A DNA stretch of 64,000 nt from Psammoneis japonica (taxonomy: Eukaryota). How positions within the stretch are numbered: position 1 is the first letter of the stretch; the number at the start of each line of letters is the position of its first letter. The position numbers and the translations under genes are program-made. The notes beneath the pieces are model-generated. The model did not search any database. It was not told the DNA's origin and worked only from the letters and a program-made list of their open reading frames with translations. The stretch is from assembly GCA_008632985.1 (NCBI GenBank), contig QPGO01000242.1, positions 1-64,000 of the forward strand, read 5' to 3'. Below, in pieces: positions 1 to 64,000 of the stretch.

Positions 1-210
1 ATCTTGCCCAGCACTTGATGCACGCTCTTAATTGTGGCATTCACTTGCTTGCGGATTTCGTGTGCAGCAGTTTGGCGGGCTCAATTTGTGTGGTCAAGGA
101 CGTTTTCTGACCATTTTGTCTTGACAATCCTGCGGCAGTTGTGAGCTCCTTTGTGGATTTTTTTTGCACTTCAACCATCTTTTAGTTGGATTTTGATCAT
201 TGTTTGGGCG

Positions 211-735
211 TCATTTTGTCATTCCGAAGGCACTGCTTTTGTGCACCAAGTGGATGAGTGTCCATTTTTTGTGCGTGTGTTTTGTTTCTGAATCTTTGGC
301 ACATCTCGTGTGTTGACATGATGCATTTTTTTGTGTCTTGCCTCGCACATTGAACATTGCAACCATGCAGGTGCAGTGAGGTTGTCTTTTGTGCCAGTGT
401 GAAGTGGGTGCATGTGATGCACACCAGCCTGTCACTGTTTTTTTCTGACCATCCTTTCTCAAGACAATTTTGTCCTTGTGAAATGAGCACTTTTTTTGAC
501 CTTGCTCATTTTGTCATTCCCAAGGCACTGCTTTTGTGCACCAAGTGGATGAGTGTCCATTTTTCTTGTGTGTGCTTTGTTTCTGAATCTTTGGCACATC
601 TCGTGTGTTGACATGATGCATTTTTTTGCATCTTGCCTTGCACATTGAACATTGCAACCACACAGGTGTTGTGAGATTGTCTTTTGTGCCAGTGTGAGTG
701 TGAAGTGGGTGCGTGTGATGCACACCAGTCTGTCG
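211..735. repeat. Degenerate ~295-bp tandem duplication, TpA-depleted
   Basis: tcattttgtcattcc(g/c)aaggcactgcttttgtgcaccaagtgg starts at 211 and again at 506. Confidence 0.85.
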
Positions 736-1018
736 CTGGGCCGCTCCGGAAAACATGAAAACACAAATTTTGGTCATCAATTGACACTCAGCGCTTCACA
801 TGATTTGTCACCATAAATTCATGTCTTTGTGTTTTCTGGAGCGACCCACTGTTTTTTTCTGACTGTCCTTTCTTGGCGCGATTTTGTCCTTGTGAAGTGA
901 GCATTTTTTTTTCATCTCGCTCTGAAGAGCATCTACATTCTTCACAGGTGTGGGCCCAATGTCACACGGAGTCCCACCCAGGACTAGAAAACCCATCAAG
1001 AGAACAGCAAAAGAGTGG

Positions 1019-1577
1019 GAGCTTGGGTGGAGAACAAGGTGGGGCTGAAGGATCCAAGATGAGAGAAAGGGGGTGGGACAGGGTGGCGCCAACTCTGTGT
1101 GGTCGTTCTGTCCTTCACACGCATCCACGGCTGTGGTGCAATTGACACACAAATGATGTGTGATTGCAGACATGTGCACAACAGTCGAGTGTGATGCAAT
1201 TGGCAGTTGTGCCGAGTTGGCGAATGAAGCGTGGACTCAAGGATGGCAACGAGAAAGCGCGAGAGCTTGGGTGGAGAACAAGGTGGGGCTGAATGATCGA
1301 AAATGAGAAAGGGGTGGGAGACAGGGTGGCATCGACTCTGTGTGGTTGTTCTGTCCTTCACACGCATCTGTGACTGTGGTGCAATTGACACACAAATGAT
1401 GTGTGGCTGCAGACATGCGCACAAGAGTCGGGTGTGATGCAGTTGGCAGTTGTGCCGAGTTGGTGAAGGAAGCAGCAGACTCAAGGAGGGCAATGAGAGA
1501 GCGTGAGAGCTTGGGTGGAGAACAAGGTGGGACTGAAGGATCGAAGATGAGAAAGGGGGTGGGACAGGGTGGCATCG
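1019..1577. repeat. 244-bp tandem repeat (~2.3 copies), TpA-depleted
   Basis: gagcttgggtggagaacaaggtggg at 1019, 1263 and 1507. Confidence 0.9.
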
Positions 1578-2086
1578 GCAGGATGGCGAAAGGAGGTTGT
1601 GCGAAGTTGGGTTTATGAGCAATCGTTTTAAGAAAGAAGAAATGATCAATTTTTCAAATTGGACACTGCTGCGTGCTGAAAAATTTCACCGGATTGGAAA
1701 CAATACAGAACCTTAAAAATCGTATGCATGTAATAAAATTTATATCATTATTCTTAATGCTCTCTGAAGTTAAATCCTGATAGTAATCGAACATACGTAG
1801 ACTTTATACCACCAAAATAACGTCTTTTTCTATGACCGTTAGATTCCCGCTATTCACCATTCCAGCACAATTCCTTCAGTCCGGCTTCCCGCGCTTTTCT
1901 CTCCTTCACAAAGAGCGAAAAGAAGAAAAGCTTGCTGACACCGCGACCATTCTGAATTCTACTTGTATGAACACATCGTCGCTGAACTGGTCTCTATCTT
2001 GTCGGTTTGGATTGTAACACATTCTTTCAGGCACTCCGAACTCCGAAGGCTCTTTTCAAGAAAGTGATAGTCGTTTTTCTCGGGCA

Positions 2087-4690
2087 ATGAACTCGACCAT
2101 TTCGGTGCAAGGTGGGGAGGTGTTTCGCGGAGAGAGCATCGCGGGTCGGCCTGAATGCTCTTCAATAAAGGAGAAGAAGTCCATGGAAGAGCCCCAATTT
2201 TGCGAAAGTATCAACCGAAAAAAAGGCTTCGAATCCGGCTTTAACCGTTGTTCCTCAAGGCCGCAATCTCTCGTGCAACAGGATGCAAAAGGCGAAGACA
2301 GTATTCCTCCTCCTTCTTCTCCACCACCACCAGACCCTAAAGGGTTATCTATACATACGGAAGGTTACTACGAGGACGATTTCGAAGTGGGTGTAGCAGA
2401 AGCTGTCAGTAGAAAAGTCGACGCAGATGATGAGTTTGAAGCAGAGATCGCTGCCATACTTGCACGTCGTTCAACCAAGTCACGAAAGAAGGATTTTGGA
2501 AGCCTAAGTCCAGCCAAAAATCGATACAAGGCTGCTCTACGTCCCACTTTGCCGACTGCTGCAGGCAGGCATAAAGTGCTGAGCCGTCACCCGGGAGCAA
2601 CTCAACCCTTATTACCAAGCCACGTCGATGTCTCGGATGGAAGCAAGAGGAACGCGGTGATGGCTAGCGAAAAAGTGATCGGAGGAGAGACGAAATCAGA
2701 AGTGGTTATGCCTGAAGACGAAAACCTCGGAGTACCTCAAGTATCTTACCACAAGGGCGACGTGACAAAGTCGCAGCATGGTTTAGACAACGTGAATGCG
2801 AAGCAGGCGCAAGATCTTGGTTCAATCGTCGTGGATGGTTCCGAAAGGCCGATTGCTCCGGAACCTAAACCCGTGCAGCAACATTGTCTATCTCCGAAGT
2901 CCGCTACGGATCTTGACATTACACCCAAGCAGACAAGAACTATGACCCCAGAAGATGATAGAAGACATGCATCGTCGCCAGTCGAACTAGTCTCATCTCC
3001 TCGAGACGCGAAAACAGCATCAACACCACCAGTCTCACCCTCCGAGTCAGATCTGAGTCCAGTTTCTGTTAATGATGTCCCTTGCATGTTTATTGCAAAT
3101 GAAACACAGCGTCGAGCCTGTGCTGTATCTCCCATGGAAGGCACAAGGCACAGGAGCATTGCCTGTGAACGTGATACCCCATTCCTACCCAAGATCACGG
3201 AAGCTTCCACTGGGCCAGAAACGCCTGTCCCACCTCCGAATACAATCGAGGCATCAACTCAGAAGTTAGTACATGAAGAACACATTGCTGCCAGTATTTT
3301 CAAAGATACCAAAGATGCCAAAACCGGCATCTCTTTCAAGCGCGGCCCAAACGGGTCGACGTATGTTTCCAAGATTGCCGAAGGGGGGTTGTTTTCGCAA
3401 ACTGCTCTTCAGGCTGGCCACAGAATTGTAAGGGTAAACAACAAGGACTGCCAAAACCAAGATACTCAGAAAATTGCAATAACGGTTCGCCGAGCTGTGG
3501 GGGTTCTGACACTTGTTGCGATTGGGACACCCGCTGCTTCGGCCGACCGTCCTCGTGATTCAAAGTCAAACAAAAGCCACAAGAGCTCCAAGAGTGCCAA
3601 CAAGTTAAATCAACCTGGGAAATCAAGAAAGAGCTTGAAGAATCAGAAGAAGAAAAGAGTCACAAAGCTGCATCGCGTGCTTCCGATTCTCCAGAAGGTT
3701 CTGGCACGTCCGTGTCTGAAAAATCTCTCTCATCCACTTCAAGCGACTTCACGACAACGACCGTCAACTGTTGTGAAGCGAGCAGCTCGTGTTTGAGCAG
3801 TACTTCGTCTACAGAAGATTCTGAAATGAGCGACAAAAGCGAAGCTTATCAGCACTCTATCAATGCCGGAGTTTTGTGGTCCACACTGGTTGGTCAGCAT
3901 GTTCGTTTCCCTACAACGTGGTTCGATGGAGCGAGATCACCGCATATGGGTGTGTCTAATGTCCTCAACAAGCGAGGTGAAAAGGTTCCTCAACACAATT
4001 GGATGTACATTGCAAGGGACAGTTTTGCCTCTGAGGCTCTTCTCAATCAATTTGTACCCGACAGCACATCTCCGGGACGGCTTTTGCTACATATCGTGTT
4101 GCGAGACGAGAAGTGGCAGCCTGTACAAGATGTCGCGACTGGTTGCTATCACCCCTTCTCACGCGACTTGAATGACGGAGATGGGAAGGAAGAACGGAAT
4201 GAAGATGCCCGGATTCTTTGGATGGCAATTCGTAGGAGAACTGGTCATCGTGCAGTAAAAACTTCTCTTGTCGACCCGATTCTGGCTAGCGAATGTAGTC
4301 TTCAAGACGTTGCCACTTCGTCACCTCTAGAAGATGGCCGTCGGTGCTGCAACCAGTACCTTAGGGCGGTAAGTAGAATTATCATTGTTTGGGAAGTAGC
4401 CTTGGAGAAGCAAGCTTCTGACGTTTCATTTTCTTGTCATGCCCACAAAAGCTTTTCGGCCACCTCCCACCAGAGAAAACTATATTTATTCTCGAGACTG
4501 AGCTTGTAAAACGAGTTCGTGCACAAAGGACTAGAGAATATATTACGGATTTTAAGCCAATCACCCTCTTGCTGTTAGAGATGTTCCTGGTAAGTCAGCC
4601 ATGCTTGTGTCGCCAATGTTTCAATGCTTCTCTCCTTACCAACTCGTTACTCTTCTGTCTTCCGAGTAGGAGTCTAGCGTAGAAGTATAA
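2087..4690 (+). CDS. PDZ-domain protein with long low-complexity N-terminus and conserved-looking C-terminal domain; apparent frameshift near 3540-3650
   Basis: ORF 2087-3796 contains a PDZ-like segment (FKDTKDAKTGISFKRGPNGSTYVSKIAEGGLFSQTALQAGHRIVRVNN, ~3280-3525). A second frame open from 3559 reads ...AGVLWSTLVGQHVRFPTTWFDGARSPHMG.... GT-AG introns 4369-4451 and 4590-4669 restore frame to stop TAA at 4690. Could be two genes; start codon uncertain. Confidence 0.65.
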
Positions 4691-4878
4691 GTATGCGAGT
4701 CGAATCAAAGAATAACAGTGCGCAGAATTTTGAGTGGTTTCGGCTAAAAATGTTGATAAGATGATCTCAAGCTTCTCGTTGTAATTGAAACCGAGTTCTT
4801 TAGTTTGTAAGAAACTAAATTGCAGTAGCTTTGACGAGTTTCTATCCCTTACTTTAATTTCAGTCAAAGAAAGATTTC

Positions 4879-5364
4879 TCACATTCGGAACTTTCCCCAG
4901 ATATGCAAAAGAACCACAACCCCAACAAAGCTGAGAGAAGCAACTAGAACTGTCGTGGGACCAACTTGGAGACCGGGACTATCATCGGTGTAAAACTGAA
5001 GAATATTGTTTGCATTGCCGGCCCGAGCTCCTCCAGCGCCACCACTACCAGCGGATCTTGTTGCAGCACGTCGTTGTGTAGCCTGAAATTGCAAGTAAGT
5101 AGAGACAAGCGTGAGATCATGTAGTAAACAGTAAAACAAGCTGCTCCTTTTCAAGAGTTGATGGGATATGAGCACAAATCACAAAATGCCTCAAAAATTC
5201 AGAAGAGACCGTCAATAGCGACACCATCTTGGACAGCATCAGAAGCGCAAACTATGCAAACACATCAAATTTCTTTATGTCTTCAGCTTGAGCAACAGGT
5301 ACAGTACGACAAGAAGTGGTTGTGTCTTCGATCTGTTTCAATGCGCCGCCGCGATGCTCACCAT
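4879..5364 (-). CDS. SEC61B: Protein transport protein Sec61 subunit beta
   Basis: LQFYTDDSPGLQVGPTTVLVASLSFVGVVVLLHIWGK is the Sec61beta signature. First coding exon is only ATG (5364-5362), then GTGAG intron 5361-5083 ending ttgcaatttcag, giving MATQRRAATRSAG.... Confidence 0.95.
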
Positions 5365-5663
5365 CGTGTGTCGACCTGTTTGGTTTTTTGTGCTGGCTTC
5401 AGATGACCGGACGTAAAACCCTTACGGATGAGCTTCGTATGTACAATGTACGTGCTTTGGATACTGTCGCAACCAATCTCTGGACGCGTGGTTTCGCGCG
5501 CGCAAACCCAATTTCGATAGAGCTCGGACGCCTAAAGTTTATCCATACACACTTTTTCAGTTTCAGCCAACATCACCATGAGGAATGTGGAAGTAGCAGC
5601 GATCTCTAACGCCAAGATTACGTGTAGCGCCTAACTGCATTTCCCTTGATCAGTTTATTGCAA

Positions 5664-6188
5664 ATGCCTGCCCCGGTCGACATTATATTTCTCGATATTG
5701 ACGGCGTTTTGCTGCCTTTTGGTGAAGATACGGAGGTGAAATCTGAATGTGGTGCGATATTTCCGGATTCCACAATGGCAGCTCTCGATCATTTGCTTTC
5801 CTCATCGGGCGCATCGCTTGTACTATCATCAACATGGAGAGCACGATCGGATTTTGTAGCGCAAATTCTGGATAGTTTTAGAAAATATGGATCAGCACAT
5901 GGAAGCGGCGGTGTGGCTCGGGTGAATGAATTTTACAGTGTTACCGATTTGAACTATCATGGTGAAAGGCAGTGGGAAATCTACGGGTGGCTTCAGCAAC
6001 ACCAGGTGCGGGCATGGGTGGCGCTGGACGATGAAGACTTAGTGGAAGGGTACGAGAATTCTAGATACCGACAAGACTTTCTTGGACGGGCTATTCTCGT
6101 CGACAGCAAATTGGGTCTGACTATGCAGGACTCACATCGGGCCGTGTCTCTTATGAAAACCCAAGTTGACAACTACGCTGCAACGTGA
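5664..6188 (+). CDS. HAD-superfamily protein (resembles the HAD domain of Swiss Army Knife RNA-repair-like proteins)
   Basis: HAD motifs IIFLDIDGVL, LVLSSTWR and WVALDDEDL in a single-exon ORF. Confidence 0.85.
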   Translation: MPAPVDIIFLDIDGVLLPFGEDTEVKSECGAIFPDSTMAALDHLLSSSGASLVLSSTWRARSDFVAQILDSFRKYGSAHGSGGVARVNEFYSVTDLNYHGERQWEIYGWLQQHQVRAWVALDDEDLVEGYENSRYRQDFLGRAILVDSKLGLTMQDSHRAVSLMKTQVDNYAAT

Positions 6189-6592
6189 GTTGTTGTTCTT
6201 CTCTATTGTGCCTTTTAAAAGTCGTATCCGACAATAAGGCTGCAACTTGTTGAAGCATGGCAATTCCGCTCCGTTCTCGACTGGCAATGTACTCGTGAAA
6301 TTTATGATAAAAGAGACTTCCCTCGTCGCATTAGAGGCTTTCGTCCTGCTTCAAGATACTGTGGTTAAGGTTGTAGGAAACGTGGGAGGGTTGAATCAGT
6401 TTACAATTATTGTCACTCCACCTAATTCATGATTCATCAGTTTGCAACCCAGGTCTCCGAGAATGGAAAGTGTTTCATGCAGAACTAGTTCGGTGTTGTA
6501 CTTTCCCTCTAGTGCTATTTTTTCCCTCTAGTATTATTATAATCATTAATAATCTAAAGACAAAACAATAGCTACATACCGAATGTACTCCT

Positions 6593-7769
6593 ATGGATAG
6601 CGCAGTCAGTTCGATTCAGATTTCCACGTGTAACTCCTCGCATGCGCGTATCAGCGCGATATCTTATCCGCCGCGCGATCATCACATTTCTTGCGCGACG
6701 AGGCACCATGGCCGGGTTGCAAAAAGCAAAAAGCTCAGAAGCGAAGAAGCCGAAAGCGTGGTGAGGCAAAACAGATACGCAATAGACGCCATGGATATGA
6801 AAAGCGTATGGAACGTCATCCCCGGTGATGGGAGAAATGTAGACGAAGAAAATAACAGCAACGAGACTTCTGACAATGGCGAAAAGAACGGAGTATCTTC
6901 TACATCTGCAAAAGATTACTGGCGCCTGCTTGCGGCTGAAACCAATGCGGCAAATCGACAGCGTACTGCTAGCGCAATCGTTCGGTCAGCTGCAGCAAAA
7001 CGAGAGAAAGATATGGCGAGATTGGAAACCCATCAGGAGCCCTCTCTTAAAATGGCAGCTGCAGCGCAATCCTTGGCTATGATGCCCAATGCCAATGACG
7101 GCAGTTTCGCCAATGCTTCAACATACGGAAATTGCAAGTGGTGCGGAGCCATACTATCGGAATCTGATAGTCCTGGAATATGCAAGCTGTGCAATGAACC
7201 GTTGGAATTTGTAGCCTCGGGAAAGCCAAAAGCGAAGCCCAGAAACAAATCAGAAATAAAGCGTGCGCGACGCCACACCAAGCGAAGAGGACAGCATGTA
7301 GCCATGGACCAGCATGTTGACCAGCGCAAGGTGGCAGCCTCAATTGCCAAGGTCAACCAAGCAAGTGGCGGGAAGAATGATAAAGCAGCTGCATTAGCGG
7401 CAGCGATTCAGCGCGGTATAACTGTTCGTCCTTCTGGAAAGTGGGTAAGTTTTGCTTTCGAGTCTTCCTCCACGCGTTCATGTTATTCGAGGCGCTAACT
7501 CTGCTGCATTTCATTGTCTACAGCAAGCGCAACTATACTTTGAAGGAAAATCCCGATACATTGGAGTATTCGACAGTCAAGCAAAAGCGACACTGGCTTA
7601 CGAGATTGTACGAGAAAAACTCAAGTCAGGCGCCAAGCAGGGTGAGGGCAGATACACGGCAGAGGAAGCTAGAGCTGCTATGGATGCAGCTCGAAAAGCT
7701 GCCTTTGAGGGAGTCAATGAGAAGTCTCTGTCTAGTTCGTCTAATGAAGAGCCCTCCAACGATCCATAA
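6593..7769 (+). CDS. AP2/ERF-domain transcription factor with a CxxC-CxxC motif
   Basis: RGITVRPSGKW|QAQLYFEGKSRYIGVFDSQAKATLAYE after removing GT-AG intron 7445-7523. CKWCG...CKLC at ~7135-7195. Start could be 6593 or a downstream ATG. Confidence 0.88.
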
Positions 7770-8271
7770 TGTTTTGCTTTCGATATTTGACTCGGGGCTC
7801 TCCGACCTTTTGGCTAGGACGAGAAGTGATATAATACGGCTGCAGTGCTATCTTGCGTCTCATTGCACTCTCACTGACTATGGAGAGCTTGCTACCCGGG
7901 CTTTGCCACCCACACTCTTGGCATGAGACTTGTCGAAAAAGATCCGTGAAATCAAGATATTCAGGTGACAATGCTTGATTATGTCACTGACCGAAACTAT
8001 GCTGAAATTCCAGTTGAGGAGCACTTTATTATCAGTGTACTTCGACTCTTCCCATTATGATCCTGCTATTTAAAGCTATCTGTGCTAATAAAAATCTTAC
8101 CGGTAGACCTCCTTGGAGCATGTAGCGCAAGAATCCGATTTCAGCATGCCGAATTCCAAACAATTAACGCATCCGAAATTTCACCGACATTGAGACATTC
8201 AGATTCTCTCCTTTTCTTGCCTTTACTACCCACCAGTTAGATACTGATCACGATAATATGTGCTATGCTCT

Positions 8272-9281
8272 TTACTTCCTCTTCCCAAGAGCTGCTCCAC
8301 CGAACATGTTGTTGAACATGCCGCCCCACATTGCTTTGATCTTTTCTTGATTTGCCTCTCGGATTTCTTCATCACTCATGGCTTCTTCTGGACTTGATCC
8401 AACGCTTTCTTGTTCCTTTCTCCGCTCTTCTTCCTCACGGGCACGCCTTTCCTCTCGCTCCTTCTTAAACGTCGCTTCTCGTTCCTCCTTCCTGTTCTTG
8501 CATGTATCTTCTATACACTTTTTCTTGAATCGGATCCCTTTGAGCGGCTTGTGCCCGCTCACGTACTCGTGCGGCCTCCTCCCTGTCGCCCATGTCGGAC
8601 ACTCTCTTTTTTCCTTTCCGTTGTTTTCCCGACAGCCCAGGGATGCCCCAGTCACCAGATAAGTTGTAAGTGCGACGTAATTCATCGTCTTTGAGCAAAG
8701 AAAATTAAAATAGTTTGTGAGATTTATTTGAATACTGCTTTAGACACAATGAAACATGGTGATAAAACACACTTACCTGATAAAGTTTTGTAGGCTTCGT
8801 TGAGCATCGCGAATCGGTTCTGCACTTGTGTCCTATACTCGGCTAGCTCCAGATTTACACCCTGGGTACGACGATGGACTTCCCATGCTTTCTGTACTAG
8901 TTCTGTCTTTTCAACCAAGTTTGATACCCCAACACGCTCTTGCTGCAAGTAACTTTTGAGTTGCTTAACGTTAAGGCTTTCTGGATCAAACCTCAGTTTT
9001 TCTACAAAGACGTCCGGATGCCACTCTCGCGCAAGCTTTCGATATTTTGCTTTAATTTCTGTTTTTTCTGCACTGCGAGTAACATTGAGGAGAAGGTAAA
9101 AGTCCTCATCGAATTCGAATTGATATCGAGCCATGCAACGTCCAGATCGTGCACCAGCACGTCTACTGTGTCGAGTCGATGCAAGCGGAGCAACAAACGC
9201 CAGAGACGATATGATGTTGAAGGAGATAATTGTTACCAGCAGATACAAAATCATCGTCAGTGATCCGTCTTTTCTCCTCAT
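8272..9281 (-). CDS. DnaJ (J-domain) protein, probably plastid-targeted; apparent 1-nt frameshift near 8490
   Basis: DFYLLLNV...EIKAKYRKLAREWHPD...RFAMLNEAYKTLS|DDELRRTYN after intron 8776-8689. Hydrophobic signal peptide ending SLA-FVAP resembles the diatom ASAFAP motif. The charged C-terminus continues in another frame to 8272. Confidence 0.85.
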
Positions 9282-9602
9282 GGTGACTAAACTGAGTTAA
9301 ATTTTTTGTGAAAGACTCTGATGTGGTTGCCGTTTGGAGTGATACTCCAAGGATGTTGTATGGTTGAATGCCATTAACATGGTAAAGCTTGGACGCAGAA
9401 AAGATTCTTCGCCGTGTTGGGTATTTTGTCGCGTGTGCAGTTTGAAGTTGCTGACGTCACCTCCATGAAACGTCTGCCTGCCTGCCGATCGTCGATCTTC
9501 ACGCAAGCCCTCCACCACAGAGAGATTGATTCGATTCATTCATTCGCACACCAACAGATCGCTCACCGCACGCACACAACTCCCAAACACGGATTGCCGA
9601 CC

Positions 9603-11189
9603 ATGGCCTCTTCGTTCACGTGCGCTCTCTCGGGCGAGCCCTTGAATCAAGTGACAGATGAGATCGTCGTAACTCCTTCGGGTCGTCTGTGTCGCAAGAG
9701 TTTGCTCCTGACAAAACTGGCTGAGAACGGAGGTACTGATCCCTTTGAGAAAGAGCGACCTCTGAGCTCGGATGATTTGATTACGGTGGATGTGAACCGA
9801 GTTATGCCGCCCCGTCCCTCCTCGACTTCTCTTGCTACCTTACTGGGTAGTATGCAGTCTGAATACGATGCTCTTGTGTTGGAATTGTTCGATACTCGCA
9901 AAGCTCTCGAGGAAACGCGTCGCGAGCTGAGTCAGGCTCTCTATCAGAACGATGCGTCAATTCGCGTTGTGGCCCGCCTTGCCATGGAACGGGATGTTGC
10001 CAGGCAAAAACTACAGGAGTGGAATGCGGATGCTGCAGCTGCTACTGCCGGTAGCGACACTGCTGCAGTGAGTGACGAACCGCAGGCCAAGAAGAGACGT
10101 GTCGAAGAGGAGGTAGCAAAAGACGAATCTGCAGCTTCTGGCTCTATTCCTCAAGTACACCTCGACGCCATGGTGTCGACGTGGCAGACACTATCAAAGG
10201 GTCGTAAGCAGACTCTCAAGTCTATGCCTGTCATTACAAAGGATGAATTGAACTCATACGAGCAACTCGATTCCAAGTCTTGGCATAAGACAAGAAGCAA
10301 GGCAGGCATCTTGGCGTCGGCCTCGTTCGAGAATTACATTGCTACCGCCGGTCGTGACAGGCAGATTTGTCTATACGACATGAAAGAAAAGGTATTGGTT
10401 CATACGATTACCAAATTGCCAGCATTTGTGTCCTGTTTGGATATTCAGACTGATGCAATTGTGAGTGGCAGCGTCGACGGTCGGGTCCGTCTGTACAAGG
10501 ATGGGGCTTTGCTAGATGAGTTGGATCTTTGCGGGGGCAACAAAAAGGATGCTGTTGTACATGTTCAGTTTCATCCTACCGGGAAGCACTTGCTTGCAAC
10601 AACCAAGAAAGGACGCGTTTCTCTATGTGCGTTGGAGCAAGACAAGCTTTCGGTTATTGCTTCCTTTTCTGCCGAGGATGAAAGTACCGAATACACCTGT
10701 GGTGCTCTCCATCCAGACGGATTGATTTATGGTGTAGGTACAAGCAAGGGACAAGTACATGTGTGGGATCTACGGTCACAGCAGTTGGCAAGCACTCTTG
10801 AGCAACAAGATCAAACGGATCCGCTCAAAAGTGTTTCGTTTAGCAACAACGGTTACCACGTTGCCACGTCTAACGGAAACGCAGTGGTTGTCTGGGATCT
10901 ACGTAAGCTCAAAGTGTTGGCGACTCTCGAGAAGGATGATGACAAGAGCGCGTCCATTGTCACTATGGATTTTGACGCCGCTGGAAAACATTTAGCATAT
11001 GGAGGCTCGACTGGTATTGTCGTAACAACCGTGAAAGAGTGGGGGGTGACTGCCACCTTTGCATCGGATCATGGCGTAACCAATATTTTGTGGACAAGGG
11101 ATGGAGTTATCGCCTCATGCAGCGACAAGGAGCGTGCGATTCGTTTTTACGGGACAAAGGATGGCGACGACAAGATGGAAGAAGAGTAA
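9603..11189 (+). CDS. PRP19: Pre-mRNA-processing factor 19 (U-box, coiled coil, WD40)
   Basis: FTCALSGEP...VVTPSG U-box; MQSEYDALVLELFDTRKALEETRRELSQALYQNDASIRVVARL Prp19 coiled coil; WD40 repeats (HPDGLIYGVG, VWDLR). Intact single exon. Confidence 0.97.
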   Translation: MASSFTCALSGEPLNQVTDEIVVTPSGRLCRKSLLLTKLAENGGTDPFEKERPLSSDDLITVDVNRVMPPRPSSTSLATLLGSMQSEYDALVLELFDTRKALEETRRELSQALYQNDASIRVVARLAMERDVARQKLQEWNADAAAATAGSDTAAVSDEPQAKKRRVEEEVAKDESAASGSIPQVHLDAMVSTWQTLSKGRKQTLKSMPVITKDELNSYEQLDSKSWHKTRSKAGILASASFENYIATAGRDRQICLYDMKEKVLVHTITKLPAFVSCLDIQTDAIVSGSVDGRVRLYKDGALLDELDLCGGNKKDAVVHVQFHPTGKHLLATTKKGRVSLCALEQDKLSVIASFSAEDESTEYTCGALHPDGLIYGVGTSKGQVHVWDLRSQQLASTLEQQDQTDPLKSVSFSNNGYHVATSNGNAVVVWDLRKLKVLATLEKDDDKSASIVTMDFDAAGKHLAYGGSTGIVVTTVKEWGVTATFASDHGVTNILWTRDGVIASCSDKERAIRFYGTKDGDDKMEEE

Positions 11190-11629
11190 TTCCGTCCGGT
11201 CTTTTCGAGGCTAACTCTTACGGGGCTTACGGGACTTACGGGACGACGCTAAGGGACACTTGCTTCGTAGAGTAATAACAAACATTTTTCTCCTCGGTGG
11301 TGATTTTGATGCCTGAATAGAGAAAGAGCATACTTTTTGTAACAGCAAGAGCCCGAAAATCAAAATAGTTTGCAGCACGCTGCTCAATCAATGCAGAATA
11401 AGCATAGGAGGCAGTGAACTACAACGCGGTGTGGGAGGAGAGCAGGACAGTCCGTTTTCTTATCACCACCTGTGGTGCGACATCGCCCAGAGAACGAATT
11501 CGAAATGCGACTTTGAAATGAACTTTTATGGTGAAGTGCCATCGAAAAAAACTGCAGTAAAGACGATGACTTTCAACTGGAGGCAGCAAATTTAACATGT
11601 CCCACCCAGGATTTCAATGGCACCACATG

Positions 11630-12600
11630 TCAAACCAAGTCGTGCGCGATTGGAGCAAATGTAAAGAGCACATGTACTGCATGGTCTTGAATGCACTTTA
11701 ATGCAATGTTCACAGCCAGGAATGTCTTTCCTGAACCTGCAACTGCTTTGACATGAACTCGTGCCATGTCCCAGATTCCTTTAAGCACTTCCCGTTGGTG
11801 TGGAGTGAGGACTTTTAATTGCAAGATGAGGTCTTCATGATGCACTTTAGCAATTGAAGTGCAATCAAAAGCAATCAGTTCATCACAGTTCAAGAAAAAT
11901 TCAAGTGACAGCAGCTTCCTTGTGGTGTCTTCATTGTCAGCGACAATGAGATTGCAAAGCGTGGTGGAGCAATGAATGTTGCCAAGGCACACCCTGACCT
12001 GCAGAGTGCTGCAATCACTGTGCAACAATGTTGGCATGTGACATGCTTGATTGCCGGGTTTGTTGGTGAAAATTCAAGATTCTCTTGAGTGGTCAGATCT
12101 GGAACACAAAACACCTCTTGATTGCTTGCAACTGGCCAAACAATGCATGTTGTCTCATGCAGCACCAGTGCAACAACATCAGCTCCTGTGGGCTCTTTGT
12201 CAAATTGACAAACATTGGCAACCTCATCAAAGAATTCTTTCAGCTAAAAAAAAACAGTGGCAGTTTCTGCATCACTGGCAACAATGTGTGCAGTGCATTT
12301 GCAGCTGTCTGCAAGTTTTGAAACAGCATCAGCAAGATTGTTTGACTTGCTGAAGTTTCCCTTCTTGAGATTGACCCAAATGACAACCCTCTCTTCTCAA
12401 GTCTCCCTGATGAAGCTGGCAATGTTTTCCACACTGGTGAATTGACATTCTTTGGGTGCAAATCTTGGGTGCACCAAAACTTGCAAATTTCCTTTGCTGT
12501 GGCTCTCTGATGAGAAATGGCAACCTTGCATTCTGCTCATCCTTGATGACCAACTCAGAGCCCAATGGTTTGGACATCACCACATGGATCTTTTGTTCTG
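11630..12600 (-). pseudogene. Degraded P-loop NTPase/helicase-like gene
   Basis: VLTPHQREVL...VKAVAGSGKTFLAV (Q motif plus Walker A). Fragmented frames and TpA depletion. Upstream extent approximate. Confidence 0.6.
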
Positions 12601-14119
12601 CATGGAAACTGTTCAGCCACAGGCCAGCCGATGTGGAGCTTGCAAAGGAGAAATGTCCAAGGCATCAGCTGAGGTCATCGGAGCCAGAGCCACAAAGCTG
12701 GCAGGCTGAGCACACCAACTGCAACCACCAACTGCATTGAATGGCAAACCACCAACTGCACTGAATGGAAAACACCAGCTGCAACATCAGAGGCCACAAC
12801 ACAGTGGTGTTCAATTTTCTTTGTGCAATTTGTGCCAATGAACGTCGCACACATTAATCTTTTATTTTGAGTGCTTGCATCTGACAGCAATTGGCACACT
12901 TCTTTTGAGTGTTGCGCTGCACATCACTGCAAATGAGATTCTCTTCATTTGTGCTCCGAATGTTTCATTCTGAGCAGCGCTTTGTTTGACATTCAGAGCA
13001 AATGAGAGTCAATTGAGGCGACAACACCCACGCAGAGCACAATCAGAGTAAATTTGGTCATTCGGAGCCACAGAATTTTGTTCAGAGCATTGCATTCAGA
13101 GCATTAATTTGCAAATTAGAGCATTGTGCTGACATTCAGAGTGCTGCTGCGATTGTGTCCATTCAATCAGAGCACGACTCTGAACAAAGTTTGGATGCCC
13201 GCGCATCTCCATTTAATTGGAGCACAGCTCTGAGTGAAGTTTGGATGCCTGACGGACAACGAGCTTCTCTGTTTGAACAGATCATGACTCTGAACAAATT
13301 TGTTGATGCTCTGAACAACTGTCATTTAAGAAGCTGTGCTTCGATTAACTCTGTGAACAAACACATCCGCCGAACTCTGACTGTGCCAGTGAAATCAATC
13401 CCAAGCAATTGCACTGCATTGCATTTGTTTGTTGTTGTCATTTTGGGTTATCCTTTGGCGTCAGTTGTTAGATGCAGCTGACATGGCCTTTTGAAAACAC
13501 TGCACACATGGTGCAAACCTGCAATTGCAAGAACCATTCAATGCGTTCATGCAAACCCAAACTGCCTTTCTTTGTCCCACCTTGTAACTGCTTGATCCAA
13601 AAACAACATCGCACTTTTTGCCACAGCACTTTGCAGGGAACAGTGGGTTTGTTTTGAAGCACGCTTGAGCAAAATATTTTCCATCATCTTGATGGACCAA
13701 GGCATGGATCAAGTGAGCCTCCTTGCACTTGCATTGCAAACACAAACAAACAAAAACAATTGGTTTGCGTGCGACAACAAGACAACGCAACAACAGGCAT
13801 GCCAAATCAACAATGACATTTGTTCTGTGCCTGGGAATTGCAAGCAGTTGTTTCATCCGCTTGAGCAACAACAAGGGTTGCAGTTTTGTGTGTGCATTTG
13901 TTCTTTGCTGTCTTTGTCTTTGTTGCAAACAAACAACAAAAGTGAGAGGTGTTTCCAAGAAATTGAGCACAGTCCGCACCACTTCATCATGCATTCTCAC
14001 CGTTTTGTTTTGCAACAGATTTGACAATGGTTTAGAGTGGTTGGCTGGTTGAGTCTGCAAAGAAGTGCCATCATGACACACATTGAATGCCGTTAGATCA
14101 ACTTCTCAATGGCAACCCA

Positions 14120-14680
14120 GAGCACCAACAATGCTCTCACCTTTTCATTTGCACCATTTGCCATTGTCTCTTCAACCTTTCTCATTGCAAACAACAATGA
14201 CTGTGTGAGACATGTCCAATGAATTGCACAATTGGCTGCAAGACAGTGTGATCTTACTGTCTTCTGTGGGGTGCTCTCTCTGGCATTTCAGCAACTGGGG
14301 ACAGTTGAGTCTGGCATCCAGCAATGACGCCCAAAAGTTGTTAGAGCAATGGTTTTCATTGGCAACTGGAGCACCGACAATGCTCTCACCTTTTCATTTG
14401 TGCCAATGGCAACCACCTCATTTGCCCAGTCATGAAGAACAGCAGGAACAGTGTGGCTGGTCAATCCAATCCATGTGTCACATTGAGCCTCAGAACTCTG
14501 TTCACTCACCTGTTTTTTTTTTTGCGCTTGCTCCAGTGTTTCATCAATCTGGGATGGTTTGGTGTGGCATCCAGCAACCCAATGATGCCAAAGAGCTGTT
14601 AGAGCAACAGTCCAAATCAACAGCTGGAGCACCGACAATGCTCTCACCTTTTCTTTTGCACCAGTTGACTCCATCTCATT
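14120..14680. repeat. ~250-bp degenerate tandem repeat
   Basis: gagcacc(a/g)acaatgctctcaccttttc near 14120, 14369 and 14627. Confidence 0.8.
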
Positions 14681-14744
14681 GACCTTTGCATGAAGAATGG
14701 TGGCATGAGAGACATGCAATTCAGCCACATGACACATGACATTT

Positions 14745-17130
14745 TTCTTGCTGGAGGATGATCTTAAAACTCCGGCGATCCAAACGGATCTTGCATCAGT
14801 CGATCAGGCTTTGATCAAACAACTTGCCATCCCAGAACAGGGTGCCAATGCTGACTTCCCTGAACTCCCTGACAACTTCATGGACGAATGGGACGATGCT
14901 GTTGAACCCATGGAACCCGACACTTCCAAACCAGAAGCTGATGAGTGCACCCCGGAGGGGCTTGACGAATGCCTCACAGTTCAAGTCATGTCACCACGTG
15001 GAGGTGAGCTGACCCATGCTGGGGTCATTGCACACAAACGGGATGGTGACGGGGTTCCTGTTGGCACCAGGAATGATGACAACCCTGTCCTGGACTCAAG
15101 GACACACGATGTGGAATTCCCTGATGGATCCACTGACTCCTGTGCTGCTGACGCAATTGCAGAAAATCTGTTCACTCAGATGGACTCTGAAGGCAATGCC
15201 TGCCAGATCATGAAGGAAACAGCTGATCACCGAAGTGATGCCCATGCCGCAAAGGCTGATGACAGGTGCACAACGACCAAGACTGGCAGGCGTGCTCCTG
15301 GGAGGATGACCGCAGGCTGGGACCTGCAAGTTGAATGGAAGGATGGGACTGCATCCTGGGTTCCCCTCAAGGATTTGAAGAAATCTGATCCAGTCGAGGT
15401 TGCTGAGCACGCTGCAGCAAACAAGGCAGCCAACAAACTGGCTTTTAACTGGTGGGTCCAAGACGTCTTGCATCACAGGTTGAGGATCTTAAAGAAAGTC
15501 AAGTCGCATCACTGGAAACGCACGCATGAGTTCAGAATTGAGCTCCCGAAATCTGTCAAGGAAGCTGTGGAGACAGATGACAGAATGGGGGCTGACTTCT
15601 GGTTCAAGGCTGTCAAGAAGGAAGTGTGAAACATCATGCCTGTGTTCAAGTTCCGCGATGACAACACTGTGCCGGTCGGGTGCAAACATGTTGATTGTCA
15701 TGTGATCTTTGACATCAAAAGCACCCTCCAATGTCAAGCAAGGTTCATGGCCAGAGACCATCAGACCAATCCACCCAAGGAATCGACCTGTTCCAGCGTG
15801 GTTTTGCATGATGGCGTTAGGATGGCATTCACCACAGCAGCTCTCAACGACCTGGAGGTCCTGAGTGCCGATGTTCAGAATGCCTGCTTGAACGCACACA
15901 CCAAGGAGAAGTGTTGTGCTGCTGCTGGCCTGGAATTTGGGAAGCACAATGAAGGAAGGCCGGCAATTGTTGTCCGAGCCTCACATGGTCTCAAATCTTC
16001 AGGTGCAAGATTTGGGGAGCCCATGGCTGCTGCTTTGCGCGATGCTGGATTCAAGTCTTGCAAGGCCAACCCAGACGTTTGGATGCAAGCTGCGGTTGAG
16101 CCGGATGGCTTCAAGCACTGGGAACACGCACTTGTTGACATGGACAAGTTGCTGTGTGCCTCACATGAACCTCAAAAGATCATGGATTGCATGAGCTCTG
16201 GATGCACACTCAAGGACGGAAGTGTCTGCAAGCCGGAGGAGCACTTGGGTGCCCAGATCAGAAAGTGCCAGCAGTCTGACTTGGACAGCAAGACACGCTG
16301 GGCCATGTCCTCTGACCTTTGTGTCAAACGGGCATTGGCTGATGTTGAGTTGGAGCTCAAGAAAACTGACAGGCATCTTCCGACAAAGGCGTCAACGCCC
16401 TTGAGCTCGGGACACAGGCCTGAACTGGACGGTTCGCCTGAGTTGAATGCCAAAACGGCCAACTGTCATCAAGGCTTTGTTGGTGTGCTCCGATGGTCAG
16501 TTGAACTGGGGCAAGTGGACATTTTTGTTGCTGTCTCACTCATGTCCTCCTGCTTGGCGGCACCGCGAGTTGGACGTGTTCCAGGTCCAGGTGGGACCTT
16601 GCACCACTGAACTGTGACATCGACAGTTTTTTGAATTGCGTCGCATGTCGCGCGCACAAATTTCTGCGTGATGTTGGCAAAATTTTGTGTGATTTTACAG
16701 TGCAATTGTCAGGCAATCCATTCAACAACTTTTTACATTTTTTCCTTCTGCACCATTCTCGAGTGTCTTGAGAATGGCGCAGGGCAGGCACGCTGTCCAA
16801 AACTTTGAGTGCAAACAGAGATGCATGCACTGCAAACTTGGCCGTTTGTTTTACGTCAAAGATGAATGTGTCCATTGAAAAGAGTGCTAACTGCAGAGCT
16901 CGCACGCAGAATTCTGCAGAGCAAATGTCACAAAAAGTCCCACCTGGGACTGGAACCCATCGTTGGACACCTGGACGAGGTGCTCCACATCTTCACGCAC
17001 TTGAAGGCCCGCTCTGAGTCTGCGCTGGTGTTTGACGACACTGAGCCCATCTTTGATGAGAGTCGTTTTACCAAGTGCAATTGGGAAGAACACTGTCCTG
17101 GTGTGGCTGAGCCGATGCTGCCAAACATGC
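14745..17130 (+). mobile_element. Ty1/Copia (diatom CoDi-like) pol relic: post-integrase region and reverse transcriptase
   Basis: VEFPDGS...IAENLF, GWDLQVEWKDG..SWVPLKDLK, CHVIFDIK, DVQNACLNA, HGLKSSGARF, GVLRWSVELG. Internal TGA stop at 15627; interrupted by a MITE. Confidence 0.93.
16573..16961. mobile_element. 389-bp MITE (family A) inserted in Copia RT, TSD GTTG
   Basis: Imperfect 25-bp TIRs gacgtgttccaggtccaggtgggac / gtcccacctgggactggaacccatc. GTTG at 16569-16572 and 16962-16965. Removal restores APRVGHLDEV. Confidence 0.9.
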
Positions 17131-17930
17131 AATCTGCTTTCTCCTTGCAAGCGTCAATCTTTCGGAACACTCTCTTTGTCTCTTCTGCACATCGCAGTTT
17201 GCAGTTGAGACCGCTGTTGGACGAAAACACGCCAAGATCCAGCAGCTGGTTTTTGTGGCTGTTTTTCAGTCTTCCAGCCTTCCATGCTTGCTTTTGCATG
17301 TCCAGCGAATTTCCAAGTCTTTCTCCATTTTCAATGTGACAATGGGGCACTTTGCAGCTTCCCTCGTGCACCACAAACTGTTTGAGAAGAGAAAACACAG
17401 TCTCCCAATGCTCAGCCAGAATGTCCCACTTGGCTCTGGCCTTCTTCAGTCATTCCTGTTGAGAAGTGTCAAGTTTCCTTTTCCTTGTGGCATCCCGTTG
17501 GTGGCTTGACCATTTTCCAAGGTTCTTCCCATCCTCGTTGTGCCCCCTTGGCATGTTTCTGTGTCCCTCCCGTTTCGTGAATTGCTTGAGAAGAGAGGGC
17601 ATTGTGCCCCATTGATTTTCCCACAAGAGCCGCTCAACACCAGCCTCCTCAAGTTTTTCTTCTTTTTCAATGTTGAGCTTGCCAAGCTTGTGTTTTGTGG
17701 CCATTGGTTGTCCAACCAAATTCCAAGAGCAAAGCCAGCCTCAGCACATTTGTTGGGAACATTGCATCTGCCTTCTCTCTCCAAGCAAACCAAGATCAGG
17801 CTGCAAGCACAACACGGTGCTAATCTCAGCAACACAGCATTGTGGAAATGTGCTCTTTGTGCCAGAGGCATGTGTTTGTGAACAACATGTTTCGCTGGCA
17901 GCACTGCCAACAGATTTTCTCTTTTTTCTT
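17131..17930 (-). pseudogene. Helicase-associated (HA) domain repeat protein relic
   Basis: QWGTMPSLLKQFTKREGHRNMP...LGKWSSHQR and HWETVFSLLKQFVVHEGSCKVP...LG repeats typical of HA domains; internal stops. Confidence 0.8.
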
Positions 17931-18322
17931 TTTTGCATGTTTGTTTTCCTTGAAACGACATGTTTGTTTTCCTTAAAATGACTTGTTTGTTTTCCTTGAA
18001 AGAACATGTTTGTTTTTCTTGAAAGAGCATGTTTGTTTTCCTTGAAAAGACACGCTTGTTTTCCTTGAAAAGACACACTTGTTTTCCTTGCAACAACTTC
18101 TTTGTTTTCCTTTTCCTTGAAACAACATGTTTGTTTTCCTTGAAACAACTTGTTTGTTTTCCTTGAAACAACATGTTTGTTTTCCTTGAAAAGACACGCT
18201 TGCTTTCCCTGAAAGAACATGTTTGTTTTCCCTGAAAGAACATGTTTGTTTTCCTTGAAAGAACATGTCTTGAAAGAACATCCTTGAAAAAACTTGTTTG
18301 TTTTCCCTGAAACAACATGTTT
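17930..18322 (-). repeat. 23-bp satellite array
   Basis: Tandem reverse-complement copies of TTTCAAGGAAAACAAACATGTCG. Confidence 0.95.
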
Positions 18323-18342
18323 GCGAATGAATGCTGACACAC

Positions 18343-21300
18343 TGTCACAAACACAGGCAGTTTGTGTGCCATTGGCAATTGGCAGTGGTCCCAGTGGTGT
18401 GACATCTCACAATTCCAGAACCTGTTGATGCTGTGCAACACTCCATCTTGTCTTGTGCCCAATTCTCAGCTGTCATGGTGGCATTTGTTCACTTTGTCAG
18501 AGCCAATGCACCATGATGTTCATTGCCTGGAATGGGCATCACAAACAGTGCAATGGCATTGTTGCAATTGACCGACTTTTGTGGCAAGCGCCATGCAGGT
18601 CCCATGGTTGCTCGCGCAATCGCTGAGTCCTTTGTGCGCATCAATGTTCATGGATGTGAATGACATGCTCTTGGAGACCAGAGCTGTGATCCGTTGGACA
18701 TGACATTGGTGGACGGAATGTTTGATCATGTGGATGGAATGTGTTGGCTAAGACATGTGAACATTTGTGACAAAGACAACATGATGATTCATGCGTTGAG
18801 GTCTGTCATTTGACCACATGCATTTGATTGATCAAAACACATTGTCAAACTGCTTGGACACTGCACATGTGGACACATGTCTGTTGGAAATTGTTGCTTG
18901 GGAGTGCCGCCGCCTGCTCACGGGTTTGCTGAGTGGAAACCGCCAAATTGGCATGAGAGCCACACATTTTCTCACTTTTCTCCACTCACACAAGTGGATG
19001 CTCACACGTCAAAACGCGAACAACTGCTGATGCACCATGGCCGCTGCCGCAACCTTTGCTGCTTGTCTGATGCATTGTGGATGCAATGCGCAGACGCGCA
19101 CCTGCATGGCCGGTCAAGGCTTTGCCACCACTCAGGACTTGGAACAGGTCCCTTTGGCAGAAATTGCTGCCATGACCAAGGGTGTCATGAAGAGCATGGA
19201 CACCGCCGCCAACCCTCAAGTCTGCTTCCCGTGCCCAGCGAATCGCAAGTTCAAGGCACTGTGTGCATGGATTGACTGCCGCAGGGTCCGGAATCAACAG
19301 CCAACTGCTGCTCTCTTTGCTGGCAATGTTGTTGGGACATGGACGGCGGGTCTCACAGAATTGGAACAATTTAAGTCAGCGGACTCAGACGATGAATCGG
19401 CTGCCAAGACGGCCATGGAACTCAAGAATCTGTGTGACTGGCCTGCCTTCCAAGAGTTGCTGGAGACTGAACTGTGCCACCACTGCAGTGCCGTCACTGG
19501 TGCACCCCTTGTCTGCCCAACCAGGGAGCATGAAGACGTCACTGCCGAAATGTTGGCTGCCACCTGCTCCACCATTGACAAAGACCTCATTGCTGCCACC
19601 CAACCAACAGGAGTGCAGCATGCACAGGATGGGCAATGCCTGCATGATCTTTTGAAGAAGCCAGTGATGGGGGAACCCGGATGGGCTTTTGCCAAACCTT
19701 CCAATCACAATCGCGATGGTCGCACTGCCTTCTTTGCACTTGAGAGGCAGGCGGAAGGATCGGCTGCCACCACCACCCACAAGAGCCGTGCCCATGCACA
19801 GATTGCTGCCGCAAAGCACGCCGGACAGGGTCGTTTTGCTTTTGACCAGTGCATTCAATGCCATCGTGAGGCTCACAACGACTTGTCCGAGCTGCTGTGC
19901 CCCAACCAACTGCAAGCAAATGGACCGACTGTCCATTGCATCCCTCGCCAGTTTGATCCCAACAGCACACACTCTGTTGTTTTCCCTGACTTGAAAATCA
20001 GGGTGCCTTTGTGCATGCAAGGTGTTGCTTTGGTCTTTGACTCACATGAGCCGACTCAGGAGGATCTGGAGAACCTCCCCAGCTGGAGCTCACACCACCC
20101 CTTGGATGGGAACCTTCTGCTGATGCCATGGTGCAAAAGGAGGAAGAGTGCGCATGTGCCAGTTTGCACCAAGGATCAGTGAAGTCTGACGGACAGTCGA
20201 CAATGATGAATGTGACCAGGTGTGTCACTTCAACTCATTTGTGTCAGACATCCCATCATGATGAGACGCCAATGGCAATGATTCTCTGCATCACTGCTTG
20301 GTTGCTCAGGCAAATGTCTCTCACAACGACATTGAGGGAGACGGGCCACATGACCGGCACAATCCAGACGTCCACCCGGATTGTGCTGAGCGGAAAAGGG
20401 TGCATGCACTGTCAACCTTGAGTCGTGCATCAACTGTCATGCCCAAGATGCTCTCCAAGAGGTGGAACATTGGCCTGATGGCCGCCAAGAACACCCTCAG
20501 AGTGACAACCCAGGCAGGGGTCCGCAACATCCACACGCCATCCAAATGGAAAGTCCAGAAGAAAGCCCCTTGGCTTGAGTTCCCTGCTGTCAAGGGATGC
20601 TTCCACTCAGACCAAATGTTTTTGAAGGTCAAATTGATGCATGGCAAGATGGGAGGAAGCATGTTTGCCAACGAAAGAGGGTGTGATGGGTTCCATCCTT
20701 GGAAGAGAGAGCAGGACCACCCAATGCCTTCATGTCATTCATGCATGACATTGGCGTGCTGCAAGTCCTTGTGTCGGATGGTGCACCAGAAATGGCAGAA
20801 GGCCAGACCAAGGACATTTGCAAGGAACACAGGATGCACCAGGAGGTGTCCACCCCATGCAGCCCCTGGCAGAACCTGGCCGAGGCATCCATTTGTGAGT
20901 TGAAGAAGAGAGTCCGCATGACTCTACGCCGGACTGGCGCTCACAGGCAACTTTGGTCCTGCAGTGCCAAATGGACATGCGACATCCAACGCATGATTGA
21001 GGCTGGCATTTTGGATGTGGGAGGATGAGTCCCAGAAGAAGAGGTGACAGGTTCAACACCTGACATCTCATCCCTCTCTCTCTCTTTGATTGGTGTCAAC
21101 CTGTTTGCTGTTGCACGCCTGTGGTGGAGTTCCCACACAAGAAGAAGTGCATTGGCCATTGGCTCGGAGCAGCTGACAACTGCACTGACGACATGGCATT
21201 TGTCATCCTGCCTGAATCAGGCAGACCCATCATTTGGAAAGATGTGTGGGCCATGCCAGAGGATGATCTTAAAACTCTGGCGATCCAAGCGGATCTTGCA

Positions 21301-22060
21301 TCAGTCAATCAGGCTTTGATCGAATGACTTGCCATCCCGGAACAGGGTGCCAATGCTGACTTCCCTGAACTCCCTGATGACTTCATGGACGAATGGGGCG
21401 ATGCTGTTGAACCCGTGGAACCCGATGCTCCCAAACCAGAAGCTGATGAGTGCACCCCGGAGGGGCTTGACGAATGCCTCACAGTTCAAGTCATGTTGCC
21501 ACGTGGAGGTGAGCTGACCCATGCTGGGGTCATTGCACACAAACGGGATGGTGATGGGGCTCCTGTTGGCACCAGGAATGACAACCCTGTCCTGCACTCA
21601 AGGACACACGACGTGGAATTCCCTGATGGATCCACTGACTCCTGTGCTGCCGGTGCAATTGCAGGAAATCCATTCACTCAGACAGACTCTGAAGGCAATG
21701 CCTGCCAGATCATGAAGGAAACAGTCGACCACCAAAGTGATGCCCGTGCCACAAAGGCTGATGACGGGTGCACAACGACTGAGACTGGCAGGCGTGCTCC
21801 TGGGAGGACGACCGCAGGCTGGGACCTGCAAGTTGAATGGAAGGGTGGGACCACATCCTGGGTTTCCCTCAAGGATTTGAAGGAATCTGATCCAGTCAAG
21901 GTTGCTGAGCATGCTGCAGCAAACAAGGCAGCCAGTGAACCAGCTTTTTTAACTGGTGGGTCCAAGACATCTTGCGTTGCAGGTCAAGGATCTTAAAGAA
22001 AGTCAAGTTGCATTGCTGGAGACGCATGCACAAGTTCGGAGCTGAGCTCCTGAAATCTGT
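18343..22060 (+). mobile_element. Copia relic: putative 5' LTR (~18343-18780), gag, internal deletion, integrase and downstream region
   Basis: tgtcacaaa at 18343 and tttgtgaca ending 18772. Gag-like ORF from 19037 (RDGRTAFFALERQAEG). Integrase motifs LSKRWNIGL, VLVSDGAPEM, TPCSPWQNLAEASI. LTR limits tentative. Confidence 0.85.
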
Positions 22061-22069
22061 CAAAGAACT

Positions 22070-22778
22070 GTTCATTCCTCCTTCTGAGGTTTCTCGTGGG
22101 TGCTGCGTCCAAACTGCATGCCTGTGTTGGCAGCAGGTGGCTCATCTGACTCTTTGGAGTCCTTTGTCCATCAGCAGGTTGAGGCTCAGCAACAGCCGCC
22201 CTTTTCACAGTGTGAGTGTCAGCGTCGACCAACTCAGCCTCCAAGGATGCCTCTGCTGCTTTGCATTTCTTCCCAGCTTTCTTGGCCTCATTGAGCTTCT
22301 CAACTTGCTCTTGCTCAGGACCATCAAGAGCACTCCACTCTTAAGTGGGGCAATGGCCTGCCTGGATCCTGGGCTTGTCCTTTTCAGGTTGGTGCTTGCC
22401 CTCAGAGTTTCTGCGACGGCTGTTGTGGCATTGGACGGATGCGGCCATGCGAGCATCAGCGTTGTGGTTCTTGGCATTCTCCACCAGAATCTTTGCATGC
22501 TGATGGCATGCTTTGAAATCTGCTGGCTTCATCGGATCTCCATCCACTGTGCTCTCACCAGTCTCCAACCCAGGGTCGGAGACACCCTCGATAAAGTCAG
22601 AGACCTTCTTGGTCTCAGCCACCGGCTCATCGAGCTCAGACAAGTCATTGCAAGCCTTCTGATGGCATTGGATGCACTGGTCAAAAGCAAAACAACTCCG
22701 GTGCACTTTGCGGTGGCAATCTGTGCATGGGCACGGTTCTTGTGGGTGGTGGCAGCAGCCGATCCTTCCGCCTGCCCA
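22070..22778 (-). mobile_element. Copia gag C-terminal fragment
   Basis: FDQCIQCHQKACNDLSELDEPVAETKKVSDFIEGVSDP; homologous to 29870-30566. Confidence 0.85.
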
Positions 22779-23290
22779 CATGTCTTTTCAAGCAAAACAA
22801 ACATGTCTTTTCAAGGAAAACAAACATGTCTTTTCAAGAAAAACAAGCGTGTCTTTTCAAGAAAAACAAACATGTCATTTCAAGGAAAACAAACAAGTCT
22901 TTTCAAGGAAAACAAACATGTCATTTCAAGGAAAACAAACATGTCGTTTCAAGGAAAACAAACATGTCTTTTCAAGGAAAACAAACATGTTGTTTCAAGG
23001 AAAACAAACATGTCGTTTCAAGGAGAACAAACATGTCTTTTAAAGGAAAACACACATGTCGTTTCAAGGAAAACAAACATGTCGTTTCAAGCAAAACAAA
23101 CATGTTGTTTTAACGAAAACAAACATGTGTTTTTAAGAAAAACAAACATGTCTTTTCAAGGAAAACAAACATGTTGTTTCAAGGAAAACAAATGTGTCGT
23201 TTCAAGGAAAACAAATGTGTTCTTTCAAGGAAAACAAACATGTCATTTCAAGGAAAACAAACATGTCGTTTCAAGGAAAACAAACATGCA
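22778..23290 (+). repeat. 23-bp satellite array
   Basis: Tandem TTTCAAGGAAAACAAACATGTCN. Confidence 0.95.
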
Positions 23291-24990
23291 AAAAAGAAAA
23301 AAGAGAACATCTGTTGACAGTGCTGCCAGCAAACCATGTTGTTCACAAATGCGTGCCTCTGGCACAAAGAGCACATTTCCACAATGCGGTGTTGCTGAGA
23401 TTAGAGCTGTGTTGTGCTTGCGGCCTGCTCTTCCCAACGAATGTGCTGAGGATGGCTTGGCTCTTGGAATTTGTTTGGACAACCAGCTGCCACAAGACTT
23501 GTTCCAGACTTGGGTGCACTCACGCGCGAAAAAATGACCCTTTTTGCATGAAACGCGCGGTCCACACTTGCTGCGCCATTTTCGACAGTAAAAACATGAC
23601 AATTTACAAATGCGCAGTTATGGGCACACACAGAATTGTCTTGTGCGTGCACCCAAGCATTCGAAACTGTTGGTGGACTCAGTTGTTGTCATTTGCCAAA
23701 TTGCGCCGTAAGTTGAGAGCTCGAATTTTCCGATGAGCGATTTGCACATGCCCGAATGCAACAAGAAACACATGAAATGTTGTTGACAAACACAAATTGA
23801 GTCTTTAACATGGCACAATTGATGTTTTGTTTTCACACGCGAGTGCGAGTTACACTCAACGGATCGAACAAAGCATTCGTTGATCAATGAGTTTAGGACA
23901 ACGTGAGAAGAAGTGCAGCTCAGCCCACGCAATGGCGTCACCTTCGGACCAATTTTCATGGTTTAAAAGGCACAAACGATTGACACACTTGAACCAGTCA
24001 AACACATTGAGGAAACACACATGGCAACAGAAAAGAGATGGTCCTTGGAGGCAAATTGTGAGTGAACAGAGGCTCAATTGTTGTTGCTGACAGATTTGGC
24101 ATCATTGTGCCACGCTGCAGCCTTCAACAAGCATTTTCACTGTTGTTGTTGATGACACAGACTATGTCAAATACGGAGATCCGGGTCAAGACATTCAATT
24201 TTCCACAAGGCTGAAAAAAGTGGGCCATCATGGTCACTGAAAGTCATGGCCGGTTTGGCTGTTTGTTTGTTCGAGTTCATTCTGCTCATTTTACTTCTGA
24301 GCCATTGATGTGATCAATTTTATCAAATGTGCAAACGGTGTTCAACAAAGCATTAAAAAATTATTTTTTCTGCAAAAAGGGGCATGTGCGCGCCACCCAA
24401 GTCTGGAACAAGTCACAAAACACAAGCTCAGCAAGCTCAACATTGAAAAAGAAGAAAAACTTGAGGAGGCTGGTGCCAAGCGGCAGTTGTGGGAAAATCA
24501 ATGGGGCACAATGCCCTCTCTTCTCAAGCAATTCATGAAATGGGAGGGACATTGCAACATGCCAAGGGGCCACAACGAGGATGGGGAGAACCTTGGAAAA
24601 TGGTCAAGTGACCAATGGGATGCCACAAGGAAAAGGAAACTTGATGCTTCTCAACAGGAATGACTGAAGAAGGCCAGAGCCAAATGGGACATTCTGGCTG
24701 AGCATTGGGAGACTGTGTTTTCTCTTCTCAAACAGTTTGTGGTGCATGGGGGGAAGCTGCAAAGTGCCCCATCATCACACTGAAAATGGAGAGAGACTTG
24801 GACATTGGCTGGATGCGCAAAAGCAAGCATGGAAGGCTGGAAGACTGAAGAACAGCCGCACAAACTGGCTGCTGGATCTTGGCAAGTTTTCATCCAACAG
24901 CAGTCTCCGCTGCAAACTGCGATGTGCAGAAGCGGAAGAGACAAAGAGAGTGCTCCAAAAGATTGACGCTTGCAAGGAGAAAGCAGACTC
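23290..24990 (+). pseudogene. HA-domain repeat protein relic interrupted by a MITE
   Basis: Same HA repeats as 17131-17930 and 31010-31780. Confidence 0.8.
23496..24414. mobile_element. 919-bp non-autonomous DNA transposon (family B), perfect 21-bp TIRs, TSD ACAA
   Basis: gacttgttccagacttgggtg at 23496-23516 and its reverse complement at 24394-24414. ACAA on both sides. Empty site present in paralogs near 17700 and 31210. Confidence 0.93.
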
Positions 24991-26045
24991 AAGCATCAAG
25001 ACCATTCAAGTGCCAGTTGGTCCTCAAGACAATCTGATGACATGCAAACATTGGATGACAGCAGACGCTCCGGAGGATTCAGCAGCAGCGCTTCAGACAT
25101 GGAGTCAACGTCACTTTGGACAGGCCAAAGGTGCACCTCCTGCTGTCCCTCCCCTGTCCGTGGACTTGGGGCATGAGGGGAACACCGTCATGGCAGAGCT
25201 GATGCTGGATGGGGAACATGACACCAGTCAAATGAATCTTGCTGCCTTGTTGCTTGTCTGGCACCTCCGTCAATGCACACCTCCAGCTGTGAGCAATTCT
25301 TTGTCTTCCACCACTTTGTTGTCTAAATTGAAGACATGGCCTGACAATCAACTCTGGTGTGATTTGCTGGGCGCAGATGGGCATGAACTTGAGCTGCCAA
25401 AGTGTTCTTTTCACGCTGTTGAGTGGGATTTCACTGAGTGCAGAGAGCCATGCATTTGCCCTCACCACAAAGACCTTGACGTTGAAATCTTCTCTGCAGA
25501 CAGGCCCAAGTCCCGCTCTGGCACTCAACTCTCAGCTTGTGCTCCGCACAAAACCCTTGGACACTGCTTGGCTCCAATTGGTGCCCAGAAGACTCAGTTG
25601 AAGAAACACTGACACAAGAGCGACACTGCAGCTCTTTTCCTTTGGTCTTGTTTGCTTCTTCATGCAGAAACATGGAGATGCTGCCGTGCACGTCATCTCT
25701 CCTCGATGACCTGTGTTCTCCCTGGCCAGACCTTTCTCCCCAAATGGTTGCTTGTCACTCAACAGAAAGCAATGCGGGTCACATTGTCAAATGTGGGTGC
25801 AGCTGAAACACAAACAACTCATCTTGTGTGGCCCACAAGCTCTTGGCGGTGGCAGATTTTGACCGCCAGACATCAAACAAGGAGTGGCTCAATTGCGGGT
25901 GCTGCTCAAGCATTCCAGAGGTGTCGCACATCTTCATCTGGGAGAGGATCAACCCCACAAATTGCCGCACATTGCAGTCTCATGGATCCAACTGAACTTG
26001 GGGACAGGCGCGAGCTTCCAGTGGGATGCAGATGCTGTTCTCCTG
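24990..26045 (+). mobile_element. Internally deleted non-LTR retrotransposon RT fragment
   Basis: RHFGQAKG, QLWCDLLGADGHELELPKCSFH, HLGEDQPHKL match the element at 50388-53850. Confidence 0.8.
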
Positions 26046-26347
26046 CATGTTGTTTCAAAAAAAAATGTCATTTCAAGGAAAACAAACATGTTGTTTCAAA
26101 GAAAACAAACATGTCTTTTCAAGGAAAACAAACATGTCATTTCAAGGAAAACAAACATGTCGTTTCAAGGAAAACAAACATGTCGTTTCAAGGAAAACAA
26201 ACATGTTGTTTCAAAGAAAACAAACATGTCTTTTCAAGGCAAACAAACATGTCGTTTCAAGGAAAACAAACATGTCATTTCAAGGAGAAAACAAACATGT
26301 CGTTTCAAGGAAAACAAACACGTCGTTTCAAGGAAAACAAACATGTC
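26045..26347 (+). repeat. 23-bp satellite array
   Basis: Tandem copies of the same unit. Confidence 0.95.
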
Positions 26348-27554
26348 CTGAGTCAGCTCATGTGAGTCAAAGACCAAAGCAACACCTTGCGTGCACAAAG
26401 GCATCCTGATTTTTGAGTCAGGGAAAACAACAGAGTGTGTGCTGTTGGGATCAAACTGGCGAGGGGTGTTGTGGAAAAAAAAACAGATCTGTTTTCTAAG
26501 TGCTGTCACTCCTTTGCCAGCTGGGCCGGCCCGGGCTGACCCACACTCCCAGCACACAGTCAAGTGCGGCAGGAGCTTGCACAGGATCAGCCGGAATGGG
26601 CGTCACCAGAAGATGACACCCCACCAAGATGACTCATGAGGAATGACCCACACAAGGAATTTGTTGCATGTTTGTTGATGACAGCCACAGAAGGCACACC
26701 ACAACTGCGACGGACAATTGCACTCAGATGGGTTTTTAAAATGGTCCGCAAAGGGAGCCTTGAAGGCAAGACAAGCAGGTTGTCAGAGAAAATGTTCTTG
26801 ACACGTAGAAACAATGCTGAGTCTTGCGCAGAAAAGCTGCTGAGAGCAGCAAACCAAAGACCATCAAATGGCACCACAGGACAACTTGCGTTCTTGCTGA
26901 AAAGGGCCGCAAAAGAAGCAGCACATTCACCACAAAGAGTGAAGCACTTGACTGCACAGTGGAGAAAAGAAGAGAGGTTGAAACCAACTGGCAGGGACAA
27001 AAGCAGTCCGGAGAAGTGGTGCACAGACAGTCAGAGGCAACACGCAGAAACAATGCCAGATCTTGCGCAGAAAGAATGATGGGAGCAGCAAATTGATGAC
27101 AATCAAATGACTCCAAAGGACAACCAACATTGTTGCTGAAAAGGGCCACAACAGAAGCGGCGCTTGCACCACAAAGAGTGAAGGACTTGATTGCATGGCA
27201 AAGAAAAGAAGCAGGGTTGAGAGCCGATTTGCAAGGACAAAAGCAGGCTGGGGAAGTGACGTGCAGATTGTCAGCAGCATCTGCAGATCCATGCAGAATT
27301 TGCGCCAGAACCTGTGTGTGAAATTTTCTGAGACAACCGAAAATTGCGAGAAATGACAACCAGCTTGCGAGCCAAAAGGCCGGGACACTTGTCATTTTCC
27401 ACTGATGAACTTTGCTCATCATGCTGCAACAAGGATGTGCCGCTGGCAAACGTGGGCAGAATGGGCTTGTTGGAGCCAAATCAACACCGTCTGAGAAGGG
27501 CGACATCAGCACGAGAACTGGCATAGAAGCACACGTGGGAGGTTGCTGGCGGGA

Positions 27555-30500
27555 GCTTGTGCAAAAGAGTGAGGGGTGTCGTGGACAGTCAGTTCACTTG
27601 CTTGCAGTTGGTTGGAGCACAGCAGGGTGTCAGTCATTCTGTCCCCGAAAAACACAGCCTCATGGACTGGCAGCAGGTGTGGCTGTCCATTGGCTGGATC
27701 AACCCACATGGCAGCAGCCACACAAATGGGAACATTCCTCATTGGCGCACACTCTTCGGAGCAAGGATGCACTGCATTGGCGCGGTCAACATCAGAGCAC
27801 ATGACAAAAGTGGGCCCAACAGCACATGCATCAGCACGCGAGTCCAAGCCGTTGGTTGCCTCACCATGTGAATGTCCAGCAGATGACAAAGAGACATGTG
27901 TGTTCTTTGGGAATCACCTGGATAAATGCACAGTGCCAGCAGGTGCAGCAACAGTCGGTTCCGTGTCATTTCAAGGAAAACAAACATGTGGTTGCAAGAA
28001 AAACAAGCTTGTCATTTCAATGAAAACAAACATGTCGTTTCAAGGAAAACAAACATGTTTTTTAAAGAAAAACAAACATGTTGTTTCAAGAAAAACAAAC
28101 ATGTTGTTTCAAGGAAAACAAGCATGTCATTTCAAGAAAAACAAACATGTTGTTTCAAGGAAAAGAAACACGTCATTTCAAGGAAAACAAACATGTCGTT
28201 TCAAGGAAAACAAACATGTCGTATCAAATGAAACAAACATGTTGTTTCAAGGAAAACAAACATGTCTTTTTGACAAAAACAAACACGTCTTTCAAGAAAA
28301 CAAACAACTTGGAGCACACCAACAAAGCCTTGATGACAGTTGGCCGTTTGGCATTCAACTCAGGTGAGCCGTCCAGCTCAGGCCTGTGTCCTGAGCTCAA
28401 GGGCGTGTCGACGCCTTTGTCGGAAGACGCATCAAATGAAACAAACATGTTGTTTCAAGGAAAACAAACATGTCTTTTTGACAAAAACAAACACGTCTTT
28501 TCAAGAAAAACAAACAACTTGGAGCACACCAACAAAGCCTTGATGACAGTTGGCCGTTTTGGCATTCAACTCAGGTGAGCCGTCCAGCTCAGGCCTGTGT
28601 CCTGAGCTCAAGGGCGTGTCGACGCCTTTGTCGGAAGACGCCTGTCAGTTTTCTTGAGCTCCAACTCAACATCAGCCAATGCCCGTTTGACACAAAGGTC
28701 AGAGGACATGGCCCAGCATGCCTCACTTTCCAAGTCAGACAACTGGCACTTTCTGATCTTGGCGCCCAAGTGCTCCTGCAGCTCGCAGACACTTCCGTCC
28801 TTGAGCGTGCACCCAGAGCTCATGCAATCCATGATCTTGACGTTGCAGACCCCTGCCTGGGTTGTCACTCTGAGGGTGTTCTTGGCGGCCATCAGGCCAA
28901 TGTTCCACCTCTTGGAGAGCATCTTGGGTGTGACAGTTGATGCATGACTCGAGGTCAACAGTGCATGCACCCGTTTCCACTCGGCACAATCCGGGTTGAC
29001 GTCCAGATTGTGCCAGTCATGTGGCCCGTCTCCCCCAATGTCGTTGTGAGAGACATTCGCCTGAGCAACCAAGCAGTGATGCAGAGAATCGTCGTCATTT
29101 GCATCCACAATGATGCTCTCATTGTGATGGGACATCTGACACGAATGAATTGAATCAACACACCTGGTCGCATTCATCATTGTCAACTGTCCGTCAGAGT
29201 TTGCTGGTCCTTGGCACACACTGGCGCATGCGCGCTTGTCCCACCTTTGTGCCATGGCATCAGAGCAGAAGGTTCCCATCCAAGGGGCGATGTGAGTTCC
29301 AGCCGGGGGAGGTTCTCCAGATCCTGCTGAATCGGCTCATGAGAGTCAAAGACCAAAGCAACACCTTGCGTGTGAAAAGGCATCCTGATTTTCAAGTCAG
29401 GGAAACCAACAGAGTGTGCGCTGTTGGGATCAAACTGGCGAGGGGTGTCGTGGACAGTCAGTTCACTCGCTCGCAGTTGGTTGGGGCACAGCAGGGTGTC
29501 AGTCATTCTGTCCCAAAAAACACAGCCTCGTGGACTGGCAGCAGGTGTGGCTGTCCATTGGTTGGATCAACCCACATGGCAGCAGCTGCGCAAATGGGAG
29601 TGTCAATCATTGGCGCACACTCTTTGGAGCAAGGATGCACTGCAACAGCACGGTCAACATCAGAGCACATGATGAAATTGGACCCAACAGCACATGCATC
29701 AGTGCGCAAGTCCAAGTCGCTGGTTGCCTCACCATGTGAATGTCCAGCAGATTGCAAAGAGATGTGTGTGTTTTTTGGGAATTGCCTGGATAAATGCACA
29801 GTGCCAGCAGGTGCAGCAACAGTTGGTTCCATGCCTTTTGGTGCTGGCACAACTGTCCGTTCCTCCTTCTGAGGTTTCTCGTGGGTGCTGTGTCCAAACT
29901 GCATGCCTGTGTTGGCAGCAGGTGGCTCATCTGACTCTTTGGAGTCCTTTTGTCCATCAGCAGGTTGAGGCTCAGCAACAGCCACCCTTTTCACAGCATG
30001 AGTGTCAGCATTGACCGACTCAGCCTCCGAGGATGCAGCTGCTGCTTTGCGTTTTTTCCCGGCTTTCTTGGCCTCATTGAGCTTCTCAACTTGCTCTTGC
30101 TCAGGACCGTCAAGAGCACTCCACTCTTCAATGGGGCAATGGCCTGCCTGGATCCTGGGCTTGTCCTTTTCAGGTTGGTGCTTGCCATCAGAGTTTCTGC
30201 GACGGCTGCTGTGGCATTGGACGGATGCGGCCATGCAAGCATCAGCATTGTAGTTCTTGGCATTCTTCACCAGAATCTTTGCATGCTGCTGGCATGCTTT
30301 GAAATCTGCTTGCTGGCTTCATCAGATCTCCATCCACTGTGCTCTCACCAGCTTCCAACCCAGGGTCGGAGACACCCTCGACAAAGTCAGAGACCTTCTT
30401 GGTCTCAGCCACCAGCTCATCGAGCTCAGACAAGTCATTGCAAGCCTTCTGATGACATTGGATGCACTGGTCAAAACAAAACAACTCCGGTGCACTTTGC

Positions 30501-30566
30501 GGCGGCAATCTGTGCATGGGCATGGCTCTTGTGGGTGGTGGCAGCAGCTGATCCTTCCGCCTGCCC
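27555..30566 (-). mobile_element. Mosaic of Copia protease, RT, integrase and gag fragments with embedded satellite (27965-28520)
   Basis: LDSRADACAVG and LDLRTDACAVGSNF (protease), TPLSSGHRPELDGSPEL (RT), LSKRWNIGL (integrase), gag C-terminus. Confidence 0.85.
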
Positions 30567-31010
30567 ACATGTCTTTTCAAGGAAAACAAACATGTCTTTT
30601 CAAGGAAAACAAACATGTCATTTCAAGGAAAACAAACATGTCATTTCAAGGAAAACAAACATGTCTTTTCAAGGAAAACAAACATGTCGTTTCAAGGAAA
30701 ACAAACATGTCATTTCAAGGAAAACAAACATGTCATTTCAAGGAAAACAAACATGTCTTTTCAAGGAAAAACAACATGTCGTTTCAAGGAAACCAAACAT
30801 GTTGTTTCAAGGAAACCAAACATGTTTTTTTTTGAGAAAAAAAAACATGTCTTTTCAAGGAAAACAAACATGTCATTTCAAGGAAAACAAACATGTCGTT
30901 TCAAGGAAAACAAACGTGTTCTTTCAAGGAAAACAAACATGTTCTTTCAAGGAAAACAAACATGTCATTTCAAGGAAAACAAACATGTCTTTTCAAGAAA
31001 AACAAACATG
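30566..31010 (+). repeat. 23-bp satellite array
   Basis: Tandem copies of the same unit. Confidence 0.95.
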
Positions 31011-32900
31011 CAAAAAAGAAAAAAAGAACATCTGTTGACAGTGCTGCCAGCGAACCATGTTGTTCACAAACACATGCCTCTGGCACAAAGAGCAAATTCC
31101 ACAATGCTGTGTTGCTGAGATCAGAGCTGTGTTGTGCTTGCAGCCTGCTCTTCCCAATGAATGTGCTGAGGATGGCTTTGCTCTTGGAATTTGGTTGGAC
31201 AACCAGTGGCCACAAAACAAAATCTCAGCAAGCTCAACATTGAAAAAGAAGAAAAACTTGAGGAGGCTGTGCCAAGCAGCTCTTGTGGGAAAATCAATGG
31301 GGCACAATGCCCTCTCTTCTCAAGCAATTCACAAAATGGGAGGGGCATTGCAACATGCCAAGGGGCCACAACGAGGATGGGGAGAACCTTGGAAAATGGT
31401 CAAGCAACCAACTGGATGCCACAAGGAAAAGGAAACTTGACGCTTCTCAACAGGAATGACTGAAGAAGGCCAGAGCCATGTGGGACATTCTGGCTGAGCA
31501 TTGGGAGACTGTGTTTTCTCTTCTCAAACAGTTTGTGGTGCACGGGGGGAAGCTGCAAAGTGCCCCATTGTCACACTGAAAATGGAGAGAGACTTGGACA
31601 TTGGCTGGACACGCAAAAGCAAGCATGGAAGGCTGGAAGACTGAAGAACAGCCGCACAAACTGGCTGCTGGATCTTGGCAAGTTTTCATCCAACAGCAGT
31701 CTCTGCTGCAAACTGCGATGTGCAGAAGCAGAAGAGACAAAGAGAGTGCTCCAAAAGATTGATGCTTGCAAGGAGAAAGCAGGTCCAAGCATCAAAACCA
31801 TTCAAGTGCCAGTTGGTCCTCCAGACAATCTGATGACATGCAAACATTGGATGACAGCAGACGCTCCGGAGGATTCAGCAGCAGCGCTTCAGACATGGAG
31901 TCAACGTCACTTTGGACAGGCCAAAGGTGCACCTCCTGCTGTCCCTCCCCTGTCCGTGGACTTGGGGCATGAGGGGAACACCGTCATGGCAGAGCTGATG
32001 CTGGATGGGGAACATGACACCAGTCAATTGAATCTTGCTGCCTCGTTGCTTGTCTGGCACCTCCGTCAATGCACACCTCCAGCTGTGAGCAATTCTTTGT
32101 CTTCCGCCACTTTGTTGTCTAAATTGAAGACATGGCCTGACAAATCAACTCTGGTGTGATTTGCTGGGCGCAGCTGGGCATGAACTTGAGCTGCCAAAGT
32201 GTTCTTTCCATGCCATTGAGTGGGATTTCACTGAGTGCAGAGAGCCATGCATTTGCCCTCACCACAAAGACCTTGACACTGAATCTTCTCTGCAGACAGG
32301 CCCAAGTCCCACTCTGGCACTCAACTCTCAGCTTGTGCTCCACACAAAACCCTCGGAATCTGCTTGGCTCCAATTGGTGCCCAGAAGACTCAGTTGAAGA
32401 AACTCTGACACAAGAGCAATGCTGCAGCTCTTTTCTTTTGATCTTGTTTGCTTGATCATGCAGAACATGGAGATGCTGCCGTGCACATCATCTCTCCTTG
32501 ATGACCTGTGTTCTCCCTGGCCAGACCTTTCTCCCCGAACAGTTGCTTGCCGCTCAAAAGAAAGCAATGCGGGGCACATTGTCAAATGTGGGTGCAGCTG
32601 AAACACAAAACAACTCATCTTGTGTGGCCCACAAGCTCTTGGCGGTGGCAGATTTTGACCGCCAGACATCAAACAAGGAGTTGCTCAATTGCAAGTGCTG
32701 CTCAAGCATTCCAGAGGTGTGGCGCATCTTCATCTGGGAGAGGATCAACCCCACAAATTGCCGCACATTGCAGTCTCATGGATCCAACTGAACTTGGGGA
32801 CAGGCACGAGCTTCCAGTGGGACGCAGATGCTGTTCTCCTGCGTGTGGAATCGCGCTGCTTCCGTCAGTGCATTCTTGCACAGAGTTCAAGGCAAACTCA
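31010..32900 (+). pseudogene. HA-domain relic fused to a non-LTR RT fragment (paralog of 23290-26045, without the MITE)
   Basis: Colinear similarity with 23290-26045. Confidence 0.8.
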
Positions 32901-33222
32901 TGTTGTTTCAAGAAAAACAAACATGTTGTTTCAAAAACAAATGTCATTTCAAGGAAAACAAACATGCTCTTTCAAGGAAAACAAACATGTCGTTTTAAGG
33001 AAAACAAACATGTCGTTTTAAGGAAAACAAACATGTCATTTCAAGGAAAACAAACATGTCGTTTCAAGGAAAACAAACACGTTGTTTCAAAGAAAACTAA
33101 CATGTCTTTTCAAGGCAAACAAACATGTCATTTCAAGGAAAACAAACATGTCATTTCAAGGAAAACAAACATGTCGTTTCAAGGAAAACAAACATGTCAT
33201 TTCAAAAAAAAACAAACATGTC
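32900..33222 (+). repeat. 23-bp satellite array
   Basis: Tandem copies of the same unit. Confidence 0.95.
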
Positions 33223-33967
33223 CTGAGTCAGCTCATGTGAGTCAAAGACCAAAGCAACACCTTGCGTGCGCAAAGGCACCCTGATTTTCAAGTCAGGGAA
33301 AACAACAGAGTGTGTGCTGTTGGGATCAAACTGGCAAGGGGTGTTGTGGACAAAAAAAAACAGATCTGTTTTCTAAGTGCTGTCACTCTTTTGCCAGCTG
33401 GGCCGGCGCTGGCTGACCCACACTCCCAGCACACAGTCAAGTGCGGCAGGAGCTTGCACAGGATCAGCCGGAATGGGCGTCACCAGAAGATGACACCCCA
33501 CCAAGATGACTCAAAAGGAATGACCCACACAAGGAATTTGTTGCATGTTTGTTGATGACAGCCACAGAAGGCACACCACAACTGCAACGGACAACTGCAC
33601 TCAGGTGGGTTTTTATAATGGTCCGCAAAGGGAGCCTTGAAGGCAAGACAAGCAGGTTGTCAGAGAAAATGTTCTTGACACGTAGAAACAATGCTGAGTC
33701 TTGTGCAGAAAAGCTGCTGAGAGCAGCAAACCAAAGACCATCAAATGGCACCACAGGACAACTTGCGTTCTTGCTGAAAAGGGCCGCAAAAGAAGCAGCA
33801 CATTCACCACAAAGAGTGAAGCACTTGACTGCACGGTGGAGAAAAGAAGAGAGGTTGAAAACCAACTGGCAGGGACAAAAGCAGTCCGGAGAAGTGATGC
33901 ACAGACAGTCAGAGGTGACAGAAATTGAAGGCAAATGGCAAGAATTCAAACAACAACTCCTCACTGC

Positions 33968-34770
33968 TGTCTAAATGGCAGATGAGTCTCCGCTCAGAGA
34001 CCGTTGCAGGAGCCGAAAGACGTGCAAGTCGGCACAATCGGGCCACTGTCATCATTCTTGTGAGCCTTGTGGCTCGAAAGCAAACTGCATCGCGTGCGAA
34101 CGCGCGGAACTAAAGCACACAAAACTGTGCGCGGTGGACTGAACAGCACGCGACATTTCGTGCGCACCCAAATCCTGTTCAAATCCTGTCACTCCCCAGT
34201 TTGCATGAGGAGCCACAGAAACAGATTCGACTTCGGATGGAATGAAGTTCCAGAAAATGAGGGGACGGAGAAGGTCCCAGATTTGGGAGCAACCCCAATG
34301 CTTGCTGAGAATGTCAGCAGGGTTGCGGGAGCCTTCGATGAAGTGGAGCTCAAGGCAACCAGAGGCAATTGCCTCATGCACACGGTGGAACGACAGTGTG
34401 GTGTGTCGCTTGTGCAACTTGGAGTGCGGGATGGTGGCGCTGTCTGCAGCCGACTTGTTGTCACCGAACATGCAACTGACACCACGGATCGGGACGCCAA
34501 GGCAGCGCAGGGTGATGCGCAGGTCGACAATCTGCTCGACACAAGTCCTTGCGGCAACAAATTAAGACCCGCAGGTCGCAGTCTCCATGGTGGCTTGCTT
34601 CTCAGAGAACCAATCAGCCGGGAATTTGTTGAGGAAGTGGAGCATTCCCATGACAGAGCGTCCGGTGAGCATGCAATGGCACAAGTTTGCATCGACGCAG
34701 TGGGTGGCAGTGACGAACTTGCCAAGGGGCGGTGGAGCGTCCTTCGAGATCATCTCTTCTGCTTCGCCGT
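33968..34770 (-). mobile_element. Copia RNase H, polypurine tract and putative 3' LTR (34191-33968)
   Basis: THCVDANLCHCMLTGRSV...WFSEKQATMETATCGS; FGDNKS...LHKRHTTLSFHRVHEAIA...NPADILSKHWG. GGGGAG precedes TGACAG at 34191, and the LTR-like stretch ends ...tagaCA. Confidence 0.88.
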
Positions 34771-35615
34771 CATGTCAGCAATTTCAGTCAAAGGGACCTG
34801 CTCCAGGTCCTTGACAGCAGTGAAGCCTTGACGGGCCATGTGGGTGCGCGTCTGTGCACTGTGCCCACAACTCGCAAGACAGGCGGCAAAGGCTGCAGCA
34901 GCGGCCATGGCGCATCAGCAGTTGTTCGCGTTTCGATGCGTGAGCGTCCACTTGTGTGAGTGGAGGAAAGTGAGAAAAATGCATGGCTCTCGTGCCGATT
35001 TGGCGGTTTCTGCTTGGCGAACCCATGAGCAGGCGGTGTTGCCCCCAAGCGACAATGTCCAACAGACATGCATCCACATGTGCAGTGTCCAAACAATTTG
35101 ATGATGCACTTTGATTGATGAGATGTGTGTGGTCAAATGACAGACAGCGCACAAATCATTGTGTTGTCTTCGTCACAAATGTTTGCGTGTCTCAGCCGAC
35201 ATGTTCCATCCACATGATCAAACATTTTGTGTGATGACGTCATGTCTGACGGATCACAGCTCTGGTCTCCAAGAGCATGTTGTTCATGTCCATGAATGTT
35301 GACACACACAAAGGACTCAGCAATTGCATGAGCAACCATGGGACCAACATGGTGCTTGCCACAAAAATCAATTGACTGCAACGATGCCGTCACACCGTTT
35401 GCAATGCCCATTCCAGGCGATGAACATCACAGCGCACTGGCTCTGACAAAGTGACCAAATGCCACCATGATGGCTGAGAATTGGGTGCAAGACAAGACAG
35501 AGTGTTGAGCAGCATCAGCGGGTCTAGAATTGTGAGATGTTGCGCCATTGGGGTCACTGATCAAGCAACAGTGAACCAATCACCAACAGCACACAAGCTG
35601 CCTGTGTTTGTGACA
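34770..35615 (-). mobile_element. Copia 5' LTR/UTR and gag start (homolog of 18343-19180); partly recopied at 37580-38172
   Basis: Reverse-complement similarity to 18343-19180; identical ORF translations at 35133 and 37690. Confidence 0.8.
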
Positions 35616-35629
35616 GCACATCAGCATTT

Positions 35630-37580
35630 GTTCAAAACAACATGTTCATTTTCTTTGAAACAACATGTTTGTTTTCAATGAAAAGACACGTTTGTTTTCC
35701 TTGAAAAGACACATTTGTTTTCCTTGAAATGACATGTTTGTTTTCCTTGAAACGACTTGTTTGTTTTCCTTGAAAATGCACGCTTGTTTTCAAGACATTT
35801 TTGGTTTCCTTGAAAAGACATGTTTGTTTTCCCTGAAACCACATGTTTGTTTTCCTTGAAAACACATGTTTGTTTTCATTGAAAAGACATGTTTGTTTTC
35901 AAAGACATGTTTGTTTTCTTTGAAACGACAAGTTTGTTTTTCTTGAAACCACATGTTTGTTTTCCTTGAAATGACACGTTTGTTTTCCTTGAAATGACAT
36001 GTTTGTTTTCCTTGAAATGACATGTTTGTTTTCCCTGAAACCACATGTTTGTTTTCCTTGAAATGACATGTTTGTTTTCATTGAAAAGACATGTTTGATT
36101 TCCTTGAAACGACATGTTTGTTTTCCTTGAAACCACATGTTTGTTTTCCTTGAAAAGACACATTTGTTTTCCTTGAAATGACATGTTTGTTTTTCTTGAA
36201 ACGGCATGTTTGTTTTCCTTGAAAAGACATGTTTGATTTCCTTGAAACAACATGTTTGTTTTCCTTGAAGTGACATGTTTGTTTTCCTTGAAAAGACACA
36301 TTTGTTTTCCTTGAAACGACGTGTTTATTTTCCTTGAAACGACATGTTTGTTTTCCTTGAAAAGACATGTTTGTTTTCCTTGAAACAACATGTTTGTTTT
36401 CTTTAAAATGACACGTTTGTTTTCCTTGAAACGACATGTTTGTTTTCCTTGAAAAGACACATTTGTTTTCCTTGAAACAACATGTTTGTTTTCTCTGAAA
36501 TGGCATGTTTGTTTTCCTTTAAACGACATGTTTGTTTTCCTTGAAACCACATGTTTGTTTTCCTTGAAATGACACGTTTGTTTTCCTTGAAACGACATGT
36601 TTGTTTTCATTGAAAAGACATGTTTGTTTTCTTTGAAACGAAATGTTTGTTTTCCTTGAAAAGACATGTTTGTTTTCCTTGAAAAGACATGTTTGTTTTC
36701 TTTGAAACTACATGTTTGTTTTCCTTGAAACAACATGTTTGTTTTCCATGGAAAGACATGTTTGATTTCCTTGAAACGACATGTTTGTTTTCCTTGAAAC
36801 AACATGTTTGTTTTCCTTGAAACAACATGTTTGTTTTCCTTGAAAAGACACATTTGTTTTCCTTGAAACAACATGTTTGTTTTCCTTGAAATGGCATGTT
36901 TGTTTTCCTTGAAACGACATGTTTGTTTTCCTTGACAACACACAATTGTTTTCCTTGAAACAACATGATTGTTTTCATTGAAATGGCATGTTTGTTTTCT
37001 TTGAAACGACGTGTTTATTTTCCTTGAAACAACATGTTTGTTTTCCTTGAAACCACATGTTTGTTTTCCTTGAAACCACAATGGCATGTTTGTTTTCTTT
37101 GAAACGACGTGTTTGTTTTCCTTGAAACCACATGTTTGCTTTCATTAAAAAGACATGTTTGTTTTCTTTGAAAAGACATGTTTGTTTTCCTTGAAACGAC
37201 ATGTTTGTTTTCCTTGAAAAGACATGTTTGTTTTCATTGAAAAGACATGTTTGATTTCCGTGAAACGACAAGTTTGTTTTCCTTGAAACCACATGTTTGT
37301 TTTCCTTGAAATGACACGTTTGTTTTCCTTGAAACAACATGTTTGTTTTCCTTAAAAAGACATGTTTGTTTTCCTTGAAATGACATGTTTGTTTTCCTTG
37401 AAACAACATGTTTGTTTTCCTTGAAAACACATGTTTGTTTTCCTTGAAAACACATGTTTGTTTTCCTTGAAACGACATGTTTGTTTTCATTGAAAAGACA
37501 CGCTTGATTTCCTTGAAATGACGTGTTTGTTTTCCTTGAAATGGCTTGTTTGTTTTCCTTGAAATGACATGTTTGTTTCC
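35630..37580 (-). repeat. 23-bp satellite array (~2 kb)
   Basis: Continuous tandem reverse-complement units. Confidence 0.97.
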
Positions 37581-38189
37581 CATGAGCAGGCGGTGTTGCC
37601 CCCAAGCGACAATGTCCAACAGACATGCATCCACATGTGCAGTGTCCAAACAATTTGATGATGCACTTTGATTGATGAGATGTTTGTGGTCAAATGACAG
37701 ACAGCGCACAAATCATTGTGTTGTCTTCGTCACAAATGTTTGCGTGTCTCAGCCGACATGTTCCATCCACATGATCAAACATTTTGTGTGATGACGTCAT
37801 GTCTGACGGATCACAGCTCTGGTCTCCAAGAGCATGTTGTTCATGTCCATGAATGTTGACACACACAAAGGACTCAGCAATTGCATGAGCAACCATGGGA
37901 CCAACATGGTGCTTGCCACAAAAATCAATTGACTGCAACGATGCCGTCACACCGTTTGCAATGCCCATTCCAGGCGATGAACATCACAGCGCACTGGCTC
38001 TGACAAAGTGACCAAATGCCACCATGATGGCTGAGAATTGGGTGCAAGACAAGACAGAGTGTTGAGCAGCATCAGCGGGTCTAGAATTGTGAGATGTTGC
38101 GCCATTGGGGTCACTGATCAAGCAACAGTGAACCAATCACCAACAGCACACAAGCTGCCTGTGTTTGTGACAGCACATCAGCATTTGTT

Positions 38190-39266
38190 CAAAACAACAT
38201 GTTCATTTTCTTTGAAACAACATGTTTGTTTTCAATGAAAAGACACGTTTGTTTTCCTTGAAAAGACACATTTGTTTTCCTTGAAATGACATGTTTGTTT
38301 TCCTTGAAACGACTTGTTTGTTTTCCTTGAAAATGCACGCTTGTTTTCAAGACATTTTTGGTTTCCTTGAAAAGACATGTTTGTTTTCCCTGAAACCACA
38401 TGTTTGTTTTCCTTGAAAACACATGTTTGTTTTCATTGAAAAGACATGTTTGTTTTCAAAGACATGTTTGTTTTCTTTGAAACGACAAGTTTGTTTTTCT
38501 TGAAACCACATGTTTGTTTTCCTTGAAATGACACGTTTGTTTTCCTTGAAATGACATGTTTGTTTTCCTTGAAATGACATGTTTGTTTTCCCTGAAACCA
38601 CATGTTTGTTTTCCTTGAAATGACATGTTTGTTTTCATTGAAAAGACATGTTTGATTTCCTTGAAACGACATGTTTGTTTTCCTTGAAACCACATGTTTG
38701 TTTTCCTTGAAAAGACACATTTGTTTTCCTTGAAATGACATGTTTGTTTTTCTTGAAACGGCATGTTTGTTTTCCTTGAAAAGACATGTTTGATTTCCTT
38801 GAAACAACATGTTTGTTTTCCTTGAAGTGACATGTTTGTTTTCCTTGAAAACACACATTTGTTTTCCTTGAAACGGCAGATGCGTTCCAGGTCTAGGTGG
38901 GACCTTGCACTGCTGAACTGTGACATCGACAGTTTTTTGAATCGCGTCATGTGTCGCACACGCACATTTCTGCGTGACTGTGGCAAAATTTTGTGTGATT
39001 TTACAGCGCAATTGTCAGGCCATGCATTGATCAACTTTTGACATTTTTTTCTTCTACGCCATTCTCGCTCCTTGAAAAGACATGTTTGTTTTTTTTGAAA
39101 CCACATGTTTGTTTTCCTTGAAATGACATGTTTGTTTTCCTTGAAAAGACGTGTTTGTTTTCCTTGAAACAACACGTTTGTTTTCCTTGAAAAGACATGT
39201 TTGTTTTCCTTGAAACGACATGTTTGTTTTCCGTTAAAAGACATGTTTGTTTTCCTTGAAACGACA
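38190..39266 (-). repeat. 23-bp satellite array with a truncated family A MITE (~38879-39068)
   Basis: Tandem units; gatgcgttccaggtctaggtgggac at 38879. Confidence 0.9.
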
Positions 39267-39651
39267 GACGCGTTCCAGGTCCAGGTGGGACCTCGCACTG
39301 CTGAACTGTGACATTGACAGTTTTTTGAATCGCGTCGTATGTCGTGCACGCACATTTCCATGTGATTGTGGCAAAATTTTGTGTGATTTTACAGTGCAAT
39401 TGTCAGGCCATGCATTGACCAACTTTTGACATTTTTTTCTTCTGCGCCATTCTCGAGTGTCTTGAGAATGGCGCAGGGCAGGCATGTTGTCCAAAACTTC
39501 GAGCACCTGCATGGACAGATGTGCCACAAACTTGGCCGTTTTTTTCATGTTGAAGACAAATGTGTCCATCAACCAGAGTGCGAACTGCAGAGCTTGCAGA
39601 ATTCCACGGGGCAAATGTCACAAAAAGTCCCACCTGGGGCTGGAACCCGTT
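39267..39651. mobile_element. Family A MITE inserted in the satellite, TSD GACA
   Basis: Same TIRs as 16573-16961; GACA at 39263-39266 and 39652-39655. Duplicate at 43920-44303. Confidence 0.9.
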
Positions 39652-39733
39652 GACATGTTTGTTTTCCTTGAAACCACATGTTTGTTTGCATGTTTGTTTT
39701 CCTTGAAACCACACATTTGTCTCACTTGAAAAC

Positions 39734-40123
39734 GATGGGTTCCAGTCCTGGATGGGACTCCGTGTGACATTGGGCCCACAGAATTCTGTGTGCGAGCTCC
39801 GCAGTGTGAGAATTTGACCAATGGGTGTGTTTGTCTTCAACATCAAATGAACTGCCAAGTTTGTGGTGCAATTGTGCCTCTTGCCACTCGATGTTTTTGC
39901 AGGTGCGCCTGCCCTGTGCGACTCTCAAGACATTGTAGAATCGTGCTGCAACAAAAAATGTCAAAAGTTGTTGGACGGATCGCTCAATGAATGCACCGCA
40001 AAATGACAAAAAATGTCAAAAAAATCACGCAGAAATCTGCGTGCGCAACATGCAACGTGATTCAAAAAACTGTCGATGTCACAGCTCAGCAGTGCGAGGT
40101 CCCACCTGGACCTGGAGCGCGTC
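39734..40123. mobile_element. Family A MITE variant, opposite orientation (duplicate near 44386-44753)
   Basis: gatgggttccagtcctggatgggac ... gtcccacctggacctggagcgcgtc; no clean TSD. Confidence 0.8.
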
Positions 40124-40274
40124 TGTCATCATCTCAAGTGGTGAGCTGCAGTGTCTCGAGTGCTCAACATCCAGTCTTGAGTGGCAGGCGCCATCTTGAG
40201 TGGGGCCCCTGGCAAATTTTGTCTCTGTTGGCTCTGTGCTGTCTCGAGCGGCAAACATCCAATGTCCAATCTAA

Positions 40275-40815
40275 CGTTTTTCTTGAAAACACATGTTTGT
40301 TTTCCTTGAAACGACATGTTTGTTGTCCTTGAAAAGACATTTTTTCCCCCTTGAAACGACATGTTTGTTTTCCTTGAAACGACATGTTTGTTTTCCTTGA
40401 AAAGACATGTTTGTTTTCAAGACATGTTTGTTTTCCTTGAAACAACATGTTTGTTTACATTGAAAAGGCATGTTTGTTTTCCCTGAAAAGACATGTTTGT
40501 TTTCCTTGAAATGACGCGATTGTTTTTCTTGAAATGACACATTTGTTTTCCTTGAAAAGACATGTTTGTTTTCCTTGAAACGAAGTGTTTGTTTTCCTTG
40601 AAAAGACACGCTTGTTTTCCTTGAAACAACACACTTGTTTTCCCAGAAAAGACATGGTTGTTTTCATTGAAACCACATGTTTGTTTTCCTTGAAACGCCG
40701 CGTTTGTTTTCCTTGAAAAGACATTTTTTCCCTTGAAGCGACGTGTTTGTTTTCCTTGAAACGACATGTTTGTTTTCCTTGAAAAGACATGTTTGTTTTC
40801 AAGACATGTTTGTTT
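40275..40815 (-). repeat. 23-bp satellite array (duplicate at 44905-45445)
   Basis: Tandem units. Confidence 0.95.
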
Positions 40816-41280
40816 GACCTTGACATTGAAGTCTTCTCTGCAGACAGGCCCAAGTCCCGCTCTGGCACTCAACTCACCTTGCGCGTGCAAAAGCACCCTG
40901 ATTTTCAAGTCAGGGAAAACAACAGAGTGCGCGCTGTTGGGGTCAAACTGGCGAGGGGTGTCGTGGACAGTCAGCTCACTTGCTCACAGTTGGCTGGGGC
41001 ACAGCAGGGTGTCAGTCATTCTTTCCCTGAAAAACACAGCCTCGTGAGCTGGCAGTGGGTGTGGCTGTCCATTGGCTGGATCAACCCACATGGCAGCAGC
41101 CACGCAAATGGGGACATTCCTCATTGGCGCGTGCTCTTCGGAGCAAGGATGCACTGCAGCAGCGTGGTTGCTGACAACAATTTGTTCAATGTTGCAGAGA
41201 AAAATGGAGTGGCTGGCTGTCTCAACATGACCCAAATGACGGCTGCACTGTCGAACAGCAGTGCTCCTCTCATTGTTGCT

Positions 41281-41540
41281 GGCCTGTTCCAGCTCCAGGT
41301 GCTCTGCTTTTCATCACTCGAGAGGCCGATTTTCTGCGCAGTTCAGCGCAATTGACTCCTTCAATTTTGATCGTTTCGAAAATCAAAAGGTGAGTGCACA
41401 CCCAAAAATGCATGTAAAGTGCACACTCACCCTTTGATTTGGCAAAAAACGGATTTGGAAAAAGTCAATTGCGCCAAATGCACAAATTTCCAAATGATGG
41501 GAATCGAACCCGCGCGGAGCACCTGGAGCTGGAACAGGCC
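41281..41540. mobile_element. 260-bp foldback MITE (family C), perfect 24-bp TIRs, TSD TGCT
   Basis: ggcctgttccagctccaggtgctc at 41281-41304 and its reverse complement at 41517-41540. Inner inverted repeats at 41346-41357/41463-41474 and 41380-41399/41419-41440. TGCT on both sides. Confidence 0.92.
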
Positions 41541-41558
41541 TGCTGTGAAAAGATCAAG

Positions 41559-42233
41559 ATGTCGTCTCCAGCACCACCGGCAAAGAAGAGAAAGAAAAAT
41601 GAGACTGTTGAGCCAATGAGCCTGAGACTTCAGGCAGTGTTGAAGAGAATGGGCACGCAGGCAGTGCATGGTGCGCTGAAACCAGAAGTGGAGAAGGTGG
41701 CTGGAAATGATCTCTTTTCACAGGTGAAGTTTCTCAGTCCATCAGATTTGGCAAGCAGCACGAGCGTCTCAATGTTTGTCAAGAAACAGATTGCTGGTGG
41801 CAACATGGACACTTCAAATTGGTCAGGAACTTGGGAGGAATGGGCAAAAGAGGTGGCAAAAAGGCAAGTTGACAATCTCAGAAACACGGTGTGTTCGGCT
41901 GTTGGGGCGGAGGCAATGGCCCGCAAGTTGGGCAACCAATGTGTGTGACTCGAGAGTTGCGCGCATCTCGCAAGAAGATGATGGTGATGCTTTGTCTGTG
42001 CAGGCGTTGTCGCCAAGGAAGAGGGAAAGGAAAAAGAAAAGAAACTCAAGGCGGCAGTCAAGAGGAAAAAGCAAGGCAGGAAAAAGTCAAGCCGTGACAA
42101 GAACGAAAAGAAAGACATCCCGATTGTGCCGACATGGGATCCGCTTGGCCCAGACACTGTTGCTGGCAGCAAACGAAGGAACAAGCAGGCACGCAAGTGG
42201 TTCTGTGATCACACCCCTGTTTGCAAAAATTGA
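41559..42233 (+). pseudogene. Relic of a spliced gene of unknown function (copies at 46189-46863 + and ~48340-49012 -)
   Basis: MSSPAPPAKKRKK...LFSQVKFL...WSGTWEEW...NLRN. An 81-bp intron-like segment 41923-42003 (GCAAGT...tgtgcag) restores frame to VVAKEEGKEKEKK...KWFCDH. Confidence 0.6.
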
Positions 42234-42477
42234 CAAACCAAGGATTGTGCGGCAACGCAATCATGGACTGGCACATGGCAACAAGGTGGAGGCAGAAATG
42301 GCGATGTGGGCACAGTGAAAAATGGCGCACATGATTCTCAACAAGTTGTCGTGAAATTGGCACAGCAAACTTGCAACCAGAGGTTGGCCTGTCATTGTGC
42401 GACAACAATTTTTTGCAACATTTTGACAAATTGCCATCATGCAAATCCACACATTTTTAACGTTTCGTGCACTCTGA

Positions 42478-43340
42478 TGCGTGTGTTGTGCACAGCATCA
42501 TTGCACAGCATTTGTCCAACTCTCCCTCTCATCGCAGGATGGGTTGTCACCATGTGGTGCATCTGCACAGCGGACTTGCGAATTTGACCATGCACTCCCT
42601 CTGTCAGGCAGGATGGGTTGGTGCCATGTGGCGCATCCGGCCAAGGGAGGAGTGGGTTCGAAGCCCAGCCGCCCACCCCGGATGGGGTTGGAAAGGGGCA
42701 GGCCGAGAAAGAAAAGGAGGCTTGGATTTGAGGCCGATTTGAGCCACCGACCTCAGGAAGTGCAAAGACTCACAACCACTCAGAACGCTGCACACTGCCC
42801 TGGCGAGTGCAGGAGGTTCTCAACAACCCAACAGGCAAAGAAGTTGCCACTCGGCTGGCTGTTGAGTCCCTTCTCCGCACACACATTTGGGCGTGTGTTG
42901 TGCGCAGCATCATCACACAGCATTTGTCCAACTCTCCCTCTCGTCGCAGGATGGGTTGTCACCATGTGGCGCATCCGCACGGAGGACTCACGAATTTGGC
43001 CATGCACTCCCCATGTTGGGCAGGATGGGCCAGCGCCATGTGGCGCATCCGGCCAAGGGAGGAGTGGGCTTGAAGCCCAGCCGCCCACCCTGGATGGGGT
43101 TGGAAAGGGGCGGGCTGAGAAAGAAAAGGAGGCTTGGATTTGAGGCCGATTTAAGCCAGTGACCTCAGGAAGCGCAAAGACTCACAACCACTCAGAACAC
43201 TGCACACTGTCCTGGCGAGTGCAGGAGGTTCTCAACAACCCAGCAAAGAAGTTGCCACTCAGCCAGCTGTTGAGCCCCTTCTCCGCACACACATTCAGGC
43301 ATGTGTTGTGCACAGCATCGTCACACAGCATTTGTCCAAC
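42478..43340. repeat. ~410-bp tandem repeat (~2.1 copies)
   Basis: gtgttgtgc(a/g)cagcatc...cacagcatttgtccaact near 42483, 42895 and 43303. Confidence 0.85.
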
Positions 43341-43342
43341 TG

Positions 43343-43919
43343 AACATGTCCTTTCAAGGAAAACAAACATGTTTTCCTTGAAAAGACATGTTTGTTTTCT
43401 CTGAAAAGACATGTTTGTTTTCCTTGAAACAACACGTTTGTTTTCCTTGAAACAACATGTTTGTTTTCCTTGAAATGACACGTTTGTTTTCCTTGAAATG
43501 ACATGTGTGTTTTTCTTCAAACGACATGTTTGTTTTCCTTGAAACCACATGTTCGTTTTCCTTGAAACGACACGTTTGTTTTCCTTGAAAAGACATGTTT
43601 GTTTTCCTTGAAACGACATGTTTGTTTTCCTTGAAACGACATGTTTGTTTTTCTTTAAAAGACATGTTTGTTTTCCTTGAAACCACATGTTCGTTTTCCT
43701 TGAAATGACACTGTTTGTTTTCCTTGAAAAAACATGTTTGTTTTTTTTTGAAACCACGTGTTTGTTTTCCTTGAAACGACATGTTTGTTTTCCTTGAAAA
43801 GACGTGTTTGTTTTCCTTGAAACAACACGTTTGTTTTCCTTGAAAAGACATGTTTGTTTTCCTTGAAACGACATGTTTGTTTTCCGTTAAAAGACATGTT
43901 TGTTTTCCTTGAAACGACA
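43343..43919 (-). repeat. 23-bp satellite array with an orientation switch near 43370
   Basis: One plus-strand unit followed by minus-strand units. Confidence 0.95.
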
Positions 43920-45910
43920 GACGCGTTCCAGGTCCAGGTGGGACCTCGCACTGCTGAACTGTGACATTGACAGTTTTTTGAATCGCGTCGTATGTCGTGC
44001 ACGCACATTTCTACGTGATTGTGGCGAAATTTTGTGTGATTTTACAGTGCAATTGTCAGGCCATGCATTGACCAACTTTTGACTTTTTTTCTTCTGCGCC
44101 ATTCTCGAGTGTCTTGAGAATGGCGCAGGGCAGGCATGTTGTCCAAAACTTTGAGCACCTGCATGGACAGATGTGCCACAAACTTGGCCATTTTTTTTCA
44201 TGTTGAAGACAAATGTGTCCATCAACCAGAGTGCGAACTGCAGAGCTTGCAGAATTCCACGGGGCAAATGTCACAAAAAGTCCCACCTGGGCTGGAACCC
44301 GTTGACATGTTTGTTTTCCTTGAAACCACATGTTTGTTTGCATGTTTGTTTTCCTTGAAACCACACATTTGTCTCACTTGAAAATGATGGGTTCCAGTCC
44401 TGGATGGGACTCCGTGTGACATTGGGCCCACAGAATTCTGTGTGCGAGCTCCGCAGTGTGAGAATTTGACCAATGGGTGTGTTTGTCTTCAACATCAAAT
44501 GAACTGCCAAGTTTGTGGTGCAATTGTGCCTCTTGCCACTCGATGTTTTTGCAGGTGCGCCTGCCCTGTGCGACTCTCAAGACATTGTAGAATCGTGCTG
44601 CAACAAAAAATGTCAAAAGTTGTTGGACGGATCGCTCAATGAATGCACCGTAAAATGACAAAAAATCTACGTGCGCAACATGCAACGTGATTCAAAAAAC
44701 TGTCGATGTCACAGCTCAGCAGTGCGAGGTCCCACCTGGACCTGGAGCGCGTCTGTCATCATCTCAAGTGGTGAGCTGCAGTGTCTCGAGTGCTCAACAT
44801 CCAGTCTTGAGTGGCAGGCGCCATCTTGAGTGGGGCCCCTGGCAAATTTTGTCTCTGTTGGCTCTGTGCTGTCTCGAGCGGCAAACATCCAATGTCCAAT
44901 CTAACGTTTTCCTTGAAAACACATGTTTGTTTTCCTTGAAACGACATGTTTGTTGTCCTTGAAAAGACATTTTTTCCCCCTTGAAATGACATGTTTGTTT
45001 TCCTTGAAACGACATGTTTGTTTTCCTTGAAAAGACATGTTTGTTTTCAAGACATGTTTGTTTTCCTTGAAACGACATGTTTGTTTACATTGAAAAGGCA
45101 TGTTTGTTTTCCCTGAAAAGACATGTTTGTTTTCCTTGAAATGACGCGATTGTTTTTCTTGAAATGACACATTTGTTTTCCTTGAAAAGACATGTTTGTT
45201 TTCCTTGAAACAAGTGTTTGTTTTCCTTGAAAAGACACGCTTGTTTTCCTTGAAACGACACACTTGTTTTCCCAGAAAAGACATGGTTGTTTTCATTGAA
45301 ACCACATGTTTGTTTTCCTTGAAACGCCGCGTTTGTTTTCCTTGAAAAGACATTTTTTTCCCTTGAAGCGACGTGTTTGTTTTCCTTGAAACGACATGTT
45401 TGTTTTCCTTGAAAAGACATGTTTGTTTTCAAGACATGTTTGTTTGACCTTGACATTGAAGTCTTCTCTGCAGACAGGCCCAAGTCCCGCTCTGGCACTC
45501 AACTCACCTTGCGCATGCAAAAGCACCCTGATTTTCAAGTCAGGGAAAACAACAGAGTGCGCGCTGTTGGGGTCAAACTGGCGAGGGGTGTCGTGGACAG
45601 TCAGCTCACTTGCTCACAGTTGGCTGGGGCACAGCAGGGTGTCAGTCATTCTTTCCCTGAAAAACACAGCCTCGTGAGCTGGCAGTGGGTGTGGCTGTCC
45701 ATTGGCTGGATCAACCCACATGGCAGCAGCCACGCAAATGGGGACATTCCTCATTGGCGCGCGCTCTTCGGAGCAAGGATGCACTGCAGCAGCGTGGTTG
45801 CTGACAACAATTTGTTCAATGTTGCAGAGAAAAATGGAGTGGCTGGCTGTCTCAACATGACCCAAATGACAGCTGCACTGTCGAACAGCAGTGCTCCTCT
45901 CATTGTTGCT

Positions 45911-46170
45911 GGCCTGTTCCAGCTCCAGGTGCTCTGCTTTTCATCACTCGAGAGGCCGATTTTCTGCGCAGTTCAGCGCAATTGACTCCTTCAATTTTGA
46001 TCGTTTCGAAAATCAAAAGGTGAGTGCACACCCGAAAATGCATGTAAAGTGCACACTCACCCTTTGATTTGGCAAAAAACGGATTTGGAAAAAGTCAATT
46101 GCGCCAAATGCACAAATTTCCAAATGATGGGAATCGAACCCGCGCGGAGCACCTGGAGCTGGAACAGGCC
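45911..46170. mobile_element. Family C foldback MITE, second copy
   Basis: Same TIRs and TSD as 41281-41540, within the segmental duplication. Confidence 0.92.
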
Positions 46171-47522
46171 TGCTGTGAAAAGATCAAGATGTCGTCTCCA
46201 GCACCACCGGCAAAGAAGAGAAAGAAAAATGAGACTGTTGAGCCAATGAGCCTGAGACTTCAGGCAGTGTTGAAGAGAATGGGCATGCAGGCAGCACATG
46301 GTGTGCTGAAACCAGAAGTGGAGAAGGTGGCTGGAAATGATCTCTTTTCACAGGTGAAGTTTCTCAGTCCATCAGAATTGGCAAGCAATGGGAGCATCTC
46401 AATGTTTGTCAAGAAACAGATTGCTGGTGGCAACATGGACACTTCAAATTGGTCAGGAACTTGGGAGGAATGGGCAAAAGAGGCGGCAAAAAGGCAAGCT
46501 GACAATCTCAGAAACACGGTGTGTTCGGCTGTTGGGGCGGAGGCAATGGCCCGCAAGTTGGGTGACCAACGTGTGTGGCTCGAGAGTTGCGCGCATCTCG
46601 CAAGAAGATGACGGTGATGCTTTGTCTGTGCAGGCGTTGTTGCCAAGGAAAAGGGAAAGGAAAAAGAAAAGAAACTCAAGGCGGCAGTCAAGAGGAAAAA
46701 GCAAGGCAGGAAAAAGTCAAGCCGTGACAAGAACGAAAAGAAAGACATCCCGATTGTGCCGACATGGGATCCGCTTGGCCCAGACACTGTTGTTGGCAGC
46801 AAACGAAGGAACAAGCAGGCACGCAAGTGGTTCTGTGATCACACCCCTGTTTGCAAAAATTGACAAACCAAGGATTGTGCGGCAACGCAATCATGGACTG
46901 GCACATGGCAACAAGGTGGAGGCAGAAATGGCGATGTGGGCACAGTGAAAAATGGCGCACATGATTCTCAACAAGTTGTCGTGAAATTGGCACAGCAAAC
47001 TTGCAACCAGAGGTTGGCCTGTCATTGTGCGACAACAATTTTTTGCAACATTTTGACAAATTGCCATCATGCAAATCCACACATTTTTAACGTTTCGTGC
47101 ACTCTGATGCGTGTGTTGTGCACAGCATCATTGCACAGCATTTGTCCAACTCTCCCTCTCATCGCAGGATGGGTTGTCACCATGTGGTGCATCTGCACAG
47201 CGGACTTGCAAATTTGACCATGCACTCCCTCTGTCAGGCAGGATGGGTTGGTGCCATGTGGCGCATCCGGCCAAGGGAGGAGTGGGTTCGAAGCCCAGCC
47301 GCCCACCCCGGATGGGGTTGGAAAGGGGCAGGCCGAGAAAGAAAAGGAGGCTTGCACTTGAGGCCGATTCGAGCCAGCGACCTCAGGAAGCGCAAAGACT
47401 CACAACCACTCAGAACGCTGCACACTGCCCTGGCCAGTGCAGGAGGTTCTCAACAACCCAACAGGCAAAGAAGTTGCCACTCGGCTGGCTGTTGAGTCCC
47501 TTCTCCGCGCACACATTTTGGC

Positions 47523-48119
47523 NNNNNNNNNNNNNNNNNNNNNNNNNNNNNNNNNNNNNNNNNNNNNNNNNNNNNNNNNNNNNNNNNNNNNNNNNNNNNN
47601 NNNNNNNNNNNNNNNNNNNNNNNNNNNNNNNNNNNNNNNNNNNNNNNNNNNNNNNNNNNNNNNNNNNNNNNNNNNNNNNNNNNNNNNNNNNNNNNNNNNN
47701 NNNNNNNNNNNNNNNNNNNNNNNNNNNNNNNNNNNNNNNNNNNNNNNNNNNNNNNNNNNNNNNNNNNNNNNNNNNNNNNNNNNNNNNNNNNNNNNNNNNN
47801 NNNNNNNNNNNNNNNNNNNNNNNNNNNNNNNNNNNNNNNNNNNNNNNNNNNNNNNNNNNNNNNNNNNNNNNNNNNNNNNNNNNNNNNNNNNNNNNNNNNN
47901 NNNNNNNNNNNNNNNNNNNNNNNNNNNNNNNNNNNNNNNNNNNNNNNNNNNNNNNNNNNNNNNNNNNNNNNNNNNNNNNNNNNNNNNNNNNNNNNNNNNN
48001 NNNNNNNNNNNNNNNNNNNNNNNNNNNNNNNNNNNNNNNNNNNNNNNNNNNNNNNNNNNNNNNNNNNNNNNNNNNNNNNNNNNNNNNNNNNNNNNNNNNN
48101 NNNNNNNNNNNNNNNNNNN
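47523..48119. other. Assembly gap
   Basis: Run of N. Confidence 1.
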
Positions 48120-49279
48120 ATTAAAAATGTGTGGATTTGCATGATGGCAATTTGTCAAAATGTTGCAAAAAATTGTTGTCACACAATGACAGGCCAACCT
48201 CTGGTTGCAAGTTTGCTGCGCCAATGTCGTGACAACTTGTTGAGAATCATGTGCGCCATTTTTCACTGTGCCCACATCGCCATTTCTGCCTCCACCTTGT
48301 TGCCATGTGCCAATCCATGGTTGCATTGCCACACAATCCTTGGTTTGTCAATTTTTGCAAACAGGGGTGTGATCACAGAACCACTTGCATGCCTGCTTGT
48401 TCCTTCGTTTGCTGCCGGCGACAGTGTCTGGGCCAAGCAGATCCCATGTTGGCACAATCGGGATGTCTTTCTTTTCATTCTTGTCACGGCTTGACTTTTT
48501 CCTGCCTTGCTTTTTCCTCTTGACTGCTGCCTTGAGTTTCTTTTCTTTTTCCTTTCCCTCTTCCTTGGTGACAACGCCTGCACAGACAAAGCATCACTGT
48601 CATCTTCTTGTGAGATGCGCGCAACTCTTGAGCCACACACACTGGTCACCCAACTTGCGGGCCATTGCCTCCGCCCCAACAGCTGAGCACACCATGTTTC
48701 TGAGATTGTCAACTTGCCTTTTTGCCACCTCTTTGGCCCGTTCTTCCCAAGTTCCTGACCAATTTGAAGTGTCCATGTTGCCACCAGCAATCTGTTTCTT
48801 GACAAACATTGAGACGCTCCCATTGCTTGCCAGTTCTGATGGACTGAGAAACTTCACTTGTGAAAAGAGATCATTTCCAGCCACCTTCTCCACTTCTGGT
48901 TTCAGCGCACCATGCACTGCCTGCGTGCCCATTCTCTTCAACACTGCCTGAAGTCTCAGGCTCATTGGCTCAACAGTCTCATTTTTCTTTCTCTTCTTTG
49001 CCGGTGGTGCTGGATTGGCGGTGGCAGGTTTTGACCGCCAGACATCAAAAATGGAGTTGCTCAATTGTGGGTGCTGCTCAAGCATTCCAGAGGTGTCACA
49101 CATTTTCATCTGGGAGAGGATCAACCCCACAAATTGCTGCACATTGCAGCCTCATGGATCCAACTGAACTTGGGGACAGGCGCGAGCTTCTTGTGGGGTG
49201 CAGATGCTGTTCTCCTGCACATGGAATCGTGTTGGTTTGCTTCCGTCAGTGCGTTCTTGCGCAGAATTCAAGGCAAACT

Positions 49280-50387
49280 CATGTTGTTTTAAGAAAGACA
49301 AACGTGTCATTTCAAAAAAAATGTCAATTCAAGGAAAACAAATGAAAACAAACATGTCGTTTCAAGGAAAACAAACGTGTCATTTTAAGGAAAACAAACA
49401 TGTCGTTTCAAGGAAAACAAACATGTCGTTTCAAGGAAATCAAACATGTCTTTTCAATGAAAGCAAACATTTCGTTTCAAGGAAAACAAACATGTGGTTT
49501 CAAAGAAAACAACACTTTCTTTTCAAGGAAAACAAACATGTCTTTTCAAGGAAAACAAACATTTCGTTTCAAAGAAAACAAACATGTCTTTTCAATGAAA
49601 ACAAACATGTCGTTTCAAGGAAAACAAACATGTGGTTTCAAGGAAAACAAGCATGTCGTTTCAAGGAAAACAAACACACCATTTCAGAGAAAACAAACAT
49701 GTTGTTTCAATGAAAACAAATGTGTCTTTTCAAGGAAAACAAACATGTCGTTTCAAGGAAAACAAATGTGTCTTTTCAAGGAAAACAAACATGTCGTTTC
49801 AAGGAAATCAAACATGTCTTTTCAATGAAAACAAACATGTCGTTTCAAGGAAAACAAACACGTGCCAAGGAAAACAAACATGCCATTTCAAGGAAAACAA
49901 ACATGTTGTTTCAAGGAAAACAAATGTGTCTTTTCAAGGAAAACAAACATGTCGTTTCAAGGAAACAAACATGTCGTTTCAAGGAAATCAAACATGTCTT
50001 TTCAATGAAAACAAACATGTCATTTTAAGGAAAATAAACACGTCGTTTCAAAGAAAACAAACATGCCATTTCAAGGAAAACAATCATGTTGTTTCAAGGA
50101 AAACAAATGTGTGTTTTCAAGGAAAACAAACATGTCGTTTCAAGGAAAACAAACATGCCATTTCAAGGAAAACAAACATGTTGTTTCAAGGAAAACAAAT
50201 GTGTCTTTTCAAGGAAAACAAACATGTCGTTTCAAGGAAAACAAACATGTCGTTTCAAGGAAATCAAACATGTCTTTTCAATGAAAACAAACATGTCGTT
50301 TCAAGGAAAACAAACATGTGTTTTCAAGGAAAACAAACATGTGGTTTCAAGGAAAACAAACATGTCGTTTCAAGGAAAACAAACATG
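49280..50387 (+). repeat. 23-bp satellite array
   Basis: Tandem units. Confidence 0.97.
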
Positions 50388-53300
50388 AAAAAAAAAAACA
50401 AACTCTAATTTTTAAGTGCTGTCACACCTTTGCCCAGCAACACCGGCACCGGCTGACCCACACTTCCAGTGCACCCTAAAAGGATGCGGCAGAAATTGTG
50501 CGCAATTAGCCTGACCCGGCGCCCCCAGCAGGGGGCGCCCGACAGAAGCAGCTGCGAATGGTGCAAGTGCCACGTTTGGCCAGGCGTTTGGCTTCTTTCA
50601 AGCTGTCTTGGAGGCTTGGTCGCACCATTGAAATCCAATTTTGAATCCTCGTCGTCAAAAATGTACGGTGTTCCTCGACCGAGTCAAGCAGTGCGCCTCT
50701 GTCTTTCGCCAAATGCTCCTGAAGTTTGTTGCAAATCGCAGTCAATTTGGCCTCTGCCCTTCACCGCTGGGAAGACTTGCGAGATTCCACGTTGTGCCCG
50801 TGGATGAGCTTGTCATGTTCCTCCCACAGTTCCCACCAACTTCTCCACATGTGTGATCCGACCTGGGCGGTCCAATCCGGTGGCTGCTTGTTCTCTTCTT
50901 GACATTGCCTCAAGACACCTGAATCACGAAGGTGGCCGGATTGCAGCAGGTTCCACACAAACGAATGTTGACCGTCAAAAATCTGTCTCCAGCCAATGTC
51001 AGTCTGGGCTTTCCACAACTGTTTGAGTCTGCAATCCACGTCCGCAAGACAAGTGATTTCCTCGTCAAACCAAGCCTGCAACATGTCCAGAAGAAAGTCA
51101 CACAGGACAGGCATGGTGTCCACCTCATCACAACAGCGGCGCAATCCTTGTAAAAACTTCCTCCTCCACTGCTCGTTGTTGGGGCATCGTAGAACGTGAT
51201 CCCTGTCTTCCGTTGGATGATCACACGCAATGCACTGGTGGGGACGCACCGGGTCATGTCTGTGGACGATTTCATTCGTGGGTGGCAAATCGTGGACCAT
51301 TTGACCGTGTTCACGTGCTGCTTTGAATGGCATTTCACTGGGATTGCGCGTGCATTCCAGCCAACTTGCTCGATCACCGCACTGGTCCATTGGTTGCGTT
51401 CGACGGTGTGCTCTGGCAGTGGGGGAGCTGTGGCAGTGTGTCTGATTTGTTTCTTGCAATTGGAAGTCACCGTGCCGCCCTCCATTCCAAATGAGAATGG
51501 CAATGAGGAAGATGCTTGACCTGATCGGTGTCGCACAGGTGGTGGCCTTGACATGATCCTGCTGATCTGTCCGCCCGGATGTTGACTCTTCCATTTGAGG
51601 GCAAGGCATGAACTGGAGTGTGCCTGTCTTGATGTCCTTTCACCCAAGAAACTGTGGGAAGAGTCATGTCCGTCGACTCCGAGAGCAGCTTCAACGTTCG
51701 CTGGGCACAAAGAATTTCGTTCAAGACATCCCAGTCTGAGGACATGGCATTGGCGCCGTGGTGCCGAATGTGAAAATCATGCATGGTGTGTGCTTCGTCT
51801 CCTGGGTCGATCACAGGTGGAGCAGATGTCAACCGAGACAGGCATTCGACCAAAGCTTTGTTGTCACAGTGAATCACCGCGTCCAATGGAGCAGAAATCC
51901 GATGACATTCACACAATCGGCAAATGAACCGAGCGATTGAAAGAATGCCGCAGGCTTCCGCGCGACACAAGGAAGGTTTCTTCCCAAACACAGGGCCAAC
52001 ACAATCGACTGGTGGAGTGCCGTTCAAGGCAATCGTCCAGCCGAACGTGGCTCCCTCACGCACAGAGCAGTCACTGCCTGCAGCAAGAGTTGACGAAAGA
52101 AAGTGTTGAACCAATGCTTGAGAGGACACCTGCAGTTCCAAAGCATCAAACAATGTAGACTCCCAAAGTTCCAATCATTGCAGGCTCTCGAGGAAGGAGT
52201 CTGGTGCATCCGGAATTGATGGAGGTGTGAGTGATGTACGCGGAATTTCAAATCGCCATCGTCCGTCCTCGAGTGTAGAAACCTCCACTGGACAAGACTC
52301 TTAAGAGGGGGTTGGAACGGTCTTGATCTCGACAATTGAATCAGCTGTAGTTCTGTTCGCCTGGAAAATGTCACAACCTTCCAATGAACGAACGCACAAG
52401 CACTCTTCAGACGGGGAGTGGCAAGCGGTAGATTGCATCCTCATTTTTGACGGAGGAAACAACCAATCGCCGAGAGGTTCCTTCAGTTGAAGTGATTTCG
52501 GACGACACAAACTTGCACAGAATTTCCCCCACACTGTCCAAGCTCGCTTGCACGGTTTGTGTTGTTCGACGTTGTCAATGGTGCTTGTGCTGCTGCACAG
52601 AGAGGGTTCCCCTTTCACTTTTGAACCATCAATTGCAACACCATCTGAAAGAGTGACATCCGAGACAGACAAGACCCGAAGGAACAATCGGCAACAATCA
52701 ATCCACCGAATCTCTCGTGCAGAGAAGGTCTTGGATCTCAAAACGACACCCATCAGATGCTGGTTGTCATCTCGTTGTAGCGGAAGTGTTCCATTGTGAG
52801 TTGGGAACACTCGGCCGTTGATCCGTTGCAGAAATGCTCGGACCAATGCGAACCATCGCGATTCCATGTGTGGCAACTCTGTCTCCACGTCCCACAAAAA
52901 ACTGTCGCCTGTCCCCAAGTTTAACTGAATCCATGCGACGGCAATGTGAAGTAACTTGTGTGGTTGATCTTCCCCAAGTTGAAGATGGGCAACTCCTCTT
53001 GAGTGCTTCAGCAGTTGCAGCAATTGGGCGACTCCTTGTTCTGTGTCGAGCGATCGAAACCCTCCTCCTCCTGAAGCCTGGGGACCGTAAAGAACAAGAC
53101 GTTTCGTGTTTCTGTTGTAGCCGCATTTTGCAAAAATCGTTTGCATGGCCTTCTGTTGTGCCTGTTGCAATTCTTTCGGGAGAAAATTAGAGTTGGCCAG
53201 AACACATGTCATCGATGAGAGGCAACAGGCATGGCAACATCGCCAGGTTTCTGTGCGATCCAAAGGACATGACCGAAGAAATGACGAAACGGTGTCGCTC

Positions 53301-53850
53301 TTGTGTTGCAATTTCTGCAGCTGAGTCTTCTGCGTGCCGATGGGAGCCATGCAATGTCCCAGAGTTTTGTGGGGAGTGCAAGCTGACAATTGCTTGCTGC
53401 AACGTGAAGTGGAACGGTCGGCGGAAAAAATCTCCACCTCGATGTCGTCGTGATGAGGTCGAACACACGGTTCGCCGCATTCGGCAAAATCCCATTCGAT
53501 GGCGTGGAAAGAACACTTCGGCAACTCCAGTTCATGTCCAGCTGCGTCCAGTGAGTCACACCACAACTGGCCATCTGATTGAAGTGCCTGAGACAGCTCG
53601 AGTGCTGAGGGCTGAGGGCTTGCTCTAAAGTCGTTCACCTGCTTAGACGCATCATCAACACAACCTCTGTTGTGTGCGCGGATGTAAAACTGTCCATCCG
53701 GAGTTTCGAAAAATGAGCCGATGGCTTCTGCGTCAAAGATGTCAAACAGTCTGCTGCACAGAGTGTTCCAGTGCCAGGGAGAGTTGCCGCTGCCTTGTCC
53801 TGTTCCATGCAACGGGCACTCGGGGGAATGAGAGTGACTTTTTCGGGCCA
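50388..53850 (-). mobile_element. 5'-truncated non-LTR retrotransposon with RT, RNase H, C-terminal zinc knuckle and 3' end (resembles diatom Ambal-type LINEs)
   Basis: PLHGTGQGSGNSP, GCVDD, LELPKC (RT); SDCSV...RAEACG...IHCDNKALV...SDWDV...WVKGHQD...NIRAD (RNase H); CIAC...EDRDHVLRC. Clade assignment is from recall, not a search. Confidence 0.9.
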
Positions 53851-53865
53851 AGGAAAACAAACATG

Positions 53866-54680
53866 GCAGAGGTGCTGGCGGGAACTTTGGGAAGAGCACA
53901 ACAAGTTGGTTCACGGGCACGATGTTGATTCTTGGAAATCATCTCAACAGAGGAAGGCGGAAGCCAAACTGACGGCGACATGCAACAAATGACAAGAATG
54001 CTTGGCGAAGGACAGAGGCGCATTGCTGGATTTGGTCAAAGAACAACTGTCATTTTCAACAACGAGGATCCAAAGCTGGATCTCTGTGGTCCGTCCAAGA
54101 CCAAAACACAGCCTGAAAGAAGCCAAACGACTGGCAAAAAGCGGCGCTTGCGCCATTTGCAGCTGTCTCCGTCGGGCGCCCTCCAATGGGGGCGCCAAAA
54201 CCGGCCAACTGCACCACATTTCTGCCGCATCCTCTGCAGGGTGCGCTGGAAGTGTGGGTTGGCCGGCGCCGGTGTTGCTGGGCAAAGGTGCAATGGCACT
54301 TGAAATTGGGGTTTGGTTTTTTTTTGGTCTCAAGCCTTGCGGGCCACACAAGATGAGCCAACTTGTGTTTCAGCTGCGCCCACATTTGACAATGTGACCC
54401 GCGCTGCTCTCTGTTCAGCGGCGAGCAACTGTTTGGTGAGAAAGGTCTAGCCAGGGAGAACACAGGTCATCAAGGAGAGATGACGTGCACGGCAGCATCT
54501 CCATGGTTCCACATGATCATGTCAACAAGATCAAAGGAAAAGAGCTGTTGCTCTTGTGTCAGAGTTTCTTCAACTGAGTCCTCTGGGTGCCAACTGGAGC
54601 CAAGCATTGTCTGAGGGTTTTGTGCGGAGCACAAGCTGAGAGTTGAGTGCCAGAGCGGGGCTTGAGCCTGTCTGCAAGTT
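53866..54680. mobile_element. Further non-LTR fragments: C-terminus/3' end (+, to ~54325) and RT piece (-)
   Basis: CWRELWEEHNKLVHGHDV matches 50761-50850 in opposite orientation; 54330-54680 matches 25500-25840. Confidence 0.8.
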
Positions 54681-54724
54681 TTGGCGGCGCTGCTCCATGC
54701 CTGCTTTTGCTTGGTTTGAGGTGG

Positions 54725-54965
54725 GGTGTTTGTTTTCCTTGAAAAGACACGTTTGTTTTCCTTGAAATGACACGCTTGTTTTCCCTGAAACGACGTGTTT
54801 GTTTTCTTTGAAATGACACGTTTGTTTTCCTTGAAAAGACATGTTTGTTTTCCTTGAAAACACATGTTTGTTTTCCTTGAAACAACATGTTTGTTTTCCT
54901 TGAAAAGACATTTTTTCCCCTTGAAACGACATGTTTGTTTTCCTTGAAAAGACGTGTTTGTTTTC
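54725..54965 (-). repeat. 23-bp satellite array
   Basis: Tandem units. Confidence 0.93.
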
Positions 54966-57900
54966 ACCAATCAAAGAGAGAGAGGGAAGAGATGTCGGGT
55001 GTTGAACCTGTCACCTCCTCTTCTGGGACTCATCCTCCCATGTCTGACACACTGGCTGCAATCATGCGTCGGATGTCAAATGTCCATTTGGCGCTGTGGG
55101 ACCAAAGTCGTCTGTGAGCGCCAGTCCAGTGCAGAGTCACACGGACTCTTTTCTTCAACTCACGAATGGATGCCTCGGCCAGGTTCTGCCAGGGGCTGCA
55201 TGGAGTGGACACCTCCTGGTGCATCCTGCACTCCTTGCAGATCTCCTTGGTCTGGCCGTCTGCCATTTCCAGTGCGCCATCTGACACAAGGACCTGCGGT
55301 GTGCCAACGTCATGCACAAATGACATGACGGCATCTGGGTGGTCCTGTTTCCTCTTCCAAGGATGGAGCCTGTCACACCCTCTTCCGTTGGCAAGTGCGC
55401 TTCCTCCCATCTTTCCATGTGTCGATTTGACCTTTGAAAACATCTGGTCGGAGCAGAGTTGTCCCTTGACAGCAGGGAACTTGAGCCAAGGGGCTTTCTT
55501 CCGGACTTTCCGTTTGGATGGTGTGCAGACATTGCGGACCCCTGCCTGGGTCATCACTCTGATGGTGTTCTCAGCAGCCGTCAGGCCAATGTCCCACCTT
55601 TTAGAGAGTGTCTCGGGTGTGACAGTTGATGCACAACTCAAGGTCGACAGCGCATGCACCCGTTTCCGATCGGCACAATCCAGGTGGACATCCAGGTCAT
55701 GCCGGTCATGTGGCCCATCTCCCTCGGTGTCGTTGTGGGAGACACTCACCTGAGCAACCATGCGGCGATGCAATGAATTGTTGTCATCAGTGTCCACAAT
55801 GACGCTCTTGTCATGACAGGACATTTGGTGTGAATGAATGGAAGCAACACACCTGGCCACATTCATTGTCGTCGACCATCCGCCCGACTTTGCTGGTCCT
55901 TGGCGCACACTGGCACATGCACGCACTTCCTCCTTTTGCGCCATGGCATCAGCAGAAGGCTCCCATCTCGGGGGTGATGTGAGTTCCAGCCAGGGGAGGT
56001 TCTCCAGATCCTCATTTGTTGGCTCGTGTGAATCAAAGAGAGAAGCAACGCCTCTTGTTCGCAGCGGCACCCTGATCTTCAAGTCAGGGAAAGCAATGGA
56101 GTGCGCGCCAGTCGGATCAAACTGGCAAGGGGTGTCGTGGACAATCAGCCCATTTGCTCACAGTTGGTTGGGGCACAGAAGGGTGTTGGTCATCGTGTCC
56201 CAAAAAAACATGGCCTCGTGGACTGGCAGCAAGCGCGGTTGTCCATCAGTTGGATCAACCCACACGGCAGCAGCCGTGCAAACAGGAGTGTTTTCCATTG
56301 GCGCGTGCTCTTCGGAGTGGGGGTGCACCACGGCAGTTCTGGCAATGTCAGAGCACATCACAAAATTGGACCCAACAGCACATGTGTCAGCGTGCGAGTC
56401 TAAATCAGTGGTGGCTTCATCATCTGAATTTCCAGCAGATGACAGAGAGACACGCACTTCCTTTGAGAATCACCCAGACAAACAAACAGTGCCAGCAGGT
56501 TTAGCGACATTCGGCTCTGTGCCTTTCAGTGCTGGCGCAACTGTTCGCTCCTCATTCTGACGTTTCTCATGTGCGCTGCATCCAAACTGGGTGCCTGCAT
56601 TGGCGGCAGGTTCGCCAGGCTCGTCGGAGTCTTTCGGCACATCAGCAGGTTGAGCAGCAGGCTCGGCAACAGCCGCTTTCTTTGCAGCGCGAGTTTTGGC
56701 ATCGACCGACTCAGCTTCCAAGGACACAGCAGCAGCTTTGCATTTCTTTTTGGCCCAATTGGCGTCGCGGAGCTTTTGGACTTGCTCTCACTCGGGACCA
56801 TCAAGAGCACTCCGGTCGGAGATGCCCTTCAGAAAGTCAGAGACCTTCTTGGTCTCGGCCACCAGTTCATCAAGCTCAGACAAGTCGTTGTGAGCCTTTT
56901 GACGACGCTGAATGTGCTGGTCAAATGCAAATCAACCCCATCCGGTGCACTTCGCGGCAGCAATCTGTGCATGAGCACAGCTCTTTTGGGTGGTGGCGGC
57001 AGCTGATCCTTCCGCCTGCCTCTCAAGTGCAAAGAAAGCAGTGCGACCATCGCGGCTGCGATTGGAAGGTTTGACAAAAGCCCACCCGGGCCCCCCCATC
57101 ACTGACTTCTTCAGGAGATCATGCAGTCGTTGCCTGTCCTGTGCATGCTGAGCGCCCGCAAGGTGGGTGGCAGCAATGAGGTCCTCGTCAATGGCAGCGC
57201 AGGTGGCAGCCAAAACTCTGGACAGATGAGGGGAACTCCGGCGACGGTGCTGCGGTGGCGGCGCAGTTCGGTCTCCAGCAACTCTTGGAAGGTGGGCCAG
57301 TTGTGTGGGTTCTTGAGCTCCACAGCCGTTTTGGCAGCCAATTCGTCGTCCGAGTCGGTGGACTTGAATTGCTCCAGTTCCATCAGACGTGCCGCCCATG
57401 TTCCAACAACATCGCCAGCGAAGAGAGCAGCGGTCGGCTGTTGGCTCCGGGCTCTGCGGCAGTCAATCCATGCACGCAGTGCCTTGAGCTTTCGATTTGC
57501 CAGGTGTGGAAAGCGGGCTTGAGGGCTGGCAGCGGCACCCACGCTTTTCATGGTGCCCTTCGTCGTGTCGGCAATTTCAGTCAAAGGGACCTGCTCCAGG
57601 TCCCAAACAGCAGTGAAGCCTTGACGGGCCATGTGGGTGCGCGTCTGTGCACTGTGCCCACAACGCGCAAGACAGGCAGCAATGGCTGCAGCAGCAGCCA
57701 TGGTGCATCAGCAGTTGTTTGCATTTCGATGCGCGAGCATCCGCTTGTGTGAGTGGAGGAAAGTGAGAAAAATGCATGGCTCTCGTGCCGATTTGGCAGT
57801 TTCTGCTTGGCAAACCCATGAGCAGGCGGCGTTGCCCCCAAGCGACAATGTCCAACAGACATGCATCCACGTGTGCAGCATCCAAACAATTTGATGATGC

Positions 57901-58169
57901 ACTTTGATTGATGAGATGTGTGCGGTCAAATGACAGACAGTGCACAAATCATTGTGTTGTCTTCATCACGAATGTTTGCGTGTCTCAGCCAACATGTTCC
58001 ATCCACATGATCAAACATTTCGTGTGATGACGTCATGTCTGACGGATCACAGCTCTGGTCTCCAAGAGCATGTTGTTCATGTCCATGAATGTTGCACACA
58101 CAAAGGACTCAGCAATTGCGCGAGCAACCATGGGACCAACATGGCGCTTGCCACAAAAATCAATTGATC
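54966..58169 (-). mobile_element. Copia relic: 5' region, gag, protease, integrase (most contiguous copy)
   Basis: Gag from 57701; DLDSHADTCAVGSNF protease; LSKRWDIGL...SDQMFS...LVSDGALEM...TPCSPWQNLAEASIRELKKR integrase. Domain order fits Copia. Confidence 0.92.
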
Positions 58170-58957
58170 NNNNNNNNNNNNNNNNNNNNNNNNNNNNNNN
58201 NNNNNNNNNNNNNNNNNNNNNNNNNNNNNNNNNNNNNNNNNNNNNNNNNNNNNNNNNNNNNNNNNNNNNNNNNNNNNNNNNNNNNNNNNNNNNNNNNNNN
58301 NNNNNNNNNNNNNNNNNNNNNNNNNNNNNNNNNNNNNNNNNNNNNNNNNNNNNNNNNNNNNNNNNNNNNNNNNNNNNNNNNNNNNNNNNNNNNNNNNNNN
58401 NNNNNNNNNNNNNNNNNNNNNNNNNNNNNNNNNNNNNNNNNNNNNNNNNNNNNNNNNNNNNNNNNNNNNNNNNNNNNNNNNNNNNNNNNNNNNNNNNNNN
58501 NNNNNNNNNNNNNNNNNNNNNNNNNNNNNNNNNNNNNNNNNNNNNNNNNNNNNNNNNNNNNNNNNNNNNNNNNNNNNNNNNNNNNNNNNNNNNNNNNNNN
58601 NNNNNNNNNNNNNNNNNNNNNNNNNNNNNNNNNNNNNNNNNNNNNNNNNNNNNNNNNNNNNNNNNNNNNNNNNNNNNNNNNNNNNNNNNNNNNNNNNNNN
58701 NNNNNNNNNNNNNNNNNNNNNNNNNNNNNNNNNNNNNNNNNNNNNNNNNNNNNNNNNNNNNNNNNNNNNNNNNNNNNNNNNNNNNNNNNNNNNNNNNNNN
58801 NNNNNNNNNNNNNNNNNNNNNNNNNNNNNNNNNNNNNNNNNNNNNNNNNNNNNNNNNNNNNNNNNNNNNNNNNNNNNNNNNNNNNNNNNNNNNNNNNNNN
58901 NNNNNNNNNNNNNNNNNNNNNNNNNNNNNNNNNNNNNNNNNNNNNNNNNNNNNNNNN
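58170..58957. other. Assembly gap
   Basis: Run of N. Confidence 1.
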
Positions 58958-61460
58958 CTTGAAAACACACATTTGTTTTCCTTGAAACAACATGATTGTT
59001 TTCCTTGAAATGGCGTGTTTGTTTTCTTTGAAACGACGTGTTTGTTTTCCTTGAAACGACATGTTTGTTTTCCTTGAAAAGACATGTTTGTTTTCCTTGA
59101 AACCACATGTTTGTTTTCCTTAAAATGGCGCGTTTGTTTTCTTTGAAACGACATGTTTGTTTTCATTAAAAAGACATGTTTGTTTTCTTTGAAACGAAAT
59201 GTTTGTTTTCCTTGAAAAGACATGTTTGTTTTCCTTGAAAAGACATGTTTGTTTTCTTTGAAACGACATGTTTGTTTTCCTTGAAACGACATGTTTGTTT
59301 TGGTTGAAAAGACATGTTTGATTTCCTTGAAACAACATGTTTGTTTTCCTTGAAAAGACACATTTGTTTTCCTTGAAACAACATGTTTGTTTTCCTTGAA
59401 ACGACATGTTTGTTTTCCTTGAAACCACATGTTTGTTTTCCTTGAAATGACACGTTTGTTTTCCTTGAAATGACACGCTTGTTTTCATTAAAAAGACATG
59501 TTTGTTTTCTTTGAAACGAAATGTTTGTTTTCCTTGAAAAGACATGTTTGTTTTCCTTGAAAAGACATGTTTGTTTTCTTTGAAACCACATGTTTTTTTT
59601 CCTTGAAACGACATGTTTGTTTTCATTGAAAAGACATGTTTGATTTCCTTGAAACGACATGTTTGTTTTCCTTGAAACGACATGTTTGTGTTCCTTGAAA
59701 AGACACATTTGTTTTCCTTGAAACAACATGTTTGTTTTCCTTGAAACGACATGTTTGTTTTCCTTGAAAAGACACATTTGTTTTCCTTGAAACAACATGT
59801 TTGTTTTCCTTGAAATGGCATGTTTGTTTTCCTTGAAATGACATTGTTCCAGGCGATGAACATCACAGCGCACTGGCTCTGACAAAGCGACCAAATGCCA
59901 CCATGATGGCTGAGAATTGGGTGCAAGACAAGATGGAGTGTTGAGCAGCATCAGCAGGTTCTAGAATTGTGAGATGTTGCGCCATTGGGGCCGCTGATCA
60001 AGCAACAGTGAACCAATCGCCAACAGCACACAAACTGCCTGTGTTTGTGACAGCACATCAGCATTTGTTCAAAACGACATGTTTGTTTTCCTTGAAACAA
60101 CATGTTTGTTTTCAATGAAAAGACACGCTTGTTTTCCTTGAAAAGACACATTTGTTTTCCTTGAAATGACATGTTTGTTTTCCTTGAAACGACATGTTTG
60201 TTTTCCTTGAAAAGACATGTTTGTTTTCAAAACATGTTTGGTTTCCTTGAAACCACACGTTTGTTTTCCTTGAAAACACATGTTTGTTTTCATTGAAAAG
60301 ACGTGTTTGATTTCCTTGAAACGACAAGTTTGTTTTCCTTGAAATGACACGTTTGTTTTCCTTGAAACGACATGTTTGTTTTCATTAAAAAGACATGTTT
60401 GTTTTCTTTGAAACGAAATGTTTGTTTTCCTTGAAAAGACATGTTTGTTTTCCTTGAAAAGACATGTTTGTTTTCTTTGAAACCACATGTTTTTTTTCCT
60501 TGAAACGACATGTTTGTTTTCATTGAAAAGACATGTTTGATTTCCTTGAAACGACATGTTTGTTTTCCTTGAAACGACATGTTTGTGTTCCTTGAAAAGA
60601 CACATTTGTTTTCCGTGAAACAACATGTTTGTTTTCCTTGAAACGACATGTTTGTTTTCCGTGAAAAGACACATTTGTTTTCCTTGAAACAACATGTTTG
60701 TTTTCCTTGAAATGGCACGTTTGTTTTCCTTGAAATGACATGTTTGTTTTCAAGAAACAACGTGTTTGTTTTCCTCGAAACAACATGTTTGTTTTCCTTG
60801 AAAAGACATGTTTGTTTTCCTTGAAACATGCATTTTCAAGGAAAACAAATGTGTTGTTTCAAGGAAAACAAACACGTCTTTTCAAGGAAAACAAACATGT
60901 TGTTTCAAGGAAAACAAACACGTGGTTTCAAAAAAAACAAACATGTCTTTTCAAGGAGCGAGAATGGCGTAGAAGAAAAAAATGTCAAAAGTTGATCAAT
61001 GCATGGCCTGACAATTGCGCTGTAAAATCACACAAAATTTTGCCACAGTCACGCAGAAATGTGCGCGCGCGACACACGACGCGATTCAAAAAACTGTGGA
61101 TGTCACAGTTCAGCAGTGCGAGGTCCCACCTGGACCTGGAACGCATCTGTCGTTTCAAGGAAAACAAATGTGTGTTTTCAAGGAAAACAAACATGTCGTT
61201 TCAAGGAAAACAAACACGCCATTTCAAGGAAAACAAACATGTTGTTTCAAGGAAAACAAGTTTGTCTTTTCAAGGAAAACAAACATGTCGTTTCAAGGAA
61301 AACAAGCACATTGTTTCAAGGAAAACAAATGTGTCTTTTCAAGGAAAACAAACATGTCGTTTCAAGGAAAACAAACATGTCTTTTTCAATGAAAACAAGC
61401 GTGTCTTTTCAATGAAAACAAACATGTCGTTTCAAGGAAAACAAACATGTGGTTTCAAAG
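58958..61460. repeat. 23-bp satellite arrays with an LTR fragment (59845-60070), orientation switch at ~60825 and truncated family A MITE (60958-61148)
   Basis: Tandem units on minus then plus strand; inserts match 35410-35630 and 38879-39068. Confidence 0.92.
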
Positions 61461-62820
61461 AGCGCCGGACTGGCGCTCACAGACGACTTTGGTCCCACAG
61501 TGCCAAATGGACATGTGACATCCGACGCATGATTGCGACCAGTGTGTCAGACGTGGGAGGACGAGTCCCAGAAGAGGAGGTGACAGGTTCAACACCCGAC
61601 ATCTCTTCCCTCTCTCTCTTTGATTGGCGTCAACCTGTGCATTGCTGCGTGCCTGTGGTGGAGTTCCCACATGAAAAGGAGCGCGTTGGCCGTTGGCTTG
61701 GCGCAGCTGACAACTGCGCTGACGAAATGGCATTCATTGTTTTGCCCGAATCAGGCAAACCCATCATTCAGAAGGATGTGTGGGCCATGCCGGAGGAAAA
61801 CCTTAAAACTCCTGTGATCCAGACGGATCTTGCATCGGTCGATCAAGCTTTGATCGCCAGTGCTGACTTCCCTGAACTCCCTGACGACTTCATGGACGAA
61901 CAGGACGACGCCATTAAACCTGTGGAACCCGACGCTTCCAAACCGGAAGCTGATGAGCACACCCTGGAAGGGCTGGATGAATGTCTCACAGCTCAAGTCA
62001 TGTCACCACGAGGAGGTGAGCTGACTCATGCTGGGGTCATTGCACACAAGTGAGATGGTGACGGGGTTCCTGTTGGCACTGGGAACGACTTGAGGACATG
62101 CGACGTGGAATTCCCTGACGGATCCACCGACTCCCATGCTGCTGACACAATTGCAGAGAACCCATTCACTCAGATCGACTCTGAAGGGAATGCCCGCCAG
62201 ATCATGAAGGAAACAGTCGATCACTGACGTGATGCCCATTGCAGTGTGCATGCAGACAAAAGGTTGTTTTTGTCATGACCTTTGTGACATTTAAATTGCA
62301 GCACGTCGCCGTGATGCATTGGCTCTTGTCAGCAGCTGCACACTGCACTCCTCCCCATGTGTCACGCGTCCATGCGGCTCTTTGCTGACGTGCACTGACA
62401 CTGCACGGTTTTGGTGGAACAGTGTGGGTGCGTGCGAAGGAACACACAGAACTGCACAGAGTTTTGCACGTTCGACAGTGATCAACGTTGCTGCAGACAA
62501 CTCCCACTCAGGGTTTCGAACCCCTGGCCTCCTGCCCAATGGTTGCGATGAACCACTCCGCCAAAAATTCATGATGCAGCATGCATGCAGACAAAAGGTT
62601 GTTTTGTCACAACCTTTGTGACATTTAAATTGCAGCACGTTGCTGTGATGCATCAACTCTCATTGGCAGCTGCACATTGCACCGTGCTGCAACGGCCAAT
62701 GACGGGTGCACAACGACCAAGACTGGCAGGCATGCTCATGGGAGGACGACTGAAGGCTGGGACCTGCAAGCAGAGTGGAAGGATGGGACTGCATCCTGGG
62801 TTCCTCTCAAGGATTTGAAG
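61461..62820 (+). mobile_element. Copia integrase C-terminal region interrupted by a TRIM
   Basis: GRVPEEEVTGSTPDIS...GRWLGAADNCADEMAF...GWDLQAEWKDGTASWVPLKDLK. Confidence 0.9.
62240..62681 (-). mobile_element. 442-bp TRIM (miniature LTR retrotransposon)
   Basis: Two ~108-bp TG...CA direct repeats (62240-62347, 62575-62681); PPT GGGGAGGAG (62356-62348); TSD CCAT/CCGT; empty site at ~15240 and ~21745. Confidence 0.88.
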
Positions 62821-64000
62821 TCAAAGAAAACAAACACGTCTTTTCAAGGAAAACAAACGCATCATTTCAAGGAAAACAAACACGCGGTTTCAAGCAAAAC
62901 AAACACATGGTTTCAAGGAAAACAAACATGTCTTTTCAAGGAAAACAAATGTGTTGTTTCAAGAAAAACAAATGTGTGTTTTCAAGGAAAACAAACATGT
63001 GGTTTCCAGGAAAGCAAACATGTCGTTTCATGGAAAAGAAGCATGTCCATTCAAAGAAAACAAACACGTCTTTTCAAGGAAAACAAACGTGTCTTTTCAA
63101 GGAAAACAAACGTGTTGTTTCAAGGAAAACAAACGTGTTGTTTCAAGGAAAACAAACATGTTTTTTCAAGGAAAACAAACATGTCTTTTCAAGGAAAACA
63201 AATGTGTTGTTTCAGGGAAAACAAACATGTGGTTTCAGAGAAAACAAACATGTGTTTTCAAGGAAAACAAACATGTCGTTTCAAGAAAAACAAACGTGTC
63301 GTTTCAAAGAAAACAAACATGTCTTTTCAAGGAAAACAAACGTGTCTTTTCAAGGAAAACAAACGTGTTGCTTCAGGGAAAACAAACATGTTGTTTGAAG
63401 ACAAACATGTTGTTTCAAAGAAAACAAACACATCTTTTCAAGGAAAACAAACGAGTCGTTTCAAGAAAAACAAACGTGTCGTTTCAAGGAAAACAAACAC
63501 ATCTTTTCAAAGAAAGCCAAGGTGTCATTTCATGAAAAACAAACATGTGGTTTCAAGGAAAACAAACATGTCTTTTCAAGGAAAACAAACATGTCTTTTC
63601 AAGGAAAACAAACATGTCGTTTCAAGGAAAACAAACATGTCTTTTCAGAGAAAACAAACGTGTCATTTCAAGAAAAACAAACATGTCGTTTCAAGGAAAA
63701 CAGACATGTCTTGAAAACAAACATGTCGTTTCAAGGAAAACAAACATGCGTTTTCAAGGAAAACAAACATGTCGTTTCAAGGAAAACAAACATGTTGTTT
63801 CAAGGAAAACAAACATGTGTTTTCAAGGAAAACAAACATGTGGTTTCAAAGAAAGCAAACATGTCGTTTCATGGAAAACAAGCATGTCTTTTCAAAGAAA
63901 ACAAACAAGTCTTTTCAAGGAAAACAAACGTGTCTTTTCAAGGAAAACAAACGTGTCATTTCAAGGAAAACAAGCGTGTCTTTTCAAGGAAAACAAACAT
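62820..64000 (+). repeat. 23-bp satellite array running off the window end
   Basis: Tandem units. Confidence 0.97.

Follow-up and report, generated by a model that had tools for sequence, protein, structure and literature searches.

The DNA analyzed here is one 64-kb window from Psammoneis japonica (QPGO01000242.1:1-64000), in which a gene island of normal TpA content lies within DNA that has lost nearly all TpA to TpG and CpA. This pattern most probably reflects a DNA-level hypermutation that changes A:T to G:C specifically at TpA in silenced, repeat-rich chromatin, with CpG decay alongside it. The footprint of a TpA-specific mutator has been reported only once before, recently, in the unrelated alga Bigelowiella natans. 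A literature search found no report of TpA hypermutation in diatoms.

TpA and CpG depletion around a gene island

The gene island (1614..11848) has observed/expected (o/e) ratios of 0.59 for TpA and 0.97 for CpG. Pfam matches in the island, all on the plus strand, are to a PDZ protein (2018-3796), HAD_SAK_2 (5628-6188), and PRP19 (9378-11189). The best matches of PRP19 are from pennate diatoms (45-49% identity), and spliced-transcript contigs (X2) map onto the island. To the left lies a TpA-depleted repeat block (1..1613; 5 TA in 1613 bp), which contains a 243-bp tandem repeat (1019-1577, Tandem Repeats Finder) and is resembled by many contigs of the public DNA run X1. To the right, intra-window repeats cover 78% of 12901-64000, versus 0% of the island.

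The TpA density was 41.7 per kb in the island (427 TA) versus 2.98 per kb in the depleted zone, i.e. 1-1613 plus 11849-64000 (156 TA), where TpA o/e was 0.04. An earlier sequence-only reading had claimed a near-absence of TpA from repetitive DNA, which these values confirm, and its manual counts (4 TA in 14701-16620, 4 in 9841-9870) were exact. The borders of the depletion are abrupt: dense TA begins at 1614 and stops at 11848. The longest run without TA or N comprises 1869 bp (30251-32120), and the TA spacing in the island has a median of 16 bp and a maximum gap of 248 bp. The description of the effect as repeat-restricted appears too strong. The adjoining flank (11849..12814) is depleted of TpA and CpG and has an island-like word depth in the X1 contigs, and the intra-window repeat search detected no repeat in it; 12001-13000 contains only 3 TA and has a CpG o/e of 0.16.

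The depletion is also present in contigs built from reads. Logan contigs of run X1, which represents a single sample, probably the assembly's own, run from the island through the 11848 border into depleted DNA, where 2842 nt differ from the window at 1 position, and 0 differences were seen over 12246-12814. Contigs 5 and 6 span 9413-12814 with 1 and 0 differences, respectively, at an island-like word depth of 61-66. Over 6137 nt of island sequence they depart from the window at 8 letters and 9 gaps, and thus the Logan contigs are a separate reconstruction. Among the 28 differences listed in depleted zones (707 rows overall), 3 would create TA. The agreement of the read-built contigs from this one sample with the window speaks against an assembly error.

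The sequence-only reading had recognized the TpA loss, but had missed the accompanying CpG decay (CpG o/e 0.56 in the depleted zone versus 0.97 in the island). The o/e values of TG and CA both rose to about 1.65. Relative to the island, the summed loss of TA and CG (0.0615 of dinucleotides) approximately equalled the summed gain of TG and CA (0.0621), and every other dinucleotide shifted by at most 0.021. GC-biased gene conversion, for which a general W-to-S excess and a raised GC content would be expected, was ruled against because G+C was equal in the island and the depleted zone (0.470 and 0.469), and because TA was the only AT-only dinucleotide that was lost.

Mobile elements and satellites in the depleted zone

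The main mutated elements are Ty1/Copia retrotransposons with an RVT_2-type reverse transcriptase and an upstream integrase, as judged from homology. The tblastn targets were polyproteins of 1300-1400 aa, of which residues 625-1287 were aligned. A degenerate Copia pol with integrase, reverse transcriptase, and RNase H (copy A, 14868..17276, plus strand) matched the intact polyprotein P0122 with 51% identity and 566 bits. Its ORF at 15630-16607 yielded a phmmer E value of 1.4e-96, while the damage to the element limits the direct Pfam match to RVT_2 to E 1.5e-3; phmmer matches to the Copia ORF carry PF07727. Further tblastn HSPs identified a gag-pol fragment (copy B, 19886..22067, plus), broken fragments (copy C, 27557..29754, minus), a gag-integrase fragment (copy G, 54856..56424, minus), and an integrase-RT fragment (copy H, 61463..62820, plus). 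A Copia C-terminal RNase H fragment (34223..34768, minus) matched P0233 with 64% identity and contains the motifs ETATCGS and THCVDANLCH.

A candidate degenerate non-LTR-type reverse transcriptase ORF (52304..53938, minus) contains the motifs PLHGTGQG and GCVDD. Its nearest ESM Atlas clusters, from Oomycota and Bacillariophyta, carry RVT_1 (score 0.95); a Pfam search of this ORF gave no match at E 0.01. ORFs with a helicase-associated domain (PF03457) were found at 16931..17449 (minus, E 3.9e-9), 24668-25609 (plus, E 1.7e-6), and 31464-32156 (plus, E 5.5e-7). A 3.8-kb segmental duplication (39069-42892 and 43721-47522, spanning 39069..47522; 98.7% identical) carries a Copia gag fragment in each copy (40867-41232 and 45497-45862, minus).

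The largest array of a 23-bp satellite, detected with Tandem Repeats Finder, lies at 35635..37585 and has a GC content of 32% and 4 TA per kb. Other arrays are found at 17936-18323, 22778-23288, 26057-26347, 27964-28306, 30567-31010, 32899-33222, 38192-38875, 40276-40800, 43370-43919, 44906-45430, 49344-50387, 54727-54965, 58958-60827, 61148-61458, and 62821-64000. The depletion is common to satellites, the LINE-like element, Copia elements, and the non-repeated flank.

Polarity of the substitutions

The direction of change was deduced from 18 non-overlapping tblastn alignments with 32 intact Copia polyproteins, covering 3039 aa. At 96 sites with Tyr in the homologue, the window had Tyr in no case and Cys or His in 67 (Cys 35, His 32), encoded by TGC (23), TGT (12), CAC (19), and CAT (13). 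Most other residues were retained at 31-75%, Ile at 19%, and Met at 15%. For 12 columns, at least 60% of 56 intact homologues share Tyr; here the window had His in seven, Cys in three, and Trp and Asp in one each. A-to-G changes at codon position 1 were preceded by T in 69 of 110 cases versus 210 of 478 controls (Fisher p 4.5e-4), and retained A-start codons had a preceding T in only 2 of 205 cases. TpA was thus converted to TpG or CpA, and the underlying substitutions are A:T-to-G:C transitions at TpA. As the search for intact elements turned up no close relative (best 59% amino-acid identity), the spectrum is polarized at the protein level and not base by base. A-to-G changes outside TpA are constrained by the dinucleotide balances alone.

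The conversion of TAY codons to TGY or CAY proposed in the sequence-only reading is borne out by these results. The two Copia ORFs said to lack Tyr (14733-15626, 298 aa; 15630-16607, 326 aa) indeed do so. All eight motifs quoted with Cys or His for Tyr (DVQNACLNA, HGLKSSG, CHQGFVGVLRW, TPCSPWQN, ETATCGS, THCVDANLCH, PLHGTGQG, and GCVDD) were located, at 15870, 15984, and 16464 (plus), 20852 (plus) and 55183 (minus), 34565 and 34676 (minus), and 53792 and 53651 (minus). Intact relatives do not share the low TpA, a possibility that the same reading had raised: metagenomic Copia relatives had TpA o/e values of 0.52-0.98, normal in 80 of 80 loci. Among the 150 best representative homologues, 144 had an ordinary Tyr content; the other six were Tyr-poor and had Cys or His at Tyr columns (Logan, JGI/IMG, ENA).

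Strand symmetry and independent events in separate copies

Both strands were affected equally, as seen in the near-equal numbers of Cys and His as well as of TG (5392) and CA (5289). The TG-CA skew variance at 100 bp was 1.36 in the island and the depleted zone alike. Together with the affected satellites and flank, this symmetry upholds the earlier claim of a DNA-level mutation on either strand.

Separate copies were hit independently. At shared Tyr sites, pairs of copies disagreed between Cys and His in 10 of 32 comparisons with P0122 as reference, and in 5 of 16 with P0127. Old copy pairs contained 37 and 41 TG-versus-CA dinucleotides; ancestral CpG is an alternative source of such discordance. 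Concordant Cys/His outcomes (22) exceeded discordant ones (10), indicating that some mutation is older than copying, or that the flanking context biases the strand.

Proposed process

We propose that the 1.6 kb to the left and the 52 kb to the right of the island are repeat-rich DNA that is probably silenced and methylated. A mutator would act there on the DNA of both strands and convert the A:T of TpA to G:C, near saturation, while slower, ordinary decay of CpG to TpG and CpA would proceed in the same DNA. Its context-specific activity would seek out chromatin that is silenced or foreign, and not duplicated sequence per se, and we infer that chromatin state defines the target and that the hypermutation serves genome defence. 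The mode of action is presumed to be that of B. natans by analogy, from the matching signature alone. Coding damage would arise via Tyr to Cys or His, changes of ATA, TTA, CTA, and GTA codons, and TAs spanning codons. Signals that contain TA, among them TATA boxes and AATAAA, should be erased as well.

The leading, though tentative, candidate enzyme is a polynucleotide adenosine deaminase that would act on DNA and convert A to inosine, which is read as G. ADAT/TadA-type enzymes act on A34 of tRNA, which follows the invariant U33, and this accounts for the appeal of a deaminase.

Alternative explanations

An analogue of RIP, in which duplication is sensed via homology and triggers mutation irrespective of chromatin state, with slight spill into the flanks, seems rather unlikely. 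The depleted and the repeat-rich zones do nearly coincide, given the repeat coverage on the two sides of the border. However, the depletion extends over about 1 kb (11849-12814) in which no repeat was detected, although this stretch may be an old, diverged repeat. Moreover, the main target in B. natans is single-copy, according to the available text of the preprint (bioRxiv 10.64898/2026.01.13.699255). Segmental duplicates in the depleted zone are 98.7% and 99.8% identical, and no TA is left in them with which a duplication trigger could be tested.

Thymine chemistry is distinctly less probable. Here, 5hmU or 5fU would be formed at TpA in heterochromatin, by a TET/JBP-type dioxygenase or through some other modification of thymine; mispairing with G at replication would follow, and T would change to C. 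5fU mispairs with G, and 5hmU of dinoflagellates shows a preference for TpA. The outcome at TpA would be identical, and because TpA is palindromic, A>G is indistinguishable from T>C in all our counts. As a pattern, decaying CpG (as 5mC) and TpA both represent a 5-methylpyrimidine before a purine. Yet the T of TpG, which is also such a site, is not visibly lost, since TG rises, and the window offers no specific support for this chemistry.

Error-prone patch repair would start from T:G mismatches produced by 5mC deamination; these would recruit the mismatch-repair machinery and, with it, a polymerase resembling Pol eta, which would make A-to-G errors at WA motifs close by. WA is a Pol eta hotspot, and TpA loss and CpG decay do share the same DNA and shift together at the borders. 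Nevertheless, we regard this as very improbable. A WA signature should deplete AA and raise AG, but the opposite was found from island to depleted zone, with AA rising from 0.085 to 0.097 and AG falling from 0.066 to 0.055. With AA undepleted, there is no sign of a WA-type Pol eta signature. The depleted zone lacks about 93% of the TpA expected there but about 43% of the CpG, which would need far more TpA than CpG events. TpA survival also varies more than 50-fold with context (TTAA 0.38, ATAT 0.007), which resembles enzyme specificity.

A technical artefact, a standing base modification read as G or C, or a selected native TA-free composition is hardly tenable. The reads do come from one sample, and the sequencing platform is not on record, but the Logan contigs match the window across the border, and the Tyr-to-Cys/His footprint is also present in the six Tyr-poor public proteins, which are unrelated and come from three sources. 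A modification that pairs as G does would become a mutation after one replication. Against a native composition, the TpA of relatives is normal, and adaptive recoding is implausible because the elements are broken and catalytic Tyr residues are lost.

Least probable of all is ADAR-like A-to-I hyperediting of retroelement transcripts fixed via reverse transcription: U is preferred before the edited A, as in ADAR-type editing (available text of bioRxiv 10.64898/2026.01.13.699255), and many affected sequences are Copia or LINE-like, but the strands are equal with short-range strand clustering barely above that of the island, the 23-bp satellite, tandem repeats, and repeat-free flank are depleted equally, and the borders delimit regions, not elements.

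Comparison with known systems

TpA-specific hypermutation as proposed here shares several traits with fungal RIP (Neurospora etc.): both cause dense transitions at the DNA level in particular regions, both wreck repeated or foreign sequence, and both leave a dinucleotide footprint that ends abruptly beside genes. RIP is characterized by a duplication trigger, RID/DIM-2 enzymes, and sexual-cycle timing. In contrast to the diatom window, it changes C to T mainly at CpA, raises TpA, lowers GC, and creates stop codons, whereas the diatom process erases TpA and thereby removes TAA and TAG. With TpA o/e at 0.04, CpA and TpG at about 1.65, and GC unchanged at 0.47 in both zones, RIP was rejected, and the opposite direction stated in the sequence-only reading holds.

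Deamination of 5mC forms the second component here, as seen in the CpG o/e and in the young segmental duplicates, in which 25 of 48 differences are CG versus TG/CA and 3 involve TA. However, it cannot remove TpA, and covers about one third of the TG and CA gain (CpG loss 0.0229 of 0.0621).

Retroelement footprints of animal ADAR and APOBEC (for example PMC4866542) are likewise deaminase-type, context-dependent, and found in integrated copies. They are strand-specific, arise on RNA or cDNA intermediates, and concern retroelements only, whereas here both strands and non-retroelement DNA are affected. The eukaryotic tRNA adenosine deaminase ADAT2/ADAT3 can deaminate DNA bases in amphioxus (BjADAT2, PMC10354150), and a DNA-deaminating activity of Trypanosoma ADAT2 is cited in the B. 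natans preprint (bioRxiv 10.64898/2026.01.13.699255). In the available text of these sources, this is a biochemical precedent without a demonstrated link to TpA-specific genome-wide hypermutation.

The B. natans system supersedes the earlier statement that no such system had been described. In mutation-accumulation lines, the two hypermutable regions acquired 231 single-nucleotide mutations, of which 230 were A>G or T>C, each of these at TpA, according to the available text of the preprint (bioRxiv 10.64898/2026.01.13.699255). The same text names a single-copy, silent, integrated giant-virus region and a virophage region as targets, reports that domains of reverse transcriptases and DDE transposases are over-represented in TpA-poor coding sequences, and gives an ADAT2-like deaminase as the enzyme proposed by Mettrop et al. 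The host there is a chlorarachniophyte (Rhizaria) and here a pennate diatom (Stramenopila), and the affected DNA consists of giant-virus and virophage inserts there, but of Copia and LINE-like elements, satellite, and flanking DNA here. The NCLDV region of B. natans keeps 3.3% TpA (rho 0.45), in contrast to a TpA frequency of 0.003 (o/e 0.04), with depletion near saturation, in the diatom. As far as that text describes the alga, the clear accompanying CpG decay distinguishes the diatom window. In cultured B. natans, de novo events arise at a rate of about 1e-7 to 1e-6 per site and generation, whereas the diatom process is known from its footprint alone. The signature is identical: on either strand, TpA becomes TpG or CpA, with a GC-ward bias. 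In both, it is limited to particular regions adjoining normally mutating DNA, silent or foreign in B. natans and presumably silent here, with borders at 1613/1614 and 11848/11849. The long-term footprint is also the same, with TpA down and CpA plus TpG up.

Two compositional states in the window

The observed/expected (o/e) ratios of dinucleotides were scanned in 1-kb steps along the window, and two states were found. In a gene island at 1614-11848, the TpA ratio was 0.59 (427 TA, 41.7 per kb), which is ordinary for a diatom-like genome. In the DNA on both sides, at 1-1613 and 11849-64000, it was 0.04, with 156 TA (2.98 per kb). The right switch was abrupt, the final densely spaced TA lying at 11848 and the following ones at 12245 and 12855; at the left switch, TA were dense from 1614 onward. 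The longest run without TA or N spanned 1869 bp (30251-32120), compared with 248 bp for the widest TA-free gap of the island. The sequence-only reading had counted four TA each in 14701-16620 and 9841-9870, had found two Copia ORFs without Tyr, and had listed eight peptide motifs with Cys or His. Both recounts gave four, the two ORFs indeed lacked Tyr, and all eight motifs were located in the window. The depletion of TpA is thereby confirmed.

That reading did not include a second depletion, namely that of CpG, with a ratio of 0.56 in the TpA-poor DNA versus 0.97 in the island. TG and CA each had ratios of about 1.65 in the depleted DNA. Relative to the island, the combined loss of TA and CG amounted to 0.0615 of all dinucleotides, and the combined gain of TG and CA to 0.0621. 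Inside the depleted zone, the TpA and CpG ratios were weakly correlated (Spearman 0.28, p 0.052).

The gene island and the contents of the depleted DNA

The island encodes a PDZ protein, a HAD_SAK_2 protein, and PRP19. The best matches of PRP19 were pennate diatoms with merely 45-49% identity, so that the database contains no near relative of this diatom host. An ORF fragment resembling a P-loop helicase (11630-12073, minus strand; weak PhoH, ResIII, and DEAD hits, E 2e-5 to 2.5e-3) spans the right border; its P-loop part is TA-normal, and its N-terminal part is TpA-depleted.

Three sequencing runs, here called X1, X2, and X3, matched the stretch. They stem from one sample, probably the assembled one, and from one study; none is listed as RNA, and the platform is not on record. 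An X2 contig omits two GT..AG intervals, 4368-4450 (83 nt) and 4589-4668 (80 nt), as spliced transcripts would; they correspond to two introns of a gene around 3657-5380 (plus strand), and X2 carries the label 'DNA?'. X2 contigs were nearly absent over the depleted zone, which we do not take as evidence on expression.

The depleted DNA contains broken Copia fragments of eight groups, a probable non-LTR reverse transcriptase (a lead only), segmental duplications, and ORFs with helicase-associated (HA, PF03457) domains at 16931-17449 (minus strand), 24668-25609, and 31464-32156 (both plus strand). Two of the HA-domain ORFs fall in the duplicate pair 24414-26347 / 31211-33152, which is 1.9 kb long and 93% identical. 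Interspersed with the Copia fragments across the whole depleted zone are at least 17 arrays of a 23-bp satellite, including 17936-18323, 35635-37585, 58958-60827, 62821-64000, and 13 more. A Pfam search with 135 stop-to-stop ORFs of the depleted zones yielded weak RVT_2 hits, HA domains, low-complexity hits, and nothing else. The Copia reverse transcriptase (RT) ORF at 15630-16607 (plus strand) matched RVT_2 marginally (E 1.5e-3), and phmmer retrieved 5462 relatives for it (top E 1.4e-96); it is a genuine, damaged Copia.

X1 contigs resembling 17343-18676 had summed word depths of about 94,000-126,000, which are not copy numbers, versus about 57 for island contigs. The satellite unit is very abundant in X1, and (peri)centromeric heterochromatin is a possible identity of the satellite-rich region. 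X3 is a very small run; the contigs listed for it, 48-77 nt long, lie on the satellite array at 17945-18256, and its coverage is confined to the two bins of 17343-18676. Contigs this short would fit a small-RNA library.

Direction of change at TpA

Thirty-two intact Copia polyproteins were aligned to the window, and 18 non-overlapping alignments comprising 3039 aa were kept. They contained 96 sites with Tyr in the homologue, at which the window had Tyr in no case, Cys at 35 (TGC 23, TGT 12), and His at 32 (CAC 19, CAT 13). In the same alignments, most other residues were retained at 31-75%, Ile at 19%, and Met at 15%. Twelve columns had Tyr in 60% or more of 56 intact homologues; there, the window had seven His, three Cys, one Trp, and one Asp, versus 88% Tyr, 0.3% Cys, and 1.5% His in the intact pool.

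The codon borders were also informative. When a codon starting with A in the homologue started with G in the window (I>V, M>V, T>A, N>D, K>E), it was preceded by T in 69 of 110 cases, compared with 210 of 478 controls (p 4.5e-4). Codons that had kept their first A were preceded by T in 2 of 205 cases and by C in 102. An excess of T before changed codon starts and its rarity before retained A are predicted by a TpA to TpG/CpA change that acts across codon borders.

Low TpA in intact relatives, which the sequence-only reading had named first among the results that would overturn it, was not seen: the best 80 of 442 metagenomic Copia loci all had TpA ratios of 0.52-0.98. These 80 are all of the intact type; hypermutated relatives score lower and are not among them. 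None of the 80 provided a DNA-level outgroup nearer than 59% amino-acid identity. Taken together, a mutational change of A:T to G:C at TpA is well supported, and we consider it highly probable.

Both strands and individual copies were affected at the DNA level

The numbers of A>G changes on the coding strand, which led to Cys, and on the other strand, which led to His, were 35 and 32, and overall there were 5392 TG and 5289 CA. Depletion in the retroelements was matched by that in the satellite, in a 243-bp tandem repeat, and in the flank. Editing of an RNA intermediate is thus ruled out as the cause.

Hits in different Copia copies were independent of each other. Where copies shared a Tyr site, pairs of them disagreed in having Cys or His in 10 of 32 comparisons with one reference and in 5 of 16 with another, and two old copy pairs (78% and 83% identical) had 37 and 41 dinucleotides that were TG in one copy and CA in the other. 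Full independence predicts a 1:1 ratio, whereas 22 outcomes were concordant and 10 discordant; therefore, some of the change is older than the copying, or the context biases the strand. A strand-clustering test was aimed at processive one-strand events. At 100 bp, the over-dispersion of TG versus CA was no higher than in the island, and at 200 bp and more it was modestly above the island, mostly due to the satellites.

Duplicates that are 98.7% identical differed at 48 positions, 25 of which were CG versus TG/CA and 3 of which involved TA. Hence, the loss of TpA was finished before that duplication, whereas CpG decay went on. Assuming an island-like ancestral composition, survival is 7% for TpA and 57% for CpG, which would put the per-site rate at TpA at roughly five times that at CpG.

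Surviving and new TA

Among the 156 surviving TA, 51 lie within TTAA and 32 within CTAA/TTAG, and those in ATAT, ATAG, ATAC, and GTAC are almost extinct. Survival by context was 0.38 in TTAA, near 0.2 in CTAA/TTAG, and near 0.01 in ATAT, ATAG, ATAC, and GTAC. Either TTAA is a poor substrate, or its survivors arose by recent G>A change in the satellite motif TTGAA. TTGAA has become TTAAA in 14 of 380 monomers, and such new TA account for part of the TTAA excess. At monomer positions 9-10, the 380 monomers included 304 TG, 39 CG, 28 CA, and no TA; these variants are consistent with ongoing purging of TA and do not polarise the change.

Comparison with sequencing contigs

Logan contigs of X1 matched the window at 9413-12254 with one difference and at 12246-12814 with none, and the right border was thus crossed. 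Over 1500-7629, an X1 contig showed 8 mismatched letters and 9 gaps against the window in 6137 nt, which shows that the contig was reconstructed separately rather than copied from the assembly. These differences could represent diploid allelic variation, or differences in assembly or consensus. Among the best-supported 40 of all 707 differences between X1 and the window, 28 lay in the depleted zones; of these 28, three would create a TA, and many were alternations of CpG, TpG, and CpA. By type, the X1 differences were predominantly transitions (162 A>G, 139 T>C, 138 G>A, and 146 C>T), with 13-20 for most kinds of transversion and five C>G.

As explanations of the TpA deficit, ADAR-type editing, Pol eta-type repair, and GC-biased gene conversion each failed a tested feature. 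Selection for the avoidance of TA and an ONT-type miscall of a modified base were rejected as well.

Repeats or chromatin as the target

The sequence-only reading had taken the change to be restricted to repeats. This is largely so, as repeats within the window make up 78% of 12901-64000 and 0% of the island, but it is not strictly so, because 11849-12900 is depleted with 0% intra-window repeat. This segment is poor in both TpA and CpG (CpG o/e 0.16 in 12001-13000), and X1 contigs had word depths of 61-66 there, equal to those of the island contigs. It may represent spill-over, an old diverged element, or a sign that the target is set by chromatin state and not by duplication. We infer both the definition of the target and the enzyme.

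Consequences for gene prediction

From the island to the depleted zone, the frequency of TAA dropped from 10.3 to 1.65 per kb and that of TAG from 7.2 to 0.5 per kb. TGA is nearly the sole remaining stop in 11849-64000. Of stop-to-stop ORFs with 150 aa or more, the window contains 111, and most of them overlap one another on the two strands of the depleted zone, since the removal of TAA and TAG creates many long false ORFs in such regions. Gene predictors would call false proteins in TpA-depleted DNA, and Tyr-free 'proteins' are already present in public databases.

Occurrence elsewhere and relation to known systems

Six of the 150 best representative Copia homologues (Logan, JGI/IMG, ENA) were Tyr-poor with Cys or His at Tyr columns; 10 of 12 such columns were affected in P0135 and 10 of 11 in P0203. 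Together with P0231, P0263, P0217, and P0254, these public Tyr-free or Tyr-poor RT 'proteins' are about 40% identical to the RT of the window. The same footprint is thus also present outside the P. japonica assembly. With the RT ORF as query, a word-indexed search for homologues yielded 117 new proteins, including one of Fragilaria crotonensis with 45% identity, and none of these was Tyr-poor.

To our knowledge, hardly any mutator is known that targets A:T pairs in cellular DNA; cytosine is the target of RIP, AID/APOBEC, and 5mC decay alike. We know of no enzyme for TpA-specific hypermutation, and of a single report of the process, a 2026 preprint on a chlorarachniophyte. A saturated footprint in a second, distant lineage means that the process is no one-species oddity, widens the known targets to retrotransposons and satellite DNA, and makes the enzyme findable via comparative genomics of two lineages; diatoms are genetically tractable. 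A natural adenine editor of DNA in a double-strand context would also be of interest to base-editing work.

According to that preprint, 231 of 302 nuclear mutations in mutation-accumulation lines of Bigelowiella natans occurred in an integrated giant-virus region and a virophage region. A>G and T>C changes made up 230 of these, every one of them at TpA, and the rate was about 6e-7 per site and generation (bioRxiv 10.64898/2026.01.13.699255). The DNA mainly targeted is present in a single copy and transcriptionally silent, RT and DDE domains are over-represented among coding sequences poor in TpA, and an ADAT2-like deaminase was proposed as the catalyst; its main text does not mention diatoms or stramenopiles (same preprint). 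Within the openly accessible literature covered, it was the only account of TpA hypermutation, and nothing on diatoms was found. It has overtaken the sequence-only reading, to which no such system was known. Because of this preprint our finding is not categorically new; as far as the literature covered goes, it is the first sign in a diatom and an extreme example.

A possible, still rather doubtful, reading is that a chromatin-guided DNA editor, an adenine deaminase or thymine modifier strictly specific for TpA, would be an old defence common to Stramenopila and Rhizaria, perhaps even to the wider SAR group, and would in this diatom have purged TpA from apparent (peri)centromeric heterochromatin of satellites and retroelements. 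If true, the editor would be to A:T pairs what RIP and APOBEC are to cytosine, and a comparison of footprint-bearing and footprint-free diatoms with B. natans would identify the enzyme. Candidates would include ADAT2/3 paralogues and stramenopile deaminase-SAM-Tudor proteins. Iyer et al. 2011 (PMC3239186) list deaminases of stramenopiles that carry either SAM and Tudor domains or a Rossmann domain as fusion partners, and both are enzyme leads only.

Fungal RIP is a functional analogue of the process seen here, but its direction is opposite to that in the window, and it fails the direction test. With B. natans, the window shares the same TpA signature, in another lineage. It differs in that its footprint is saturated, lies on retroelements and satellite DNA, and is coupled with CpG decay.

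Follow-up and report, generated by a model that had tools for sequence, protein, structure and literature searches.

Probable TpA-directed transition hypermutation of repeat-rich DNA flanking a gene island in an apparently diatom-related genome

In a 64-kb stretch of genomic DNA, hereafter the window, we uncovered retrotransposon fragments, satellite arrays and a single-copy flank that are almost devoid of the dinucleotide TpA. We regard it as highly probable that the repeat-rich genomic DNA flanking a gene island has here undergone a dinucleotide-specific transition hypermutation, as judged from the end states preserved in this one 64-kb window. In the proposed process, TpA would be converted, nearly to saturation, either to TpG (by an A to G change on one strand) or to CpA (through the same change on the opposite strand, seen here as T to C), and the decay of CpG to TpG or CpA would act in the same domain. 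Both processes start from a self-complementary dinucleotide and end in the same pair of products, so that copies hit independently should come to differ as TG versus CA; within a reading frame, a codon that once specified Tyr (TAY) or Arg (CGY) would then read Cys in one copy and His in another.

The TpA-poor domains and their contents

Between positions 11,849 and 64,000, TpA was observed 151 times against 3,590 expected (ratio 0.042), a 24-fold shortage, and TG and CA both reach a rho of about 1.67. The pattern holds without exception in 2-kb windows from 12 to 64 kb (TA rho 0.01-0.12; TG/CA rho 1.3-1.9), and CG is likewise scarce there (rho 0.3-0.8 versus about 0.9-1.0 in the gene island; values of 0.52-0.73 were obtained for the domain at 11,849-64,000). 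This right-hand domain continues past the end of the window and comprises copia fragments along with other repeats, arrays of a 23-bp satellite and a flank at single-copy depth. A left-hand domain at 1-1613, which runs off the window start and in which a 243-bp tandem repeat spans 1019-1577, is similarly poor in TpA (over positions 1-1500, five TA against 100 expected, rho 0.05). Between the two lies a gene island of ordinary composition (1,614-11,848; TA rho 0.595) with Pfam matches, including an ORF with a PDZ domain (2087-3796) and Prp19 (9414-11189), whose closest named relatives are all diatoms.

Within this single 64-kb window the edges of the island could be placed to within 400-630 bases. 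On the left, scattered TAs at 29, 183, 814, 934 and 985 give way to dense ones from 1,614. On the right, dense TAs end at 11,848; the one that follows, at 12,245, is the only TA in a CpG-poor flank of single-copy depth (11,849-12,814). The TpA loss is confined to a domain with sharp edges, and these do not coincide with the ends of elements. GC content is mostly 0.45-0.55 in the domain and shows no drop outside the satellite. The residual TAs have a skewed context, with 29 of 122 lying in TTAA and seven of 122 in ATAN. Since TpA-free DNA lacks TAA and TAG, long spurious ORFs arise in all six frames; indeed, frames are open in all six phases and 97 ORFs of at least 150 aa are found in the window.

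The recognizable coding remains of the right-hand domain are of the Ty1/copia LTR retrotransposon type, with homology over the gag, integrase and RT regions to full-length polyproteins bearing RVT_2. Homology searches and tblastn identify the plus-strand segment 14733-17193 as the C-terminal part of the integrase, RT and the RNase H region, with ADE[C] at 14946 and STDS[C] at 15141. Its 625-aa read-through has 9,849 matches, the top one being a 1,359-aa polyprotein at 1e-180; it is free of Tyr (0%) and rich in Cys (3.4%) and His (4.5%), whereas its relatives have 3.2-4.3% Tyr, about 1.3% Cys and about 2.4% His. Relatives contain PF07727; the window copy itself scores under the Pfam cut-off (18.6 vs 31.6 bits), as expected after hypermutation. 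Outgroup tblastn places a second plus-strand fragment, from gag to integrase, at 19892-22071 (LWS[C] at 20960, ADE[C] at 21451, STDS[C] at 21643). The sequence preceding it, at about 18342-19893 (+), carries the AQTRT, FP[C] and NDLSEL sites, has no outgroup match upstream of about 19,811 and is probably an LTR or 5′ leader; in self-alignment it recurs at 35616-34769, 38173-37586 and 58161-56873.

On the minus strand, outgroup tblastn locates copia gag and other N-terminal fragments at 27527-27931 and 28842-29763, and an RNase H-region piece (28521-28805) lies within the same 27527-29763 stretch. A further minus-strand C-terminal (RNase H region) fragment occupies 34258-34768, and a gag N-terminal fragment at 40834-41232 (-) has a twin at 45464-45871 inside a 98.4% identical duplicate. 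The N-terminal half of a polyprotein at 54967-56424 (-), with LWS[H] at 55098, has outgroup residues 2-330 mapping to 56,424-55,414; upstream of it, this copy has an LTR- or leader-like stretch at 56425-58167 (-; AQTRT at 57630, FP[H] at 57504, NDLSEL at 56872). Finally, an integrase-region fragment at 61463-62255 (+) carries LWS[H] at 61496, ADE[H] at 61958 and STDS[H] at 62135. The 23-bp satellite, 11,385 bases in total, has a TA rho of 0.022 and forms about 18 arrays, of which the largest is at 35627-37585 and others are, for example, at 22778-23288, 49344-50387, 58958-60827 and 62821-64000.

Those relatives of the copia elements that have a name belong to two diatoms, Fragilaria crotonensis and Nitzschia inconspicua, along with an identifier from Cyclotella cryptica, and on the strength of these and the Prp19 homologies the host looks like a diatom. 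Ordinary Tyr content was seen in 387 of the 391 relatives retrieved and ordinary TpA (rho 0.62-0.86) in three metagenome copia loci. Tyr-free, Cys/His-rich copia fragments are also present in Logan and JGI/IMG.

Ancestral state of the Cys/His alternatives

The initial annotation had reported six motif pairs in which one copy has Cys and another His, and all six were recovered within a few bases of where it had placed them: ADECTPE (14937, 21442) and ADEHTLE (61949); STDSCAA (15129, 21631) and STDSHAA (62123); LWSCSAKW (20951) and LWSHSAKW (61487, and 55084 on the minus strand); GCNAQTRTCM (19079) and GHSAQTRTHM (57630 and additionally 34837, both minus); EAHNDLSEL (19868) and KAHNDLSEL (56872, minus) as against KACNDLSEL (30422 and 22632, both minus); and FPC (19226) and FPH (57504, minus). 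In each case the codons are TGC or TGT versus CAC or CAT, so that a single dinucleotide reads TG in one copy and CA in the other. Across 70 self-alignments (34,806 columns) no double difference is more frequent than this one, which accounts for 533 columns against 95 for the runner-up class, an excess far above chance, and an orientation-safe recount yields 249 homologous columns with both TG and CA. The label of gag given to the AQTRT, NDLSEL and FP sites proved wrong, as these lie upstream of the polyprotein N-terminus, which on the minus strand maps to about 56,424. They lie in spurious open frames of stop-poor DNA and hence record differences between TG and CA in the DNA rather than sites in a protein. 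Three of the six pairs thus fall outside the polyprotein, which leaves the other three for polarization.

For these three sites, where outgroup polyproteins align, the claim of a TA (Tyr) ancestor holds, with Tyr or another aromatic residue being typical. Among 40 relatives at 48-56% identity, Tyr is found in 32 at LWS[C/H] and in 23 at ADE[C/H]; at STDS[C/H] the closer relatives have Phe in 19, Val in 11 and Tyr in two of 40, a point against the Tyr reading at this site, and more distant ones have Tyr in 15-16 of 29-33. Arg (CGY), the outgroup state named beforehand as counting against this ancestry, is not among the commonest residues at any of the three.

Taking all copies together with the same 40 relatives, none of the 54 Tyr-consensus codons still reads TAY and 47 have become TGY or CAY (CAC 18, CAT 4, TGC 13, TGT 12; i.e., 25 Cys and 22 His). 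Control residues are largely retained (Phe 46/53, Trp 46/48, Asp 97/127, His 22/28), and the loss of Tyr was reproduced with two other sets of 28 and 41 relatives. The same preference crosses codon boundaries: of 179 retained A-first codons none follows a T and 107 follow a C, and a T precedes 43 of the 60 first-base A-to-G replacements. The alignments with relatives show the direction of change to be from Tyr to Cys or His and, between codons, from T-A to T-G, both being substitutions of TpG or CpA for TpA.

CG, which the initial annotation named as the other possible ancestor, is the source of many TG/CA columns: of 19 TG/CA codon columns, Tyr is the plurality residue in eight and Arg in five, and among 179 multi-copy TG/CA columns a CG copy persists in 47 and a TA copy in only two.

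Strand outcomes and competing explanations

Strand-coordinated runs of TG or CA, which the initial annotation suggested would mark a processive enzyme, were absent from the four copies and eight pairs tested (runs tests, z from -0.32 to +1.75), the two outcomes being randomly mixed. The agent would plausibly be an enzymatic activity targeted to chromatin or repeats, with an ADAT2-like DNA adenine deaminase, as proposed for the chlorarachniophyte Bigelowiella natans, as one candidate and the oxidation of thymine at TpA, with ensuing mispairing with G, as another; its effect would be the irreversible inactivation of mobile DNA.

The alternative that survives best is that the TpA loss is a passive by-product rather than a targeted defence, with base modification or repair bias in heterochromatin slowly eroding TpA in silent chromatin, for example through thymine oxidation at TpA or biased repair of T:G mismatches. 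Such erosion would sit well with the depletion of all sequence classes in the domain, including the single-copy flank, with the co-occurrence of CpG decay, which marks DNA that is silent and methylated, with the want of strand processivity and with the context-dependent survival in TTAA and ATAN noted above. Against it, the B. natans process is described as being on in only some lines, at 1000-fold the background, and looks regulated (10.64898/2026.01.13.699255). We consider a passive origin rather unlikely. The data from the window itself fit both a by-product and a targeted defence.

A dedicated TpA-erasing, chromatin-targeted DNA-editing defence, present in diatoms or this lineage, homologous to the B. 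natans process and ancient in the SAR supergroup, is a possibility to which we give somewhat less than even weight. As part of the same reading, it would act on mobile and satellite DNA and spread to neighboring single-copy sequence, and would be the converse of fungal RIP, taking stop codons away where RIP makes them.

CpG decay is clearly discernible from outgroup polarity and CpG depletion, with methylation at most a presumed cause. Of 113 Arg-consensus codons 59 are kept, with the others including CAA (10), CAT (6), CAC (5) and TGA (6), the products at Arg being His, Gln, Cys or stop, and C precedes 49 of the 66 first-base G-to-A replacements. In rooted triples, apparent changes from TpG or CpA to CpG (62) nearly equal CpG losses (76), which may reflect parallel decay in the outgroup copy. 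The Arg and G-to-A figures, together with the low CG rho of the domain, the CG copies in 47 of 179 columns and the preponderance of CpG sites among the differences between young duplicates (17 of 28), could be taken to mean that methylated CG gave rise to all TG/CA pairs, with Arg CGY turning into either Cys TGY or His CAY, and that the TpA shortage is a separate matter. However, the fate of the Tyr codons, the Tyr or aromatic residues rather than Arg at the named sites in relatives and the codon-boundary preference for A-to-G after T refute CpG decay as the sole cause, and it could not have removed 96% of TpA. This alternative is accordingly very improbable; CpG decay runs alongside as a second process, not the main one.

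The history of the copies bears on whether DNA or RNA was changed. In pairs of about 80% identity, three Tyr sites are discordant and four concordant; at 91-93% identity one is discordant and nine concordant; and duplicates of 98.4-99.8% identity have nearly all outcomes in common. We infer that the older, about 80% identical copies were hit independently after they separated, and that those at 91-99% are later segmental duplications which inherited their outcomes, with subsequent differences mainly at CpG. As the about 80% identical copies differ at about half of their Tyr sites, the hits would have followed integration. Hyperediting of RNA from A to I by an ADAR-like enzyme, or deamination of single-stranded cDNA, followed by fixation through reverse transcription and integration, might be favored by the fact that the affected coding sequences are retroelements, by the fact that, on the sense strand, Arg codons have given slightly more CA than TG outcomes, and by the 5′ U preference of ADARs (10.64898/2026.01.13.699255). 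Yet not only is such post-integration timing at odds with it, but the strand outcomes are near-equal in each copy (25 Cys and 22 His overall) and free of runs, satellite arrays and the single-copy flank are equally TpA-free, and the domain edges do not match element ends. The strand-coordinated, retroelement-limited clusters expected of ADAR- or APOBEC-type editing with retrotransposition are not what is found, and we consider such an origin extremely doubtful. The earlier claim that genomic DNA rather than RNA or cDNA was mutated is thus supported, because satellites and single-copy flank are affected too.

A sequencing or assembly artefact, in which a modified base at TpA in heterochromatin was miscalled as TG or CA, is hardly credible: strand-conflicting miscalls could yield a random TG or CA per site, and the confirming runs, whose platform is unrecorded, derive from a single sample, possibly the very source of the assembly, but two contigs of run X1 match 10500-12254 and 12246-12814, 2.3 kb over the boundary, with zero other letters and unbroken at former TpA sites (word depth in the flank 61-66, the same as in the gene), the 98.4-99.8% identical duplicates agree on nearly all outcomes, similar Tyr-free copia fragments occur in Logan and JGI/IMG, and the B. 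natans mutations of the same signature came from Illumina reads (10.64898/2026.01.13.699255).

Known hypermutation systems and wider implications

The closest parallel is in B. natans, where integrated viral DNA undergoes TpA-specific hypermutation, only to TpG and CpA, and de novo mutations with this signature have been measured (10.64898/2026.01.13.699255). Both cases combine TpA depletion with enrichment of CpA and TpG and are confined to particular regions of foreign or mobile origin; in B. natans the TpA-depleted coding sequences are enriched for reverse transcriptase and DDE endonuclease (10.64898/2026.01.13.699255). They differ in host, B. natans being a chlorarachniophyte (a rhizarian) whereas the present genome groups with diatoms, to which the consulted text makes no reference; in targets, two integrated viruses there and copia retrotransposons, a 23-bp satellite and single-copy flank here; and in degree, with a rho of 0.45 in the B. 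natans NCLDV region against a near-saturated 0.04 here (10.64898/2026.01.13.699255). Further, CpG decay accompanies the TpA loss here, and our evidence consists of end states where that from B. natans is a measured rate.

Ascomycete RIP is comparable in being an irreversible transition hypermutation of repeats with a dinucleotide preference, which acts at the DNA level on both strands and destroys transposon frames; in Neurospora it also leaks into adjoining single-copy sequence. However, RIP changes C to T mainly at CpA, making TpA, AT-rich DNA and many stops, whereas here TpA is destroyed, GC goes slightly up and TAA and TAG stops vanish. We rejected fungal RIP as the cause, with TpA depleted 24-fold, not enriched, and GC not lowered outside the satellite. 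The decay of 5-methylcytosine at CpG likewise turns a self-complementary dinucleotide into TpG or CpA on either strand, and Arg into Cys, His, Gln, Trp or stop, but does not account for the loss of TpA or for Tyr becoming Cys or His. In animals, APOBEC3 (changing G to A) and ADAR (changing A to G) hypermutate retroviruses and retrotransposons and also leave clustered, deaminase-type transitions in retroelement copies; these enzymes, however, act on single-stranded cDNA or double-stranded RNA in strand-coordinated clusters, unlike the strand-random changes seen here, which include DNA other than retroelements.

On the practical side, hypermutated elements fall under Pfam thresholds, so that both repeat and gene annotation will be wrong unless the signature is recognized. 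Ages estimated from the divergence of these transposon copies are too high; of the 241 mismatched bases in one pair with 79% identity, 151 fall at TG/CA and CpG sites. If the defence reading is true, the survivor contexts (TTAA kept, ATA/TAT lost) would report the extended motif of the enzyme, TAY. Diatoms play a dominant ecological role, and several of them are amenable to genetic work. TpA-directed A:T to G:C hypermutation has so far been described only once, in one chlorarachniophyte (2026 preprint, 10.64898/2026.01.13.699255). That it should be saturated across more than 52 kb of retrotransposon and satellite DNA, here in a genome grouping with the diatoms, suggests that the process is not a one-species curiosity and that its natural targets may include ordinary transposons and heterochromatin.

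TpA depletion and the contents of the domain

The sites that bear a cysteine in some copies and a histidine in others are a symptom of a much bigger phenomenon seen in the dinucleotide statistics. Between 11,851 and 64,000 TpA occurs 151 times against 3,590 expected (ratio 0.042), and in the smaller depleted stretch on the left (1-1,500) 5 times against 100 (0.05); the intervening gene island (1,601-11,800) has 425 of 714 expected (0.595). In the domain, i.e., the TpA-free stretch 11,849-64,000, TG and CA are each about 1.67-fold enriched and the observed/expected ratio (rho) of CpG is lowered to 0.3-0.8. Both edges of the gene island are sharp: on the right, dense TAs stop at 11,848 and there is no other before 12,245; on the left, none lies between those at 985 and 1,614. 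A frame at 11633-12073 (-), with weak matches to P-loop NTPase or helicase N-terminal domains (PhoH, 2e-5, below the cut-off), spans the right edge, its matching part retaining TAs and its upstream part being TpA-free. At the left edge, within the left TpA-free stretch, lies a 243-bp tandem repeat (1019-1577; 2.3 copies, 88% matches).

The loss of TAA and TAG leaves all six frames of the domain open: the stops left in 11800-64000, in all frames, are TGA only. The window has 97 ORFs of at least 150 aa, and beyond 11.8 kb there are 187 stop-free frames of at least 110 aa, which overlap on both strands and are for the most part spurious. A total of 32,816 residues from stop-free frames includes 19 tyrosines, 1,710 cysteines and 1,502 histidines. 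A Pfam scan of 150 of the 170 listed open frames, those ahead of 55,118, gave almost no match in the domain; gene predictors would report false proteins across 11800-64000. The TAs that survive outside the satellite differ in context from those of the gene island: TTAA is over-represented (29/122 vs 25/425), and ATAN (7/122 vs 106/425) and NTAT (10/122 vs 122/425) are scarce. These counts suggest that TAY (equivalently RTA) may be lost faster than TAA, a lead rather than a result because part of the surviving TAs may be new, having arisen from ordinary C-to-T changes.

Several repeat classes make up the domain. A 23-bp satellite makes up 11.4 kb in some 18 arrays, which are interleaved with transposon fragments in both orientations (17936-18323, 22778-23288, 26057-26347, 27964-28306, 30567-31010, 32899-33222, 35635-37585, 38192-38875, 39069-39266, 40276-40800, 43370-43919, 44906-45430, 49344-50387, 54727-54965, 58958-60827, 61148-61458 and 62821-64000); both N gaps (47523-48119 and 58170-58957) adjoin satellite repeats. 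Matches to the helicase-associated domain HA (PF03457; E 4e-9 to 2e-6) at 16931-17449 (-), 24301-24660 (+), 24668-25609 (+) and 31464-32156 (+) fall within a repeated unit (24414-27037, ~31211-33915 and, inverted, ~17133-17934) that may belong to a mobile element or else represent a captured family of host genes. Inverted repeats of ~470 bp, 76% identical (50389-50855 and 53858-54325), enclose ~3.9 kb including a 545-aa frame (52304-53938, -) without a match in Pfam; the element (50389-54325) may be a DNA transposon, and depletion is slightly weaker in it, with 500-bp windows of up to 0.17.

The copies with the polyprotein sites are Ty1/copia-type retrotransposons: a 625-aa read-through of 14,733-16,607 (one TGA taken as X) retrieved 9,849 relatives, the best being a 1,359-aa polyprotein (1e-180), and the closer ones, at no more than 56% identity, bear the Pfam RVT_2 domain. 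The named relatives are from diatoms (Fragilaria crotonensis, Nitzschia inconspicua and a Cyclotella cryptica identifier), as are all the named best matches of the Prp19 protein of the gene island (at most 49% identity); on this basis the host is probably itself a diatom or near kin, rather than Bigelowiella natans. These searches found no relative of the family above 57% identity, and no intact master copy was seen. The polyprotein N-terminus maps to ~56,424 (-) and, in other fragments, to 29,760, 41,232 and 27,847. The copy at 18-22 kb is without ~690 bp between its upstream region and gag (junction 19892/19893 vs 56181-56873), and has thus lost the first 80-130 polyprotein residues; the piece is kept at 56182-56872, as also at 22066-22777 and 29851-30566.

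Direction of change in the copia elements

The relatives have 3.2-4.3% Tyr, ~1.3% Cys, 2.4% His and 7% Arg, and the window copy 0%, 3.4%, 4.5% and 4.8%, respectively. We polarized these differences with 40 relatives of 48-56% identity, placed by tblastn on all copia fragments, and two further outgroup sets agree with the result. At the 54 codons where at least 70% of the 40 relatives have Tyr, TAY is never found in the window (0/54); instead there are CAC (18), CAT (4), TGC (13), TGT (12) and other codons (7). Control residues are retained: Phe at 46/53, Trp at 46/48, Asp at 97/127 and His at 22/28. Arg is retained at 59/113 codons, with CAA (10), CAT (6), CAC (5) and TGA (6) among the replacements, the mark of CpG decay. 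At the Arg-consensus CGN codons, CA outcomes on the sense strand exceed TG outcomes (the TGAs and few TGY), much as with another of the outgroup sets; this could reflect a strand asymmetry or the tendency of tblastn to avoid stop codons. Codon boundaries offer an independent line of evidence: retained residues whose codons begin with A are preceded by T in 0/179 cases and by C in 107/179, first-base A-to-G changes follow a T in 43/60 and first-base G-to-A changes follow a C in 49/66. Thus, the codon tallies and codon-boundary counts show two dinucleotide-specific processes, namely TpA to TpG/CpA and CpG to TpG/CpA. Rooted triples of window copies leave the direction at CpG unsettled, with 76 CpG losses and 62 apparent gains from TpG/CpA, the latter likely being parallel decay in the outgroup copy. 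GC-biased gene conversion was set aside: it has no dinucleotide specificity, yet A-to-G follows T in 43 of the 60 cases. The idea that the family was short of TpA and Tyr from the outset was rejected, the relatives being normal in both and the copies disagreeing with each other at Tyr sites.

The motif pairs reported in the initial annotation were all recovered within a few bases of the positions it gave, and the Cys/His alternation is in each case TGC/TGT vs CAC/CAT, i.e., TG vs CA at one dinucleotide. Across 70 non-satellite self-alignments (34,806 columns) TG/CA is the top double difference, with 533 columns against 95 for the runner-up class, and 249 homologous columns contain both (an orientation-safe count, used in place of a union-find grouping that mixes orientations at inverted self-matches and gives similar numbers). 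In the closer set of 40 relatives, the ADE[C/H] site has Tyr in 23, Phe in 10 and His in 3, and the LWS[C/H] site Tyr in 32 and Phe in 6; in the more distant set, Tyr is found in 8 of 27-29 and 9-13 of 29-35, respectively. STDS[C/H] has Phe (19), Val (11), Ile (4), Leu (2) and Tyr (2) in the closer set and Tyr in 15-16 of 29-33 in the more distant one; by single transitions, TGT and CAT are both reachable from TAT alone. Arg (CGY), whose presence in outgroups the initial annotation took as evidence against its reading, is absent from the commonest residues at these three sites, and its objection accordingly does not apply to them.

More broadly, 19 codon columns have TG in one copy and CA in another over the first two codon positions; the most frequent outgroup residue is Tyr for 8 of these columns, Arg for 5 and something else for 6. 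A CG copy persists in 3 of the 5 Arg-plurality columns, and a CGC copy in one Tyr column. In the multi-copy TG/CA columns of the whole repeat set, a CG copy is present in 47/179 and a TA copy in 2/179; TA ancestors go unseen at the DNA level because TpA is nearly exhausted. TA and CG have both given rise to such columns. The initial annotation is confirmed in what it observed and supported in how it read this, with two corrections: TA is not the exclusive ancestor; and the AQTRT, FP and NDLSEL sites, labelled ‘gag’, fall ahead of the coding part, within sequence resembling an LTR or leader, as judged from the mapped polyprotein N-terminus at ~56,424 (-), the open frames over them being artefacts of stop-poor DNA. 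Two Tyr-consensus codons, at 61628 (CGT) and 45763 (-) (CGC), have CGY in one copy and TGY or CAY in its sisters. Reaching CGY takes a further A-to-G or T-to-C change, made at CpA or TpG, which hints that the activity is not strictly limited to TpA; the apparent CpG gains in the rooted triples are changes of this type too.

Genomic DNA as the target and the timing of the changes

The proposal that genomic DNA, and not RNA or cDNA, was mutated is borne out by several observations. The outcomes at Tyr codons are near balance (25 Cys vs 22 His), and strand-coordinated runs, raised in the initial annotation, did not emerge: the number of runs, in both the Cys/His order along copies and the TG/CA orientation order in eight copy pairs, was at chance level (z -0.32 to +1.75). 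The 23-bp satellite is itself TpA-poor (rho 0.022), as is the flank at 11,849-12,814, which has a single TA. In X1, one of the sequencing runs, this flank has the word depth of the adjacent gene (61-66) and contigs identical to it, and the repeats past it have depths of 300-6,800; the process therefore reached single-copy DNA adjoining the repeats. Contigs of run X2 cover 10,500-11,244 only, and none of run X3 matched. The base calls are confirmed weakly, since the runs share a single sample, possibly the very source of the assembly; strand-conflicting miscalls at former TpA sites would be an alternative origin of the pattern, but the contigs pass these sites without breaks.

Comparisons between copies bear on the timing. 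In copy pairs that are ~80% identical, 3 Tyr sites are discordant and 4 concordant, near the half expected for independent hits; in pairs of 91-93% identity the counts are 1 and 9; and duplicates of 95-99.8% identity have hardly any TG/CA differences, mostly differing at CpG. The last include a direct duplication of 2.07 kb (40827-42892 and 45457-47522; 98.4% identity), where CpG accounts for 17/28 differences, and its third, inverted copy at 48121-49014 (-) (~95.6%), again with mostly CpG differences. We infer that the family was first inserted, that each copy then underwent near-saturating TpA loss and that local segmental duplications followed, with CpG decay acting throughout. In a pair of 79% identity, TG/CA (45 columns, contributing 90 bases) together with single CpG differences (61) account for 151/241 mismatched bases, and sequence divergence thus greatly overstates age.

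Related cases and mechanism

Among 391 retrieved copia relatives, 4 are Tyr-free and rich in Cys and His, and they form two clusters, which could be from the same species. P0061/P0390, from a Logan run assembly, have His at 6, Cys at 6 and Tyr at 0 of 16 Tyr-consensus positions; P0136 and P0391, from JGI/IMG contigs, have, at 10 such positions, 2 Cys and 4 His, and 1 Cys and 5 His, respectively. By contrast, the protein P0060 has Arg replaced by Cys (5), Gln (3) and His (1) and retains Tyr at 6/7 positions, a profile of pure CpG decay. A metagenome scan with P0136 found no relative; one with the reverse transcriptase of the window found three distant copia loci with normal TpA (rho 0.62-0.86), which serve as a composition baseline only.

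A full-text literature search for the signature gave a single match, the bioRxiv preprint of Mettrop et al. on mutation-accumulation lines of Bigelowiella natans (10.64898/2026.01.13.699255). There, 231/302 nuclear point mutations fell in integrated giant-virus and virophage regions, nearly all being A to G or T to C and all at TpA, at a rate of ~6e-7 per site per generation in some lines only; TpA-depleted coding sequences were enriched in reverse transcriptases and DDE endonucleases, and the authors proposed that an adenine deaminase resembling ADAT2 is responsible (10.64898/2026.01.13.699255). That preprint makes no mention of diatoms, and our searches found no paper joining TpA, CpA, TpG and diatom, other searching returning fungal RIP papers only. 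RIP is a functional analogue that runs in the opposite direction: it creates TpA and stop codons, whereas the process in the window removes both. The window case therefore belongs with the very recently described B. natans-type TpA hypermutation; it differs in coming from another major lineage and in affecting ordinary retrotransposons and a satellite, to saturation and along with CpG decay.

Thus, the data show a TpA-specific transition process that acted on genomic DNA in a bounded domain, on each strand independently, in addition to CpG decay. Less probably, the TpA loss is a passive by-product of heterochromatin modification. The more probable agent is a targeted enzymatic activity, which would act at TpA by adenine deamination or thymine oxidation, the latter option drawing on the chemistry of 5hmU and base J. 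Such a targeted activity would be directed by the repeat or chromatin state, and its outcome would be the disabling of mobile DNA.
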